Below, piece by piece: positions 1 through 64,000 of a DNA stretch of 64,000 nucleotides. Each line of letters starts with the position of its first letter. Position 1 is the stretch's first letter. The notes under the pieces were generated by a model. It was given only the letters and a program-made list of their open reading frames with translations. It was not told the origin of the DNA and did not search any database. This DNA is from a virus: the IMG/VR virus record IMGVR_UViG_3300050821_005389, positions 53,044 through 117,043 of that record. One strand, given 5' to 3'. Made by a program: the position numbers and the translations under genes.

Positions 1-327
1 TTTCTGTTCATTTGCACCGGTACGGCGTTCGGTCAAGGTACTTCGGTTCCGCCGCTGAATTCGACGGCAGTTGATACGGGATGTGCTAGCTTTTCTGCTT
101 GTACTTATACGGATTTAAATGTTCCTCCAGGTCAACATTTTTATTTTGTCATCGCGATGAACGCGGCTGGCTATAGCGGACCGTCAAACGCTTTTTATTG
201 CACCGTGCCAGCGGGCAGTCATAACGTCGTATTAAACTGGAATCCTAGTAATTCAGATCCTACAGTCGGGTACTTTCTTTGGAGGGGAGCTCCGCCGACC
301 AATATTAATGCGATCGGCACGTTCTGA
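1..327 (+). CDS. 5'-truncated secreted Fn3-like protein, circularly permuted (not in ORF track)
   Basis: Frame 1 is open from base 1 to TGA at 325-327: FLFICTGTAFGQ...PLNST...YTDLNVPPGQHFYFVIAMNAAGYSGPSN...HNVVLNW...VGYFLWRG. Its stop overlaps the next ATG (TGATG). Confidence 0.75.
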   Translation, partial: FLFICTGTAFGQGTSVPPLNSTAVDTGCASFSACTYTDLNVPPGQHFYFVIAMNAAGYSGPSNAFYCTVPAGSHNVVLNWNPSNSDPTVGYFLWRGAPPTNINAIGTF

Positions 328-575
328 TGTTCGGTCGTCGTTCTATAAAACTCACTTGGCACCCGTCGCCTGAACGCGTTGATGGATATTACGTCTACCG
401 AGGAAGAAATTCTGGTCAAGAAGGATTACTTCCTGTTAATAAAACGATTGTATTAGGAACTAGTTATACTGACCAAGTCCCAATTATAGGAACTTTTTAT
501 TACGTAGTACGATCTAGTCGTAATGGCGTTTTTTCTAAGCCTTCTAATGAAGTTAAGACAAAGAGATTATTTTAA
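327..575 (+). CDS. Single fibronectin type III (Fn3)-like domain protein
   Basis: Motif series IKLTW...VDGYYVYRG...YTD...FYYVVRS...SKPSNEV. Confidence 0.7.
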   Translation: MFGRRSIKLTWHPSPERVDGYYVYRGRNSGQEGLLPVNKTIVLGTSYTDQVPIIGTFYYVVRSSRNGVFSKPSNEVKTKRLF

Positions 576-593
576 CATTTTTTAAGGAGAAAC

Positions 594-872
594 ATGGCAC
601 ATTCTGTAAATCTTAGTTGGACCGGTTCGGCAGATTCGGTTTCCGGTTACAATGTTTATCGTGGATCTTCGGCTGGAGGAGAAGGTCCGACACCGCTTAA
701 CGCGGCGTTGATCACCGGTACGACTTTCGATGATACTACAGTTGTTCCCGGTAATTGGTTCTACGTTGTCAAATCAGTTTTAAATGGCGTTTCGTCACAA
801 GCTAGTAATGAAGTAGAAGCTACGATTCTTCCTGCTCCTCCTTCCGCTCTAGTCATAGTCTCAGAAAATTAA
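594..872 (+). CDS. Single Fn3-like domain protein
   Basis: HSVNLSW...VSGYNVYRG...PLN...FDD...FYVVKS...SQASNEV; strong AAGGAG RBS. Confidence 0.8.
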   Translation: MAHSVNLSWTGSADSVSGYNVYRGSSAGGEGPTPLNAALITGTTFDDTTVVPGNWFYVVKSVLNGVSSQASNEVEATILPAPPSALVIVSEN

Positions 873-895
873 CTAAGAATAAAATTTTAAAATTC

Positions 896-930
896 AAGGG
901 AGACGGCACGTAGCGTCTCCTTTTTTATTT
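896..930 (+). terminator. Intrinsic terminator
   Basis: GGGAGACG-N8-CGTCTCCT stem followed by a T-run. Confidence 0.7.
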
Positions 931-941
931 AGGAGAAATTC

Positions 942-1388
942 ATGGCGGGAGAAAAGGGAAACCAAAATTCGATCGGGTTTCTTTCTTTATTATTTCAGGC
1001 AGTCGTTTCTACAAGTTATGCTAACCTGGCAGCTAACTCCGGCAGCAGTCCACTGACAGTTCTTTACGTCAGTCTTCATACAGCCGATCCAGGTGCCGGC
1101 GGTAACCAAAACACGTCGGAAGCTGCTTATACTGGCTATGCTCGCGTATCAGTAGCTAGAACTACGGGCGGTTGGTCGATTTCAGGTGAAACGATTACAA
1201 ACGTTTCATCTATTACTTTTCCAGCTTGCACTGGCGGCTCAGAAACAGAAACAAACGTCGGCATCGGTACAGCCTCGTCCGGAGCGGGTATTTTGCTTTG
1301 GACTGGTCCGTTGACGGCTTCGTTGGCTGTCTCTAGCGGTATTACGCCTTCATTTGGTGCGGGCGAATTGTCAGTGACCGAGGGATGA
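942..1388 (+). CDS. Phage tail-associated (minor tail) protein
   Basis: YVSLHTADPG...EAAYTGYARVSV...ITFP motif, recognised from small phage tail proteins; AGGAG RBS. Confidence 0.65.
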   Translation: MAGEKGNQNSIGFLSLLFQAVVSTSYANLAANSGSSPLTVLYVSLHTADPGAGGNQNTSEAAYTGYARVSVARTTGGWSISGETITNVSSITFPACTGGSETETNVGIGTASSGAGILLWTGPLTASLAVSSGITPSFGAGELSVTEG

Positions 1389-1393
1389 CCTAG

Positions 1394-2314
1394 ATGCCAA
1401 CTCCAAATACTATACCAATTACTCCGGGTACAGGACAAAACCTGGATTCTTTACAAGTATCCACTTCGGCCGGAACGGTCAGCAGAGAAGTAGTCACAAT
1501 AGGTGATGCATCCACGGGAGCGAACGTGGCTGCAGTAAGTTCGGTTGGTGCAGTAAGCACGAATTTAACACAAGTAGCAGGAAGTTCTGTAATAGCCATC
1601 GCGACAGGTATTCAAGCCGTGGGCACTTTGGGCCATAACGGACTTAGTTTTGATAATCCTTCGGGATCCGCGCCACCTTCAAGTGCGCTTTGGATCGGCT
1701 ATAAAGTAAGCGGCGTGGATTTTGAAGGTGTATCTCTTTCTAATCCGCTGCCAGAAAATATAGCTCAAATTGCCGGTAGCACTGTAACCACGGCCGCAAC
1801 CGGCGTCCAGCAAGTCGGCGTAGTCGGTAACGCAGGCGCCGCTTTCGACGCCGCTACAGCCGCCCCTGTCCCTGCCAATGCTATTCAACAGGGCGTTCGA
1901 GCCGCTACTGCATATCCAACAGCCGTAACAAACGGCCAATTAGTCGGCGCAATGTCAGATAAAGCAGGTCGTGCCGCCGTCGTCCTTAATTCGCCTCGAG
2001 ATCTTGTCGGTACGGCAGCTTTAACTTCTGCTTCTGGTTCAGCTACTAGTTTCATTGCCGCCGGAGCTGCCAACGTATTCAACGATATCGTATCACTGGT
2101 GATTACTAACTCAACTGCGACAGCTACCACAGTAACATTAAGCGATAACGGTTCCGGCGGCAATACATATCTTTTCGATCTCGCCGGTAACGGCGGTATC
2201 GTTATGAATTTTCCTACGCCTCTTCCTCAAGGAACTGCTGCTGCTGCTTGGGATGTACTTAATAGCGCAGCAGTTTCACTACATTATACTTGTATCTTTA
2301 TTAAAAATAAATAG
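1394..2314 (+). CDS. Putative virion structural protein, Ala/Thr/Ser/Gly-rich
   Basis: 306-aa ORF in the structural operon with internal repeats (QVAGSSV..ATGIQAVG / QIAGSTV..ATGVQQVG). Confidence 0.6.
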   Translation: MPTPNTIPITPGTGQNLDSLQVSTSAGTVSREVVTIGDASTGANVAAVSSVGAVSTNLTQVAGSSVIAIATGIQAVGTLGHNGLSFDNPSGSAPPSSALWIGYKVSGVDFEGVSLSNPLPENIAQIAGSTVTTAATGVQQVGVVGNAGAAFDAATAAPVPANAIQQGVRAATAYPTAVTNGQLVGAMSDKAGRAAVVLNSPRDLVGTAALTSASGSATSFIAAGAANVFNDIVSLVITNSTATATTVTLSDNGSGGNTYLFDLAGNGGIVMNFPTPLPQGTAAAAWDVLNSAAVSLHYTCIFIKNK

Positions 2315-2974
2315 ATGGCCATTTCATTTGTAGGCGGAGCTTCCGCCGTCAGTTCTAGTGGTAGTACTGTCGCAGTTACTTATTCTCCTACTGCGGGAAA
2401 TACAGTTATTGTTCTGGTGTCCTGCACTTCGACACAATCGGTTTCGGGCGTCGTCGATAATGCTACCGGCGGGAGCTCTACGTATACTCAACAAGTAACC
2501 GTGGCCAACGGTTGCGATGTAGAAATTTGGTCAACTACGGTAAACGGTGCGAAAGCTGGCGCCACAACTATTACGGCCACCGTGACAGGCTCGACTCAAA
2601 AACCAGTTGCTTGTGTCGTAGAATATTCCGGCGTTACTAACTTCGGAAATACGGCTAATAATACCGGAGCTACTACACCACTGACTGTTACGATTACAGC
2701 CCAAGATAATAACAGCGTTTTAATCGCCGGCTACGGGCAAAAATATTCCGGAACATTTACTCAAATTACCGGAAATCTCCGAGAAAAATCCGGACCGAGT
2801 AGCAACGGAAACGTCAATTGCGCTATCGTTGAGGATGCGGTTGTAGCTGCGGGTAGTGCGGTAATTTCATTGCACGGTACTACAGTGAATTATGGCGCCG
2901 TTGCTTTAGAACTTCTTCAAGCCGCCGCAACCGGACCTAATAACCAGTTAATGATGACAGGCGCTGGAACATAG
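2315..2974 (+). CDS. Putative virion structural protein, beta-rich
   Basis: 219 aa, MAISFVG...AGNTVIV...EYSGV pattern, Thr/Ser-rich. Confidence 0.6.
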   Translation: MAISFVGGASAVSSSGSTVAVTYSPTAGNTVIVLVSCTSTQSVSGVVDNATGGSSTYTQQVTVANGCDVEIWSTTVNGAKAGATTITATVTGSTQKPVACVVEYSGVTNFGNTANNTGATTPLTVTITAQDNNSVLIAGYGQKYSGTFTQITGNLREKSGPSSNGNVNCAIVEDAVVAAGSAVISLHGTTVNYGAVALELLQAAATGPNNQLMMTGAGT

Positions 2975-2997
2975 TTAGAAGAATTTAGGAGTCAAGC

Positions 2998-4560
2998 TTG
3001 ATAGCAGCAATTCTGGCTACCCGAGGTGCAGCTAGTAACCTCGCAGCGGCGATTAATGGCCACGGATCTGTAACCGGAACATTAAGCACGCCCGGCCAGA
3101 TTCAAGCCTCTGTAGCAGGTCATGCCTCAGTCTCAGGTCTTTTAATTCAAGCACATCATGTAAATGTTACTTGGACTGCTGCGTCTGATCAGGTAGATGG
3201 TTACAATGTTTACCGTGGGTCGACTTCGGGCGGTGAAAGCGGAGTTCCGCTTAATTCTAGTATTATTACTGGTACTAGTTTCATAGACTACAGTCCGAAT
3301 CTCGGACCTAATTTTTACATCGTAAGGTCAAGTATAGCGGGCGTTCTTAGCCAGATCTCGCCGGAAGTTGAAGTATTTATTGGCCAACAAGCTAGTTTTG
3401 GCGGTCACGCCACTGTTGGCGGAACGCTTATCGGTAAAACGGCATTAGTTTCCGCTATTACCGGACACGCGTCTATTACAGCAACTGGTCCGGGAATTGG
3501 CAAGTTAATTGCATCGATCAATGGTCGCGCTTCTGTCTCGGGAACTTTATTTGGTAAAGCGGCTTTAATAGGATCCGTCGCGGGTCAAGCATCTGTTTCC
3601 GGAACGATTCAAGCAGTTCATACTACGTCTTCGGCGATAACTGGACACGCCACAGTTTCTGGAACGGCTGGCTCTTTTGGATTTTTGCAGTCAAGTATTA
3701 CCGGGCACGCGACTGTTTTCGCAACGCCTCCTGGATTTGGACATTTACTAGCATCGGTTAATGGTCAAGCTACTGTCTCCGGACATATCGCCGGCGGCAG
3801 CCATATGGTCGGTAATATAAAAGGCCAAGCTACCGTTACCGGAACTTTAACCGGTCAAGCTATTATCGTACCGATATTCGCTAATATAAATGGCCAAGCC
3901 GTAGTTTCTTGTTCGCTAAATGGTCTTCAATTAACGCCACCACTATTTACTTTTGGTGTCTCGAGTCAAAATCCTGCTATATTAAATTTTACGCAGACTA
4001 GTGAAAGTAATTTTTATAAACCGGATATTTCGCCTTCGGGAAGTTTCTGGCCGTTATCAGCTTTACCGGTCAATCAAGGTCAGTTAGGATGGGAAGCCGC
4101 TCGTAACCAGTTGTTAGTCCTACCTAGCTACGCATGGCTAGGAAGCCACCCAGCTAAAATTAATGCCGCTGGATATGTTTTAGCTCCGCGACAATCCCGT
4201 GGTGAATTTAATATCGTACTGTTACAGAATTATTTTCAGCAGACAGGGAGCGGTCCGGCAGGTATTGTAGTTTATAGCGATACATTAGCAACGTTTCCAT
4301 TGAATAATATAATCGATCCCGGCACAACATGGCGTTGGAGTCTTCAAGCAGGTTTAACCATCGGAAACGGTGGTATTGGCTGCGGGTATTCTATCACGCT
4401 GAACGGTACGACTTTTTACGGATCTGGTTTTTCTAATAGATACCAACAATTTAACAAAATCGTACAACCCGTCCAGTTAAGTATCGCTGGTTTCTTCTCC
4501 GGAACTACCTTTGGTTCTGATTTTTGCCAGTTGGGTTTGACCCAGTTCGAAGTTCGTTAA
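2998..4560 (+). CDS. Tail/fibre-like protein with ~20-aa repeats and an inserted Fn3 domain
   Basis: About 11 I(N/T)G(H/Q)A(S/T)VSGTL repeats; Fn3 HHVNVTW...VDGYNVYRG at ~3150-3380; TTG start with AGGAG. Confidence 0.65.
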   Translation: MIAAILATRGAASNLAAAINGHGSVTGTLSTPGQIQASVAGHASVSGLLIQAHHVNVTWTAASDQVDGYNVYRGSTSGGESGVPLNSSIITGTSFIDYSPNLGPNFYIVRSSIAGVLSQISPEVEVFIGQQASFGGHATVGGTLIGKTALVSAITGHASITATGPGIGKLIASINGRASVSGTLFGKAALIGSVAGQASVSGTIQAVHTTSSAITGHATVSGTAGSFGFLQSSITGHATVFATPPGFGHLLASVNGQATVSGHIAGGSHMVGNIKGQATVTGTLTGQAIIVPIFANINGQAVVSCSLNGLQLTPPLFTFGVSSQNPAILNFTQTSESNFYKPDISPSGSFWPLSALPVNQGQLGWEAARNQLLVLPSYAWLGSHPAKINAAGYVLAPRQSRGEFNIVLLQNYFQQTGSGPAGIVVYSDTLATFPLNNIIDPGTTWRWSLQAGLTIGNGGIGCGYSITLNGTTFYGSGFSNRYQQFNKIVQPVQLSIAGFFSGTTFGSDFCQLGLTQFEVR

Positions 4561-7500
4561 TTAACAACTCCGGTCAACCCAGTCGGTGGCGGAGGAATCG
4601 TTCCACTATTGATAATATAAGTCGCTTGGCTCGGTGGCGTCGTGTCGTTAAATCCGGTCAGCGTGCCGATCGCTGTCAAAACGGTAGTTCCGGTAGCGAC
4701 TGGTATAGCAGTTCCAATATAAGTTTGAGTCGTTCCGCCGGAACAAACATGGCTAACTTCCGTAGGTGTTGAGCCGTCGGTAGTATAGCAAATCGTAACG
4801 GAGCCGGGTGTAGTAACAGATAGCGTGACGTTTTGCGATCCCGTATAGGTCCCGCCTGCGGGAGCGAATGTTACTTGAGAAACGGTCGGTGTAGTTGATT
4901 GTTGCTGCTGGTAAGCGAATAAAGCCGCAGTGCAAACCAGTCCACTAGCGCAACTAAAAGATTGACTCGTAGCCGTTGATAGCGGTTGTGGATAAACCGG
5001 CGTTGACGCAAAAAAATTGACCGTTTTATCTGGCGTAACACCGGGTTCCCAACAGCCAGGACTTTGACCCGTCACCGGATCGAGGGCGGCGTTTAAACCG
5101 CCATTGCAAGGATTATTGGCGATTAATCCGGTACCGTTGGTACACTCAATAGTCAATGAACTAGTCTGACAGTTATTATGAAATTTCTGCCAATTGACGA
5201 TTTGCAACCCGTTCGGAGTAGAGTTTCCGCAACCGCCCGCAGCGTTTGAGTTGGCAACGCAACTGTACGTTAAGAACCAATACGGCGTAGGATTACCATT
5301 TGGTGCCGGCAACAAAAATGGTATCGAAGTGGAACTAGCCCAATTAGTATTGCATGTCGACGGTCCGTTACAGTGTCCTCCGGCTAATCCGTTCACGGTA
5401 AATCCTTGCATGGGTTGCAGCGTTGCAACGTTTGTATCCGGTGTATATTGACTCGTCAACGCCGAACCCTTTAGAATACAATTATCAGTTACGTAATACT
5501 GGTGACTATATCTTTCCTGTGGATACGATCCACCGATCGATTGAACCAATTGTAAATACAATTCGTAATCTGGCTGCCACTCGTTTGCCGCAGTCGTAGA
5601 GTTACTAGGTATTCCGATCTTCGGGCCTACGACACCGCACAATCCATATCCCCAGTCGCCGTAACTGGTCCCGTTTGCTACGCCATTAGGCAAAGAAAGC
5701 TTGGCTGGACCACCGGTAAAAGCTGGCGGCGTTGTATTTAAAAAGTGGTGGAAATTGTCGTAGCCTAATCCGCCGGGATTCCACAAAGTTTTTGGCTGGA
5801 AATGTTCTTGGTCGATGTAATTTCCTATGGCATAAGCACTTTGCAGTAAACTACGATCGCTCAGTATTTGTGTATTGCTACTCGTCCCGTTTAAAACCCC
5901 CGTAAATGTCACTCCACTCCAATCATACCCTCTGATATACTCTTCCGTTTGAGCAAATTCAAAAATTCCTTCTTCAAGCTGCGAAGTCATAAAAGCTTTT
6001 GTCGTTGCGTGATTCGTAGGATCATCACCCGGTGGAATAGCTGCGTTTATTTGCATCGTAGCGGCACTCGACGGACCCGGCGAAACTCCGCAAGTTGCTC
6101 CGCTACTCAACCCAGTGCAACCCGAAGGCGATCCGGTTCCGGTCGGAGTATTGCTGCTATACGTGATTGTTACATTTGTTCCAGTTACATATGCTGAAGC
6201 GCATCCTACCGGATGGCAATCAAAAGCTACAGGCGTTACGCCCGAGACATAAACTGGCGTTGGCGATCCCGACGAAGTACTTATTCCGTCACAATTTGCT
6301 CCGGTCGAATCTGTCGGATAAACGTTTGTGCAAGCTGCGGTTACTACAGTAGGCGGTCCTGCACTCGTGACTGAAATCGATGAAATAGGAATCGTAGCGA
6401 TAAAACTGTCGCTGACTCCATTATATTGAAAACCTCGGACTGGACTGATACCGGAAGAACACGGTCCGGCGCCTTGTCCGCCGGTGATAAAGCCGTCAGG
6501 ACAATTAGTAGAGTCTGTCAACCCTAAAGGAAAGCCGGCGTCTATTTGAGGATTCTGGACAACGTAAGCTATGATATTTTCACCAGCCAAGGAAATACCA
6601 GTAGCTTTTCCAACAGGAGTTATCAACGGGTGAGGATAAGTATAAGGCGTATATGTATAAACGACCGGACATCCCGCCGATTGATCTGCCGCCGATTCGC
6701 ATCGATTCAGTGTTGCGGGTGCACTAGCCGGAAGGACTAAATCGCAAGGATTATGATTCGGAGATACGGAAGCACAAGCACCTACGCTAGCCCCTGATTG
6801 AATATAGGTCGTATTTCCGTTGAATAATTTCCATAAAGCCGTATTGCCAGAAATACCCCAAATGTAAGCAGGACTTGATGTTTGATTGATACCTCTACCT
6901 ATTTGAGTTTGCAAAGGATAAGTCGCCCCAGGCTGGCAATCTTCGGTATACTCAAACGCTCCTTGAATAGTGTTACCGCCGGTTACCGTTTCATTAAATT
7001 CTATTCCACTACCGCCGCGGAGAGAAGTATAGTTTGATTGGTTAATTCCGGCAAATGTATTATACGTGTTGTTGTAAAGCTCCCAAAAACGAGTACTGTT
7101 TTCTGAATCAGTAGGTGTACAAGAAACCGATCCTCCGCTACCGTGTGCGTCAAACTGCATGTTATTTAATGTGTTGTGGCGAGCTGTTATGCGAGCAGCA
7201 CTAAAATTTTCAATGCACGAAGACGCGTCGAAGAATCCACTAGTTGATAAATAGGTACAAGTATTATCTTCAAAAAATCCCGATACCGGACCGCCCGGAA
7301 CATAATCATTCGTCCATCCAGTAGGAAAAGTTCCGAACCAAGAATTATGAACTAACTCATCTGATCCGTGATGGGCAGTCAGAGTGTTATGATCCATTAA
7401 CCAGGCGCCACCGCCAGAAAAAGCTACGATTGTTCCTTGCGCTGCCGGCGAACCGTCATCAAAAGTATTGTGATCGAGTCTAAATGTAGCTCCTGTCGTT

Positions 7501-10500
7501 GAATTACCAGTATTAACATGAATCGCAGACTGCCCGTTATTTAATGATCCGGTGAAATTAAAATTTGTAATTCGTTGAAGTCCTGTAGCTGGAGTTGTCA
7601 CAACAACGGCCGATAAATTCCCGTTGTTAGTTGTACCCATATTAATATTTGCTCCACCGCCATCTATAGTAATTAAATTAGAAGCGGTAAGAGTCAGCGG
7701 ACTGGTCAATGTCCAAGTACAGTTTCCGCCGGGTACATATACCGTATCGCCTGCGGTAGATAGATTTATTTGCGTCGTAATATCCGAAACTGAACACGAC
7801 GCTGCTGTACGGGCTACGCCAGTACCAAAACCACCGGGACAAGGAGAATTTGTATCGCCGGTAGTAGGATAATTCGCATTTCCTGTATCATAAGAAAATC
7901 TGCAAAGTTCACTGATCCAATGCAAAGCATGACCCGTCGCTCGAGTCACACCCATATTCCCGTGTCCGGGATTCGGGCCAGTCAATCCGTTGCTATAGCC
8001 AAGTTGTAGATTGAATCGATCGTAACCACCTTGGTGAATTGAATCCAGCAGGTTACGATCACCAGTAAGATAATACCACTCGACAATTCCCGCCGGCCAG
8101 CAATGGTCTAGGCTGGTTAATTCGTCGCACCAGTTCTCTATACCCATATTTGCGGTATTAGTTCCGGCTGGAAGAATCATTTGTATTTTTTGCGGCCAGC
8201 CCCATTGGTCAAACGTATTGGCTGGACACGACGGCGCGGCTGGAGTTCCAGTACACAACGATCGCCAATGACCTGTCCAATCCGAATGAGGCAATGCCGT
8301 ATCAGCGACGTTAGTAATAAAGTTTAATCCGTAAGCGTATCTTCCGGGAACGCTTCCTGAAGTAGTGTTATATCCTCGTTGAATCCAATTCTGTATAAAA
8401 GATTCCATTACGTCGTGTTGATTACCAGCGCCGGCTTCGCCCCAAAGATACGCCGGATAAACCGCCATATCAACGGGTTGAGTTCCTTTAGCCGTAATTG
8501 GGTAAGCAATACTTGTTGCCGTTGACGGCGTGTTATTCGAACCAAATTTCAATGTCGTCGAGGTAACAGCGGTTACTGTCAACGTAGCAGGTGAACAACC
8601 ACCGGTACAACCGTAAAATGATACGACGGTTGCCGGACTACTTGAATATGCGTCCGTAGTATTCGGAACAGTAATTGTAGGAGTCCCGGCACCGCTCGTA
8701 ATGGCTACTACGTTCTGTTGATCTTGAACGTCGTCTAAGCATTGGCCGGGGCTATTAGCTACCGTCTGACTACATGCTAATCCTATGCTCAGGTGATACG
8801 CATCTTCCTGCGAAGGATCAGGAATTTGATTCGGAAAGAAACAAACCGGTGTACTGGCCGAACAAGCTTGGTTATAATAAGCTACGGGTGCTCGAGCTAT
8901 CAAAGGATGTTGAAAATCTAAAAACTCTTCGTTAGCCGCAGCGTAGTTTGATCCACTGACTACAGCGGGGTGGAAAAACCACAAAGTATTTGTATCGTTG
9001 CAATAATACGTATAACTGCAAACATAATCTTGTCCACCACCACCAAGGAATAAAGATTGATCAGGAGCGATCGCAACGTGAAGTTCGGCGCCGCCAGAAG
9101 CTAGTTCAAGAGCCTTCGGCCAATGTGCTGCTAAATCGTCTATACCAATTTCTACGCCTTGAACACCATTGTCAACGTCAGCCCAACCCGCAGGATATTG
9201 GCTGGCTTGGCCTGAAAATTGAGTAGTTTGGGTTCCTATCGTGCCTAGATTAATCTGATAACCGCATTGCGTATAAAACCAGCCTGTCGTCAAACCCGGA
9301 CACGGCGTGCCTGTTGATCTAGCAATCGGAGACGTAAAACAATCCCAATTATTTGCCGCCGTGGTTGTTCCTGTGGCATTACATTGTGGTAAACCATTTG
9401 AAGCTGTTGCTATATCGGATGCTAAATGCTTATTCTGAAAACCAGTAGTAAGATCGGCGACTTGAGTTCCAGATAAGGTTGTGCCGGTTGTTGGAACCGT
9501 AGTGTGATTTCCTATACCCCAATTGGCGTTAACGCTTAATCCCGCCCATGTTACAATTAATTCGGCCGATTTATATTGCTTATATGCGGTTTGAAGATCG
9601 TTACCAGGCGCTGTTAAAGAACCGGGTTGCTGCGCATTTTGTGGACAGACGGATACTATTTTTACGTCAGAGCGACCAGCGTAAAAGTGCATTCGGACGT
9701 GACAAGCTACATAAGTATCACCTGACCCGTCGTTCGGTAGCGTGTTGACTAAAATAGCCGTTCGCATACTTCCGGCTTCTTCAATCGTAGCTGTACTAGT
9801 CGAGTCTTGGTTAGATAGATACGCCGTGTTACATCCTGCGGCGCAGCTAACTTGGTTTGTTACGCCGGATTGTCCCGGCGTTGGACCTAGAATTCTTATA
9901 CCGTCGTTAGCGCCGTGGCTTCCCGTAGCGACAAAATGGTAAATTCCCGTACCCGCTGTCGTGCAGGCTAGATTGCCGCAATTGATATCTACGGCGTCGA
10001 ATAAATTAAAATTATTTTTCTTAATGCTAAAACAAGCTGAGATTGCTGAAGGGCTGCAAACACCGTTCGACGTTGCTGCCGCACCGATCGTACGAACTAT
10101 AATATGATTGCTGTCCGGACAATAAAGATCCGGCGTATTAGGTGCCGTACAATTTATAGCTAGATTCGCAGATGGCTGGTTTCCTCCTGTTGCTGGCGTA
10201 TACGTCAGAACATGACTGCTGTCTACGCCAGTAGGTCCGGAAGTAAATGTAGATTCTTGAAAATCGGCCAAAAGTACTTTAGTTTTTCCTGAAGGCCAAT
10301 TAGCCAGAATCTGACAACTCCAATTTTGCGCTACGCTATTTACTTGAAGTTGAAAATCTTGACAGCCATTCGCCCCGACAGATTCTGCTACAGGAACTCC
10401 TACTGTAACGGGAAGATTTGTATCTGTACCGGACGGACAAGTCGATCCGGGCCAGCACTTATTTTGAACTGTCAAAGGAGCTAAAGCACCCGATGATGTA

Positions 10501-12473
10501 ATCGGCACAGGCAGCATCCAAATTTGTTCAGCATTCGCGCCGGAGATAGTGGCGTTTTTCACGAATGCCACGAAGCAACCAGCGATAGTTTGGTGCAGCG
10601 GCGCTTGATTGCAATTGAAGGCATCCGTAACGTTGGGATCAAAGGCTCCGGTAGCATTAAAGTTAGTCGGAGAATTGTTTTGGCAGGAGTTATTGGATAG
10701 CGCAGTACAAAACGTATTCTTGAATCCGGTCGGACCGGTAGGCGACGTAAGCGACGATATATTTAAATCAGTCCAGGTTCCCGCTTGCCACTGGGCTAAT
10801 GTAGTGCTGCCGCAACTTCCACCGCTGGGCCTGAACGCCCAAGTATGCGCCGCCGGAGCCTGACCGTCTACTAACATGACTTCATTAAGCGAACAAATAT
10901 AGCTCATTAACGGATTCATAGTAGGCGGCGGTTGATTGACTGGACAGCTCGAATAGCAATTATCTTGTACTCGCTTCCACGTTCCTGCTGTAGCAGAAGT
11001 CAGGTTAAGAACCCAAGTGTCATTAAAAGTAGTAGCCGCCGTATTTGTATACTGAAACCCGAACATTATGAGATTTCCGTTACCGTCGCCAGGAATAGTA
11101 GATTGTGATTGCGCCCAACGCGGATAAGGATAGGTTCCACCCGAGAAGTTCGTCGTCGGACACGGATAAGTACCGCCGCTACCAGGCGCAGTTTCGAGAT
11201 TTGTCCATGTTCCTGTATTGATGGCGTATAACAGTGTTTCGCATTGGCTATTAGATGACCAAGCGCCCCCAAAAAAGACTAGGACGTTGTATTTCGCGTC
11301 GTAACCCGTTAGAGGAAAATTGTACCCACAGGCTTGACTAACAGTACAGGGAATACCGTTCCCAGCGGGTGTAGAAACCTGCGCGTTTGGCGTAGCGCAC
11401 CAAGTTCCAGCAGCAATGCCGCATATTGCGTTAAACACGTAACACTTCGCCCCTGTTGTGCATCCAGACGTCGAATTATTTTCCACGGCTTCGTACAAAT
11501 CCATTATTCCAGCATGAGTAGTATAAATACGTGTTGCTCCGCCGCTACTATCACCCACGCCTGCGCCCATCCAGAAATTTCCGTTTTTATCAAAAGCGGA
11601 TCCTTCCGAGTGCCGTCCAACAGGCGTGAGTGGCGCGTCCGCAGGCCCAATGATTTTAGTCGGCGCTGGTTGTGCGCCAGAAGTGGTACAAGCTGGAGGA
11701 GAAGTACACGTATAAGACATTATTTGCGGGGTATTAGGCTCGTTATAAGTAAATTGTTGGCACAAATAAGTCGGAGTAGTCGGACTTCCGATACAATTGG
11801 ATACGCTAGCAATTTGGTATTGTCCGTTATAAGCGCAATCCGGTGAGCTGCCATTCATGATACCAGTATTGTCTACGCCTACGGTCGTACAATTAGTAGG
11901 AAGAGGGCCGACATATTGCGGGGCGTTTCCGCCCCCGACACTTATCGTAGATGGTCCTGCGCACCACGGCCAAGGATTAGCTACGCTGGCACAAAAAGAT
12001 CTCGTACCCGCTGCGGTAGTAATCACAGTGACAACGCCAGCAGACCAGCTGATCGATTGAATAGCTGTTCCGATGACAGAACCGTTTCCGCCGTTTTGGT
12101 GAAGCATACTGTCGTATAAAAGAAACATTCCGCCTGAAGTTCCGCCAGGGGAAGGACAAGTATTATTAGTGTTATTTGGATCGTAGGCGAATAACGATTG
12201 ACCCCACTCGTGACCGCCGCTTTGATTATCAGGCCACCAGGATTCGAGCATCCCATCTCCCGGATTGTACAGCAACGTCTGTTGTGCCGTCTGACTAGCC
12301 GGGACAGTACAATAAGGCACGTAAGTGTTCGAGGGAGCGCCACCACCGGTAGGATTAGGCGGAAATCCATTCGCGCCGTAGACTTTTTGCGACCAGGGGA
12401 ATTGAGCTTTAGCCAACGGACAGAAAGCGAGAAAAACAAGAACAGCTAGAAGTCTTTTAAATTTAAATGTCAA
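4557..12473 (-). CDS. 2638-aa secreted multidomain protein: kelch-like propeller, YetA/PL26-like lyase core, inserted beta-helix, chitobiase-C/Fn3-associated domain
   Basis: Signal peptide (KRLLAVLVFLAFCPLAKA-Q); kelch-like LVFFGG/NDTWVL; PVTVGVP...WPSG..K.LL.DF, IEEAGS.R, H.W..G...YYLTGD; DITTQINLSTAGDTVYVPGG...YTYPHPL; TFAPAGGTY...YTTDGSTPT. Confidence 0.7.
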   Translation of the reverse strand: MTFKFKRLLAVLVFLAFCPLAKAQFPWSQKVYGANGFPPNPTGGGAPSNTYVPYCTVPASQTAQQTLLYNPGDGMLESWWPDNQSGGHEWGQSLFAYDPNNTNNTCPSPGGTSGGMFLLYDSMLHQNGGNGSVIGTAIQSISWSAGVVTVITTAAGTRSFCASVANPWPWCAGPSTISVGGGNAPQYVGPLPTNCTTVGVDNTGIMNGSSPDCAYNGQYQIASVSNCIGSPTTPTYLCQQFTYNEPNTPQIMSYTCTSPPACTTSGAQPAPTKIIGPADAPLTPVGRHSEGSAFDKNGNFWMGAGVGDSSGGATRIYTTHAGIMDLYEAVENNSTSGCTTGAKCYVFNAICGIAAGTWCATPNAQVSTPAGNGIPCTVSQACGYNFPLTGYDAKYNVLVFFGGAWSSNSQCETLLYAINTGTWTNLETAPGSGGTYPCPTTNFSGGTYPYPRWAQSQSTIPGDGNGNLIMFGFQYTNTAATTFNDTWVLNLTSATAGTWKRVQDNCYSSCPVNQPPPTMNPLMSYICSLNEVMLVDGQAPAAHTWAFRPSGGSCGSTTLAQWQAGTWTDLNISSLTSPTGPTGFKNTFCTALSNNSCQNNSPTNFNATGAFDPNVTDAFNCNQAPLHQTIAGCFVAFVKNATISGANAEQIWMLPVPITSSGALAPLTVQNKCWPGSTCPSGTDTNLPVTVGVPVAESVGANGCQDFQLQVNSVAQNWSCQILANWPSGKTKVLLADFQESTFTSGPTGVDSSHVLTYTPATGGNQPSANLAINCTAPNTPDLYCPDSNHIIVRTIGAAATSNGVCSPSAISACFSIKKNNFNLFDAVDINCGNLACTTAGTGIYHFVATGSHGANDGIRILGPTPGQSGVTNQVSCAAGCNTAYLSNQDSTSTATIEEAGSMRTAILVNTLPNDGSGDTYVACHVRMHFYAGRSDVKIVSVCPQNAQQPGSLTAPGNDLQTAYKQYKSAELIVTWAGLSVNANWGIGNHTTVPTTGTTLSGTQVADLTTGFQNKHLASDIATASNGLPQCNATGTTTAANNWDCFTSPIARSTGTPCPGLTTGWFYTQCGYQINLGTIGTQTTQFSGQASQYPAGWADVDNGVQGVEIGIDDLAAHWPKALELASGGAELHVAIAPDQSLFLGGGGQDYVCSYTYYCNDTNTLWFFHPAVVSGSNYAAANEEFLDFQHPLIARAPVAYYNQACSASTPVCFFPNQIPDPSQEDAYHLSIGLACSQTVANSPGQCLDDVQDQQNVVAITSGAGTPTITVPNTTDAYSSSPATVVSFYGCTGGCSPATLTVTAVTSTTLKFGSNNTPSTATSIAYPITAKGTQPVDMAVYPAYLWGEAGAGNQHDVMESFIQNWIQRGYNTTSGSVPGRYAYGLNFITNVADTALPHSDWTGHWRSLCTGTPAAPSCPANTFDQWGWPQKIQMILPAGTNTANMGIENWCDELTSLDHCWPAGIVEWYYLTGDRNLLDSIHQGGYDRFNLQLGYSNGLTGPNPGHGNMGVTRATGHALHWISELCRFSYDTGNANYPTTGDTNSPCPGGFGTGVARTAASCSVSDITTQINLSTAGDTVYVPGGNCTWTLTSPLTLTASNLITIDGGGANINMGTTNNGNLSAVVVTTPATGLQRITNFNFTGSLNNGQSAIHVNTGNSTTGATFRLDHNTFDDGSPAAQGTIVAFSGGGAWLMDHNTLTAHHGSDELVHNSWFGTFPTGWTNDYVPGGPVSGFFEDNTCTYLSTSGFFDASSCIENFSAARITARHNTLNNMQFDAHGSGGSVSCTPTDSENSTRFWELYNNTYNTFAGINQSNYTSLRGGSGIEFNETVTGGNTIQGAFEYTEDCQPGATYPLQTQIGRGINQTSSPAYIWGISGNTALWKLFNGNTTYIQSGASVGACASVSPNHNPCDLVLPASAPATLNRCESAADQSAGCPVVYTYTPYTYPHPLITPVGKATGISLAGENIIAYVVQNPQIDAGFPLGLTDSTNCPDGFITGGQGAGPCSSGISPVRGFQYNGVSDSFIATIPISSISVTSAGPPTVVTAACTNVYPTDSTGANCDGISTSSGSPTPVYVSGVTPVAFDCHPVGCASAYVTGTNVTITYSSNTPTGTGSPSGCTGLSSGATCGVSPGPSSAATMQINAAIPPGDDPTNHATTKAFMTSQLEEGIFEFAQTEEYIRGYDWSGVTFTGVLNGTSSNTQILSDRSLLQSAYAIGNYIDQEHFQPKTLWNPGGLGYDNFHHFLNTTPPAFTGGPAKLSLPNGVANGTSYGDWGYGLCGVVGPKIGIPSNSTTAANEWQPDYELYLQLVQSIGGSYPQERYSHQYYVTDNCILKGSALTSQYTPDTNVATLQPMQGFTVNGLAGGHCNGPSTCNTNWASSTSIPFLLPAPNGNPTPYWFLTYSCVANSNAAGGCGNSTPNGLQIVNWQKFHNNCQTSSLTIECTNGTGLIANNPCNGGLNAALDPVTGQSPGCWEPGVTPDKTVNFFASTPVYPQPLSTATSQSFSCASGLVCTAALFAYQQQQSTTPTVSQVTFAPAGGTYTGSQNVTLSVTTPGSVTICYTTDGSTPTEVSHVCSGGTTQTYIGTAIPVATGTTVLTAIGTLTGFNDTTPPSQATYIINSGTIPPPPTGLTGVVN

Positions 12474-12823
12474 TTATTATTCTCCATCAACAATTTAACT
12501 TGTACAATTTGACCTGGTGCGACATAAGTCGCATAAGGAGGATCTTTTAAAAATCGCGGTGCCCAGAAGCCATTTTGAATCATTTGTTTAATTTTCTCTG
12601 TTAACTTGTCTTCGGGCAAATCAACCGTCAGCGAAGTCTTAAATCCGTCGTCAAAACAACAATCTGTCTTCAGATAAACCCTGGCTCGAATCGTAGCCGG
12701 TTTTTCAAATTCATCCTTGAACTCTTCCCACAACTGGTTCCGAGTCATTTTACTAAACCGGCGAATCATCGCACGACGTGCCCGAAGCCTGATTTCTTCT
12801 CTACGCCGTCTAGCACCGTTCAA
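12470..12823 (-). CDS. Hypothetical protein
   Basis: ORF with 4-bp overlaps to both neighbours. Confidence 0.55.
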   Translation of the reverse strand: MNGARRRREEIRLRARRAMIRRFSKMTRNQLWEEFKDEFEKPATIRARVYLKTDCCFDDGFKTSLTVDLPEDKLTEKIKQMIQNGFWAPRFLKDPPYATYVAPGQIVQVKLLMENNN

Positions 12824-13059
12824 ATCTTTTTGCCTTTATAAACGAGGAAGCAGCGGAGATCTTTGTCGTCACCTTTGATTAAACCGATTCCATCCAAGAT
12901 AAGGAACTCTTGTTGTCCTTTAGTCACGACTCGCACGTCTTGATAACCTACTGCGATCAGTTTCGATTTAATTTCTTCGTAAGTTTCCGCCGTTAATGCC
13001 AGCGTGCTCTCGACTTTACTTTCGCTTTTTGTCGGCATCGTGTTCGGCGAGGATTTCAC
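12820..13059 (-). CDS. Hypothetical protein
   Basis: Coupled ORF; start uncertain. Confidence 0.45.
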   Translation of the reverse strand: MKSSPNTMPTKSESKVESTLALTAETYEEIKSKLIAVGYQDVRVVTKGQQEFLILDGIGLIKGDDKDLRCFLVYKGKKI

Positions 13060-13330
13060 GGACTACTTTGGCGATTTCTTCTTTCTTTTTAGCTTCTGCT
13101 GTTTGTTTATTAAGTTCGTCGGTGATCCAATTAAGATGGTGGAGTACGCCATCAAAAAATAAATTTTCCGGTCTAGGAAGTTTTAGAGTAGGGTGGTTTA
13201 GAGCCGCAGTCAAAAAATTTCTAATTCCAGCATTTTTCTCGTCTAAATACCTATCGTACCTATTCGCTTTCTCAATTGCGCTATTTAAATCATCGGTCAG
13301 TTCGTCGATTCGGTGATAGTTGAACATCAC
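13016..13330 (-). CDS. Hypothetical protein
   Basis: GGAG RBS; GTGA overlap with upstream gene. Confidence 0.55.
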   Translation of the reverse strand: MMFNYHRIDELTDDLNSAIEKANRYDRYLDEKNAGIRNFLTAALNHPTLKLPRPENLFFDGVLHHLNWITDELNKQTAEAKKKEEIAKVVREILAEHDADKKRK

Positions 13331-13809
13331 TCTCCTTGTCCGTCAGTAATAGTTTTCTCGCACCACATGCAAACTGGTACAGGTTCTATCTGTTCAAGCA
13401 TATCATAAACAGGCTGAAAACAAAAGGTACACCGTACGTCGGGCGGACTAGGCGGTTCAAATGGCTTGAACGGAACTTCATACCGTTGCTCCGGTTCGGA
13501 TTGCTTAAATTGTGGTCTAATTGCCTTTTGTCGTTTCTTGGCATCTTTTAATAACGCCTGTTTTTCTTTACCCTCGGTTACCAGTTGGCTAAACTTGGCT
13601 AGCGCGTCTTGCGCTATCTTTATGCCCGAAGCTGGCTGGTGCTTCTGGAGATACTTCAGGCACTTTAGTCTAGTAGTATACCATATCCAACTGGGCGGTC
13701 CGGTTGTACGGAAGCCGGCCGCCTTGGCTGCGTCCAGATCATCTCGAAAATAGTTTGAGTCGAATTGCAGTTCAAATTGGTTATCCTTACTGTTCCAGAT
13801 AATCCGCAT
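13327..13809 (-). CDS. Hypothetical protein with C-terminal CxxC..CxxC zinc site
   Basis: CTFC...CMWC; coupled to neighbours. Confidence 0.55.
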   Translation of the reverse strand: MRIIWNSKDNQFELQFDSNYFRDDLDAAKAAGFRTTGPPSWIWYTTRLKCLKYLQKHQPASGIKIAQDALAKFSQLVTEGKEKQALLKDAKKRQKAIRPQFKQSEPEQRYEVPFKPFEPPSPPDVRCTFCFQPVYDMLEQIEPVPVCMWCEKTITDGQGE

Positions 13810-14030
13810 TAGACAAGAGCGGAGTCCACTTGCATCTTTAAACTTTCAAAAATCGACCGATGCGTTTGCATCTTTCTGCGATATTCTCGAAGAGCACCGT
13901 CTATTACTCGAAGATACTGCTTGGCGACTTCCGGATCGTTCGCCGTTTTGACACCGAGATAATCATAGCCAGCGCTGTCGATCCACTGCTCCAGGAATCC
14001 GATTGCGTAAGCTGTTGCTTCGTCACCCAT
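13809..14030 (-). CDS. Hypothetical protein
   Basis: GAGG RBS, coupled ORF. Confidence 0.5.
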   Translation of the reverse strand: MGDEATAYAIGFLEQWIDSAGYDYLGVKTANDPEVAKQYLRVIDGALREYRRKMQTHRSIFESLKMQVDSALV

Positions 14031-14232
14031 CTTTTACCTCACTTGCGCCGTTACCGTTTTCTTTTTTCTTTAAAGCTGTTTTTCTTTTGGCTTCCCGCCA
14101 AGCCTTCCGTTCCTCATGTCTTTCCTTGTGCATATGATATACACCGCGTTCATATCGTCTTATCGCTTCGCCTTGGATAACGATCCATATTAATAATGCG
14201 ATTTCAATCCAAAGAGCTATTTTCTCTTGCAT
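14023..14232 (-). CDS. Small membrane protein (holin candidate)
   Basis: N-terminal hydrophobic helix IALWIEIALLIWIVI and a basic tail; near the endolysin. Confidence 0.4.
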   Translation of the reverse strand: MQEKIALWIEIALLIWIVIQGEAIRRYERGVYHMHKERHEERKAWREAKRKTALKKKENGNGASEVKDG

Positions 14233-14519
14233 TTATTTTTATCGTCTTTCGGTTCTTCCGATAAGATGATTAAATATTCTTGATTCAACTGTTGTATTTC
14301 GTCGTGGTGACGCTTTTCTACCAACCGTCGTTTTTCCTGGTGAGCCAGTCTTTTTAATAACCAATTACGATATTTTTGGCCCACTTAGCTCCTTTGGTTT
14401 AAAAGCTTCCAGTTGCGTCATTCGATCACTCAATACGACTTTAGCGGCCATATAGTCACGTTCAAGTCTGCGTTCATCGTCGTAAATCTTTTGGCGCTCT
14501 TTACTGTATTCTTCCCAAG

Positions 14520-15047
14520 TCACGAATTTATCCGGCGAATCCAACTGCTAATAAATGACCGCTCGTTAGGATTATTGCTGGCTGCTTGGATAGCGTTGGC
14601 TACTAATCGCGTTTTATAAGCTACTAAGAGAGACACAGGTTCAGAAGCGTTCACAGCAGCTAAAGTACGTTGTCCGAATTGCATATCCGGGACTACTTCC
14701 GGAAATTGTGGTTGAAGAATTTCCTGGAGATCTTTTACGGCTCGCGGTGGTCCGAATAGCACGCCTACGTCAAAAACTTTATTGCAGACGAACTGATCTT
14801 TAATTTGTTCGTACAAAGGATTCCAAAATTCTTTCGGGGACGTGAAATAAAGTTCTTTAGCGCGATCTACGGTCAAATTTTCTATATCTTCAGTAGGGAA
14901 TTGTGATGCAGAGATACCGTACTTAGTCCCCTTTAACTCACCTACGTTTACTTGACCGCCAGTCCAGTTGCCTTTATCTGAAGGGATTTTTTGAAATCCC
15001 CCTTCGTTGACGAGCGTAAGGGCGACTGAAATATCAAAATTACCCAC
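14520..15047 (-). CDS. Endolysin, glycoside hydrolase family 108
   Basis: EGGF...DKGNWT...GTKYGIS, FDVGV..G, LQ...G.RTLAA, W..R. GTG at 15047 with GGAGG is the preferred start. Confidence 0.85.
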   Translation of the reverse strand: MGNFDISVALTLVNEGGFQKIPSDKGNWTGGQVNVGELKGTKYGISASQFPTEDIENLTVDRAKELYFTSPKEFWNPLYEQIKDQFVCNKVFDVGVLFGPPRAVKDLQEILQPQFPEVVPDMQFGQRTLAAVNASEPVSLLVAYKTRLVANAIQAASNNPNERSFISSWIRRINS

Positions 15048-15219
15048 TAGAGTTCCGCCTCCTCGCCCCAACGAGTCGCAGGTTGCGGACCCGCTGACCT
15101 TTCATATGCACAAGCGCGACAGGACCAACCGTTCCCTGGAGGACTACCAGGACGATCATAGACGTAGAGAATCATTTCTTCTTTATGTTTTTCACAAACC
15201 GGCGGATTTTGTAAATTAT

Positions 15220-16181
15220 TTAAGGAATGTATGGACATTTGTCGTACTCTCCGGGTATGTATTCATCATTTACTAATTCTCCCGTATTTTTAATCACTTG
15301 AATAGCTCGGTCATCCCATATTTCTAATACGTTATGAGTTTTCATACAGGTGATAGGAAGCTTTACTCCTACGTATTTTAAACACCATTTGTCAAGGCGT
15401 TTACAAAGTTCATTTAATTCTTCTCGGGTTTGTAAATTACCGTGTCTATCAAAAGGATTAACTCGGGCCGTAAAAAGTCGAACCTCGATACCAACAAAAA
15501 GCCATTTTTTAACGCGATCAAGCATCAATTCAACGGGTTTTCCTAAAGGGCCATTCCATTTTTTGGTTCTTCCAACAGCTAAAGTTCCGTCAAAATCGAC
15601 TGCCACATAGCCCTTATTTTCTACCCCACCACCCCCATTTAGCAATTTCTTTTTTTGTAAAGTAATTGCTATCGGTCGCCATCTAAAAACGTCCTTGGTT
15701 TTTTTCCGGTGACACGGGGAACAAAGTGTCAAACCATTCGAAACATCGTATCGAAAGTCCTTAAAATACGCCCACGGCAATATGTGGTGGGCTTCCTTAG
15801 TTCCCGATTTTTTACTACACTCAACACAAATGTATTTATCTCTTTCAAATACAGCCTTTCTCCATTGTCGATACTCTACTGTTGTAAGATCGGCTTTACG
15901 TCTCTTCGTGACTCCACCTCGCCAGTTCGAATTCTTTTCTTTACTTCTAGATTTCCTTAAACACACTTTAGAACACGTACTAAATCTTTTACTGATACTC
16001 CTACCTTTTATAAAAACTGTTCCGCAAACCTTACAAGTAAATTTTGAACTCGCATCTTAGCAAAAGTTTGTTCTCGCCATGCTAACCGACAAACCGAAGA
16101 ACAGAAATGATGCTTAGATTTTTTAACTTGGGAGACCCTGTGATCAGCTTCTCGACTGCATAATTCACAAACAACAATCAC
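15220..16181 (-). CDS. Zn-finger/HNH endonuclease fused to a HAD phosphatase; needs a -1 frameshift near 16040
   Basis: 57-aa ORF 16181-16008 (CELC...FCSSVC) continues in the -1 frame as FTCKVCG...CSKVC, then HNH (WRKAVFERD..C..C...HHI...NGLTLC..CH), then HAD (DFDGTL, FTAR, WDDRA). Confidence 0.65.
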
Positions 16182-16716
16182 TAGATTCCTTCAAATGTTC
16201 TGTAAGAATATGATTCAAAGAAAGATGAAAGTCTTCTATAATTCCGTAGTCAACACTTGAACAAACTAGAGCAACGTCGGTTAAATCGATTAACTTTCCG
16301 CCAGCCATCCCTATCAAACCTATAATGTAGGCGCCTTTCTCATTAGCATAGCTTGCGGCCGAAAGAATATTGGGCGACGTACCAGATGCTGAGATAGCTA
16401 TCAAAACATCTTCTTCCTGTATCAAAGTTTTCAACTGGTTAGCAAAAACTTGTTCATAAGAATCGTCATTGGACCAAGCTGTAATCGCTGATGCATCTGT
16501 CAGACTGATAGCTCGAAGTCCTCCGACCTTGTTGAGATCCAAAGCCATATGCGAAGCTGTGCTGGCACTTCCGCCGTTGCCGATAATGAAAACGTTTTTG
16601 TTCTTTTCCCTGGTTTCAGTAAGCAAGATAGCCGCGTAATCCAACTCTTCAAAAGACAATTCTTCCCAACATTGCTGTAAGCCTTCCCGATAAAACTGTG
16701 TTTTAGCTTCCAACAT
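16165..16716 (-). CDS. gmhA: Sedoheptulose-7-phosphate isomerase (SIS domain)
   Basis: GNGGSAS.ASH, TA.SND..Y..VF..Q, ISASG.S.N, IED.H. Confidence 0.85.
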   Translation of the reverse strand: MLEAKTQFYREGLQQCWEELSFEELDYAAILLTETREKNKNVFIIGNGGSASTASHMALDLNKVGGLRAISLTDASAITAWSNDDSYEQVFANQLKTLIQEEDVLIAISASGTSPNILSAASYANEKGAYIIGLIGMAGGKLIDLTDVALVCSSVDYGIIEDFHLSLNHILTEHLKESSDCCL

Positions 16717-17656
16717 AAATAATCTTACTCCCTTCCGGCTCGAAGTTAAAAGGAATTCGACGCAAAGGCCACACGGCTCGTTCTATTGCCCGTTGATGTT
16801 TCATCTCGCTAAAAAACAGAAGAAAGCCAGTCTGGCCAGCGCCGAGCAACTTACCGCCTAACGCTCCTACCCGCCTAGCTTTGGCATAATAATCATCGAT
16901 CGTAGAATTGGTTACACCGCCCATTTGCTTCTTAAACGTCCAGCCAGCGTCTAGTACCTCGCCTAGCTGTCTTATGTCCGAATTACCCGTTAAAATACCC
17001 CAGAAGTCGTCGACTAGTCTCCGGAGATGCTTTAAAGGGGTCAAATTGGTGTCCTGAAGCACGCTGGAAGCCTCTCTATAACCACCGACATAGAACATCG
17101 ATAAATTACTAAAAAACACCTTACGGCGCTCCGGTGAGCAGATCAATGGATTAACAAATACCGAGCCGTCAGAATTGAACTCATATTTCTTTAAACCACC
17201 GTAGCTAGCGGCATATTGGTCTTGTTTGCCTATCTTCTTTTCTAACACATCCAGTTCAATTTTGCAAGCCTGTCGGGCTAAATGTTCCGCTGTTTGCATC
17301 CTGCCGCGATAGCCATAAAGAGCGTTCAAAAGTCCTACCGCAAAACTAGAAGAAGAACCTAAACCGGTACCAGTTGGAACGTCGGCTACGGCAGTAATTT
17401 CAACGCCGCTGGTGACACCGGCTTCGCGCATCGTTTCTCGGAATAAATCGTTCTCGAGATTGTCGACAGTATCAACGAGCTCGGTTTGCGAGTAACTCGC
17501 TCTTATGCTCGAGTCGAATCGTTTATTAACAGCTATGTAAACGTAGCGATCAAAACTAGTACTAATTACCGCTCCTGGAACTTCTTTATAGAAAGCTGGA
17601 AGATCCGTTCCGCCGCCAACAAACGAAATTCTTAGCGGTGTTTTACTTATAATCAC
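16703..17656 (-). CDS. hddA: D-glycero-alpha-D-manno-heptose-7-phosphate kinase (GHMP family)
   Basis: TPLRISFVGGGTD, P.GTGLGSSS, GKQDQYAA.YGG, GGKLLGAG..GF. Confidence 0.85.
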   Translation of the reverse strand: MIISKTPLRISFVGGGTDLPAFYKEVPGAVISTSFDRYVYIAVNKRFDSSIRASYSQTELVDTVDNLENDLFRETMREAGVTSGVEITAVADVPTGTGLGSSSSFAVGLLNALYGYRGRMQTAEHLARQACKIELDVLEKKIGKQDQYAASYGGLKKYEFNSDGSVFVNPLICSPERRKVFFSNLSMFYVGGYREASSVLQDTNLTPLKHLRRLVDDFWGILTGNSDIRQLGEVLDAGWTFKKQMGGVTNSTIDDYYAKARRVGALGGKLLGAGQTGFLLFFSEMKHQRAIERAVWPLRRIPFNFEPEGSKIIYVGS

Positions 17657-18450
17657 AACAATCCGGCTTGCCGAGCCGAAGAAACATCCAAAGATACGAA
17701 GTCGATTTCTCCTTCTCGCTTGGGTTTATAAACGACCTCTACGTTGCGTTCTCGACCGTATTGTTGCGCTATGAAACTAACCTTAGTTTCTACACCGCTA
17801 CCTATGTTATACGTGCCGAACGGCCCTCCGTATTTAGCGGCCTGTACAAAGGCTTGGCAGACAGTTTCGATTCGAACGAAGTCCCGGCACTGATCACCGC
17901 CATACACAACGATAGGATCATCTTTTCGGAAATGCGTATGCGCAGCCCACTCGGCGCGATCTTCATCGTGTCCGCCATAAACATTTCCTAAACGGAGAAT
18001 ACAGTGATTATTAGGACAAAGACGACGGATTATTTCTTCGGCCAGAAACTTAGATTGACCGTATGGCGAACGGCACCCAGCCCAAGAAGCCTCATTTTCC
18101 TTAGCGAAGTGTCGATCGCCATAAATGGCTCCGCCAGTTGAAGCAAATATAAACTTTCCGATCTTGTTATTCTTGATAAAAGGAATCAATTTGAAAGCAT
18201 TGTTGTTTAGACAAGCGTACGGATCATTGAGTGATTGAGTCACGGAAGCCGATGCAGCTAAATGAATTATGGCATCGAATTCTTGATCTCTAATTTCACT
18301 AAAATCGCTGTAGTATGGATTTTGATAATCACAACATTGAAGATTCCAATCGTTCTTAAAATGAGGAAATAAATGCGATCCGATATAGCCCAACTGGCCG
18401 GTTATGAGCACTCTGTTTCCTTCATTTGTTGATAGAATTTCGGCATCCAA
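17653..18450 (-). CDS. NAD-dependent epimerase/dehydratase (GalE-like SDR)
   Basis: ITGQLGYIG, HLAA, ASTGGAIYG, YGQSK, NVYG, RDFV; true start probably near 18415. Confidence 0.85.
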   Translation of the reverse strand: MDAEILSTNEGNRVLITGQLGYIGSHLFPHFKNDWNLQCCDYQNPYYSDFSEIRDQEFDAIIHLAASASVTQSLNDPYACLNNNAFKLIPFIKNNKIGKFIFASTGGAIYGDRHFAKENEASWAGCRSPYGQSKFLAEEIIRRLCPNNHCILRLGNVYGGHDEDRAEWAAHTHFRKDDPIVVYGGDQCRDFVRIETVCQAFVQAAKYGGPFGTYNIGSGVETKVSFIAQQYGRERNVEVVYKPKREGEIDFVSLDVSSARQAGLL

Positions 18451-19049
18451 GCGGGGTCATATGGCCTCGTTCTTAACGCGCTAGGCAAGTGGAGTGTAGC
18501 CATATTGCGATCTACAACCTCCTCCGGCTTCCAACGGTAATTAACATCCCATCTCGGTAGGATCCCTTTTTCTTTTAAAGCCAACGCGACGAAGACATCC
18601 TCGGCCCATGAAGTCACCACAGAATCCACGACTATCTGCATAGCTTTTCGACTCAACCAATAGCCGGCACCACCGCTACAAAAGTAGCCCGTCTCCTCCC
18701 AGTTTTCGGCGCCGTAATAGTCATGGTTAGCGAAATCACTCGCTAGAAGGTTCTTTGGATTAACCAACGTGTCTGTGTCCGTCTTAAATAAAAATGAGTA
18801 TTCATGATCAAGCGCCCATTTACAAAGCAACTTCACTTTGGCTGGCAGACTAGGATAGAGTTTCAATCCCCGCCGCGGATCTATGACATCTTCACCTAAT
18901 TGGACTTCATCCGACTGAAGATTATCCGAATGACCTACAAAATAACGGAAGTCGATTCCTAGCGGGATATCTTTTACCCATGTTGCTCTCTGAGCGTCCT
19001 GCCAACTAGAGTGCTGCTTACAAGAGCAAATCGCCAGTAATAATTTCAA
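18402..19049 (-). CDS. Glycosyltransferase, GT31/Fringe-like
   Basis: R.TW, RYFVG, LP.K, FKTDTDT, SGGAGYWLS..A, EDVFV. Confidence 0.75.
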   Translation of the reverse strand: MKLLLAICSCKQHSSWQDAQRATWVKDIPLGIDFRYFVGHSDNLQSDEVQLGEDVIDPRRGLKLYPSLPAKVKLLCKWALDHEYSFLFKTDTDTLVNPKNLLASDFANHDYYGAENWEETGYFCSGGAGYWLSRKAMQIVVDSVVTSWAEDVFVALALKEKGILPRWDVNYRWKPEEVVDRNMATLHLPSALRTRPYDPAWMPKFYQQMKETECS

Positions 19050-19816
19050 CGCGTTTGAATCTCCGGTAGCGGTCGAGTCACTTTATAATCGGGGACAATA
19101 GCTCGAAATTGTATTTCAGCCTCTTCAGCACAACAGTCAAGAACAAAGGCTCCTATGTTGACCAACTTAGTTTCCATATCTAGGAAAAATTGAGGCGATA
19201 CATCTTCTCTTTTCAGTCGTGGTGTCCACGTTAAATTCCGTGATTCAGTATTATCGTCATGACAACGAATGACCATCATCTTGCCGATCGGAGCGGCGGC
19301 TAATTGATCGGCTATCCTAGCTTCACGACCGAATACGGCGTCCTCACCGACGCAGCAATCCGGAAACGGATGTTCTTCCCACCAAGATTTCCAATAACAC
19401 TGGCTGGTTCCGGAAACATAGTAGGGAGGACCGCCTTTCTGTAAATGTAGGTTGCCAGTTTTTTCGTCAAAAATTACGGTGTCGTAGTAACCGGTAACAG
19501 CCTTGCCCGTTTTTTGAAGACGCTGAACTTGATCAAAAATTCTCGCCGGGTGTTGCCAATCATCGTCATCTCCGGCTGCGCAGATGTCACCGGTAGCAAT
19601 TCTCGCACCTAAATTTCTCTTAGCTCCGGTAGTAATCTTATTATCCAAGTGAACATAGTTGATTCGAGGATCTTTCGGTATGTCCAGTCGCTCTGGTCCG
19701 TCACAAATAATTACCAGTTCGAGATCGGGCCAAGTCTGTTGGTAAAAGCAGCGGAGAACGATAGGCATGTACTTTGCCCTCTTCGATTGGGTGGGGCATA
19801 CGATCGAGACACGCAA
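19046..19816 (-). CDS. Glycosyltransferase, GT2 (GT-A fold)
   Basis: VSIVCPT, QT...ELVII.D, GAKRN, DDDD, GED. Confidence 0.8.
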   Translation of the reverse strand: MRVSIVCPTQSKRAKYMPIVLRCFYQQTWPDLELVIICDGPERLDIPKDPRINYVHLDNKITTGAKRNLGARIATGDICAAGDDDDWQHPARIFDQVQRLQKTGKAVTGYYDTVIFDEKTGNLHLQKGGPPYYVSGTSQCYWKSWWEEHPFPDCCVGEDAVFGREARIADQLAAAPIGKMMVIRCHDDNTESRNLTWTPRLKREDVSPQFFLDMETKLVNIGAFVLDCCAEEAEIQFRAIVPDYKVTRPLPEIQTR

Positions 19817-20650
19817 CTATCGTTCTCCGTGTACAAATCTAGGATCAATATCCAGCGCTTCATTAATTGCTTTAATGACCCGATCAAACGGCTTGGCGTA
19901 CGTTAAAGCCTTATGATAATTCTCTTCTACGGCATCCTTCTTCAACATGTAATAATCTGGACTTAACCCGTTCAGAATACTCCGTAGATCGTGACCTCGC
20001 TCTAATGGATTCTCGGCGACTTGATCGATGCACTGGAAAGGAATTATGCCTTCTTTATTGAAAAAGTCATTAATCGTAGGACAGCCCCAGTAGATTGGGA
20101 TAGTTTTGCTGGCCATGCAATCCAAAATCTTCTCGGTAAAGTATCCGGGTCGGCGACAGTTTTCCATAATGATGCTGTACTGGAAAGGTTCAAAAATTTC
20201 TCTTTTGTCTGGAATTGCAGGCGGACTGCGATGCTTCCAGATAGCCATCTTACCAATCGAAGGCGGAAGATGCTCGAATACGTGTTGCCGGTATCTGTGG
20301 CCGGAACAGTCCTTTTTATTACTAGTAAGATAACTCGTAGCGAATCGCTTTTTATTAACTTCCGGGAAGTGATTCCAGACAGCGCTACAAGGAAACAATT
20401 TGGTATGACCGCACTCGCTTAATAGCTCGTTGTCCCAAGTGAGTACGAGGTCGTAGAATTCCCAATGTTTCTTAAGCATAGCTACTGTATTAGGCATAAT
20501 TTCTGGCGGTTCTACTTGCCAGAACACTTTAAACGGCGTAGTATCGGCAAAATTAAACCGATCAATAGAAATGGACACTTTCCAATTGAATTCGGGAAAG
20601 CCTGCTGAAAAATCGCAATCACTAAACAGTACGGGGCGGAAGCCCATCAA
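19817..20650 (-). CDS. Glycosyltransferase, GT10 (alpha-1,3/4-fucosyltransferase-like)
   Basis: YSIIMEN...GYFTEKI.D....TIPIYWG signature. Confidence 0.8.
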   Translation of the reverse strand: MMGFRPVLFSDCDFSAGFPEFNWKVSISIDRFNFADTTPFKVFWQVEPPEIMPNTVAMLKKHWEFYDLVLTWDNELLSECGHTKLFPCSAVWNHFPEVNKKRFATSYLTSNKKDCSGHRYRQHVFEHLPPSIGKMAIWKHRSPPAIPDKREIFEPFQYSIIMENCRRPGYFTEKILDCMASKTIPIYWGCPTINDFFNKEGIIPFQCIDQVAENPLERGHDLRSILNGLSPDYYMLKKDAVEENYHKALTYAKPFDRVIKAINEALDIDPRFVHGER

Positions 20651-21185
20651 TGTATCCTTGAACTGATTGTGCTCGTTTATCTTTCGTAGAAAGAATCGGC
20701 GTTTCGATACCCCAGTCGACCCCTATCTTCGGATCGTTCCACCTGATGGCGCCGTCTGCGGTCGGATTGAACTGGGCAGTACATTTATATTGAACTTCTG
20801 TATCATCACAAAGCGCCCGGAAACCTCGAGCGAATCCAGCCGGTGCCCAAACTTGGTACATATTCCACTCGGTAGCGTACGTTTGAACCCAATCCAAGAA
20901 TGTCGCCGATTGCGGTCGAATATCAACAGCTACTAGGATAGCTTCGCCTCGGGTCACGCGCATCAACTTACCCATTGGAGGATCGAGTTGGAAATGTAAA
21001 CCGCGAACGACATCCTTTAATGATCGAGAATGATTATCTTGGACAAATTCTGTAGGCAATCCCAGCTCTTCAAAATCATCTTTTCGATAAGTCGGAGTAT
21101 ACGATCCACGGAAATCCTTAAATACAGTTGGAACGATTAACTTAACGCCATTCAAACATTCGCCAACTAGACTAAACAACCCCAT
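20622..21185 (-). CDS. rmlC: NDP-4-keto-sugar 3,5-epimerase (RmlC family)
   Basis: D.RG, QDNHSRS...VRGLHFQ, K...V..G, PAGFARGF, YKC, WNDP.IG.DW; the usual GFAHGF His is Arg here. Confidence 0.85.
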   Translation of the reverse strand: MGLFSLVGECLNGVKLIVPTVFKDFRGSYTPTYRKDDFEELGLPTEFVQDNHSRSLKDVVRGLHFQLDPPMGKLMRVTRGEAILVAVDIRPQSATFLDWVQTYATEWNMYQVWAPAGFARGFRALCDDTEVQYKCTAQFNPTADGAIRWNDPKIGVDWGIETPILSTKDKRAQSVQGYIDGLPPRTV

Positions 21186-22185
21186 AGAGTCCTTTCTGCC
21201 AATTAATAGTCTTCTCAAGACCATCTTGTAAACTGGTGTACTTCAATTTGCCGAATTCTTTTTCATACCTTCGAAGATCCATCTTGACTCTTTTCGGGGC
21301 TCCGAAATCATAATGATGCTTTCTCGGTATAGTTACCTCAGCGCTTGTAATCTCACCGATCGTTTTAGCTAGTTTGGCTATAGTCGTACCGGAATTACCG
21401 CCGGCGTTATAAACGGGACGAGTACCGTGTAGAACGATGTTCCAAAGCTGGGTTACCACGTCCGTGATATAACAATATGTTCTGATAGTCGTTCCCGCGT
21501 CTTTTAATTCAATCTGTCCGGTCGTAAGAGCTTTCTGGATGAATTCGTTTAATGCTCGAGTGTCGTTTCGTTTGGTACCGGGACCGTAGGCTAATGAAAT
21601 TCTAGCTGACATGGCGTGTACACCGCGCTCGCGATGAGCGTTGACGATTGCTTCACCGCATCGTTTGCCTTCAATATAGGCTGCTCTCGTATGCAGCGGA
21701 GAAGTCGTGCCGATATCTGTCTCACTTGCGGATAGCTTCTTAAGTCCGCTATAAACTTCGCTGGAACTTGCATACAGAAATGAACCTCCTTTTCGGAGTT
21801 TTTCTAGGAGGCGCATCGTACCTAGAGTGTTGATAGCGATTGTCTCTAGAGGATTACCAACGAACCGACTAGGCTGGGCGTATCCATGAAATGCTAAAAT
21901 TACATCTGTTCGTGGAAGAAGAGAGTCGTAACGACTCAAATCGCCTTGCAGCGTATCAAATTTTCCACGTTGTACGATTTCTTTACTATACTCGCTTAAC
22001 TCAGATTGATGATAAGCATAAACGACTCGCGGCTTAGATTCTTTCGGTAAATCTACCAGTGAGGCTAAAAGGTGCGTTCCAATCATTCCCGAAGCGCCCG
22101 TAATTAGAATGTGTTGGTCTTTCAATCCGGTTAAATCAACAGATTCTCGGATTTTTCTGGCGTCTTCTAAAATGATCTCATTCAT
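21172..22185 (-). CDS. NAD-dependent dehydratase/decarboxylase (UXS-like SDR)
   Basis: ITGASGMIG, SSSEVY, RA.Y.EGKR.GE, YGPG, R..CY..D. Confidence 0.8.
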   Translation of the reverse strand: MNEIILEDARKIRESVDLTGLKDQHILITGASGMIGTHLLASLVDLPKESKPRVVYAYHQSELSEYSKEIVQRGKFDTLQGDLSRYDSLLPRTDVILAFHGYAQPSRFVGNPLETIAINTLGTMRLLEKLRKGGSFLYASSSEVYSGLKKLSASETDIGTTSPLHTRAAYIEGKRCGEAIVNAHRERGVHAMSARISLAYGPGTKRNDTRALNEFIQKALTTGQIELKDAGTTIRTYCYITDVVTQLWNIVLHGTRPVYNAGGNSGTTIAKLAKTIGEITSAEVTIPRKHHYDFGAPKRVKMDLRRYEKEFGKLKYTSLQDGLEKTINWQKGLYGVV

Positions 22186-23012
22186 ATCTTAAAGAAGTTT
22201 CGAATACTCTTTTCTATCTGAGGTGCCGTTAATTCGCAAGCTTCGTCGTGTTCTTGAACAGTACCGTAATTGGTTTGAAATATTCTTGGTACGCCTATCG
22301 AATGAACTTTGCGGTCATAAAACTCATGTGCCAGAGTGCCAGCGTAAAACGGTTCCACTATGACCAGATCGCCTTCGTCAACGGAAGAATTCAATCCGGA
22401 CAAGTACGTTACATAGTTTATCGTAACATCCAGATTTTTGCAAGCTTCTATAGTTCTATCAAGCATCGGACCGACTGCTACGACAGTACCTTTAGTACCT
22501 TGTTTTACGTGAAATCCGTGGTGATCTTTATTCGGATATTCCGTTAAACGATAATACGTAGGTCGTGGGCTGGCGTAGTGGTCACGAAATATGTGATCGA
22601 ACTCTTCCGGATGGCCGGGAACCATAACGTCTAGACCGGGAATCGTTTTTAAAAGGGCTACGTCACCGGGACAGTGATGCGTCGGGCCGAGTTTTGAATA
22701 GTCGTAACTGGCACCGACTGAGACAAAGTTACCACCTAGTTTCTGGTAACCAAAGTCAACTTTTATTTGCTCGAAGGCTCTTTCAACTAGGAACGGCGCG
22801 ATAGTGTGAACTATCGGTATCATTCCGGCAGCAGACAGTCCGGCGGCAAGACTGACCATACTTTGTTCAAGGATCCCAATATTATAAACACGATCAGGGA
22901 AGCGTTCGAAAGCTTCCTTGAATCCGTGAACACCGATGTCACCGAGAAGTAGAACAACTTTATCGTCTTGTTCGAGTAATGAAAGAACGGTTTTTGTGAA
23001 TTGTTTCCTCAA
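22182..23012 (-). CDS. Transketolase-like, C-terminal (pyrimidine-binding) subunit
   Basis: N.GI.EQ.M...AAG, ERA.EQI, G.THH. Confidence 0.85.
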   Translation of the reverse strand: MRKQFTKTVLSLLEQDDKVVLLLGDIGVHGFKEAFERFPDRVYNIGILEQSMVSLAAGLSAAGMIPIVHTIAPFLVERAFEQIKVDFGYQKLGGNFVSVGASYDYSKLGPTHHCPGDVALLKTIPGLDVMVPGHPEEFDHIFRDHYASPRPTYYRLTEYPNKDHHGFHVKQGTKGTVVAVGPMLDRTIEACKNLDVTINYVTYLSGLNSSVDEGDLVIVEPFYAGTLAHEFYDRKVHSIGVPRIFQTNYGTVQEHDEACELTAPQIEKSIRNFFKI

Positions 23013-23788
23013 ACGACACCGTTAGCGGAGTTTTCGAAATTATCTAGTTCTGCTAAAATCTCATTTAACTCGGAACGATTCGGCGTTTTATGATGCCACT
23101 CCGGATTATCTTCCATTCGCTTACAACCTTTGCCCTTCAGTGTTTCTGCGATAATCGCAATCGGATAATCGCAATCGTACGTGAAGCAAGCTGCGGCGAT
23201 TTTTGAGTGCTCGTGACCGGGGATGAATATAGTAAAATAACCAAATGTACGAAACTTATCGGGAAGGAATCTTAAATTCAATGCTCGATCATTCGAATGA
23301 TTATTATCGACTATTACAACTAAATTGGTTAATTCATGTTCATAGGCCAGCAATAAAGCTTCCCAAATAGCACCTTCGTTACATTCGCCGTCACCGATAA
23401 GACAGTAGACTCGACCGGGCTTCTTTTGGACCTTGAGTGCTAGGGCCAAACCAACCGCTTGCGGTAAACCGTGCCCGAGTGAACCGGTAGAAAATACAAC
23501 GCCAGGAATCTTATTCCGATCCGGATGACCTCCAAGCGGACTGTTATATTCTGTAAAGTGATCTAGCCATTCCCGAGGGATTACTCCCTTATCAGCCAGT
23601 ACAGCGTACAGTGCCAAACTAGCATGGCCCTTTGAGAGCACGAAGTAATCTTCTGGTTTCAGAACTTGATTATACAAGACGTACAAGATGTCCAATATAC
23701 TAAACGCGCTGGCTAGATGACCCTCTCCGGCGCGATAGGCGGCGATGACTATGCGTTTCTTTAACTCATTCACCGTGGAATTCGGCAT
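23009..23788 (-). CDS. Transketolase-like, N-terminal (ThDP-binding) subunit
   Basis: GH, LSKGH, GHP, TGSLGHG, GDGE.NEG..WE...D.N ThDP motif, WHH. Confidence 0.9.
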   Translation of the reverse strand: MPNSTVNELKKRIVIAAYRAGEGHLASAFSILDILYVLYNQVLKPEDYFVLSKGHASLALYAVLADKGVIPREWLDHFTEYNSPLGGHPDRNKIPGVVFSTGSLGHGLPQAVGLALALKVQKKPGRVYCLIGDGECNEGAIWEALLLAYEHELTNLVVIVDNNHSNDRALNLRFLPDKFRTFGYFTIFIPGHEHSKIAAACFTYDCDYPIAIIAETLKGKGCKRMEDNPEWHHKTPNRSELNEILAELDNFENSANGVV

Positions 23789-24716
23789 CTACCATAATCC
23801 TTACGAGTTGTTCAAATCTAACTTTGGGCTTCCAGCGAAGATTAATCTCTGCCTTGGTATAATCTCCCAATAAGGCGTTTACTTCAGAAGGACGATAATA
23901 GCGCGAATCTGTTACGACGTGCTTTTCCCACCTGATACCGATATACCTCGAGACGGCATTGAGAAAATCTCGTACAGAATGCGATTCTTCGGTCGCTAAG
24001 ACGTAGTCGTCCGGCTTATCTTGCTGGAGCATACGCCACATTCCGTCTACAAATTCAGGGGCAAACCCCCAGTCTCTTTTTGCGTCCAGATTTCCCAATC
24101 TTAATTCGGTCTGTTTTCCGAGATGGATATTTACCAATCCTCGCACGATCTTCCTAGTAACAAAGGTCTCGCCACGCCTCGGTGACTCGTGGTTGAATAA
24201 AATACCGCTACTAACAAACATACCCCGATTCCGAAAATTTCTGGCGCTATAGAAAGCAGCCTGCTTGGAGACTGCGTAAGGACTCTTAGGATTAAACGGC
24301 GTTTCTTCGTTTTGCGGTTCGGTATAATCTCCGCCAAATAACTCACTGGTGCCAGCTTGGTAAAATCGCACACCGGGTACCGTTTGAAAAGCAATTTCAA
24401 GAAGATTCTGAGTACCGGTTGCGTTGGTATTAAAAGTATACTCAGGAAGTTCCCAACTTACAGCTACATGACTTTGCGCGGCTAAATGGTAAATTTCATC
24501 CGGTTGTGCTGCTTGAACAATATGCGCGAGTGATCGACTGTCCGTCATGTCACCGTGATAAAGATGCAACTTACTAAAAATCTTATCAATGCGACCTGTG
24601 TTGAAACTAGATGATCTGCGAATAATACCGTGGACCTCGTAGTCCTTTTCAAGAAGTAATTCGCACAAGTAGCTGCCGTCTTGACCGGCACAACCAGTTA
24701 CTAACGCTCGTTTCAC
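23766..24716 (-). CDS. gmd: GDP-mannose 4,6-dehydratase
   Basis: TG..GQDGSYL, RRSSSFNTGRI, LAAQSHV, SPYAVSK, FNHESPRRGETFVTRKI, GNLDAKRDWG. Confidence 0.95.
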   Translation of the reverse strand: MKRALVTGCAGQDGSYLCELLLEKDYEVHGIIRRSSSFNTGRIDKIFSKLHLYHGDMTDSRSLAHIVQAAQPDEIYHLAAQSHVAVSWELPEYTFNTNATGTQNLLEIAFQTVPGVRFYQAGTSELFGGDYTEPQNEETPFNPKSPYAVSKQAAFYSARNFRNRGMFVSSGILFNHESPRRGETFVTRKIVRGLVNIHLGKQTELRLGNLDAKRDWGFAPEFVDGMWRMLQQDKPDDYVLATEESHSVRDFLNAVSRYIGIRWEKHVVTDSRYYRPSEVNALLGDYTKAEINLRWKPKVRFEQLVRIMVDAEFHGE

Positions 24717-25270
24717 TCAAACTCCGGAATATTAAACTGTCCTCGATGCATCAAAACAATCCCCGTCCGATAGTCCCTGATCCATCCTGATAAATCCAAA
24801 TCTTTTGGCCAAACGGGACTATCCTCGAAAGCAGTCCCCGACATATCATCAACTAGGATTAAAGACTCTGGCCGATACTGCGTAATAACCTTTAGTTCCT
24901 CCGGCAGCGGATCGCCGTCATGCGCCGTCAACCCGCCGGAAAAGTGCGCGTCTAGCCAGAACATCAAAGGATCGACGATCAGTCGGCTCAGTACTTCTTT
25001 TAAAATGACTCGACTGCTTCCCTGATGTTGGTAAATATTCGGAAAGGACTGTAGCATTTCTCGCGACCGTTGGTAAAACACAGGCGATAATTCTATAGTA
25101 TCGATGCGGTCAAAATACGGGCTGAGTTCTAAAGCCATACCGCCCATATGAGTACCGGTTTCTACTAAATTGCGGATACCGGTTTCGCCAGCTAGCCAGA
25201 TAATGAAGTCGCGTTTCCATTCTCTCAAAACCGGATCGGGCCACTTCTGGAATCCCGGAGCGCCTTTCAC
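24713..25270 (-). CDS. Class I SAM-dependent methyltransferase
   Basis: VETGT..G, TIELS, G.S, FWLDAH.SGG.T, ILVDD; paralogue of the N-domain of 25267..26451. Confidence 0.75.
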   Translation of the reverse strand: MKGAPGFQKWPDPVLREWKRDFIIWLAGETGIRNLVETGTHMGGMALELSPYFDRIDTIELSPVFYQRSREMLQSFPNIYQHQGSSRVILKEVLSRLIVDPLMFWLDAHFSGGLTAHDGDPLPEELKVITQYRPESLILVDDMSGTAFEDSPVWPKDLDLSGWIRDYRTGIVLMHRGQFNIPEFE

Positions 25271-26451
25271 TTCTCGTAAACCAAATTATAGCAATTTCCT
25301 TCGCCGACTTCGGCTCGACACTGCAATTCTTCGCGAATCTTTTCAAAACCGGCGTTTTTCATAAAAGCGTCTATTTCAGAAATCGTCGCGCCGTTTTTAT
25401 AAGCAATGAAGTCAGTTGACTCGACCTCAACAAACTGAACCTTATCCAAAAACTCTGTGGCACCACGTAAAACATTTAATTCAGCGCCTTGGGCATCGAC
25501 GATCAAAGCTTGGTAGCTTTTCATATTTAAATCTTGATCCTGAAAGAAATGATCCAGTGTTGAACCCCTGACTGTTTCAACCCGACCGGTGTATTTCACA
25601 TTAGGCCAGGCTCGTGAGTGTTCAGCAAATTCCAGAACAGATGACGATGCGCCGCCGTTATCGGCGACGTTTAATTGATAAGGTTTATTCTCGTCCGATA
25701 TAAGTAACTGGTAAGCTCTTTGCTTCGGATACGTCCAAATGTTCTCTTGCAGCGTCTTATAAGCTGTAGGATCTGGCTCGAACCAGATAACATCCATATC
25801 GTACTGATCGTAAATCTGCCGTTCGCTTCCTACGCCGGCGCCAACGTGAACTACACCAAATGCGTTCTGAAGGAAATCGTAATTTGGTAGCTTTTTCCAA
25901 ACGCGTAATAACCCGTTCTTCAGTTCCCAGGCCCATTCAGGAAACTGGTCAACAAAATTAGATACCGCTTCAGGCGCTGGAATATCGTTCCAATAACCTT
26001 GCATGTCGTCAATTAAGATAATACCTGTAAAACCGGATCGGAAGATAGCTTCTAGTTCTCTCGTGACTGGACATGAGCTATTCGAAGTCTTACCGCCCGA
26101 ATAGTGAGCGTCTAGATAGAACAAAACAGGCTGGCGCGGTATTTTCTGGAGAAGGTTAGCCAATTCTACGCCGCTATCTCCTTCGATAATTGCTATATTG
26201 GTGTTTTTAAACTCTTCCCGGCCTTTTTCGACGTAATGCTTACTTAATTCAATTGAATATACTTTCTCAAAGCTGTCATGAATAGCTCGAACGGTATTGC
26301 CGTCACATAACCCAGTTTCAATAAAAGTCTTTAACTGGAGACGTTTGGCGAAATCGCGAATAAGGTCGTGTTTGTATTGCTCGGTAGGAAACCAGCGGCC
26401 GCCATCTTTTTCATCTTCCCAGCGAAGATCTAATTTAACCGTATCCTTCAC
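25267..26451 (-). CDS. Double methyltransferase (class I domain plus FkbM domain)
   Basis: IETG...SIELS...FYLDAHYSGG, then HVGAG.G, FEP, D.QGAEL.VL.G. Confidence 0.8.
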   Translation of the reverse strand: MKDTVKLDLRWEDEKDGGRWFPTEQYKHDLIRDFAKRLQLKTFIETGLCDGNTVRAIHDSFEKVYSIELSKHYVEKGREEFKNTNIAIIEGDSGVELANLLQKIPRQPVLFYLDAHYSGGKTSNSSCPVTRELEAIFRSGFTGIILIDDMQGYWNDIPAPEAVSNFVDQFPEWAWELKNGLLRVWKKLPNYDFLQNAFGVVHVGAGVGSERQIYDQYDMDVIWFEPDPTAYKTLQENIWTYPKQRAYQLLISDENKPYQLNVADNGGASSSVLEFAEHSRAWPNVKYTGRVETVRGSTLDHFFQDQDLNMKSYQALIVDAQGAELNVLRGATEFLDKVQFVEVESTDFIAYKNGATISEIDAFMKNAGFEKIREELQCRAEVGEGNCYNLVYEK

Positions 26452-27113
26452 TCAAACCTCACGTAAATGTCGCCCATTAAGGAATTGTTACCTTCATACT
26501 GTATCAGTTTACCCTGTAGAAATCCAGGCGTGACCCAGCCGCTTAATTCGAACTGTTCCGGAGCGTGGTTCAATGTATAATTGGTTTCATACCAGCCTAG
26601 AGAATCTAGATGATCAAAAACTTCATCTACCATAAACAAAACTTCCGGAGTGAATTCAAACGACAGCAAGTTGACTGGTTGGGATAGTCCGCGCACGACG
26701 TTGGGCTCGTAGCCTTCGACATCTATCTTGATGAAGTCCGGAACGCCGAACTGTTCGATTAACAGGTCGAGTGTTACGACCTCGACCGATTCCGACTGGT
26801 ACCAGTGCATATCGCCGAACCTTCCCGATTTCCCGACTTCTTTTACGAAGCGATTGGACATAGATGCTGTCGTGGACACGTTTCCGGGTTTGCAAATTAA
26901 ATCTTTGCCGATGAAACTTCCTACGGCTTTGTTAACGACTGTGACATTGGTATTCTCAAATTTACTGGTCAAGACTGTTGAGCATTCTAGGAGAGGTTCG
27001 ACGGCTATGACTTTATCGGCCAGTTCGGAAAATAAAATCGTTTTCTCACCGATATTAGCGCCGATGTCGAAAACCAGATCGTCTTTTCCTATCAGTTGGG
27101 CGAAAAAAGTCAT
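26448..27113 (-). CDS. FkbM-family methyltransferase
   Basis: FDIGANIG, AVEP, IKIDVEGYE; ATG at 27113 overlaps the upstream TGA. Confidence 0.85.
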   Translation of the reverse strand: MTFFAQLIGKDDLVFDIGANIGEKTILFSELADKVIAVEPLLECSTVLTSKFENTNVTVVNKAVGSFIGKDLICKPGNVSTTASMSNRFVKEVGKSGRFGDMHWYQSESVEVVTLDLLIEQFGVPDFIKIDVEGYEPNVVRGLSQPVNLLSFEFTPEVLFMVDEVFDHLDSLGWYETNYTLNHAPEQFELSGWVTPGFLQGKLIQYEGNNSLMGDIYVRFE

Positions 27114-27853
27114 AGGCGGATCCAATGTGTTGGACATAAGTCCCTTGTATCGATTGATTCGTTCACGAACCATTTCTTAGGTGCTATAGATATTCTACCA
27201 GGGCGATCCCCGAGGTAATTAGCCCACCAAGAAAATGACGAGTTGGCACCGATGCCGTGACAACATTTAGACATTAAATGTAGCTCGTCCCGAGACGTGG
27301 GGCAGTGAAGAACCTGATAGGGCATATTTTTTCGGCACCAATCGAGGTCGTCTGAAAAAACCAAAAAACACGGATCTTCAACCCGTTCTTTTATGTAGTT
27401 AATCGCTGTTTCGTAATAGCTGTTTAGATCGACCCCGTGGTACTCTCTGGTTCCGCTATTGAGGTAATCACCTCGTCGTATATGGATGAAAACTGTATTT
27501 CTAAATTTGAAAGAGTCTCCCCAAGGCGGCGGTTCTTTAAAACCAACTTCCTTACGGATTATATCAGCATAATCTTTAAAATATCTTGGTGACTGCCAGT
27601 AACCACGATAGTAACTTTCTGGATCAGCATCGAAAACTCCGGGATCGAATGCAAACCCTGGTTCTTCATAAATAGGGCCGGAAGGGCGCGGAACAAAATC
27701 AAGATTCAAATTATAGCGAATCAATTCATAATCTCTCGTTGCTCGCTCGAGATAGAATTGGAGTGGTAAACCTCGTTTCAAAGAAAGAGCACGACCAAAA
27801 GCATATTGAAAAAGTTGATTGCCTGTTCCACCACAAACCATCCGTACAATCAT
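27110..27853 (-). CDS. Glycosyltransferase, GT11 (alpha-1,2-fucosyltransferase-like)
   Basis: GG.GNQLFQYA, GYWQS, HIRRGDY, FSDD..W, NSSFSWW. Confidence 0.9.
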   Translation of the reverse strand: MIVRMVCGGTGNQLFQYAFGRALSLKRGLPLQFYLERATRDYELIRYNLNLDFVPRPSGPIYEEPGFAFDPGVFDADPESYYRGYWQSPRYFKDYADIIRKEVGFKEPPPWGDSFKFRNTVFIHIRRGDYLNSGTREYHGVDLNSYYETAINYIKERVEDPCFLVFSDDLDWCRKNMPYQVLHCPTSRDELHLMSKCCHGIGANSSFSWWANYLGDRPGRISIAPKKWFVNESIDTRDLCPTHWIRL

Positions 27854-28503
27854 ACTTGTCCTGAATACATCTTTTCCATCCACTGTTCACTAGGATCGTA
27901 CTGCCAAGCACCGTAACCCACATTAGGGTAGTGCCAAGAAATCCCTCTAGGCATATTGCCTTTTTTCATCTCCGGATGCTTTCCCATAACATCTCCGACA
28001 AAAATATCCTCGGCCCATGTTTCCGGCTCGGCTGCCACGACCAGTTCGGCCGCTCGTCGTGATAAGAAATAGCCGAACCCGCCGGACGCCCACGGAAAAG
28101 TTTGGGGATTATACCAGTCTTTCTTCTCTCGATCAATGGCGTGGTAAGGAAATGTTACGTCCCACGGTTTGCTGTTTACACCGAAATAATCGTAATTCTC
28201 AAAGCCGGACTTCATTAATAAATCAACGGCAACAAAAGTGTCGGTGTCTGCCAAAAATACGTATGAATAATCTCTTTTAAGTGCCCATTTCAAGATGGTT
28301 CGAGTCTTATACGGTAAACCTTCGTAAGAATCGGGGGTATCAAGCCAAACCTCATCTTGGCGAAGCGGCAATAAAATTCCCGATCCGTTTCCTAAAAAGA
28401 AACGCAAATCGCCTTTAACATCACAACCCCACGTATTTCTTATCGGATTATGAAACCCGCCGTCTCGATGAGCAAAACAGCTTTTGATAGCAAAAAGGAT
28501 CAA
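27850..28503 (-). CDS. Glycosyltransferase, GT31/Fringe-like
   Basis: IRNTW, RFFLG, D.Y..LP.KT, DTDTFV, ASGG.GY.LSR, EDIFVG. Confidence 0.8.
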   Translation of the reverse strand: MILFAIKSCFAHRDGGFHNPIRNTWGCDVKGDLRFFLGNGSGILLPLRQDEVWLDTPDSYEGLPYKTRTILKWALKRDYSYVFLADTDTFVAVDLLMKSGFENYDYFGVNSKPWDVTFPYHAIDREKKDWYNPQTFPWASGGFGYFLSRRAAELVVAAEPETWAEDIFVGDVMGKHPEMKKGNMPRGISWHYPNVGYGAWQYDPSEQWMEKMYSGQV

Positions 28504-29288
28504 CGAGTTATTGGTTCCTTATACTCAATTCTTTCGTAATCTACTTGTCCCGTTCCAAGCACATATTTACGAATACCCCGTTTATCAAAACACGGTCGCG
28601 CTTTACTAGATGCCCGTCTGCGATATTGATTATAGCGCTCACTGTCTTCGCCCTTCTGTTCAGAAATTTGTACAGTAGGGACGACAGCTACACGGAAACA
28701 AGCTCGTTTGGCGTCGATGAACCATGCGCCGTGCTCGCCACCCCCGATCTTCACATCGTCATCCCAATGCACAACTTTAAGTACATCGGCTCGAATCAAG
28801 GAACAGTTGATCGTTAAGTCACAATCAACAAACCAAAGATCTTCATAGCCAGAAATACAAACAGGATGTTCGATTATTGTATCACCACGATCCTCTAGAG
28901 TAAATTCATACGGTCCCCGAACGCGACCACCCACGATATCCACGTCGGTGTGATCTAGTACATCAGTTAATTTTTCTAGTCCCTTTCTAGCCGTCGGCGG
29001 CCTGAAATCGAAATCATCGCTCGCCATAAAAAGATAGGGTGTGTCTAGAGACTGAGCCAATGCATTGGACATCCGACCGAACCCGGCATCATAATCCAGC
29101 CAAATAACTTTATGGCCCGAACGGATAAGATCGGCGTAAATGCCATCCTTTTCTTCGTTGTGTTCTCCACAATCGGCAACCGTAATTTTTACCTCGGGCA
29201 TGGTATCTCTAATAGCACCGAGAGTATTGAAAAGTTTATGATCTCTTAAAAAAGTGCGGACGCCAATCGTAACTTTTTCTAGTGTCAC
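28500..29288 (-). CDS. GT-A glycosyltransferase resembling the GT12 (B4GALNT) catalytic domain
   Basis: VTI..RTFLR..L...IR...P...I.VAD, T.Y....DDF.F, DIVGG, EH..WF.D, Y..YR. Confidence 0.7.
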   Translation of the reverse strand: MTLEKVTIGVRTFLRDHKLFNTLGAIRDTMPEVKITVADCGEHNEEKDGIYADLIRSGHKVIWLDYDAGFGRMSNALAQSLDTPYLFMASDDFDFRPPTARKGLEKLTDVLDHTDVDIVGGRVRGPYEFTLEDRGDTIIEHPVCISGYEDLWFVDCDLTINCSLIRADVLKVVHWDDDVKIGGGEHGAWFIDAKRACFRVAVVPTVQISEQKGEDSERYNQYRRRASSKARPCFDKRGIRKYVLGTGQVDYERIEYKEPITR

Positions 29289-29485
29289 GGTCTGCTCCCC
29301 GGAGCGATTAAACCGAAATTAATCTTTCTAGCGATTTGTTGCTGTTTCCGTTTCAGCTTATCTTTCCTACGCTGTTTCTTTTTGGCTGCTTTCCAGCCGG
29401 CTTTTCTGATCGATTTCTCTTTGGCACGTTTTTCTACGGCTTCACGTGCTTCGGCGATTTTTTGTTCTAGAATTAAATCACCCAC
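29285..29485 (-). CDS. Small basic protein
   Basis: Lys/Arg-rich ORF coupled to the first glycosyltransferase. Confidence 0.4.
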   Translation of the reverse strand: MGDLILEQKIAEAREAVEKRAKEKSIRKAGWKAAKKKQRRKDKLKRKQQQIARKINFGLIAPGSRP

Positions 29486-29569
29486 GGTGATCCCACAAAA
29501 CGAGTATCATATAAAAAGATTCCAGTATGATGACTATTAATAAAGCGATGTTGAATAGACCACGACCTT

Positions 29570-30019
29570 TCACCAGACATCCTTAAAAGCGCCTTGCTCG
29601 GCTAGATTCAACATGCAATTTTGCCATGCTGTTCCGTGATTTTCCTGATAGTCTGCGCCTTTGCCTTCTTTCTCGTATCGCTCCCAGATCAAAATGTGGC
29701 AGCTTTCGTGACTAATTGAAAGTACCTCCTCATTCAGCGTTGGGTTATAGGTTGGTGAAATACGTATTTTATACCAATGGCCGCCTAAAGCATGTTCTGT
29801 ATCAGCCATAAAAACGTGATTGGGTTTTGAATCAATAATATCTTCTTCTACGACTTCAGCATTCGGCAACTGCCCGAGAAAATAGGTTTCATTATAATAG
29901 TCAAACAGGGATTTCGGATCGGCGGACAAGTGATGCTTTTTAGGAGAAGCTTGGACTAAAATAGCGATAATCAGTGTAACCGGAATGACGCCTATCAAAA
30001 AGTATCGTATGTGCCGCAT
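29570..30019 (-). CDS. Membrane-anchored SprT-like zinc metalloprotease
   Basis: N-terminal TM helix, F..YN..YF.G.L, HESCH, H...W; AGGAG RBS before ATG 30019. Confidence 0.7.
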   Translation of the reverse strand: MRHIRYFLIGVIPVTLIIAILVQASPKKHHLSADPKSLFDYYNETYFLGQLPNAEVVEEDIIDSKPNHVFMADTEHALGGHWYKIRISPTYNPTLNEEVLSISHESCHILIWERYEKEGKGADYQENHGTAWQNCMLNLAEQGAFKDVW

Positions 30020-30035
30020 AACTATCTCCTGCACA

Positions 30036-30064
30036 ATATTACGATTAATCTGAGGTATTGTCAA
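30036..30064 (-). promoter_or_regulatory. Sigma70-type promoter
   Basis: TTGACA-17-TAATAT. Confidence 0.6.
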
Positions 30065-30830
30065 TAGTAAATCCTCCAACAGTTCGTTGATCGCGGCCAA
30101 AAGTAAAGAGCGTGCGACCATGAAACGGGTCGGGCTGAAACGGTACAATTAACTTTTTCCGGAACGTCATGGCAATTTCGTGGCAATATTGGATATATTC
30201 TCGGTATTGTTTCCTGATTCTGCGTTCAAATTTATCTTCGTCTTCTCGTTCAGTTATGGCTGCGCAAACCGCCTCTGCCCACGCCTTCTCTTCGGCCAGA
30301 GAATCGGCTACAAAGTTCTCTTCCGAGATACCATCGAAAATAAAATTGATATGAAACTCGAACTTCTTCTTTCTAGGATTATAGATGTAAACGTTTGACT
30401 GACGTTCGCTCCCGTAATTGGCTCTTTGAATATCCGCGGCCGTCACGAGATCAATACGAGGTACTTTTTCTCGCACGACAGGCAGCCAGATACGATCCTC
30501 ATCTTTAATAACCCGGCCATTTTTGTATCGGACTATCCGAAGAGCCTTACCAATACTAATGAACTCATCCGCTCTATAATACGTGACGTAGCGCCGACAG
30601 CGACATGACTTTGGGAGAGGATAGTAGTCAATACCGTCGATGACTTCCCGATCGACTACGGCATCCCAACTTTCTTTCTTGGTTAATCCTGGTATCTTGC
30701 CTAGATCCTTTTCCTTATGACTACGAATCTTCTCGACGTACCGCTCGTCGATTTTTAAACTGTCGGCAGTTCGAATTATAGGTTGGATTTTACAACTATG
30801 GACAAGTACGGGATAATGAATTGTCTTCAA
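30045..30830 (-). CDS. Hypothetical protein
   Basis: 261-aa ORF coupled to the upstream gene. Confidence 0.6.
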   Translation of the reverse strand: MKTIHYPVLVHSCKIQPIIRTADSLKIDERYVEKIRSHKEKDLGKIPGLTKKESWDAVVDREVIDGIDYYPLPKSCRCRRYVTYYRADEFISIGKALRIVRYKNGRVIKDEDRIWLPVVREKVPRIDLVTAADIQRANYGSERQSNVYIYNPRKKKFEFHINFIFDGISEENFVADSLAEEKAWAEAVCAAITEREDEDKFERRIRKQYREYIQYCHEIAMTFRKKLIVPFQPDPFHGRTLFTFGRDQRTVGGFTIDNTSD

Positions 30831-31216
30831 CTTCTGGGCCTGCCTTTGCGCTTTCCAGCTTTTTTACCGGTATCGGCTCGTAATCCTTCTGCGGCTCTCT
30901 TAATCGATCTTATAATAGAATTAATGCTGTTATAAGTTTTATTCAACTCTTGGGCGATTTGACCGCGGCTCCACTGTTGATTGAAATACAAATAGGCTAC
31001 TCTGGCCCAGATGCCGGCCCGTTCGCGCTGTTTAGAATCAGTTTCCAACTGGGGGAATACACGAATCAAGAACAAACGGATGTCGTCTTGACTGTGCGCC
31101 CACACCGGCGCCTTTTTTCTAGGTCGCCGTATTTTAAGAATCTGATGACCCCACGTCATAAAAGGGTCTTGACTATCTATATGCTTTCGGAGTTCTCCGA
31201 AGCTGTCAATAGCCAA
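30827..31216 (-). CDS. HTH DNA-binding protein (sigma region-4-like)
   Basis: YLYFNQQWSRGQIAQELNKTYNSINSIIRSIK helix-turn-helix pattern. Confidence 0.55.
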   Translation of the reverse strand: MAIDSFGELRKHIDSQDPFMTWGHQILKIRRPRKKAPVWAHSQDDIRLFLIRVFPQLETDSKQRERAGIWARVAYLYFNQQWSRGQIAQELNKTYNSINSIIRSIKRAAEGLRADTGKKAGKRKGRPRS

Positions 31217-31629
31217 TATCTTGATCCGGTGCGTATGGTTCCGAATCGTCTGTTATCTCAGGCATGTTTTCTCGCCAATCGTTAGCTGATAATGACAGAT
31301 CGATTCGTTTTTGTATTGTTTTATCGGCGCAATTTGAACACATGCCGTTCCAAGCCTTGTTACCTTTCCCAGTACACAGTTTGCTAATTTTAGCTTTGCA
31401 AATCATCACTCCCTCACTTTGCTTTGACCGCTCTGAAATGATTTGTCAAACTGAAATTCTTGAAAGTGTACGTCTTCGTCTCGAGAATCGCTGTTATGTA
31501 CAAAACGTCCTACGGCGGCAAGCTGATGGGCGCGGGGATGAAAGCGACATATATAACGGGCATCTTTACTAACTGCCTCCTCAGTCTTGAATACTTCTTG
31601 ACAACCACGGACCTGACAAACTATTTCGT

Positions 31630-32841
31630 TCAATCCACTCCTTCTGGTTCGGGCTCATCCTCGAAAAAATCATCTTCTGGACTGGCTATTTTAAAGTGTT
31701 CATCTCGGTATGCGGTGTCATTTAAACTAAACGCCTTGAAATACGGATCGTGGCGATCGTCTTGTGGATAAACTATGCTAAAAGTGTCCGGCCAATCGTT
31801 GTTTTTCCAACTGTTAACGATTTGAACTATTTGTCTAGCGGCTACAGAAGCGGCACTCCTGGCAAACTCTTCTGTAATACGGCCGGCGTTAAATTGAATC
31901 CTCTGACGAGTAAATCCTGAATCTGATACCGGATAACCGTTATCTGCTAGCCACGCTGATTTACGTTCTTTTGCTGCCTTAGTAGTATCTAAACTACCGT
32001 CTGCTTTCTTTCCTTGCGCTTCGGCCATCGCATCCAGTGCCATTTGACTGCTTACTAAAAAGGCGCCGACATCTGTTGGTTCGGCGACAAACATCTCTGT
32101 TCCTGCTTTAAAAACATCAATGTCTGTTAAAAGCGTAACTCGAGATCCTTTCTTGTAACCAAGGCTTTTCTTAATAAAAGCTAAAAAAGCTACGTCGCGT
32201 ATTCCAGATTGCCAAGAATACCGTCGGAGCTGTTTGGCGTATGAGGCCATTCCAGGCCGTTCGTCATAGTCCTGGCCGGATGTCTTGATGTCGATGATTA
32301 CTGGCCGGAGTAAACCCCATTCCGGTTTCCATTCAATTTTGGGTAATAGTGGATGATTAGGATCGACGTAAGAAACTACGTCTAATCTACCTTCATCAAA
32401 TATCTCTCCATAGTTCTCATCACCAGGGAAGACTTCCTTAGAATATACTCTTTGAAAAACCGATGCGCCGCCTAGAGGAATTGGTAAAGAAGGTTGCTTT
32501 ATAATATAAAGCTTGCTCCAATCGGCACCTATTTTGTTACAAGTTTCCCAATCTTTTTCTACTCTTGTGTAAAGTAAGTTAGCTTCTTTCGCTGGCGCCC
32601 AAAGTTCTTGGAACTTCTCAACCATTCCTTTACCACCGTTGTCGTGGTGAAACTCCAAAGCTTGCTCGACTGCTTTGCCAAGAGCAAATCGCGCCATATC
32701 GTCCTTCTCGATCCAACCGACGACACGTCTGAGATAGTAGCGACTAGGCGATTTATCGTAATCCAGCCCAGCCGAATAGCTGTGTTTTTGATGCGGTTTT
32801 CCATCTTGTCTAATATACAGACAGGCCAATAGCCGCTCCAT
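31630..32841 (-). CDS. PD-(D/E)xK exonuclease (RecB/AddB-like)
   Basis: HSYS, G.A....E, GRLD, IIDIKTS, QL..Y; acidic C-tail. Confidence 0.75.
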   Translation of the reverse strand: MERLLACLYIRQDGKPHQKHSYSAGLDYDKSPSRYYLRRVVGWIEKDDMARFALGKAVEQALEFHHDNGGKGMVEKFQELWAPAKEANLLYTRVEKDWETCNKIGADWSKLYIIKQPSLPIPLGGASVFQRVYSKEVFPGDENYGEIFDEGRLDVVSYVDPNHPLLPKIEWKPEWGLLRPVIIDIKTSGQDYDERPGMASYAKQLRRYSWQSGIRDVAFLAFIKKSLGYKKGSRVTLLTDIDVFKAGTEMFVAEPTDVGAFLVSSQMALDAMAEAQGKKADGSLDTTKAAKERKSAWLADNGYPVSDSGFTRQRIQFNAGRITEEFARSAASVAARQIVQIVNSWKNNDWPDTFSIVYPQDDRHDPYFKAFSLNDTAYRDEHFKIASPEDDFFEDEPEPEGVD

Positions 32842-34408
32842 GTTTTACAATACGATCTTGATACGGTAAAAGATACATACTTAAGTTCTTATGAAAACTT
32901 ATGTGAAGCTCCTTACAAGCTCTCGACGCGGCCACGAAAAAAATTCTGGCTTCTTCGTTCAACTCTCCTTCTCTATGCGGCATGACTCCTTGATCGGTAC
33001 CTATCAAGTATACCACATCTATCTCCATTCCCTTAAATTGGTGTACCGTGGATAGCGTAAGACTCTTCGCTTTCTTTGCGTGTGTTATTCTACGGATATA
33101 ATCTAGAAACTCTTTAATCGACTTTCCCTTACTGGCCGCGATTTTGACAATGCCGTTTAGATTCTCGACAGGACTAGCTTCCATTGGGTTGCCGCTACCG
33201 ACCTTTGAGTAGATATGAAGCAATCTCTTTTCATGGATAATTCCTTTTAGAACTTCATCGGCAGGTTCGTCTGGCGGTGCGCTTTTGGCGTAACTCAGAA
33301 GCTTCTTTACTTCATTTTGATCCCAGAGATCCTTACGACCGAGGAAATTACAGCGAATTCCTTTAGTAGCACAAATGCGTTGAAACAAGAACAATTGTCG
33401 ATTGGTACGAGCGATTACGGCAGTGTTTTCGGGATCGGTAATTTTCTTTAAAACCTGTTCGGCTTCTTCTTCGTCATCTTCGTACTTGGTAATGGTAAAC
33501 GGTACACCTTCCGGGTTGTAAGTAGTCATCCTAGAAGCCAAACCGTTGTCGACCGGAAGGATTTCTTTTAAGAAATTTACCAAAGAAGCCGACGACCTGT
33601 GATTCGTCCCGAGATACAATACTTTGGCGCCAGGAAACACTCTAGCGAAATTCGTTAGGTTATTCGGGCGGGCGTCTCTGAACTCGTAGATAAGTTGGTT
33701 TTCGTCGCCCACTGCAAACACGTTTCCGTCAAACAAAAGCTGAAGGAGCTTAAATTGAATCTCAGAACAGTCTTGCGCCTCGTCTACGGAAAGATACTTT
33801 CTTTTATACTTGCCTTTTACTTCCTGATTTGTCTCTAGTAGATTGACTGTTTCCAAAATAAGATTATCGAAGTCAAGCCAGCCCTGTTCTCTACTTTTAA
33901 GCTCATAATCTCGATACCCGAGAGCGTAGAAATATTCGACACCGCTATTTCTAGACTCATCAATCGCTTGGTCCGGACGAATATTTGAATTCTTCCACGC
34001 AGCGATTTTATCCCGTAGAGTTCGCCAGTTGATAGCTCGATTGTAGACATCTACCAATTCAAATAACAGCGTGTATTCTTGTAATTCGACCGGTATAATC
34101 GTTTCGCAAGTCTCGAACGGTAGTTTATCTCGCTCTTTTTTCAATAACTCCAAACAAAAACTATGAAATGTGCGGAAAACAGAATCAGCGTCCAGTATCC
34201 CTGACCGGGAGGCCATCTCTTGCGCAGCTCCCCTAGTAAAAGTCAAGTTTAGCATACTTTCAAAAGGGACGCCGTCTCGAAGCATCTTAAGGTACCGCTC
34301 AACAAGGCATCTCGACTTACCGCTACCTGGGCCCGCCAACACCACCCACACTCCGTCTCGAGCATTAACTACGGTTTGTTGTTCCTCATTAAGAACGACG
34401 TTAGACAA
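32810..34408 (-). CDS. UvrD/Rep SF1 helicase
   Basis: LN.EQ, AGPGSGKS, TFT, TFHS, VDEAQD, VGD.NQ.IY.FR, NHRS, TVHQFKG.E, EE.R..FVA.SRA. Confidence 0.95.
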   Translation of the reverse strand: MSNVVLNEEQQTVVNARDGVWVVLAGPGSGKSRCLVERYLKMLRDGVPFESMLNLTFTRGAAQEMASRSGILDADSVFRTFHSFCLELLKKERDKLPFETCETIIPVELQEYTLLFELVDVYNRAINWRTLRDKIAAWKNSNIRPDQAIDESRNSGVEYFYALGYRDYELKSREQGWLDFDNLILETVNLLETNQEVKGKYKRKYLSVDEAQDCSEIQFKLLQLLFDGNVFAVGDENQLIYEFRDARPNNLTNFARVFPGAKVLYLGTNHRSSASLVNFLKEILPVDNGLASRMTTYNPEGVPFTITKYEDDEEEAEQVLKKITDPENTAVIARTNRQLFLFQRICATKGIRCNFLGRKDLWDQNEVKKLLSYAKSAPPDEPADEVLKGIIHEKRLLHIYSKVGSGNPMEASPVENLNGIVKIAASKGKSIKEFLDYIRRITHAKKAKSLTLSTVHQFKGMEIDVVYLIGTDQGVMPHREGELNEEARIFFVAASRACKELHISFHKNLSMYLLPYQDRIVKHGAAIGLSVY

Positions 34409-34654
34409 TTTTCTGTCGCCTTACGCGGGTCATTGGATCGCCGGGATCACCGTCTGCGGATTCAAGGAAATCAGGATCTTTCAACCTCGTCATTATCAAA
34501 TCGTATGAAGCACCTTCTGAGAATATCTTACGGAAATTATCCGGTTGCAAGATAGGCATATTCAGAGCAAAGGAAGGATGAACCCAAGGCCGTTGGCGAA
34601 GAATGGCGCTACCATCGTCAAATTCGGCTGTTTCAACTGTTACTCTTACGACTT

Positions 34655-34939
34655 TCAATCTGGATACTCCTTCTTCGGGGGTTTAAACCCCAAAGTCTTA
34701 CCACCGCTGACTTCTAAAACCCAGCCTATTTGTTTAGCTTCGTATTCGGTCATTTGATTCTTCTTACAAAAATCGCTACATTCCACAACGGGAAAAGGAA
34801 GATGTAATCTTTCCAAACCTCGGTTGGTGCAGTATACTTTTTCCTGACCCTGTTGCGGGCCTTTTATGACGTGACCGTAATCACAAGAATCGCAGAGTCT
34901 TTTATCAGGCCTAGTTCCATCCAGAATCTTAAAACTCAC
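34655..34939 (-). CDS. Cys-rich hypothetical protein
   Basis: CDSC...C...C pattern. Confidence 0.5.
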   Translation of the reverse strand: MSFKILDGTRPDKRLCDSCDYGHVIKGPQQGQEKVYCTNRGLERLHLPFPVVECSDFCKKNQMTEYEAKQIGWVLEVSGGKTLGFKPPKKEYPD

Positions 34940-35056
34940 TTAGGTTGTGTTAACCTCGGCGTCGGTAGATCGGAACGCATCTTTAAAACCCAATCTCGAA
35001 CTTCGGAGTGAATTAATTTTAAAGGAATTTGAGACGGATAAAGCCAATACCAGATT

Positions 35057-35965
35057 TTACGCATTCGCGGTCTCCTTCTTCGGATCGATTTGTTCGTAGA
35101 TGTGCTGAACTAGCCAAGGAAAACCTTTTATGGCTTTATTCATATCCAGAAACATAATCAGCGATTCCCATTGTTCAACTGATAACGTTTGAGTCGTTTT
35201 CCCTGGATACATCTTTTTTACAAATGCCTTCATCTGATCCAGTCGGCTACCTAGCTTTTCAGACTGCTGAAATCCTGCCGCAATAAACTCGTTGTTATTA
35301 ATGTACCTATCTTTGATCTGTCTGCCAAATTCCTTCTTTTGCTCTTCCGTTGGTACAGTTTCAGATACGGAAGCGGCCGGAGCCGCCGTAACTTCCTTTC
35401 CGCCAGTTTCCTCCGGCGGCTCGGCCTTGACCTCCTTGCCTGCTTCATTATTTACAAAAACACTCGGTTGTGCGGCAATATTAGATAACGGTGTCGATGA
35501 TGATGCTATGTTAGTAGTCTTTTCGTGGAACTCGGTAATGTCTGAAAAGCCGCCACCTACAAATTGCAAAGTCATACGACGGCACGCCTTGGTTTGAGCA
35601 GCCATTACACAATTCGCGTGCTGCTGGCCCTTAAGTCCGAGTGTAGACACTGTACCGATAGCCATTTCGTGACGACCGGTTTTATCATGTCCTTTTACGA
35701 GCCAGCCTACGTAGCCATCGCCGTTTACTGGTTCCATTGAGTCAACGTCTATACCCATATTCTTTCTTATGATATCGGTGGCACCGCGATCGATACAAAT
35801 CATCAAATGGCGTTTACCGTCTCCGGAGTCGTGGAGTCTTAGATTAACGGCACCGATTTCCGGCGGTACGCTAAGAAATTCGCATACGTCTAGAACGTAT
35901 TTCTGGCGCTCTTCTTCCGTTAATTTTTCAAGATCGCCTAATATTGGCACGAATTTCTTTTTCAT
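35057..35965 (-). CDS. Putative single-strand annealing recombinase
   Basis: M.AQTKA.RR motif followed by a low-complexity linker; lies next to the exonuclease and helicase. Confidence 0.5.
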   Translation of the reverse strand: MKKKFVPILGDLEKLTEEERQKYVLDVCEFLSVPPEIGAVNLRLHDSGDGKRHLMICIDRGATDIIRKNMGIDVDSMEPVNGDGYVGWLVKGHDKTGRHEMAIGTVSTLGLKGQQHANCVMAAQTKACRRMTLQFVGGGFSDITEFHEKTTNIASSSTPLSNIAAQPSVFVNNEAGKEVKAEPPEETGGKEVTAAPAASVSETVPTEEQKKEFGRQIKDRYINNNEFIAAGFQQSEKLGSRLDQMKAFVKKMYPGKTTQTLSVEQWESLIMFLDMNKAIKGFPWLVQHIYEQIDPKKETANA

Positions 35966-36105
35966 TAATCTCGTTCCATTTCGTCTATTTCAGATAGCCA
36001 ATTTCCAATTCTAGCACGAATACCTTCCAGAAGCAAATCGAAGCCGAATCGAAATTCTAGGCCGAATAGAACTCCTACTGTTACTGCTATGAGTCGGATT
36101 AACAT
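35965..36105 (-). CDS. 46-aa hydrophobic peptide (not in ORF track)
   Basis: AGGAGG RBS, MLIRLIAVTVGVLFG..., TAATG coupling to the next gene. Confidence 0.5.
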   Translation of the reverse strand: MLIRLIAVTVGVLFGLEFRFGFDLLLEGIRARIGNWLSEIDEMERD

Positions 36106-36120
36106 ATAACCTCCTAACGA

Positions 36121-36148
36121 ATCATAATACAAACGGAAAGGATGTCAA
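36121..36148 (-). promoter_or_regulatory. Sigma70-type promoter
   Basis: TTGACA-16-TATGAT. Confidence 0.55.
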
Positions 36149-36155
36149 GCTATTT

Positions 36156-38306
36156 TTACTTTCTGTAATATTTTCCTTCGAAGCCGTCGGAAGCAAGGGG
36201 CAAACTCGGAATCCAAGCAACAAATTCCGCCATTATCCGATTCATTTCTTCTAATCCGGGTTCAAGAGGATCGTCATCCGTTTCTGTGCCTGCTTCGTCG
36301 TGTACGTGAAGCACTACCGGTAAACCAGCTTCTTCAAAGGCTAATAACTTGGTAGCTAGCACGTCTCGTGCGATCCCCTGTACGATATTTTCGAATACTT
36401 TTCCACCGTGCGATGTTATATCTTGAATCCACTGTTTAGAAACTTGATCTTGACCCGCATAACAAAGGCTTGGCTTATAGACATCCTCGCCGTCTCTTTG
36501 CCAAGGCATTTTAGTTGGCGCAACACGAGCATCTAGGTAATGAAGGAAGCGGCCGGATGGTAGTTGGATACGAAGAATCGTCCGCGGTACTTCGTTGCAC
36601 TTAAATATCAACTTGTCGAATTTAACACAGCCGTCTACGCCAACTCGGCGTTTTACTCGTTTAGTTCCGGGCTTTAATACATCCTTGATAGCGTCTTCAA
36701 TCGCGTACCAAATCTGCTCGATTTCAGAAAAAGAGTGACGGAATACTTTGACGATTTTCTCAGCATCCTCGAGTGTCATTTTGATACCGTTCCGTTCGGC
36801 ATAAGCCAAAAGCCCCGGAGCGCCGGCACGATAGATGCATTGTAAAACACCTACTTTACCGAATTGGCGCCACGTTTTAGCTCGAATCTTAATAACTTCA
36901 TTTTCTTTGTTATTTATGTCTCTTTCCAAAATCTCGTATACGATTCCACTAAGATCAACGGCGAAGTAGAGATATGGATCGCGGCCTTTTGGCGGGTACT
37001 TGACGCTGTCAAAAACATCCAGAAGCGGCTGGCAACCGGCGACATGAGCACCTACTCGGGTTTCAATGGCATTCAAATCGGCGACATTTAATCGTTTACC
37101 GGGTGCTGCGATAAATGCCGTACGGATGTTATATTTTACGGTTAAAAGCACCGAACCGAACATGTCTTTGATACCTTGATAATCTTCCGCGAAAATCATC
37201 GCTCGGGCTTTCTTAACGTTGTCCTGAATTTCGAATACCTCGTTAGGGCGAGCCATGTTGTGGAGCTGAACGGCGTTTCCGGACCAACGGCCCGCTCTTG
37301 AAGATCCGAGATAAATAAATTGGTTCCGTAATCGATGATCTGGCGAAACTTGCCGAAGAATCGCCGACATTTTCTTATACGACGTAGACGAAGCAGATTT
37401 TCGAACTTCTAGAACCTGTCGGGCTAGCGGAGTTAAAGCATCGTTATTTTTTAACTGGTGCTGAACTACTTTTTCCTCGATTGTATATTCAGATTTACCT
37501 TTCTTCTTGTTTTTGGGCTTCAGACCATTGTAACCTTGAGTCAAAAGCCAATTAAGCATTTGTTCGTTAGAATTAGAGTTTTCAAGACCGGTTAATTTGT
37601 CATTCTCTTTGATCTTTTCTTCTTTTTCTTGAGACGCTAGCTTTAAACCTTTACGTACAAAATCCATGTCTACGAAAACGCCCCTGTCGTTGATACGTTG
37701 GTCCATTAGCCATATCTTTCTTTCAAAAGGCGGCAATGGCCAAGCGCCTAATAGTTTTTCACGGCGCATTACTTCTCGTTCAGCCAGAACATCTCGTCGG
37801 CAGTATTCTATAAATTTTAACCAATCTTCAGGATCCGTATTCCAATCTCGAAAATAAAACTCGTCCGGTTCACCTCGTTTCTTCTTACGTTTAGAAGGTT
37901 CGCTAAACTTCTCTAACAGTCGTTTTCCTTCTTTATCCTTGGCGAGTTCAGCAGGCAACCCCAAAATTTCTCCTACGTCTTCGAGATTTTTTGGCATTGA
38001 AAGATACAAGGCGCTAGGAGATGCGTCTTCAAATCGCTCGATAGGGAGGTTTAAACCGAGTTTAAAGTTGCTTATATAACGTTCAAACGTAGAGTTAAAA
38101 GCAGCCAATTGTTGATTCGGATCTTCGAACCCCTTACGGAGTTTATCCGGCATCGAATCGCGAATAATTTCCCATACTTCTACAGGTTCGTTATCGTATG
38201 CCCAGCCGAGAAGCAAAGGCTCTGTTTCGGGATGGTTGGCGTAATTCCAAACGCCGACTTCTCGGAGGTCTTGGGTCGAACGACTTTCGTAGTCGATGTG
38301 GAGCAT
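36156..38306 (-). CDS. polA: DNA polymerase, family A, with 3'-5' exonuclease
   Basis: ExoI IDYE, ExoII FN..FE, ExoIII YC..D, GRWS...Q..N, motif A ADLNAIE.R, motif B R...K...L...Y, motif C HVHDE. Confidence 0.95.
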   Translation of the reverse strand: MLHIDYESRSTQDLREVGVWNYANHPETEPLLLGWAYDNEPVEVWEIIRDSMPDKLRKGFEDPNQQLAAFNSTFERYISNFKLGLNLPIERFEDASPSALYLSMPKNLEDVGEILGLPAELAKDKEGKRLLEKFSEPSKRKKKRGEPDEFYFRDWNTDPEDWLKFIEYCRRDVLAEREVMRREKLLGAWPLPPFERKIWLMDQRINDRGVFVDMDFVRKGLKLASQEKEEKIKENDKLTGLENSNSNEQMLNWLLTQGYNGLKPKNKKKGKSEYTIEEKVVQHQLKNNDALTPLARQVLEVRKSASSTSYKKMSAILRQVSPDHRLRNQFIYLGSSRAGRWSGNAVQLHNMARPNEVFEIQDNVKKARAMIFAEDYQGIKDMFGSVLLTVKYNIRTAFIAAPGKRLNVADLNAIETRVGAHVAGCQPLLDVFDSVKYPPKGRDPYLYFAVDLSGIVYEILERDINNKENEVIKIRAKTWRQFGKVGVLQCIYRAGAPGLLAYAERNGIKMTLEDAEKIVKVFRHSFSEIEQIWYAIEDAIKDVLKPGTKRVKRRVGVDGCVKFDKLIFKCNEVPRTILRIQLPSGRFLHYLDARVAPTKMPWQRDGEDVYKPSLCYAGQDQVSKQWIQDITSHGGKVFENIVQGIARDVLATKLLAFEEAGLPVVLHVHDEAGTETDDDPLEPGLEEMNRIMAEFVAWIPSLPLASDGFEGKYYRK

Positions 38307-40363
38307 TATTCGTCCTCATATCGTTTCGGAATTCCAACCCATTTAGCTAATCGGTTTGCTTCAGTTCGTTCTTCCCACTGAACGAGTTCTTTACTACCGG
38401 TTAGACTCTTCCAGGCCCGCTCCCATTCACCTCCGAATCGCAGATAATCCATATCCCGACACAATTCGCGATACTTTATTTTCCCGCCGGCTTGTTTGAC
38501 TTCTCGAAGTATCTCCTTTTGTAATCGCCCCTGCTGGTTGTCAGCCTCAATTGGGTCTAGAAAGGTTCTCACATCGTCTCTATAAGTGACTAAAGCTTTA
38601 GCTTTCTCGACGCAATCAGTCGTAATGTAATCTTCTTCTAGGTCAACTGCGAAATACAACGCGAGCATCTGGAGTAGTTGCATACTTCTAGGATTCATAC
38701 CGCGCAAAATTTCACGCGCTTCGTCTAGATTCTCGAAACTGTAAACTTCTTTTTTAATAGCCGCATCTAGAACTTGTCGCGTCCTTAACGCACCTAATTG
38801 ACATTCCGGATCGCTATAAACTTGTGTTTCAGCCGCTACTTTTGGGCTCAATACAAAAAACAGGCGATCTTCCATGCCAGAGGCTAGACCAGCTATTTTG
38901 GCCCACTGGCGATTAAACCCTCGATCAGTAGTACACCACAGCCAGCTAAAACAATAACTTTTGGCTGGAAATGAAAAAGAGTTCTTACTATTCAAAGTGT
39001 TATTGCCCCAGTTAGCGGAGCCGTACCAACTTAAAATGCTGCTCGCGAACGAACTATTCTCGATACCGATCTTCGCCACACATTGCGATAGCTCGTCGTT
39101 GAAAAGTACAGCCCGACGAATACCTGATCCGCTCGTGACCGATAGCATTGTTTTGCCGAAACCTTCGGTGCTACCGGCTTGGATAATGACTATTTTACCT
39201 TCGGCGTTACGCATTCCTGAAGTGTGCGTCACCGATACTGCGGCGTACTCGAAATATTTGTGCGCAAGCTCGCAACTGCTCCCCTTAAAGAAGTGGCCGG
39301 GCGGTGAAATTAAACCAACGAACATATTAAGGTTCACGTCCTGATTTTTTATAGAAACTCTTCCGTACAGATAATTAAGGAATAACTGTACTGCCGGCAG
39401 AAAGATAAACTGAGGTTGCTTTGAAGACGTCTTAAGTGTCGGGGCGATGAGTCCGTCAAACAGTGACGTATTTTGGATGGCCCATAAGGGAAATACTGGG
39501 CGAGGCATTAGTCCGGCGGTTTCAATTTCCGGTGGCGCCGAAACGACTGTTTGACCGGAAGGCAAGATCATTCCGGTAGGTTTTTTAGTACCCGAGACGA
39601 CTACACCTTCTTTACCAACTTCATACCGAGAAACCGATCTAGCGATGGTTTCTACTTCTGATTCCGGCAAAGGCGGCTGGCAGCGTTCTGCATTAATCCG
39701 TTGCAAGACACCTTGGATTTCTTCGTAAACCAACCCTTTGTATCGCAGCCCGCCGCCGATCGACGCCAGCGAGTCATTCCGGGCGCTTTGAGGAATAGGT
39801 TCGCTGCTATTCGCATCTGCGATTTTCTTTTTGTCTAATTTTTGGGAAATTAGCCAATCGATTAGCCAATCCGGTGCCTCAACAATCGGACGATCTGAGA
39901 TAATTTCATAAGGTTTACCCGTGGTGGGGTGGAGACTACCTGGTGAAATTACGTATTGCTCACTTACTCTAGCAGACCAGTCGTTGCCTATAACAAATCC
40001 TTGCGAAATATTCCCCATCGCAATACTTTTTGCAGATTGTTTGAAATGAAAGTGACCCTTACCGGGGCTTGATCGAACGCGGAAATAATCGGATAATTTC
40101 TTCCCAGTCTCTTCTTCCATGCGACGAATCGCTTTTGTCGAATCCACCTCCCAGAACCAATAACCTCCGATTACAGCCTTTGCAACGGAAGCGGCATTGG
40201 CGTCGGGCGTCTCTTTTGACCACCCGGAAAGAATCGAAACATCGGTGGTAGCCAAGGCAGGCCAATTCAAATCAAACGCAATTTTAGATTGAGGACGTAT
40301 TCGTATCTGTGGTTCGCCGCGCAATACCATCGGCTCGGCTATATCGTAGAAGGACAAACCCAA
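38306..40363 (-). CDS. Primase-polymerase with PriCT domain and a degenerate P-loop domain
   Basis: S..KGHF.F, YV..P.S.H..G..Y, RN..L...G...CQPPL..SEV..IA.S, Walker-B-like LFNDE. Confidence 0.8.
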   Translation of the reverse strand: MGLSFYDIAEPMVLRGEPQIRIRPQSKIAFDLNWPALATTDVSILSGWSKETPDANAASVAKAVIGGYWFWEVDSTKAIRRMEEETGKKLSDYFRVRSSPGKGHFHFKQSAKSIAMGNISQGFVIGNDWSARVSEQYVISPGSLHPTTGKPYEIISDRPIVEAPDWLIDWLISQKLDKKKIADANSSEPIPQSARNDSLASIGGGLRYKGLVYEEIQGVLQRINAERCQPPLPESEVETIARSVSRYEVGKEGVVVSGTKKPTGMILPSGQTVVSAPPEIETAGLMPRPVFPLWAIQNTSLFDGLIAPTLKTSSKQPQFIFLPAVQLFLNYLYGRVSIKNQDVNLNMFVGLISPPGHFFKGSSCELAHKYFEYAAVSVTHTSGMRNAEGKIVIIQAGSTEGFGKTMLSVTSGSGIRRAVLFNDELSQCVAKIGIENSSFASSILSWYGSANWGNNTLNSKNSFSFPAKSYCFSWLWCTTDRGFNRQWAKIAGLASGMEDRLFFVLSPKVAAETQVYSDPECQLGALRTRQVLDAAIKKEVYSFENLDEAREILRGMNPRSMQLLQMLALYFAVDLEEDYITTDCVEKAKALVTYRDDVRTFLDPIEADNQQGRLQKEILREVKQAGGKIKYRELCRDMDYLRFGGEWERAWKSLTGSKELVQWEERTEANRLAKWVGIPKRYEDE

Positions 40364-40384
40364 AGATACTCCTTATATAGAAAA

Positions 40385-40450
40385 AGCGGATTGCTCTGAA
40401 TCCGCGAAGTCACGCTCTAGTAAGCCGGCGTTCGCCTGCCCCGAAGGGCA
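40385..40450 (-). terminator. Paired hairpins downstream of the SSB gene
   Basis: Minus strand: TGCCC-TTCG-GGGCA, then GCGGATTCAGAGCAATCCGC followed by TTTTT. Confidence 0.55.
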
Positions 40451-40462
40451 TCTTGTTACACC

Positions 40463-41026
40463 TTAAAATACGGCGTCTTCTTCTTGAGTAACGACAGGAT
40501 TAGCCTGTCCTTGCACCGTTGGTTGAGCCGTAGGTGTATTTCCTACCGTAGTCGCCGCTTGTGTTTGTGCTGTTGCGGCCTTAGCTTTTGCTTCACCGTT
40601 ATCTCTTACAAAACCTTCCGGAGCCTTCGGGCCTACAGCGCCTTCTGGCAAGGGAAGAATTACTTTTATATTGACGTATTCACCCTCCTTGACCAACGTT
40701 AACTCGTTGGATCGACCGATTAAAGATTCTGTATCAAACAACAAGCCCGGAGGAGTACCGAAGACACCCTCGGCTATTTTGTAAAGATTGGAAGCTTGTT
40801 TATTTTTAAATGGGGGTGTAATTTTAGCATTTACGTCCCACATGACACGGAAAGGTCTGTTGTGAGAATCTGACCGATCTAGTACCCACACTACGCGATA
40901 TCTCTGCTGCTCTACACCTTTTGCGTCAACTCTCTTACCGATATCGATACAATCGATCACGGTTGCCAAAAAACGTCCCTGCGAAGGCCGTTCGAAAGGC
41001 TGATTTTTGTTTTCAATTATAGCCAT
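40463..41026 (-). CDS. Putative single-stranded DNA-binding protein
   Basis: OB-like beta pattern, flexible linker, acidic/aromatic tail EEDAVF; AAGGAG RBS; terminator follows. Confidence 0.6.
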   Translation of the reverse strand: MAIIENKNQPFERPSQGRFLATVIDCIDIGKRVDAKGVEQQRYRVVWVLDRSDSHNRPFRVMWDVNAKITPPFKNKQASNLYKIAEGVFGTPPGLLFDTESLIGRSNELTLVKEGEYVNIKVILPLPEGAVGPKAPEGFVRDNGEAKAKAATAQTQAATTVGNTPTAQPTVQGQANPVVTQEEDAVF

Positions 41027-41088
41027 GTAGGCTCCTTTTGGGTTTTTTTTGTTTACTTCTTTCGGTAAAACCGAAACTTTTTCAGACA

Positions 41089-41661
41089 CTATTGAGCATT
41101 TTTTCTCTTCAGAATTTTATTTCTTTCAGCAACGCTGCAACTTTTTGTATGATCCTTGCCATAAGCCGGACATCGATCCTTTACACCTTTAGCTAAATTA
41201 CACGATACGCATAATACTTGAAAACCGGCAGGATAATTGCCGTCTCGTAACTCGCGGTACAACCGCATACCAGTAACTTTCTCTCCTCGATTTGGTATGA
41301 TATGATCTATAGTTAAACCTTCTAAAAAACGAATCGGGCAACCTTCACATTGACAAAACGGAGCCCTACCTCCACAATAATAGGTCAAAACAATCAACTT
41401 CAATTTTCTATGCGAACGTGCCGTTGACTGGCTGTCTTGTAGTTTCCTAGTTTTGCGATATTTGGCATCATAAATTTTTCTTTCTTCGCGGTGTTCCCTA
41501 AAATATTTTGCATTGTAAGCCTTTCGAATTTCTCGACGGCTTTCGCAGTACTTTTTCGAACACTTTTTACATAAACCGCCCTTGATTTCAACTACACTAG
41601 GAAAAGATATCTCCAAAGTGTGCTTTCTTTTACACCAAGGGCATCTACCGGATCGCGCCAT
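41089..41661 (-). CDS. HNH endonuclease
   Basis: C..C, LTIDHI, FQVLC..CN.AK. Confidence 0.8.
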   Translation of the reverse strand: MARSGRCPWCKRKHTLEISFPSVVEIKGGLCKKCSKKYCESRREIRKAYNAKYFREHREERKIYDAKYRKTRKLQDSQSTARSHRKLKLIVLTYYCGGRAPFCQCEGCPIRFLEGLTIDHIIPNRGEKVTGMRLYRELRDGNYPAGFQVLCVSCNLAKGVKDRCPAYGKDHTKSCSVAERNKILKRKNAQ

Positions 41662-42387
41662 TTAGTCATACCAGAGCCTTTCTAAAAGTATTTCAGGAGG
41701 AGCCACGCTAACGTTAAACGGTGCCGCTGAAATTTCTGTTTCTTTATCTAATTCCTTTACTGCCTTCCACCATATTCTCAAATTGCTAGACCACCGAAAT
41801 TTTCTTTTCTTGGCTAGCTCATTATCTTCGCGCTTTTGTTGGGACAACAAAACGATTGTAGGACTCGCAGCCCGCTCAAATACTTTCGGAACGTCTTCAA
41901 TTTCCAACAATTTCAGAACAGACTGGCAATCAGCAATAGCGGAATGAGGTGCAAAATTGATCCACCCGTTATCACATAACATATAGCCGAGATGTTTTCC
42001 CTCAGTCTTTAATAGATCGGTTCTGGTATCAATCCACAATCGATCGATTAACTTTTTGTTTTCTCTCTTGCACCAGTTCTCTAAAACTCTCTTATCAAAT
42101 CTTACCACATTCTGACCTATAAAAGCATCCGCTTGCGCGGCCATTTTTAGGATAACATCTATGGCATCACTCGGCTCGCGTCCAAATTCCTCAATAGCCT
42201 TTTGCGAAATCCCCGTAAGACGCACGACTTCTTCCGGAATTATTTTATCGGTTCGAACTAAAAACCCCAAGGACTCAAGACATCGTTTTTGTGTCGTATC
42301 GAAAAGAATTAATCCTACTTCAATGACGCGATCTTCTACGACATTTAATCCCGAAGTTTCGAAGTCCAGCGCGAGCAAAATAGACAT
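41662..42387 (-). CDS. DEDDh 3'-5' exonuclease (DnaQ-like)
   Basis: LDFETSG, N..FD, HSA..D. Confidence 0.9.
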   Translation of the reverse strand: MSILLALDFETSGLNVVEDRVIEVGLILFDTTQKRCLESLGFLVRTDKIIPEEVVRLTGISQKAIEEFGREPSDAIDVILKMAAQADAFIGQNVVRFDKRVLENWCKRENKKLIDRLWIDTRTDLLKTEGKHLGYMLCDNGWINFAPHSAIADCQSVLKLLEIEDVPKVFERAASPTIVLLSQQKREDNELAKKRKFRWSSNLRIWWKAVKELDKETEISAAPFNVSVAPPEILLERLWYD

Positions 42388-42701
42388 TATGAAAAAATAT
42401 CCTCCGGCTCATCAACCATTCTAGTCGTGGTCGTAGTTAAATGCGTCGCAAGGGTCAGCGGAACAAATATTCTGAGATCCATCGTTTCAACGTCGTCTTG
42501 AAGCACTTTATTGGTATCCTTCAAAAAGACGAACCCACCTTGCCGCCCAAACGTAATAATCTGCTTATCTACTTCCGCCCGTAGTTCTTGAATGTTATTG
42601 ACATTATTGTACGACGCAACATTCAAAACTGGATTCGGCCAGTCGGGGGGCTTCAGGGCTTCGATCAAATGTAGCTTATACGTTACGAGATATTCAGCCA
42701 A
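42387..42701 (-). CDS. Hypothetical protein
   Basis: Coupled ORF. Confidence 0.55.
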   Translation of the reverse strand: MAEYLVTYKLHLIEALKPPDWPNPVLNVASYNNVNNIQELRAEVDKQIITFGRQGGFVFLKDTNKVLQDDVETMDLRIFVPLTLATHLTTTTTRMVDEPEDIFS

Positions 42702-42705
42702 ATTT

Positions 42706-43062
42706 TTATCCCTTAAATTGAAGTCCTCGTCCCGCCTTCAACGCCTTCGTAGCATCTTCCGCTGCTTTAGCGTTCGCCGCAGCCGCCGCCAAAGTATTGG
42801 CGCCTTCCGGCACCAAAATGCTCTTACGCTCTTGCGGCGTGAAAAAGTCTGCTTCTATGGCATCTAGCCGGCATTTATCGCTGCAAAGCACAAACGTCTG
42901 ACCAGTGACAACCTGCTGAACTAGTGTTGCGGTTTTTACCCACGGGTGACTTTCTAATACTTGATCGATTCCCTTTTCCCGGCTTTGCTCAAACGTCACT
43001 GTGTTCGAACAGTTCGGGCCTTCGCAGGTAAAAGTTCTGTAAGCTACGTCGACAATAGACAT
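42706..43062 (-). CDS. Zinc-binding hypothetical protein
   Basis: CEGPNC...CSDKC; AAGGAG RBS. Confidence 0.6.
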   Translation of the reverse strand: MSIVDVAYRTFTCEGPNCSNTVTFEQSREKGIDQVLESHPWVKTATLVQQVVTGQTFVLCSDKCRLDAIEADFFTPQERKSILVPEGANTLAAAAANAKAAEDATKALKAGRGLQFKG

Positions 43063-43072
43063 CTATTTCTCC

Positions 43073-43627
43073 TTAAAGTTGATTTGTTAACTCGTAAAAC
43101 CTGTGCAAAAACTCTACTTCCGCTACCTCTGGCGCCCAACACTTCACCTTTATATTCGCCGCCTTACCTTCATCTGGTTTCAATTCCCACTCCATCGGAG
43201 CCAACAGTTGTTCTTTCTCCGCGAATAGCATCGCGTTATCGGCTTTCTTAATGCTCGTGGGCTCCTCGGAGGGAAGTCTAAATTTCTGGCAAACTGATCG
43301 CATTATGGCCGCTTCGACTGGAATGTACGCTGGCCCGATCTCAGTAAAATGTTTCAGTGGTCGATTAATGTCTGCGATATAAGCTTCGCTGGCATCATGA
43401 AGAAGAAACCATAAAGCATCTTTTTCTGGAACTAAACGACTGCCGAGAACGCAATGTTCTGCGACAGAATAAAATCTCCGAACGTGGCCGGTAAATCGGC
43501 ATTGCATGGCCAGCGCATGTCCGATATCGCGAATATGAATCTCGTCCTGCTGCGGATCCAAAATGTGAAACGTACCGCCTAAAAAAGTTTGAATCCAGGC
43601 CCGCTTTACATCCGAAGCATCCGTCAT
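43073..43627 (-). CDS. HD-domain 5'-deoxynucleotidase (YfdR-like)
   Basis: DI.HALA..CRF.GH...YSVAEH, LLHDASEAY..D...P.K, K.AD. Confidence 0.9.
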   Translation of the reverse strand: MTDASDVKRAWIQTFLGGTFHILDPQQDEIHIRDIGHALAMQCRFTGHVRRFYSVAEHCVLGSRLVPEKDALWFLLHDASEAYIADINRPLKHFTEIGPAYIPVEAAIMRSVCQKFRLPSEEPTSIKKADNAMLFAEKEQLLAPMEWELKPDEGKAANIKVKCWAPEVAEVEFLHRFYELTNQL

Positions 43628-43962
43628 AGAGGAAGCCTCAGTTGCTTTTTATCTTTCTTTCTCTTTTGAGCATCTTCAAAAAGAACTCGAGCGATGCCGG
43701 CGTAAACTACTATGTCATTCAAGGAATCTTCGACGCCCTCATTAGCTAATGAACCGTTCAGAACGTATGCTTGTAACCGCCGAACTTTATCGTTCAAACG
43801 AATCATCGCCCCGATCCAAGCTTCAACACCCCATTCTTCCGAGGCCCGAATATTGGCAAACGGATCTTCTCCACGGCCATAATCTCGTTGTTTTTTATCG
43901 TGAAGTTCGCCTAGCTCTTTCAATATTTCATGAAACCTAGCACTATTTGGATGCGGCGCCAA
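43624..43962 (-). CDS. Nucleotide-modification-associated domain 1 (DUF1599-like)
   Basis: KK..DYG..DP..N, R..DK..R, E...DS..D...Y. Confidence 0.7.
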   Translation of the reverse strand: MAPHPNSARFHEILKELGELHDKKQRDYGRGEDPFANIRASEEWGVEAWIGAMIRLNDKVRRLQAYVLNGSLANEGVEDSLNDIVVYAGIARVLFEDAQKRKKDKKQLRLPL

Positions 43963-44800
43963 TTAACCCTCCTATCTTTTCAGATGGTCCTTCAAACCAG
44001 CCACCACAGGCCAAGCAATGGATCAAACCCTTCTTCCTTAAATTCGTAAACCTTTCTCCGTCTCGTTTTATTTTATTCGAACCGCAGCGAACGCATCTAG
44101 TTTCGCCACCTTTGTTAACATTGGGATGATTCTTGGACCAAGGCAGGAATTTATAATATAACTCCTCGAGTAACAGTACGTCCCGGCGGTTATAGCGTTT
44201 CATAATCCGCCAAGACTCCGGATCACCCTTCATACAACCGAGCCATAAATGAAACCCTGTGTGCGCCATCTTACGACCTATGCCGAGATCGCGGCCGAGA
44301 TCGTCCAGTTTATTGCTCTTAAACTTAAAGACGCTTCTGGCTATCTTCAAGGTGTCGACAGTTTGAAACGGCGACGTAGGTGACATACCCAGAGTAACAA
44401 ACCGTGTCCTGATTTGGGGCAAATCGAACCTATCACCGTTATGGGCTATCACGATGTCAACCGAATCCAGATCCTTCCATAAATCAGCTAGAAGAGCGCT
44501 GTCGTCTATCTTGCTTTTGGCCCATGTCTTTTTGTAATCCGGCAAACCTCTCGTCTTGACGCCAGCCTGATTGGCGCACTTAAACGAGTACGAAAGCAAG
44601 TAGCCGTTCTGGATAAAATCGATGACGTTTTGCTCCCACTTGGCCCATGTATAGCCGATCGATGGCGCCGTTTCGATGTCCAAAAATGCTATCCTAGAAT
44701 CCGTTTTTCTACTTACGCACTCTCGAGAGCAAAACTTCTGATCTGCCCTGAATACCTTAAGTTCTTTACAACCGCTACATACGTGTTCGGTTGGTTTCAA
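43943..44800 (-). CDS. RNase H-fold exonuclease with zinc ribbons
   Basis: LDIETAP, AHNGDRFD, DTL, SNKLD, YN..DV, C..CG. Confidence 0.85.
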   Translation of the reverse strand: MKPTEHVCSGCKELKVFRADQKFCSRECVSRKTDSRIAFLDIETAPSIGYTWAKWEQNVIDFIQNGYLLSYSFKCANQAGVKTRGLPDYKKTWAKSKIDDSALLADLWKDLDSVDIVIAHNGDRFDLPQIRTRFVTLGMSPTSPFQTVDTLKIARSVFKFKSNKLDDLGRDLGIGRKMAHTGFHLWLGCMKGDPESWRIMKRYNRRDVLLLEELYYKFLPWSKNHPNVNKGGETRCVRCGSNKIKRDGERFTNLRKKGLIHCLACGGWFEGPSEKIGGLIGAASK

Positions 44801-44894
44801 GTTCGCCTTATGTTCGCTCTAAAATACAGTAAAAACCTGATTAACAATAGAACAGTGATTCTGTACGCTCGACCTACAGCGCATTTTCAACTAT

Positions 44895-45171
44895 TCATTT
44901 TCCGTCTGGTAACACCTCTCCAAGAATAACCTCACAGAAAAACGGACCTATACCTAACCACTCTCTAAAAGAAGATATAGAAAACCCGTTTTTAGCGAGA
45001 TTGCAGCCTCGACACGTTTGAACAATACAATGACCTTTTTTACAATACACATGCTCTCTCGAAGGTGATGTAATGATCCCACGAGTCGTAGATAACTTCT
45101 CTCCACAATAGAAACATCTGTCATTTTATTTTCTTAGCTTTCCATGATTTAATAAAATCAGAATCGGCCAT
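44895..45171 (-). pseudogene. Frameshifted small HNH endonuclease
   Basis: MADSDFIKSWKAKKIK* then +1 frame NDRCFYCG...REHV...IVQTCRGCNLAK, which has no start codon upstream of the motif. Confidence 0.6.
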
Positions 45172-45788
45172 AATTAACGATTGTATTTTTTGGTTCTCCG
45201 ACTTGCGGCGGTAGCCCGCTCATCACGCCAAGCACGAAACTCGATTATTTTATTACGTATCCTAAATTCAAATATATGAACTAAACCACAATCACAACAC
45301 CTTATCTTATATCCCCTTACGAATTGGTCGAATCCAACACCCTGGTACTCCTTTAGCATATCGCATAAACAATCGTTTATTGTTTCTGTCTTTTAGCAGC
45401 AATAATCAGTTCGTACAAATCTTTAATCGCACTAACAGTTATAGAATCTTCAGTACCTACGTAGACTGTACCGTGTTTAAGAACAATTTTCGGATCGATA
45501 ATCTCTCCGTCTAGCCAGTAAGAACCGTCACAATCTATAGCCAAATGCACAGAAACCCCCACAAACAACTAACTGTTGTTTCTTTGGTAATTTAATGACG
45601 CTACACTATCTAATGCCGCAATAATCCACATCCACCACGGCACGGGAAAATGCCAAATTGACTTGGCGATAAATAAAATAACGATCATTATACCTCCACT
45701 CGGACTAATTTATAGATCGCCCATTCCGTTATCTGACCGTTGACAATTTTCCCAGAATATTTAAATTTAGGATAATCGTGTATCTTTT

Positions 45789-46160
45789 TCACTTTGATCT
45801 TTTTTTGAGCCAAGCTTTGTGCCTCTTCGTTCCGACTCTACCTGGGAATCCAATTGCTTGCCGGCCAATTATTTTGGAAAGCGGTGGATCCTTTAAGTAT
45901 TCTATCACTACGGCAAGAATCTGTAAAGTCCATAAGCGTTCTATTTTTCCTAAAAGTCGGTTGCATTGCGAGCATAGCAAACCGCGGGATTCGCCACTAG
46001 TGTGATTGTGATCGACCGCCAATCTTTTGCCTGATTTTTGAGATTTCTTGCAGAACCAACATAAGCCTTTCTGGTAGGCATTTACTAACTCCCACTCTTC
46101 GATTGATAAATCAAAGCAATCTCGGTACCGTTTGGCACGAGCGCGTTCTTTTGAATCCAA
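45789..46160 (-). CDS. Endonuclease VII domain protein
   Basis: Q.G.C..C, LAVDH.H..G..RGLLC..CN..LG. Confidence 0.85.
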   Translation of the reverse strand: MDSKERARAKRYRDCFDLSIEEWELVNAYQKGLCWFCKKSQKSGKRLAVDHNHTSGESRGLLCSQCNRLLGKIERLWTLQILAVVIEYLKDPPLSKIIGRQAIGFPGRVGTKRHKAWLKKRSK

Positions 46161-46409
46161 AAAACCTAGATACCTCGCAACATCAATCGCTTGTTGTTTC
46201 TCTTTGCCACCGCAACCAGCGGGTTACCATCATCTCTGTAATCTCGTTCTTCTCTTCTCGAGTTAAAGGAAGACGATCTTCATCTTCTTCGTCAAAATAA
46301 AAACCACTATCGTAGCCTTCGGTCATCCGCAATTCCGGTCCTAGACCGAGAATTCCTTGATTTGCATTAAGTACTCTACCGGATTTTAGTTTTATATCCA
46401 TAAAATCTA

Positions 46410-46556
46410 TGCTAGGACAACTCTGACCCCGGACTCAGGGAAGTAGTTGATCGTGTCCTTTGATCATTCCGTCCTAGCAACTCTTCTGGCGGAGTAGAAA
46501 CAGGCACCCACCCGTTCTGTGTCAAGAAAGGTTCCCCTTAATTGAATTCTCCGCCA
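46410..46556 (-). ncRNA. Two tandem 70-nt structured RNA elements
   Basis: Closing stems TGGCGGAG/CTCCGCCA and TGCTAGGAC/GTCCTAGCA with internal hairpins; intergenic. Confidence 0.45.
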
Positions 46557-47155
46557 AACTTTTATTTTCGCCGGCCGTGAATTTCATAAGTCTTTTTCAA
46601 TTGCGACTTGCTATCCAGCATACAAGGATCGTTGCCCTTGGCGATATCACCCATCAGGACTAATCCTATTATAGCATAAATCGACTCGATTCCCTTGTTC
46701 TCTTTGTACTTCTTCCGGAGCTCGGCTGAAAATGCTCGGTTGTCCAGAGTTTCCAGTCGTTCGCCCCACGTCATCGGTATCATTACGGCTCCTGTATTGT
46801 CGCATATAATGTCTGTGCTTTACCCTTATTGATACTTTGTGAAAATCTCTAAACGAAGCTTCGCGGCAAATGACAGAACAGTACGATTGTCTTTTGCCGC
46901 CACCTTGCGAGCGCTGGATCGGCGTGAATTCTTTTAAACACCAAAAACATAGTCTTGACATATTTAGCTTACTAGTAATTATCTTTTTTCAAAAAATCGT
47001 CTAAAGATGCGAGCAGAGCACCGCCAAAAGTAAATAGCAAGCCCATAACCATAGTTTCTGTTGAAAAAGGTTTCTCATTACCTAAACTGATGCCTATAGC
47101 CAGCAAAATAAGCCCCGTAAATCGAATCATTTTCTTCCTCACAATTAACACATTA

Positions 47156-47404
47156 TTATTTGTATCGCATCGCCGAAGCTACCGATTGAAGCACGTCTTC
47201 CGATACGTGCGTTGCATCGCCAAACCAATCGACGTTGGAGTGACTATACTGCCTGAAAGCCGGGTGAACTTTTGATAGACGGTATGAAAAACACCCGTCG
47301 GGACAGTGAAGTGGGTTTACATCCAAGACAAAAAACAATTGATAAACCCCGTTACCCCAAAATACGGGTTGCCCTTCTTTAAACTTTGGTTTTCTCTTTC
47401 GCAT
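47156..47404 (-). CDS. Small SH3-like protein, paralogue of 61276..61503
   Basis: Shared N-terminus RKPKF..GQ.V. Confidence 0.55.
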   Translation of the reverse strand: MRKRKPKFKEGQPVFWGNGVYQLFFVLDVNPLHCPDGCFSYRLSKVHPAFRQYSHSNVDWFGDATHVSEDVLQSVASAMRYK

Positions 47405-47423
47405 AATTAACGGTGTTTATGTC

Positions 47424-47717
47424 TCAAAAAATACTTAAATGAGCCGGCCGCAATACGAAGCATTTGTTGTTACCGGTTGCTTCAATCCACGCTTCCCCTT
47501 CTTTTTTATTTCCGAAAACCGCCTGCACATCTCCGTAAACGCGCCTCTTTTTCTTGCCCTCGCGTAACAAATAAGTAAATTTAGCCTCTACTTCTGCTCC
47601 GATAGATTCGTAGTCGTGAGGTCGGGGGGCTGATTCATGTTTATATTCCTCTGTGGTGCCTTTAGGCCACGTTACAACCCATACTTTTTCGATCCGTTTT
47701 GTTGACCTTACTGCCAT
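47424..47717 (-). CDS. Hypothetical protein
   Basis: AAGGAG RBS before ATG 47717. Confidence 0.55.
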   Translation of the reverse strand: MAVRSTKRIEKVWVVTWPKGTTEEYKHESAPRPHDYESIGAEVEAKFTYLLREGKKKRRVYGDVQAVFGNKKEGEAWIEATGNNKCFVLRPAHLSIF

Positions 47718-48003
47718 TTTATCTCCTTTCTTTTCTATCGCAGCTATGTACTGGTGCCTTGATTGTGTTTTTATGAGTATACGATAAAACAGTATATCAC
47801 ATAAATCCAACTGAGAAGTCCATGAAAAATAGCCAACCAAATACTATGCCAGCGGGCATAACTCAATACGATTGCCAACGCCGATCCGAAACTTATTCCG
47901 CTCTCGACATGAGATTCACTCATTCGCCGCCGACGATGCGACTGCGACCTGGTCGTCTCGATTCTCCTATGCGCCCTATTTTCATGATCTAAGATTTAAT
48001 TGC

Positions 48004-48453
48004 TCATTGTACCTGTTTTTTAGCTACCCGTTCCGCAAGCGCCATTAATTTTTTAAAATAATAGACCGAGTCCCGAAGTTCTTTTTTCACATCCTCTACC
48101 AACCACGGTTTATCCTCGCTTTTATATCCCTTTTCTCGTCCGTATTTCAAGTCATAAAAACAAAGATCGCCGCAATGAGCGTAGTCCCACCCGTACCAGT
48201 AAAAGCCCTGCGGCCACTCTTTACCGCCCTCGCCGGAATACGTTAAACCGCCGTTGCAAGGAATATTCAAATCATCTGAACTAAATCCGGCTAATGGATG
48301 ATCTTTAGGAACCCCGAGATAAGCGCACAAACAGGCGGGGCCGCGCAAAATTAATGCTCGAACACCATCTTCAAACTGGTCATAGTAAATTTTCCCTGGC
48401 GAATCTTCGGCCAGCTTTTTAAACGCGGTTAGATCTTGTGTTGTCATCGCCAA
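48004..48453 (-). CDS. Conserved phage protein
   Basis: C.Y..VP..HP, GGLTY, W.GWD.AH.GD pattern. Confidence 0.65.
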   Translation of the reverse strand: MAMTTQDLTAFKKLAEDSPGKIYYDQFEDGVRALILRGPACLCAYLGVPKDHPLAGFSSDDLNIPCNGGLTYSGEGGKEWPQGFYWYGWDYAHCGDLCFYDLKYGREKGYKSEDKPWLVEDVKKELRDSVYYFKKLMALAERVAKKQVQ

Positions 48454-48938
48454 GTCCGGTGTTTCTCTGCTATATGTTCATTTCCGTCATACTCTTCTAT
48501 TTCATAATCTGTACCATCCGGTATTTCCACGATAGACAATTCTGCACATTGCCCGCTGGCGCCTTTCCGATGCTCCCCGCCTAATTCTTCAATAACCTGA
48601 ATTAATTTAGGATCGCTACGGTCGATAGCCCTGCCGTTTTCGAGCGAGTGTTTTTCGTAACGCTCATTATAGCTTTTAAACAACCCGTCCGCATCACGCA
48701 CGGGGGCGCCAATTACTTCGCGAGGATTCGGAATATCAAAAGCTGACCACATCCTTAAACGATCGTTATCTGCTTCGATTTCTTCTAGTGTTCTAGGAAT
48801 CAGAACATCAAAATCCATCTTCGGTTCTCTTTGATAGGTGAAAAAATAACACTTGCGGCCGTTTAATTCCGCTAACCTTTTTACTGCCCTTGGAGATAAA
48901 CTAAAACCGCCAAAACAAGTATTAATCGCAACCTTCAT
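48444..48938 (-). CDS. Conserved phage protein
   Basis: N.CFGGF.LS, R.DP.L..V.EELG, IVEIP, IEEYDG.E pattern. Confidence 0.65.
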   Translation of the reverse strand: MKVAINTCFGGFSLSPRAVKRLAELNGRKCYFFTYQREPKMDFDVLIPRTLEEIEADNDRLRMWSAFDIPNPREVIGAPVRDADGLFKSYNERYEKHSLENGRAIDRSDPKLIQVIEELGGEHRKGASGQCAELSIVEIPDGTDYEIEEYDGNEHIAEKHRTWR

Positions 48939-49891
48939 TGTACCTCCTTCGGCAAATCAAATCCAAGCCCAGCTTTTTGTACCGCTTCTTTTCTCAGATC
49001 AATATTTTGAGCGAGTTTACTGTAACGGTCCGTTATACTGGAATTTGACGAATGACCGGCCCAGAACTTAATCAGATCCTCTTGGATCAGTTGGCTCCGT
49101 AAGTGTGTGATTCTAAAGCGCCTAAAGGAATGGTACCCCGGCAAATTTATCTTTTTACTCCACCCGTAGACAGTCGGAAGCGATAGGGGTCGCCCGTTTT
49201 TAGATTGAAACAAATACTCTCCGTCTTTTCTCTTTTCTGAAGAAACAAAATTAAGTAAATAGTAATTAGCAGACTCGCAAAGATCGATCTGCCTGATTCC
49301 GGCGTCGGTTTTCGGACTTTGTTCCAATCCTTTGTAAATCTGGGCCTTCACCGAAATGACAGCCTTGTCAGGATCCCACAGTGTAGGACCGGGCTTCGAA
49401 TCATCAAGAACTACTGCGCCCCGCTTCACCGACAACGCCTCACTGATCCGCAGTCCTGAAGCTCCTAATAGTACGCACAACGTCCTAAACTGCCCGCTAG
49501 TGCGTGCCAGTGCGGCTTCTAAAGCCTCTCGTGATAGGATTGGGCCTTCCTGGTCTCGAGGGTTGACAGGTGGACTGTCTATGAAAGAATTGTTCCACTG
49601 GACGGGGTGCAAGTAGTCGCCATTTTCGTTCACGGCCGATTTTATAACACCCTTGACACAATTGACCACGCCTGCGATCGACGCAGGCGACAATTGCTTC
49701 GCCGCAAGCTTTTCCACGAACTTCTTCATGGCGCCGTTCTTGATCTCTGACAAATCCATTTGACCTAGATGCGGAATAATATGGTTCTTCAGATAACTCC
49801 GGTAGGCTTGCAAGGTATTACCCGTGGCCGGATCGCGTTTTCTATTCTCTAGGTTCGCGATGTAAATTTCGGATTGTTGTTCGATGTTCAT
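48935..49891 (-). CDS. Tyrosine recombinase/integrase with no apparent arm-binding domain
   Basis: Core-binding domain (T...Y....HI.P.LG...L..I); catalytic set G.R..E, PKT, HSFR, GH, D.Y intact. Confidence 0.9.
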   Translation of the reverse strand: MNIEQQSEIYIANLENRKRDPATGNTLQAYRSYLKNHIIPHLGQMDLSEIKNGAMKKFVEKLAAKQLSPASIAGVVNCVKGVIKSAVNENGDYLHPVQWNNSFIDSPPVNPRDQEGPILSREALEAALARTSGQFRTLCVLLGASGLRISEALSVKRGAVVLDDSKPGPTLWDPDKAVISVKAQIYKGLEQSPKTDAGIRQIDLCESANYYLLNFVSSEKRKDGEYLFQSKNGRPLSLPTVYGWSKKINLPGYHSFRRFRITHLRSQLIQEDLIKFWAGHSSNSSITDRYSKLAQNIDLRKEAVQKAGLGFDLPKEVQ

Positions 49892-49893
49892 TT

Positions 49894-50646
49894 TTACTTG
49901 ATTTTATCGTTTGAGTTATAACCATCATGAATCCAATTTTGCCAATGAGGCAATAGATCGTGTTGGTTTGTCGTTCCTAAGCCGGCACAATCAAAACCCG
50001 CGCATTCCGCAATTGGCTCCATGCACCAAGCTACAGATGTGTCTTCGCCGGTTTTTGATTCTTCAACTTTCCAGCCTTTTGGGCAAACCCAATGCTTAGG
50101 TGTTATTACACAACCCAAACTTGATTTTCCGTATTCATCCGCCCCACATTCCGGACCAAGTTTTTCATAACCTTTATTTCTAACTAGTTTTGGTTCCGGA
50201 CGAGATACCTCTATATTAACTTTAGCTGATGGCGGTTCGTGCCAAAAACTAGTCTCTTTACCAATCCTATCGAACTGATCTGTTTTAGGTGGGGGAACAA
50301 ATCTTTCCTTACAACCGCTTATACAGCGAACATACGGACTTACAGAAGCAACACACGACGATAAGGTTGGATACCAATACGTTTCATCCAGTGTCCAATA
50401 TTGATATCCGTCCTTAGATACCTGAACCTCACATCGATGAACTTCACACGCGGTATGATCGTCCGCGCATCCAAAAGCTCGCGGTTCGCTTACCCAATTC
50501 GGGCCGTCATAGTAATTCGCATCATCGTCTATTTTCTCCGGACTTAAACTAGTAACACTAAGCCAAGAGCATGGAATAAACTCCCCGTGTTTTACACACT
50601 TTTGAACCGGAGATAAAAGAATCGCGAAAACAATCAGACTCCACAT
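49894..50646 (-). CDS. Secreted Cys-rich protein
   Basis: Hydrophobic N-terminus; HW.CPKGW.VE...AWCM module shared with 56849..57556. Confidence 0.6.
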   Translation of the reverse strand: MWSLIVFAILLSPVQKCVKHGEFIPCSWLSVTSLSPEKIDDDANYYDGPNWVSEPRAFGCADDHTACEVHRCEVQVSKDGYQYWTLDETYWYPTLSSCVASVSPYVRCISGCKERFVPPPKTDQFDRIGKETSFWHEPPSAKVNIEVSRPEPKLVRNKGYEKLGPECGADEYGKSSLGCVITPKHWVCPKGWKVEESKTGEDTSVAWCMEPIAECAGFDCAGLGTTNQHDLLPHWQNWIHDGYNSNDKIK

Positions 50647-50691
50647 ATCGGCTCCTTTGTTTTCTATGGCTAACAGATAATTCTAGATTGA

Positions 50692-51051
50692 TTACGTCAC
50701 AGATGCGTATTCTGGTTCTTGAACGTTTTCCGGCAAGAACGTTTCTTCGGCTGGCTCGACAGATCGAACATAATCTATTAACTCATCAAGTGATTGCTCT
50801 CCTTTTGCCACCCGATGAGCCATCTCGCTTATTATCGTTATAGGTTTTGCAGTCCAATCATCTGTACCGTTCAACCAAGGCCAGTGTACAAAAATTTGAT
50901 CTAAACGTTCGATCTTGACTTCACCTATAGCCGCTAATCCCATTCCTATTGCGCAACCAACACATTCGCCTTTATCGTTCGGCCACAGAAACTTGGTAGA
51001 ATCAAACTTAACCAATGTTCTCCCGAGCCCGATCGCATCCGAAAGCCGCAT
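50692..51051 (-). CDS. Hypothetical protein
   Basis: AAGGAG RBS. Confidence 0.6.
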   Translation of the reverse strand: MRLSDAIGLGRTLVKFDSTKFLWPNDKGECVGCAIGMGLAAIGEVKIERLDQIFVHWPWLNGTDDWTAKPITIISEMAHRVAKGEQSLDELIDYVRSVEPAEETFLPENVQEPEYASVT

Positions 51052-51082
51052 TTTTATCTCCTTTGCTGTCTATAGCTACTAT

Positions 51083-51379
51083 TTAAGTTCTACTTGTTTC
51101 TCTTACAGGTAAATTAAAAGAAAAAGGTTTTACCGGACGATCACAACACAAATCCTCAATGAATTTAATGACTTTCTTGGGAAGGCGTTTCGGATTTTTA
51201 GCTCGCGTAACAGGCATGAGCGGTCCAGTAGTTGTATAACAACTGGAATAAATGTAGTCAAAAACAAACCCGGCTCTTTTACAAGCTAGGGCTATCGGAC
51301 ACCTTCGACCGTCGACTACATTTCGTTTACCCAACTCTATGTCACTTTTTGTTACCGTTATCTTCATTATCTCCTCCAA
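51083..51379 (-). CDS. Hypothetical protein, paralogue of 60084..60326
   Basis: KI.VT..DI..G...CP..LA..R...FI......VKPFSF. Confidence 0.65.
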   Translation of the reverse strand: MEEIMKITVTKSDIELGKRNVVDGRRCPIALACKRAGFVFDYIYSSCYTTTGPLMPVTRAKNPKRLPKKVIKFIEDLCCDRPVKPFSFNLPVRETSRT

Positions 51380-51388
51380 CGAAATTAA

Positions 51389-51417
51389 ATCCTAGTTGAT
51401 AATGTCACTAATGTCAA
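51389..51417 (-). promoter_or_regulatory. Sigma70-type promoter overlapped by a junction site
   Basis: TTGACA-17-TAGGAT; also a TGACATTA direct repeat. Confidence 0.6.
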
Positions 51418-52238
51418 GGTTTTTTTACAATAGCTTGAGTTTTATCATCTTTTTTCACGCTGAGGTCCCAAGGATTAGTAAAAATGCTTGTTCCGTACAT
51501 CATCATATCTTTATACGCTATCATATCTTTATACGCCTGTATTTGTTTTTGTTGCATAACTAACATCCACTGTTGCTGTTGCTGCAATCGCGCCACTCCC
51601 ATTGAGTAGCTTGAATACATCGCCATGTACGGATCATTAACCTCGGCCAACTTTAATCTATCTTTTTTCAATTCTTCTCGCAAACAAACCGACACCCCGT
51701 AGTTTTCTTCTATCTGCATCGCAGCCAATGGATCAAAATCATCCCCTACGTAGAACTCTTTAGGATAAGCGAACTCTGAAAGATACCCTATTGCGTGTTC
51801 TTTAACTTCTCCCCACATATAAACGGCACCGGCCACCCCACACCTATCTGGTTTTGCTTGTCCCGTTGGATTGAACGCAGAAGGCGCACTAGAACACCCT
51901 AAACAATACTCTTTCAACAACGGAATTACAGTTTTATATTCTTTTACGGCGTGAATGCCTTTGTTATCATAAATATCTCGAGTTAGCATTTTTCTATGCG
52001 GCCATTTTACTTCAGATTTGTAGGCGGATCGGAGATAACCGTCGTCGTAAACCCACACACGATACCCCACTATCAATTCAGCCAAAATTTCCGGAGGTTG
52101 TTTAGACAACTCTTCTAGGGCTGCCTTTTTGCCGGCCTCAAAAGCCGTCGAGCGGATAAATTCAATTTCCCGCTTCTGATCCCAATATATAGGATGTGTG
52201 GGATCGAACTCATAACTGGGATAGTAAGGATTCGCCAT
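51414..52238 (-). CDS. Conserved protein, possible ADP-ribosyltransferase-like fold
   Basis: GYRVW, GIHA, G.V..WG.V.EH..GY.SE; poly-Q, Met-rich tail. Confidence 0.5.
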   Translation of the reverse strand: MANPYYPSYEFDPTHPIYWDQKREIEFIRSTAFEAGKKAALEELSKQPPEILAELIVGYRVWVYDDGYLRSAYKSEVKWPHRKMLTRDIYDNKGIHAVKEYKTVIPLLKEYCLGCSSAPSAFNPTGQAKPDRCGVAGAVYMWGEVKEHAIGYLSEFAYPKEFYVGDDFDPLAAMQIEENYGVSVCLREELKKDRLKLAEVNDPYMAMYSSYSMGVARLQQQQQWMLVMQQKQIQAYKDMIAYKDMMMYGTSIFTNPWDLSVKKDDKTQAIVKKP

Positions 52239-52364
52239 TTATACCTTCTCTGGCTGCTCAACCGGAGTTTCACGATGATCCGGCTGCCGCTCAGTCTCTC
52301 TTTGCGGCACAGGTATAGTTTGTGGCTTCACGATCGTAGTTCGTTTATACTCTCCGATGTCCAT
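52239..52364 (-). CDS. 41-aa Pro/Glu-rich peptide (not in ORF track)
   Basis: AAAGGAG RBS; MDIGEYKRTTIVKPQTIPVPQRETERQPDHRETPVEQPEKV; TAA directly abuts the next ATG. Confidence 0.65.
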   Translation of the reverse strand: MDIGEYKRTTIVKPQTIPVPQRETERQPDHRETPVEQPEKV

Positions 52365-52413
52365 TTTTATCTCCTTTGAATTGTAGTGTTGCTAAATACC
52401 ATACGCTTGATGA

Positions 52414-52637
52414 TGTGCTCCCATGGATTTCCGCATTCACCACGGAGATCGCTAAGTCCAAATCCTTGCGATGTTGCTGTTGGACCTGAAGTAGTAGCGT
52501 AGGTTGCCCATTCTACCGTCCTCAGTAAGTCAGCAACGCGTCTACTTTTGGCTACCTTTCCGAATCCGCTCCGTGCCAATGTTGGGCACTTCTTGGACTA
52601 GGTTTTAGAGTAACCACGTCTTTTCCGCCAGAGCACA
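52414..52637 (-). ncRNA. 224-nt multi-stem structured RNA candidate
   Basis: Closing stem TGTGCTCT/GGAGCACA; nested stems AGTCCAA/TTGGACT, GAAGT/ACTTC, GTGCC/GGCAC, GTTGC/GCAAC, CCGTGG/CCATGG; G-U pairs favour the - strand. Confidence 0.55.
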
Positions 52638-52674
52638 AACCCTTTACTTTCTATACCTAAGATTTAGCTGTATC

Positions 52675-53131
52675 TTAATTATGTTTTACAAACTCAATTA
52701 ATGGGCATACGCGATCGTGGCCGGCTTTTACACGGCTTTTTAGCACCTGCCTAAACGACACAACAATATCGCTCGTTTTGGCTTTATCTTCCCAAAACCA
52801 GCAAATTACGCCTAGAATACAAACCCACAAACATATGCCGCATAATCTCCACGGCGTGTAACAGAGCGAGCAAACCCCTCGTGCCCGCAAGCCTATAGAT
52901 CAAACCCACAAAAGAGACTAGCAAAACAGGAATCGTCGCCCAAATACGAGGCGGCGAAAATAAAAATCTAGCCGGCGCCCATAATAAAACAGCGCGTACA
53001 TAAGGACACAAATTATACGGACGATCCGAGCCATACCACTCGTCAAAAGAAAAACCTTTCTTCTTTTTAAACCATCCGTTGAAGACTCGAAAATGCCAAG
53101 TATCTCGTGAAATTTTCATGTATCCTCGCAT
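52675..53131 (-). pseudogene. Membrane protein split by a +1 frameshift near 52850
   Basis: The two overlapping ORFs join into one continuous TM protein ending VCPLIEF; bounded by two junction sites. Confidence 0.5.
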
Positions 53132-53141
53132 AATTAAGCAG

Positions 53142-53519
53142 CTATTGTTTTTGATTCCTGTTCTCTTCGATCAACTCGTCAATCTTTTTCGCCATGAATA
53201 TAGCACCACTTTGTCCGCGTTGGTTAGTGTGTATCTGAAACAAATTGTAAGCTTGATCTTGAGTTAACCCCAATAGTTTACGAGCCGTATTGTGCCAAAA
53301 ATTCATCGAATAATGAGTATTCGCACGATCAATGTATTTCTCCCGTTTCTTGTTATTTGTAAGACCTTTCCCTAATATTACCGCCCAACCAGCAATACAA
53401 GCTTGTGTTCCGCACGGAGCTTCCTCTTCATCAACGTTCACAGCCCAATTATTCATTTCCAAACGTCGTGGTTCAGCTAAAATGTGCTTTTTTACTTTTC
53501 GAAGCAAAGGAACGTTCAT
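53142..53519 (-). CDS. Conserved phage protein
   Basis: M..W...CGT.ACIAGWA...A..LLGL......LF. Confidence 0.65.
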   Translation of the reverse strand: MNVPLLRKVKKHILAEPRRLEMNNWAVNVDEEEAPCGTQACIAGWAVILGKGLTNNKKREKYIDRANTHYSMNFWHNTARKLLGLTQDQAYNLFQIHTNQRGQSGAIFMAKKIDELIEENRNQKQ

Positions 53520-53556
53520 TTTTTTTTATATCCTTTAGACTCAATTGCTGATGCAT

Positions 53557-53586
53557 AAGGTAGCATTGATTGTGTTTTTGTGTCAA
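53557..53586 (-). promoter_or_regulatory. Sigma70-type promoter with extended -10
   Basis: TTGACA-18-TACCTT preceded by TG. Confidence 0.55.
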
Positions 53587-54659
53587 GACTCTTTTTCAAC
53601 TTTCAAATAACTTTCTATAAACGCTTGCGCGACCGGCGCACACAACGCGTTACCATAGCCCCGCAAGAGTCCCACACGATTGGCAATCCCTGTAGCCAGC
53701 GGGAATGTGCCGGGTTCAACTGGCCTTGCTTTGCCGTCGATGCAGGGGATCCAGTCTGCTTCACGCCAGAACCCGCCAGTGGGGCGCCACAAAGAGCCGC
53801 CGTCTTTCGGCTGCTGTCCGTCGATCCCGCTTCGTTGTAGCCCTTCTGGGCCGGCGTACCCGCCATTGGGCTCGGCCAACCTCTCAGTTGACCTTCGTTC
53901 GACAATCTCGGTTTCGTTTTGTCGTGGTTGTCGTATTGATATGTCCGCCCCTTTGCATCTCCGGCGTTCGGGCTCTGCCAACCCGCCATTGGCCCTTCGT
54001 GGCTTCCGTGAGCGTCCGGAAACCCCCACTCTGCTTGTTCGTAATTGTGTACGCTCGGCGTAGGCCAACTCGTCAATGTTACCGCTCCCTCGAGATCCAT
54101 CCCGCCCGTGTGTGTTATTGTACTTTTCTTGTTTGGCCCACCGCTTGGCGTATTTGGAGTCGGCCACGAAGTACAATCTTTGTCGGATGTGCGGAGCACC
54201 GAGGCCCGCAGCGCACAAATCCGTCGCCCCAACGGTGTAACCCGATCCTTCCAAGTCAGTCGAAACAAGATCGAACCAAGCGAGTCCGTCTTTTGCTGCA
54301 ACTTGTTCGCCAAACACTGTGTCAGGTTTTGACTCGCTAATGAGCCTATACCAGACGGGCCAGAGGTGGCGGTCGTCTTTGAACCCGCCTTTCTTACCCG
54401 CCGCCGAGAACGGTTGGCAGGGACAACTACCCGTCCAGACCATTCTGGAATCGGGCCATCCTGCTTGTCTGAGAGCATAACTCCAGACCCCGATACCAGC
54501 GAAGAAATGACACTGTTGAAATCCCTTAAGGTCTCGTCCAGAAATTTCTTTGATACTTCTTTCATCCACATCTCCATCGGCGATTTGACCCGCCTTTATC
54601 AATTCGCGAAGCCAAGCAGCCGCGAAGGGATCGTTTTCGTTGTAGTAAGTTTTTGACAT
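53583..54659 (-). CDS. DNA (cytosine-5) methyltransferase, main polypeptide
   Basis: FFAGIG (I), GSCPCQPFS (IV), GEQV (VI), PH.RQR (VIII), GYGNA (X); no motif IX in this frame. Confidence 0.9.
   Translation of the reverse strand: MSKTYYNENDPFAAAWLRELIKAGQIADGDVDERSIKEISGRDLKGFQQCHFFAGIGVWSYALRQAGWPDSRMVWTGSCPCQPFSAAGKKGGFKDDRHLWPVWYRLISESKPDTVFGEQVAAKDGLAWFDLVSTDLEGSGYTVGATDLCAAGLGAPHIRQRLYFVADSKYAKRWAKQEKYNNTHGRDGSRGSGNIDELAYAERTQLRTSRVGVSGRSRKPRRANGGLAEPERRRCKGADISIRQPRQNETEIVERRSTERLAEPNGGYAGPEGLQRSGIDGQQPKDGGSLWRPTGGFWREADWIPCIDGKARPVEPGTFPLATGIANRVGLLRGYGNALCAPVAQAFIESYLKVEKES
53615..54577 (-). CDS. Nested alternative-frame polypeptide carrying C5-MTase motif IX
   Basis: 320 open codons inside the MTase gene; four W(P/Q)(T/S)P repeats; QLNPAHSRWLQGLP; true start may be internal. 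Confidence 0.65.
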   Translation of the reverse strand: MEMWMKEVSKKFLDETLRDFNSVISSLVSGSGVMLSDKQDGPIPEWSGRVVVPANRSRRRVRKAGSKTTATSGPSGIGSLASQNLTQCLANKLQQKTDSLGSILFRLTWKDRVTPLGRRICALRASVLRTSDKDCTSWPTPNTPSGGPNKKSTITHTGGMDLEGAVTLTSWPTPSVHNYEQAEWGFPDAHGSHEGPMAGWQSPNAGDAKGRTYQYDNHDKTKPRLSNEGQLRGWPSPMAGTPAQKGYNEAGSTDSSRKTAALCGAPLAGSGVKQTGSPASTAKQGQLNPAHSRWLQGLPIVWDSCGAMVTRCVRRSRKRL

Positions 54660-54661
54660 AA

Positions 54662-54928
54662 TTAAGAGTATATTGTATCTCTAATAGATTGACAGCCAAC
54701 GTCTTCACTTTTTACTGGATCACCGTCTACTACTATATCAAAATCCGTCGGAACCCATCGGTCATCGTCGTTTTCAAATTTTATTTTAAAAGATGCGTAA
54801 TGGCTAACGTCAGACTTGCTTGTAAGCAGTAAACTTTTAGTCACATCAGAAATCAACCACGCCGCTTCCTCTTTAGATAGGCTCAGTATCAATTGGTTGC
54901 CGTGCGCGTTGTGAAATTCAATCTTCAT
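54662..54928 (-). CDS. Hypothetical protein
   Basis: GGAG RBS before MKIEFH. Confidence 0.5.
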   Translation of the reverse strand: MKIEFHNAHGNQLILSLSKEEAAWLISDVTKSLLLTSKSDVSHYASFKIKFENDDDRWVPTDFDIVVDGDPVKSEDVGCQSIRDTIYS

Positions 54929-54995
54929 AACTTCTCCGATAATATTTTTACATCGTCTCGACGATACCACCTATACCGAGCTTTTGTTAAAATAG

Positions 54996-55331
54996 TTACT
55001 GCCTCGGCATGAGTAAACGCCACGCCAGATGGCCTATCTTATTTAAAGAAGCTCGTCGGATATACTCATCGTACGGTTCGTCCTTCTTTTTAGTTACGCT
55101 CAAAACAGCTTCTAGAATTTCAGGCCCGAAATGTGCCCGGATTCCGCTCGCAGTAAAATCAGTATCTTCTAACGTGTCATGTAAAAAACCAACGATTTGA
55201 GTGGTCTCCGTTAAACCCATAGCTCCTACACGTAATGGATGCAGGATATAAGGCTGACCCGCGCGATCCTTTTGGCCAGCATGGTACTCGGTAGCTATGA
55301 CTATCGCTAACTCAACATCGACTTGACTCAT
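54996..55331 (-). pseudogene. C-terminally truncated (p)ppGpp-hydrolase-like HD protein
   Basis: A...H.GQ.D..G.PYI.HP..V, LHD..EDT, V..VT; the K.AD..HN segment is absent. Confidence 0.65.
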
Positions 55332-55354
55332 AAAACCTCACAATTACGGGTACA

Positions 55355-55549
55355 TTACTTACGTAACGCCCACTCCAACGCCAAAATAAAAAGTGAAGCC
55401 GCGATCGACCCCCTAGTAAAACCATTTACGATAGTTTTCCAAACGGTGGCCTCACTCTTAGTCTCATATTTACCGAAAATCAATAACATACCGACATTCA
55501 AAGCCAACCAAAAGATTAACCAGCGGCACTCATGAAGAAACTGCGTCAT
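55355..55549 (-). CDS. Small two-TM membrane protein
   Basis: AAGGAG RBS, two hydrophobic segments, bounded by junction sites. Confidence 0.55.
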   Translation of the reverse strand: MTQFLHECRWLIFWLALNVGMLLIFGKYETKSEATVWKTIVNGFTRGSIAASLFILALEWALRK

Positions 55550-55577
55550 ATCGTCTCCTTACAGAATTAGTGATACG

Positions 55578-55772
55578 TTAATTACTTTTTTCTTCCCAAT
55601 AGTAAGTATCTCTAAGATCGTCCATCGACTCACCCAACGCATCGCATTGATTAGAGGCATAAATAAATCCGTAGCTAACCCAATTCCTGAGCGCCTGCCA
55701 GAAGCGCATGTCTGGATTCGCATAACAATACTCAACAAACGATTTCAATACTTCCGAGTTTCTCGTTGTCAT
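55578..55772 (-). CDS. Hypothetical protein
   Basis: P..RF.Q motif; GAGG RBS; bounded by junction sites. Confidence 0.55.
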   Translation of the reverse strand: MTTRNSEVLKSFVEYCYANPDMRFWQALRNWVSYGFIYASNQCDALGESMDDLRDTYYWEEKSN

Positions 55773-55821
55773 CAATCCTCACAATTAATACGCACTTGAT
55801 TACCAAAATCTTACATCGAAA

Positions 55822-56385
55822 CTACTGCAAACTAAAACTCTGCTTCAAACTTCCTTTTGGAATGTGAAAATCCATCCGAAGTCTATCGTCTGGATATGTA
55901 AACCAGTTCATCCATTCGTTTTTCAAGTGAATATCGAACTGTTGAACCTCTCCCCCTTCGCGCTCTTCCTCAAATATCGAAGTGTCTGAATTAGCTTTCC
56001 ATTGATGTGGCTGGAAGGATCCGTCATTCTTCAAGGTATAGTAGTGATAAACTTGCACGGAGTCTATGCGGCCCGCGATCATAAAAACTCCTCCCGCGAT
56101 TTCTCCGTGGACTCCATCAGCGTTTCGCATGCTAACCATTTTCCCCGTCCAATGGAGATGCCAAACCTTCACCGTGTGATCTTGGATAACGGATGAAACT
56201 CCAAAAGCCGCTCCGACCATAAGCATCTCGCACACAATTAAAACAAGACAAGCCATCACCACTGGCATTATCATATCGAAATACTTGTCACTTCCACCGC
56301 TCCACCACGGCCAATTTCTCTTCGCAACATAAAGAGCTAGCAGGATCGGTATCGATATAAATAACGGAAACCAAATGGGTTTCAT
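55822..56385 (-). CDS. Membrane protein
   Basis: Two N-terminal TM helices, G.I....Y.YY, IPKGS; AAGGAG RBS. Confidence 0.65.
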   Translation of the reverse strand: MKPIWFPLFISIPILLALYVAKRNWPWWSGGSDKYFDMIMPVVMACLVLIVCEMLMVGAAFGVSSVIQDHTVKVWHLHWTGKMVSMRNADGVHGEIAGGVFMIAGRIDSVQVYHYYTLKNDGSFQPHQWKANSDTSIFEEEREGGEVQQFDIHLKNEWMNWFTYPDDRLRMDFHIPKGSLKQSFSLQ

Positions 56386-56427
56386 ATTTCTCCTTCGATT
56401 ATAAAAGCCTACATAAACAATAAAGGA

Positions 56428-56847
56428 TTATTTATCTTCTTTTTGACACTCTTTCCATTCGGGTTTAGGATAAACTTGCACACTATCAATCCATTCCTGC
56501 TCGCAAGTGCCGCGCATATATTCTTCCTTTGTGATCTCTACCCATTTACCGTTTTTTCGAACCTGCCATTTTTCAGATTGCACACACTTACCGTTCTTCC
56601 AATCTGAGTTTCGTTCGTGAATATAATCACCACCAAATTCCGCTTCGCCCATCTCGCCGCACCACATCTTATCGAACCATTCGTCGGCTTTCTTCTTTTC
56701 TTTTGGCGTGTAGCATCCTGGCGTATAAACCGCGTCGCTAGTCGCTATCCCGCCTGCATACACATAACCCTCGGGACACTTGCCGTCTACCCGCTTAGGG
56801 CCGTGCCACGAAAAAGCTTGTAAAAGTAATATCGCTTCTAAGAGCAT
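56428..56847 (-). CDS. Secreted Cys-rich protein
   Basis: MLLEAILLLQ leader, CPEGY motif. Confidence 0.55.
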   Translation of the reverse strand: MLLEAILLLQAFSWHGPKRVDGKCPEGYVYAGGIATSDAVYTPGCYTPKEKKKADEWFDKMWCGEMGEAEFGGDYIHERNSDWKNGKCVQSEKWQVRKNGKWVEITKEEYMRGTCEQEWIDSVQVYPKPEWKECQKEDK

Positions 56848-56848
56848 T

Positions 56849-57556
56849 TTAGTCTCCACAAAGAAAAGGTCCAGGCATGTCCATATGACAAAAATTGCCG
56901 GCCTTACGACACTCATCCAGCCACTTTACGGTATACGCCTGCGCCGCTAGTTGCTCTGCGCAATATCGCCATGTCTTATTCTTAGGCTCAACTGTACCGC
57001 GTTCAATCCAATCTCTCAAATATTTGAAATCTGGATCGTTCAGGCTTGATCCCCTACTCACTCCGCCATTATCATCTACCGTTTCATAGGACTTCATACA
57101 CCACGCTCGGCCGTCTCCAAATTGAATAGATTCATCGTATATTTCTGTCTCAACTACCCAGCCTTTCGGACACATCCAATGGCCGGGATCGTTATATGTA
57201 CTTGGATGCCAATGGGCTTCAGGACGAGCTAAAATTATTACCGACGTAGGATCTTTAGAAACCGGACAATTATTCTTTACCCAATCTAAAGCATCACTTA
57301 GAGCGGCATCCTCCGTATTGTATCTGCGTGGAGTAGTTGACATCCAATCGTCACCGGGATAGAAAAACCACATCGTTTTGCCCGTGTTTGTTTGAACATT
57401 ACCGAAAACTCTGTTGTTTTCGTCGCACACCACTCCAAAATCGTCTTCAGATATTTGAATTATGTGGGCGCCGAGGACAGCAACAGGAACCATTTTCTGT
57501 TTATCTTTTTGCGTGACTTGGAGTTGCATCAAAATCAACAACACTGCTGTTAGCAT
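56849..57556 (-). CDS. Secreted Cys-rich protein
   Basis: AGGAGG RBS, MLTAVLLILMQ leader, HWMCPKGWVVE...AWCM. Confidence 0.6.
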   Translation of the reverse strand: MLTAVLLILMQLQVTQKDKQKMVPVAVLGAHIIQISEDDFGVVCDENNRVFGNVQTNTGKTMWFFYPGDDWMSTTPRRYNTEDAALSDALDWVKNNCPVSKDPTSVIILARPEAHWHPSTYNDPGHWMCPKGWVVETEIYDESIQFGDGRAWCMKSYETVDDNGGVSRGSSLNDPDFKYLRDWIERGTVEPKNKTWRYCAEQLAAQAYTVKWLDECRKAGNFCHMDMPGPFLCGD

Positions 57557-57576
57557 TTGATCCTCCTAAATGAATC

Positions 57577-57680
57577 AGCACCCGCAGGCTCACGTTACTC
57601 CCGTACCGCAGCCCGGCCACTCGGCTCTTCCTATCGGTTCGCACCTTTAAGGATTTTAGAGTAGTGACTGTGCGGGTGCT
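57577..57680 (-). ncRNA. 104-nt structured RNA candidate
   Basis: 10-bp stem AGCACCCGCA/TGCGGGTGCT extended by TCAC/GTGA and TACTCT/GGAGTA; inner stems ACCG/CGGT and AGCC/GGCT. Confidence 0.5.
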
Positions 57681-57685
57681 AAACC

Positions 57686-58012
57686 TTAGCGCCCATCTCT
57701 GGCGATAGTCTGTTTTAACGATCCCGATACCTTCTGGCCTACTAGCGTACTCTGATCGTCCAGAAAATACTCGTAAGCTACTAGAAGCTTCACGACTGGC
57801 TCCGGCGGCTCTTTCGCTGTTTTAGTAATGAACCAATTACGAGCCTTATTTTCTCGAGTCTCGACGCGACCGCGGTTTGACGACTTAGCATCAGCGCGAG
57901 GACACTGCTCGTGAAAGTACAATCTCCGTGAATTCCCACCGCTGTTTTCTGTCTCTGCATAAGCTCTAGTACCGATTACCGAAATACCGCAATGATGACA
58001 TTCGTAGGCCAT
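57686..58012 (-). CDS. Zn-finger-like hypothetical protein
   Basis: CHHC...FHEQC; GAGGAG upstream. Confidence 0.55.
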   Translation of the reverse strand: MAYECHHCGISVIGTRAYAETENSGGNSRRLYFHEQCPRADAKSSNRGRVETRENKARNWFITKTAKEPPEPVVKLLVAYEYFLDDQSTLVGQKVSGSLKQTIARDGR

Positions 58013-58017
58013 TTCTA

Positions 58018-58046
58018 TTTGTAACTCCTCTCAGAATAAATGTCAA
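58018..58046 (-). promoter_or_regulatory. Sigma70-type promoter
   Basis: TTGACA-17-TACAAA. Confidence 0.45.
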
Positions 58047-58378
58047 GAACTTTTTTGCTTTTTGGCAACATTTTGCAATACACGATCAGCGGTCTTTCTA
58101 GAAGCGAAAAGGAAAGCATCCATTTTCTCTATTTCTTTGGCCAAATTCTGTTGACTGTTGCAAACCCCGAATTCCTTTTTGCAATGCGGGCAAACGTAAA
58201 GCATTTTCATTCTCCGTTTAGAATTTTAATTTTAAAATCACTCTATAGATCCCGTGGAAGTTTCGGACTAGGCCGACAATTAAATATACGATTAGCGCCA
58301 CCACAACGATACCGGACACGGCATATAGCAGCGCGCCTAATATCAACAGCCAGCCGATCGAGTGCAATGCTTCTAGCA

Positions 58379-58756
58379 CTACTCTGTTCCCGTGCCGATG
58401 ACGTTAACTCCGAAGCTCTGGCCGTCTTCTAGCTTCGTAACAGTCACAACGCCGGATCGCAAACCAGTAGCTGACGGCTTGAATATAATCGCCACGAAGC
58501 AGGTTTGCTTTGAAAGAAGGCCGCAATTTGGCTGTTGTACACTGAATTGGGGGTTATCAGAAACAACATTGACTGCTACGGGCGCCGTACCGATGTTCTT
58601 GACAGTGAAGTAAGTCAATGAGCCAGAATATTGACCGACCGTTTCACTGCCACAATCTAAATTGCGTGGGGTTACTTGAATTGATCCGGATGTAGGTGAT
58701 TGAGCCGACGTTGCAAAAGCGATTCCGAGAACTGCTAACATCACGACTTTTTTCAT
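58379..58756 (-). CDS. Secreted Ig-like protein (choice-of-anchor D / ASPM-SPD-2-Hydin type)
   Basis: Signal peptide MKKVVMLAVLGIAFATSA; P..L..G...VG, V.N.G, F, C...C.V.I.F.P..TG...G, G.G. Confidence 0.75.
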   Translation of the reverse strand: MKKVVMLAVLGIAFATSAQSPTSGSIQVTPRNLDCGSETVGQYSGSLTYFTVKNIGTAPVAVNVVSDNPQFSVQQPNCGLLSKQTCFVAIIFKPSATGLRSGVVTVTKLEDGQSFGVNVIGTGTE

Positions 58757-58787
58757 TGTTTTCTCCTTTTTAACTTGGCCCGATGCT

Positions 58788-58816
58788 TTAATACCAAAAC
58801 CAAGGAAAGATGTCAA
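58788..58816 (-). promoter_or_regulatory. Sigma70-type promoter
   Basis: TTGACA-17-TATTAA upstream of the Ig-like gene. Confidence 0.6.
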
Positions 58817-58849
58817 GAGAAATCAGAAACAAATGTACATTGTTTTTGT

Positions 58850-59293
58850 TTATGCTCTACCGCGACCGTGGCAATGCTCGCACACTTTCCAGGCTTTACG
58901 TTCTTCGTATTTCTGTTCTGCATGCAATCTATTTCCAGCTTCTTTCTCTGGTCTCTCCGGACCAGCGGCATCGAATAGCGGCCACAGTTCCTTTGGGTAG
59001 CTCGGATAACAGGGGTACTGAGGGCGCATCTTTCTCTTACGGCAAGCATAAACGGTGCCCGCGTAAGCCGAACCGCCCACTCCGAGAACTCTTTCGCAAT
59101 CTAAAATAGTCTCGTGGAGCAGTGGCAAGTCACTCGGCGTGATGTCTTCAGCATCGGCGCAGGCCCAATAAAACAGGTCATTGCAATTTTCTGCGATAGA
59201 AATGCCATCGTCAGTGTCGAAGTAAAACATATCTACGGCCATATCGCGCTCAATCAAGAAACGCAAAACCTCTATTGCTTCAGCGTCTTTCAT
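58850..59293 (-). CDS. Conserved phage protein with C-terminal CxxCxG
   Basis: CNDLF.WA.AD.E.I, R..RPQ; ATGA overlap. Confidence 0.6.
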   Translation of the reverse strand: MKDAEAIEVLRFLIERDMAVDMFYFDTDDGISIAENCNDLFYWACADAEDITPSDLPLLHETILDCERVLGVGGSAYAGTVYACRKRKMRPQYPCYPSYPKELWPLFDAAGPERPEKEAGNRLHAEQKYEERKAWKVCEHCHGRGRA

Positions 59294-59538
59294 CGTCCCA
59301 AGTCCTCTACTTTCACACCACATCCGAGATAATCAAATTGTGCTCCAGCCCAACCATAAGCTTCCCAATGGGCTATTTGACCCGATGGCGAATTTGTTAA
59401 AGTACAAGTCACCTTGTATTTCTCGGGGTGTTTGGCATACCAACGATCAGCATCGTGCTTTCCGACCTGATACCATCCGAAGCAACCTACAATGAGTATT
59501 AGCACGTATGCAAAACCAGCTACGATCCCTTTAATCAT
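59290..59538 (-). CDS. Small membrane protein, paralogue of 61500..61748
   Basis: TM helix followed by DRWYA.HP. Confidence 0.55.
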   Translation of the reverse strand: MIKGIVAGFAYVLILIVGCFGWYQVGKHDADRWYAKHPEKYKVTCTLTNSPSGQIAHWEAYGWAGAQFDYLGCGVKVEDLGR

Positions 59539-59558
59539 TTTGCCTCACAATTACGTAG

Positions 59559-61748
59559 TCACTTAATTTTAGGCCCCGCGCCAGATAAGGCAGCCTCCAG
59601 CGCAGCGATTCGGTGGCACCATACGCAGTTACAGTTCGCTTCGTGAATCCACTTCGGGTCTATCTCTCGCCTCCACCACTTTGCTTCTTCAAGTTGCGCT
59701 GCGGCCCGTAGCTCTGTATGGGAGGACGCTGCCTGGCGGACGACCGCGTGACCGTGAGGAAAAAGTCCGTAGCAGTCCGGGCATTCAACCATCAGCCTTC
59801 CGCATGGAGTCATCATCAGTCCAAACTCTTCTCTCTGCGATGGAACTGCACGTGGCGGCTCGCTGGCTGGAGGCTCTGCCTTTGGCAAGTGATGGTTCTT
59901 TGGCAGGTTGCAAGGCTCCGGCTCGTTGCACGTGCATTCAACTGGATAATCATGGTCGCAACAATGGCAGCATCCCGCCTTGTGTACTCCGGTTGGACAT
60001 GGCTCGCTCATTTTCCCTTTTCCCCTTTCTGCCCCGCAAAAATAAACTGCTTTGCGCTTAAGTGCGAAGTCCAGTTCGCGCAACTACCAATCCAATTCAA
60101 AAGAGAACGGCTTCACGCGATGCTCAGTGTCGAATGCTCGAATAAATGCGCAGACATTGTCAGGAAACCTGATGCACCTATTTCCAGTCTTCTCGCTACA
60201 AAATCCGAACGTGTACACCCAGGTCGGAGCGATTCCCCTTCGACGCAATGCTAAGAATACTGGGCAAGCATCACCCTTGCTGCTTTTACCTTTCTGAATA
60301 TCTTGCTTTGTGACTCGTATTTTCACTTGCGCTCCCCTTTCTGCCCTGGCTGTGCGGCCAGCGTGCATCTGTGCAGCGTCCAGTTTGTGTTGGGATAAAT
60401 CGGGGTGCTCGGATAATCGAATTGCTCCCCGCCGGACTCCAAAGCCAATCTGCAAACAAGCTCTCCGCATCCTTCGCATTTATGCGGCCCGTAATAGACT
60501 AGCGCTGGGTCGAGCGTTATCTCAAGAATGCGATTGTCTCGCTGCGTTTGTCCGCATTCCGCTCCCGTTGGCTCCGGCGTGGGCGCTGCACGCATATTCC
60601 ATAGAGCATCTATTAGCAACTCCACGCAATTCTTACCTGGATTGTCGAATACCATCTGCTGCAAATCCATCCCTCTCTCTTTAGCCCACGCGAAGCAAGG
60701 TAGAACATAATCGCGCTCATAGTCCGGTCCCGTGGGCGTGGCTGGTGCGAGGGAGCGTTCGGCGGCGGCGATACTGTAATCGGGAGTGTCGTTTCTCATT
60801 GCCATTGCACACGCATACGCTCCCTGAATTTGAGAATCCGAAAGTTCATTCTTGCCCTGACGGATTCTCTCGGCACACCACGCCTCTATTGCGTGCGGCG
60901 CTGCGGTGTCGCGTCCCAAAAGAACAAACAGCATTTCGGTCTCAGTGGCGCGATTCAAACAACTGCTTGGCTCAGATAGCTCCTGCTTCTTTCTCATCGT
61001 CGGTCTCCCTCACGTCACTTGGTTGGGTCATGGCATTTGCCTCGCAATCACGTTGGGAATCGTACAGATATTTAGATGCTCAGTGTAAAGTTCCATTGCC
61101 TTCTCTGCCCGTTGGGTTTCGGCCCACGCGTACTCTCTAAGCCACTCTCTCAATTCGTGAACGTCCCAGGGCATTCGGCCCTTGCTATTTGTGAACATCA
61201 CAGCAGTATCTATCCTAAATTTGAGATTCGGTTTCATTGCGTCGTCCATTCCCCCCTCCCCTTGAATCGGCGGCATCAGCGCGGGCCGATTTCACGCTTG
61301 GTTAGCGGTCGCAAATCTTTCCCTTTCCACCACACTTGCCCGTAGATGCCACGCTGATTTGAGTAAACAGTCGGCCCTTTGAAATGCAAGTGGGAGCGCA
61401 CGCTACGAATTTTGATGAACGTATCCCGGTTATGAATAACACGCACAACTTGCCCCACGCGAAACTTCGGCTTGCGCTTCGGCTTCCTGTCAGCTTGGGT
61501 CATCGGGTTTCCTCAAATCTGCAAGGTGCCTCGCTCTTACAGGGCTGATTGCATGGGAACTCTTTTCCTTCTGATGTGAAGCAGTGAAATTCCTGTGCCC
61601 ACTTGTGCGGGACTGCGTAAGTTATCGTGCAAGGCGGGTGTGCTGCGTACCAGCGGTCAATCCCTCGATGTTCACGGTGCACGATAAGAATTGTGCTGAA
61701 TATCCACAGGGCGGCTACAAAAATCACCTTGCTTATCTTGTCGCTCAT
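59559..61748 (-). other. Block of coupled small hypothetical genes (about 59559-60008, 60084-60326, 60323-60997, 61028-61276, 61276-61503, 61500-61748)
   Basis: Overlapping start/stop codons; 60323..60997 carries E.LFVLLGRD..AP..I..W; appears more GC-rich than its flanks. Confidence 0.55.
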
Positions 61749-61797
61749 TCTCTTTGGCCTCCTCGGGGCGCGGCGCTCATAATCACTTACTCGTTAA

Positions 61798-62854
61798 TTA
61801 CCACTCGTTCGATACTTCGGATTCCCTAAATTTCTTTACGCGCAAAGTGCAATCGGCACAAACAGGCAACGCGCCAGGTTTTGAGCGACACAAGTACGTA
61901 TGGCCTAAAATAAAACACGCCGTCCGATTCCAGATTAACACAAGCGGATGCTCGATCCAACGGGGCAATTTCAATCCACCTTTGCCAGCGTACCGCAATC
62001 TTTTTTCTGATAATGCTACACCTAACCTTCGCATAATTAGTCACCCGTTAATTCTGTTGTTTTCGTTCCTCTTCTACCGCTTCGCGCACAATTCTTTCTA
62101 CTTCTTTCATCACTTCGATATCTCCGCCCGCATTTGGATAACCTCGCAACGAACCTACAACCATATTTAACATGTCGGTTGACGATATAATCCAATGCTC
62201 TTGTGCATAGTCTTGCATCATCTGACGAGCTTCCCACAAGGGTTTATCAAACAGAGTCCAAGCGAATGCTAATAGCTCCCTTGTTTCTTGATCACTTAAA
62301 ATCATTTTCTATACCTCGCAAATTGCTCTATAAACCTCATGGAACTTTTATCCGATCCAGGAATTTTAGAGTTTATCTCCACACCGCGCATCTGCTGGCC
62401 CATGTAAATACGGCATGAATTTATGTGATGCCCGAAACGCGCAAGCCGGAGAACAATATAGACGTCCACCCGTAAGCCAAATCGCGCCTTTATTTCGGCA
62501 ATCCTTTTTAATCGCTTTCTTCGCTCGCATGATCGCTCCTAATTAATACTCGTTTGTTTACGCTTTAGACGTTCCAGCACGCACCACGTTCTTTTCAAAG
62601 TACTTTCGTGCCTTCTCTATGAACGCATTTGTTTCAACCTCGGTGCGAAAGACTTCTACATCTTGAGTCAATATCGTAGAGTAATCTAAATTACCATCGG
62701 GATTCAACACAGCGGCTTCCCAAGCGTATTTATAGGCATGAGCCATCGGCGAATTGATTAAGGACAAACCCCAACCGTTAGAAAACCTATACACTCTGTT
62801 AATGCCGCCGATCTCGTTAGGATTTTCCGATTCTAAATTTTTATTCGTTAACAT
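61798..62854 (-). other. Four small genes (61798-62034, 62048-62305, about 62366-62530, 62558-62854), mostly separated by junction sites
   Basis: RBSs present; 62558..62854 has an F.NG.G.S...WE.AV...L.Y.T....DV pattern. Confidence 0.55.
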
Positions 62855-62888
62855 TGTCTTGCCTCCTAATCAAATATTCATTGATTCT

Positions 62889-63431
62889 CTAACCCCACCG
62901 ACCGCAACTAGGGCATTTTAGCGTTCGCGGAGTTGAATCTTGCTCCCAAGACATTTTATATTTCTCTGGTTCAAGAACAAAACAAGCTATATGACGCCCT
63001 GTTCCTTTGCCAGCCGATTGATCTTCAGTAGCCAGCCAACGAACATCTCCGAGGTTCTTGATCATTGCGCCGGCCTTAACTAACATTAAAACCCATTTGT
63101 CAATCGGATAGACTAAAACAACCCGTTTACCTTTTTGATATTCCGCAATTGCTTTTCTAACCCAAGCAGTAGCGCCTTTCTTCTTATCTTCGTGCATCAC
63201 GGATCCGAATGGCGGATTAACATAATTTGACTTTCCCCATTCACAAGTTAATCCGTCAAAATCATCCGGCTTAGGATAGGGTGCCGGATCAAAATCGAAA
63301 TGGTACTGCGCGTCTAACTCGGCATACAATTCTGGTGGCGTCAACCAATAATGTTTAGCGTCACCCGTATTGCCCACATGAAACTTGTTCAGCTTAGGAT
63401 CCAATCGCCCCGACTTGTCTTTCTTAGCCAC
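62889..63431 (-). CDS. Phage DNA N6-adenine methyltransferase
   Basis: W.TP..L...L....F.FDP, DGL...W, VNPPF. Confidence 0.85.
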   Translation of the reverse strand: MAKKDKSGRLDPKLNKFHVGNTGDAKHYWLTPPELYAELDAQYHFDFDPAPYPKPDDFDGLTCEWGKSNYVNPPFGSVMHEDKKKGATAWVRKAIAEYQKGKRVVLVYPIDKWVLMLVKAGAMIKNLGDVRWLATEDQSAGKGTGRHIACFVLEPEKYKMSWEQDSTPRTLKCPSCGRWG

Positions 63432-63462
63432 CTAACCTCACAATCACTAAGTATTTGATTCT

Positions 63463-64000
63463 CTAATAACTCTCTGCCTCAATCCGAGTCAAGAAAAAAT
63501 GTATCCCGCCTCCGCATTCCGTCCAGCGATCCTCATTCCATTTGTCACAACGAACGATTTCACCCTTGCGGTACTCAGTCTTACCGTCATGACTTGAAAT
63601 TCCTAGATCGCTGCCGAACACACGCAATACTTGTACATATTCTGCCCGACATTTACGGCCAGAAGCATTAGATCGCTTTGCTTTTTGAGGGATCAAGAGT
63701 TTAACTATTACGTTGTCTCGACATTTCTTCCAACCTACCACATTTCCCTCGGATACTATACTTACCTGAGCTTGTGCCAATTCGCTATTTAACGCGCCGC
63801 TGAGGTCCGCTCTTCTGAGGTCCGCGCCGCTGAGGTTCGCGCTTCTGAGGTCCGCGCCGCTGAGGTCCGCGCCGCTGAGGTCCACGCTTCTGAGGTTCGC
63901 GCCGCTGAGGTTCGCGCTTCTGAGGTTCGCGCCGCTGAGGTCCGCTCTTCTGAGGTCCGCGCCGCTGAGGTTCGCGCTTCTGAGGTTCGCGCCGCTGAGG
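63463..64000 (-). CDS. Pentapeptide-repeat protein with C-terminal DUF5758-like domain (5'-truncated)
   Basis: A(D/N)L(S/R)(G/S/R) repeats open to the window edge; GWKK, IVKL.IP..AKRS, KCRAE, EC..GIHFF. Confidence 0.85.
63793..64000. repeat. 15-bp tandem coding repeat
   Basis: About 14 near-identical units of type GCGCCGCTGAGGTCC / GCGCTTCTGAGGTTC. Confidence 0.9.

Follow-up and report, generated by a model that had tools for sequence, protein, structure and literature searches.

A palindromic repeat at gene junctions in the early region of an uncultured soil phage: a candidate multi-site operator array

Background

Why should the small genes of a phage be separated, again and again, by the same short palindrome? 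The question is raised by positions 53,044 to 117,043 of the IMG/VR virus record IMGVR_UViG_3300050821_005389. This whole stretch of 64,000 nucleotides is called the window here, and coordinates refer to it unless given as genome positions. A preliminary description of its sequence listed about 20 copies of a polar 19-bp site at gene junctions, and read them either as an integron-like cassette array or as a multi-site repressor system. Repeats of this kind are already known from other phages: several phage groups carry multi-copy dyad repeats at junctions, with a function that is mostly unknown. What might the sites do in this phage, and which protein might bind them?

Results

The repeated palindromic site AAWYA-N9-TRWTT is a real motif. 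The window has 14 strict matches against 2.89 +/- 1.74 expected, and none of 100 shuffles reached 14, which confirms the enrichment over shuffled DNA; all twelve copies described earlier as good were recovered. All 14 lie at or beyond 45367, thus none is found in 1-44 kb, as had been noticed before. In the whole 117,043-bp genome the gap of 9 gives 23 matches, 19 of them within the 23.8-kb small-gene region, where each other gap from 0 to 30 gives only 0-5. When the arms are taken as 6 bp (AAWYAA-N7-TTRWTT), the whole genome gives 14 perfect matches and 26 with 11/12, compared with 0-1 perfect and 9-17 with 11/12 at spacers 4, 5, 6, 8, 9 and 10.

Sites were scored by their arm matches out of 12, and the set of 27 sites used below consists of those with at least 11/12, genome-wide. 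The 10/12 class shows no enrichment (26 matches in the region at spacer 7, 18-44 at control spacers), and copies with two or three mismatches do not exceed the background given by the spacer controls. Among the 11 variants listed previously, 50675, 51383 and 54660 reach 11/12 and are kept, but the other eight (44842, 45759, 46962, 47994, 52662, 53553, 55342 and 59549) score 8-10/12. Two junction sites with 11/12, at 46181 and 51081, had been overlooked.

Is the site polar? The full site is a near-symmetric 25-bp duplex site, CAy-AAWYAA-t-N5-a-TTRWTT-rTG, in which a half-site of about 10 bp, CAyAAWYAAt, carrying about 9 bits of information, is inverted around a free 5-nt centre. The flanks are mirrored, with A in 19/26 two bases before the first arm and T in 21/26 two bases after the second; one base further out, C/G is found in 23/26 on the first-arm side and G in 20/26 on the second-arm side. 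What had looked like polarity towards an RTG is the outer palindrome arm plus the following ribosome-binding site, and the asymmetry that remains is this downstream GAGG. The centres are unique, as the description had it: 27 of 27 central 7-mers are distinct, with reverse complements counted as equal. The exact repetition reported earlier also holds, TAATTGTGAGG occurring four times, always on the coding strand.

The palindrome hardly folds. The sites have a mean MFE of -1.56 kcal/mol (shuffles, -0.92), and for 9 of 25 no structure is predicted. Lacking a stable hairpin, the sites would act as duplex DNA, and their geometry, judged from the sequence, is that of a two-subunit duplex-DNA site. 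By a hand tally, the two arms share the same variant in 9 of 19 copies, little above the estimated expectation for independent arms. The left arm includes a TAA stop (AATTAA or AAATAA) in 10/19 copies, thus part of the left-arm signal doubles as stop codon; stop-less arms (AAACAA, AATCAA) are equally common.

Where are the sites placed? About 25 junction sites follow the stops of small early or accessory genes in this uncultured 117-kb soil phage, over a stretch of about 24 kb with one transcription direction. The relevant features of the window are as follows.

45367..45385, minus strand: junction site, 12/12, AAACAATAAACGATTGTTT on the coding strand, overlapping the upstream stop (-9)
45563..45581, minus strand: junction site, 12/12, -13 from stop
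46181..46199, minus strand: junction site, 11/12, upstream of an endonuclease VII-like gene, -17 from stop
47143..47161, minus strand: junction site, 12/12, followed by a GTGAGG ribosome-binding site
48935..49891, minus strand: 318-aa arm-less tyrosine recombinase, candidate site binder
50675..50693, minus strand: junction site, 11/12, ahead of the 250-aa gene preceding the recombinase
51081..51099, minus strand: junction site, 11/12, -17 from stop
51383..51401, minus strand: site, 11/12, over the -10 (TAGGAT) of the recombinase-operon promoter 51417-51389
53132..53150, minus strand: junction site, 12/12
53553..53586, minus strand: promoter TTGACA-N18-TACCTT with an AATCAA half-site in its spacer; the full site has only 10/12
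54660..54678, minus strand: junction site, 11/12, just upstream of a C5 methyltransferase gene
55565..55583, minus strand: junction site, 11/12
55783..55801, minus strand: junction site, 12/12
56415..56433, minus strand: junction site, 12/12
58788..58845, minus strand: site 58827-58845 (12/12), T-rich 10 nt, promoter TTGACA-N17-TATTAA
61781..61799, minus strand: junction site, 11/12
62035..62053, minus strand: junction site, 11/12, whose left arm supplies the TAA stop
62541..62559, minus strand: junction site, 12/12
62868..62886, minus strand: junction site, 12/12
63442..63460, minus strand: junction site, 11/12, 2 nt after the stop of a pentapeptide-repeat gene

The array is not bounded at the window edge. 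It crosses the contig ends, which lie inside the pentapeptide-repeat gene of 15-nt period, and seven further junction sites are found beyond the window at genome positions 240, 882, 1411, 1768, 2320, 2512 and 3245. The earlier placement at gene junctions is borne out: for 25 of the 27 sites the distance to an upstream stop is -17 to +20 nt, while only 11% of positions qualify as near-stop; the matches at 49249 and 50108 lie within ORFs, consistent with chance background. The impression of one gene per interval is right for 10 of 22 inter-site intervals, but the others have 2-7 ORFs. In many copies the 3' arm adjoins GTGAGG or AGGAGG. In long intergenic gaps the site keeps close to the preceding stop codon, at a distance of 70-80 nt from the following start and ahead of the following promoter. 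Outside this region, the junction motif is missing from the gaps between genes.

Do the sites belong to promoters? Sites cover the -10 element of three promoters, among them that of the recombinase operon in two phages. In this phage the covered promoter, 51417-51389, stands at the head of the operon containing the recombinase; in the relative G001, sites lie over the -10 of the recombinase promoter and of a promoter for tRNA-His. This speaks for regulation rather than recombination. About 19 of 25 sites are away from any recognisable promoter, which counts against the operator reading proposed below. Downstream of three sites come a T-rich tract and a TTGACA promoter, and these sites lie upstream of the -35, not over the promoter. 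GC-rich relatives have a terminator hairpin in the slot held here by site 58827-58845. The region has no excess of canonical terminators (24 against 19.4 +/- 4.1 expected), and the array has several internal promoters.

Is the motif conserved in related phages? Perfect AATCAA-N7-TTGATT sites number five in G001, five in G002 and two in G008, with 0-1 at control spacers, and 21 further phage records bearing homologous recombinases show no half-site enrichment (0-1 perfect sites each), a point against the proposed reading. The major capsid proteins of the motif-bearing G001, G002 and G008 are 90%, 82% and 76% identical to that of this phage, against 37% for the motif-less G009, while the recombinases are 54%, 36% and 46% identical, against 42% for G009. 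Motif presence thus tracks the core-genome clade and not recombinase similarity, which implies that the binder may be another clade-specific protein or a host factor. It also tracks GC content (43-51%). The AATCAA half-site is unchanged across recombinases only 36-54% identical, and the outer flanks vary by phage (CAy...rTG here, GA...TC in G001). The accessory region has only about five genes in common with G001, two of them in a different order; the early region of G001 is equally variable, yet has only four sites. Among homologues of site-flanked genes in G001, G002, G008 and G009, a site of at least 11/12 follows the stop in 1 of 8. The pentapeptide-repeat gene homologue in G001 keeps its downstream site at the same position in a different context.

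Which protein might bind? The leading candidate, unproven, is the recombinase at 48935-49891, and this assignment is the least secure part of our proposal. The gene lies mid-array, co-directional with its neighbours and overlapping them. Its product has no arm-binding domain and retains the full catalytic set, R148, K194, H254, R257, H280 and Y290 all being conserved without change across 25 homologues. A sequence search against solved structures gave nine matches, with the Tn1549 integrase as nearest relative (E = 2.6e-12) and MrpR not among them. The best NCBIfam matches, XerA, XerD and XerC, are weak and all far below cut-offs. Together with the endonuclease VII-like gene, the recombinase gene is the only accessory-region gene matched in all four compared relatives. 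A six-frame search of the genome found no HTH_3, HTH_17, HU/IHF, RHH or ParB domain; a weak sigma-r4-like match has E = 0.026, and no annotated repressor was found in the genome. A distance of about 15 bp between half-site centres would be unusual for a classical HTH dimer, which is a point against the proposal. Arms of 9/10 bp around a 5-7-bp centre match the geometry of simple tyrosine-recombinase core sites.

Discussion

Which known repeats resemble these sites? Cluster O mycobacteriophages have more than 30 copies of a 17-bp dyad repeat, TGTTCGGNNNCCGAACA, predicted to bind a dimeric protein; its function is given there as unknown, and it is not implicated in rearrangements (PMC4351075). 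Both repeats are short dyads, mostly intergenic and dense in a one-direction operon of small non-structural genes, with most copies away from promoters. The sequences are unrelated; the likeness is by description only and homology is not implied. Cluster O repeats have invariant 7-bp arms and a 3-bp gap, whereas the arms here have 9-10 bp, are degenerate (W, Y) and enclose a 5-bp centre. About one third of the Cluster O copies are intragenic, against 2/27 here, and those phages are described as lacking an integrase, while this clade has a conserved tyrosine recombinase (PMC4351075).

The stoperators of Cluster A phages (L5) are likewise tens of repressor sites in short intergenic spaces, where a single factor shuts off an early promoter and also stops elongation at many junctions (PMC9283540). 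A similar arrangement is seen here, with nearly all sites at gene ends and one over the -10 at 51417-51389. However, a stoperator is an asymmetric site of 13 bp that points along transcription and binds a monomeric HTH repressor, and the copies are spread genome-wide. The present sites have symmetry and occur in the early region only, and the six-frame search found no HTH repressor of the families covered. A precedent for a recombinase-like multi-site regulator is MrpR of SPbeta, a repressor with tyrosine-recombinase fold that acts on about ten SPBRE sites in one phage genome (PMC10516654). As described there, MrpR has lost its catalytic residues and SPBRE sites lie in promoter regions, while the recombinase here has its catalytic hexad intact and most sites are at promoter-less junctions. 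PeSL of T4-type phages are also repeated junction elements in hyperplastic regions of small ORFan genes (PMC2839356). Three copies here are composites of site, T-run and sigma-70-type promoter, and relatives have terminator-promoter composites at the same place. PeSL, however, combine a stable terminator hairpin with a promoter and recombine by homology (PMC2839356); here there is no stable stem, the T-run and TTGACA promoter follow only 3/25 sites, and identical runs between copies are of 9-14 bp only.

We tentatively read the sites, at somewhat less than even confidence, as a multi-site operator or roadblock array like the Cluster O repeats and the stoperators. A dimer or two monomers would bind the junction site on duplex DNA, the site having multiplied to about 25 copies in this phage. 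The bound protein may cover the -10 of a few early promoters, and at the many promoter-less junctions it may stand as a roadblock, or an insulator, in the path of elongating RNA polymerase. With both actions, one factor could switch off or partition the whole early/accessory region; if it is the recombinase, it would also regulate its own operon. The repressor alternative of the preliminary description thus fits better than its cassette alternative, given the sites over -10 elements and the two-subunit geometry.

Could the sites instead be the core recombination sites of the recombinase, and the early region a cassette platform? Crossovers in the centre would then insert, excise or exchange genes between sites, or swap modules of co-infecting genomes at matching junctions. 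The invariant catalytic residues and the missing arm-binding domain favour this view; an arm-less recombinase of about 320 aa is common to simple tyrosine-recombinase systems, the Tn1549 integrase and this phage. So does the core geometry: loxP, dif and FRT have inverted arms of about 9-13 bp and a 6-8-bp centre, and here the free centre has 5 bp, or 7 bp if the weakly conserved t and a are included. The sites also hug gene 3' ends, with 10 of 22 intervals holding a single ORF; two of the few genes shared with G001 are reordered, and the pentapeptide gene has its downstream site in another context there. But loxP, dif and FRT are used as one or few sites with matching centres, which classical tyrosine recombinases require, and all 27 matches here differ in theirs; the family of the Tn1549 integrase, the nearest solved relative of the recombinase here, does tolerate non-identical crossover regions. 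The rare site after the stop of homologues, the variability of G001 with four sites and the sites over -10 elements also speak against it. We consider it unlikely. Its integron-like form is not supported, although a tyrosine recombinase with sites at gene 3' ends and some single-gene intervals are features in common with integrons. No IntI-type integrase was found (the recombinase scores 19.1 bits with TIGR02249 integrase_gron, against a cut-off of 265). attC sites are imperfect inverted repeats of 57-141 nt that fold as single-strand hairpins; the present sites, 19-25 bp with no stable hairpin, are not attC. Gene and site do not travel together, the centres all differ, no attI/Pc platform was found at the array end, and the recombinase lies mid-array among several internal promoters. 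The 12-bp direct repeat flanking the gene at 62889-63431 is matched by identical runs of 12-14 bp between non-adjacent sites.

The binder may also be a host nucleoid-associated or global regulator, or a different phage protein specific to the clade, with a role on DNA outside transcription, such as genome organisation, replication or early-region protection. The association with clade and GC content rather than recombinase identity, the constant AATCAA beside divergent recombinases, the phage-specific outer flanks and the missing annotated repressor agree with this idea. A candidate host factor is lacking, however, the host hints being weak (Acidoferrales MAG contigs), and confinement to gene ends of one 24-kb transcription unit is better explained by transcriptional logic; we regard it as quite unlikely. 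Might the element work in mRNA, as a hairpin or AU-rich box for re-initiation, RNase processing or a translational repressor? It does lie between stop codon and next Shine-Dalgarno, often with its 3' arm against GTGAGG or AGGAGG, and the start-associated sequences of Cluster K are a precedent for start-linked repeats. Yet there is no stable fold, the arms match little above chance, and the symmetry reaches both flanks, as duplex recognition would give. In long gaps the site, lying by the upstream stop and upstream of the next promoter, would fall outside the downstream mRNA, and this role is very improbable. That the motif has no function and merely reflects the composition of short AT-rich gaps (a TAA stop, a linker rich in AT, a ribosome-binding site) is scarcely credible: TAA is frequent in left arms, but the gap controls, with enrichment at a single gap length, contradict this reading, stop-less arms are equally common, gaps elsewhere lack the motif, and the same motif is kept in three related phages.

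A last possibility, which we consider improbable, joins regulation with recombination: the recombinase would do both at the junction sites, making each early gene boundary a programmed crossover point. The unique centres would either confine exchange to the corresponding junction in a relative infecting the same cell, or be tolerated, as they are by enzymes of the Tn916/Tn1549 type.

Conclusions

What does the array mean for these phages? It adds an uncultured soil phage clade to the groups with junction repeats, one in which the repeat is kept in three to four genomes and expanded five-fold in one. The repeat is tied to gene ends and also lies over the promoter that heads the operon of a conserved tyrosine recombinase, arm-less and with its catalytic residues intact; the two make a candidate protein-site pair. 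If the recombinase binds, the phage would link an MrpR-type use of a recombinase as repressor with a possibly still active enzyme, and if it also recombines there, this would be a new route to phage mosaicism. Were the dual role true, the sites would give a phage that looks virulent a site-specific means of exchanging gene modules. If another factor binds, the array would be a further example of stoperator-like silencing of the early region.

Enrichment and symmetry of the junction site

The junction motif is real. The 19-mer core AAWYA-N9-TRWTT has 14 matches in the window against 2.89 +/- 1.74 in shuffled sequences, and none of 100 shuffles reaches 14. All 14 lie at or beyond 45367, in keeping with the preliminary description, which had proposed the motif and had noticed none of it at junctions in 1-44 kb. 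In the whole record (L052, whose positions are called genome positions here) there are 23 matches, 19 of them within a 23.8-kb region, where the same arms at every other gap from 0 to 30 give only 0-5 matches. The enrichment is thus a property of one gap length only. When the arms are extended to six bases, AAWYAA-N7-TTRWTT, the genome holds 14 perfect sites and 26 with 11 of 12 arm positions matched (11/12), while control gaps give 0-1 and 9-17, respectively. Within the small-gene region the 11/12 class counts 13 sites at the 7-nt gap, where control gaps give 2-6. No enrichment is seen in this region for the 10/12 class (26 against 18-44), and the weaker variants formerly listed as copies are indistinguishable from chance. 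There are 27 sites with at least 11/12, two of them inside ORFs (49249 and 50108), which supports about 25 putatively functional copies.

Is the site polar, as its RTG end had suggested? Base counts were taken over 26 sites. Two bases 5' of the first arm A is found in 19, and two bases 3' of the second arm T is found in 21; one base further outward there is C or G in 23 on the first-arm side and G in 20 on the second-arm side. The spacer leans to T at its first position (14/26) and to A at its last (17/26). This mirror symmetry beyond the 19-mer gives the site as CAy-AAWYAA-t-N5-a-TTRWTT-rTG, with about 9 bits of information per half-site, and RTG is the outer arm of the palindrome. The leftover asymmetry is that of the GAGG ribosome-binding site downstream and of coding constraints upstream. 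By hand tally only 9 of the 19 copies have the same arm variant on both sides, not much more than we estimate for independent arms. Predicted folding energies of the 25-nt RNAs average -1.56 kcal/mol (shuffles, -0.92), and for 9 of 25 no structure is predicted; on this basis the element is read as duplex DNA, not as a hairpin. The spacer, as observed before, differs in every copy, with 27 distinct central 7-mers in 27 sites.

The small-gene region and placement of the sites

The window makes up the final 64 kb of one virus record of 117,043 bp with a CheckV completeness of 100%, and the sequencing runs containing the phage DNA come from soil metagenomes. Both contig ends (window 63463-64000 and genome 1-229) lie inside the 15-nt-period tandem repeats of a pentapeptide-repeat gene; the last 20 bases of the record equal the first 20, and the pentapeptide-repeat ORF starting at genome 229 crosses the join, with its frame lost there. 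Mis-assembly of the repeat number is probable, as is a circularly permuted or closed record. Since the ends fall within this gene and the ORF crosses the join, the small-gene region extends past the window end and takes in genome 1-4,500. It is about 24 kb long and transcribed from the minus strand, with 59 simple ORF calls and a coding density of 83%. At genome 4447-5168 there is a non-coding gap of about 700 nt between divergent gene blocks. A TTGACA promoter that heads the early operon lies in it among repeated TGTGAC(G)/GTCACA words, and the gap is possibly a switch or origin region that has an operator of its own, distinct from the junction site.

The sites do lie at gene junctions: relative to the last base of the upstream stop codon they start at -17 to +20 nt, and the left arm often provides the TAA. 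The next start codon usually follows after 7-33 nt, with the ribosome-binding site directly after the site. One gene per interval, as had been described, holds for 10 of 22 inter-site intervals; 5 contain two ORFs and the remainder 3-7. At genome 882, genome 3245 and window 58827 the next start codon is 70-80 nt away and the site remains beside the stop, followed by a T-rich stretch of 10-11 nt and a TTGACA-N17 promoter. The GC-rich relatives L016, L019 and L021 have in that slot a canonical GC hairpin with a T-run, upstream of the recombinase promoter. In a scan, neither sigma-70 promoters (35 against 30.7 expected) nor terminators (24 against 19.4) were enriched. Two sites or site-like sequences lie inside promoters:

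51383, site covering the -10 of TTGACA-N17-TAGGAT
53553, site-like sequence in a promoter, only 10/12

The promoter at 51417-51389 heads an operon with genes of 98, 119, 250, 318 (the recombinase), 164 and 149 aa. For the first gene after the operator-covered promoter, an ESM Atlas look-up gave only unnamed viral clusters.

Distribution among relatives

In the relative G001, a phage of 110,892 bp whose recombinase is 53-54% identical, the replication and structural genes are collinear with those of this phage, and only about five accessory-region genes are common to both. There are 5 perfect sites in G001, where control gaps give 0-1; the convincing sites total 7 and have GA...TC flanks. The sites of G001 include the following:

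G001, site covering the -10 region of the recombinase promoter
G001, junction-type site 2 nt before the tRNA-His gene at 55879-55953 (L040 1522-1596), overlapping the -10 (TATGTT) of a TTGACA-N18 promoter at the gene start
G001, site 1 nt past the pentapeptide gene stop, the same arrangement as in this phage

Perfect sites number 5 in G002 and 2 in G008, and there is none in G009. As shown in the table, presence of the motif tracks core-genome relatedness, not recombinase identity.

Table. Junction motif and protein identity in compared relatives
Genome; motif; major capsid identity; recombinase identity
G001; yes; 90%; 54%
G002; yes; 82%; 36%
G008; yes; 76%; 46%
G009; no; 37%; 42%

A further 21 records with homologous recombinases have 0-1 perfect sites each, and the record G005 shows no enrichment in its first 34.2 kb. 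In INPHARED, searched for close relatives, the DNA gave nothing beyond short methyltransferase or repeat matches, and the DNA polymerase reached no more than 35% identity. The IMG/VR single-protein search found no match for the recombinase and two at 33% for the DNA polymerase. Scanning IMG/VR for the site together with GTGAGG gave 46 contigs, each with a single match, about the chance number by our rough estimate; none of them had an excess specific to the 7-nt gap except one unrelated viral contig (L100, 29% GC). L100 has 4 perfect AAWYAA-N7-TTRWTT matches against 0-1 at other gaps, perhaps by chance in its AT-rich DNA, perhaps because a similar site is used there independently.

Candidate binding proteins

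Which protein binds the sites? The best candidate is the arm-less tyrosine recombinase (window 48935-49891, minus strand), because it is conserved in the compared relatives, a site covers the promoter of its operon in two phages, and the sites have a fitting geometry. It matches phrog_1 integrase (E = 6.5e-31) and the Pfam SAM-like core-binding domains, with the catalytic domain match just under the cut-off, and has no arm-binding domain. Alignment with 24 homologues shows no variation at R148, K194, H254, R257, H280 and Y290, and among solved structures the Tn1549 integrase comes nearest (E = 2.6e-12). Many viral contigs of about 100 kb carry a homologue, and one distant homologue is on a record classed as provirus; in the alignment of 33 loci the nearest has 53% identity, and the closest homologues (60-73%) are on 1-3-kb contigs. 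A precedent for a recombinase-fold repressor is MrpR (PMC10516654).

At L005, L006, L012, L016, L018-L020 and L023 the recombinase gene has its own conserved promoter upstream of 10001, with cTTGACA, a GAAA-containing spacer, an extended -10 TG and an atypical G-initial -10 (GACTAT, GACAGT). In several GC-rich relatives a terminator hairpin and T-run precede it. Prophage att sites were sought in GTDB genomes and none was found; only recombinase-plus-pentapeptide pairs appeared, on Candidatus Acidoferrales MAG contigs. At about 10001-11650 of these contigs (L056-L060) the recombinase homologue adjoins a pentapeptide-repeat gene in 4 of 5, as in G001. Identity is 37-39% in L056-L058 and L060 and 30% in L059, the one without a pentapeptide match; L057 and L058 carry two divergent recombinase genes each, and other phage genes were not found nearby. 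The pair may be a hint of the host (Acidobacteriota) or a mobile two-gene module.

Searches of the genome for HTH_3, HTH_17, HU/IHF, RHH and ParB domains found none, and phyletic profiling aimed at a clade-specific binder yielded no DNA-binding candidate. The clade distribution equally permits another phage protein or a host protein as the binder. A 129-aa protein (window 30827-31216, minus strand), present in all four compared relatives, has a weak sigma-70 region-4-like HTH match below the cut-off (E = 0.026); it may be a transcription factor of middle or late genes.

Operator array or recombination sites

Two readings had been offered, an integron-like cassette array and a multi-site repressor system. 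It is known that attC sites fold as single-strand hairpins. The integron reading fails in every defining feature that could be tested: the recombinase is no IntI-type integrase (19.1 bits with the integron-integrase model, far under the cut-off of 265), the sites have no stable fold, and genes are not linked to sites, a site following the stop in only 1 of 8 homologues of site-flanked genes in relatives. Recombination at the sites may be considered more generally, as lox and dif sites also have inverted arms around a 6-8-bp centre and Tn916-type recombinases tolerate mismatched centres. However, the 27 different centres and the same lack of gene-site linkage speak against it, and we regard it as unlikely. 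A 12-bp direct repeat around the gene at 62889-63431 was tried as an insertion footprint and rejected. Identical runs of 12-14 bp also join non-adjacent sites (for example genome 240 with window 56415, and window 55783 with 47143), so the repeat is explained by the extended consensus.

The features point instead to a protein-binding operator array acting on transcription, with the binding putative: the site is symmetric and duplex, it is confined to one early transcription unit, it is placed at gene ends, it occupies terminator slots, and it covers three promoter -10 elements. The repressor option fits better, in its multi-site operator form and without its polarity. The closest analogues of the array are the Cluster O dyad repeats and the stoperators, of which the latter are asymmetric. 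The Cluster O repeats have more than 30 copies, intergenic for the most part and of unknown function (PMC4351075).

Junction elements in the phage family

De novo dyad searches in the 20-kb loci of relatives found no common motif and recovered the 15-nt pentapeptide repeats and a distinct 22-bp element, GGGAGTnAnCTATATAATTCCC. In L035 (141-9935) this element has 7 copies in about 10 kb, in both orientations, and it is also found in L034 (about 9900). An 8-bp stem is possible, for which only one of the strands needs a G-U pair. In four of the copies, among them the one upstream of the recombinase promoter, a TTGA(CA) -35 box follows at a distance of 11 nt. The element is a lineage-specific counterpart of the junction site, and its separate use in L035 and L034 indicates that the phage family uses differing junction elements by lineage.
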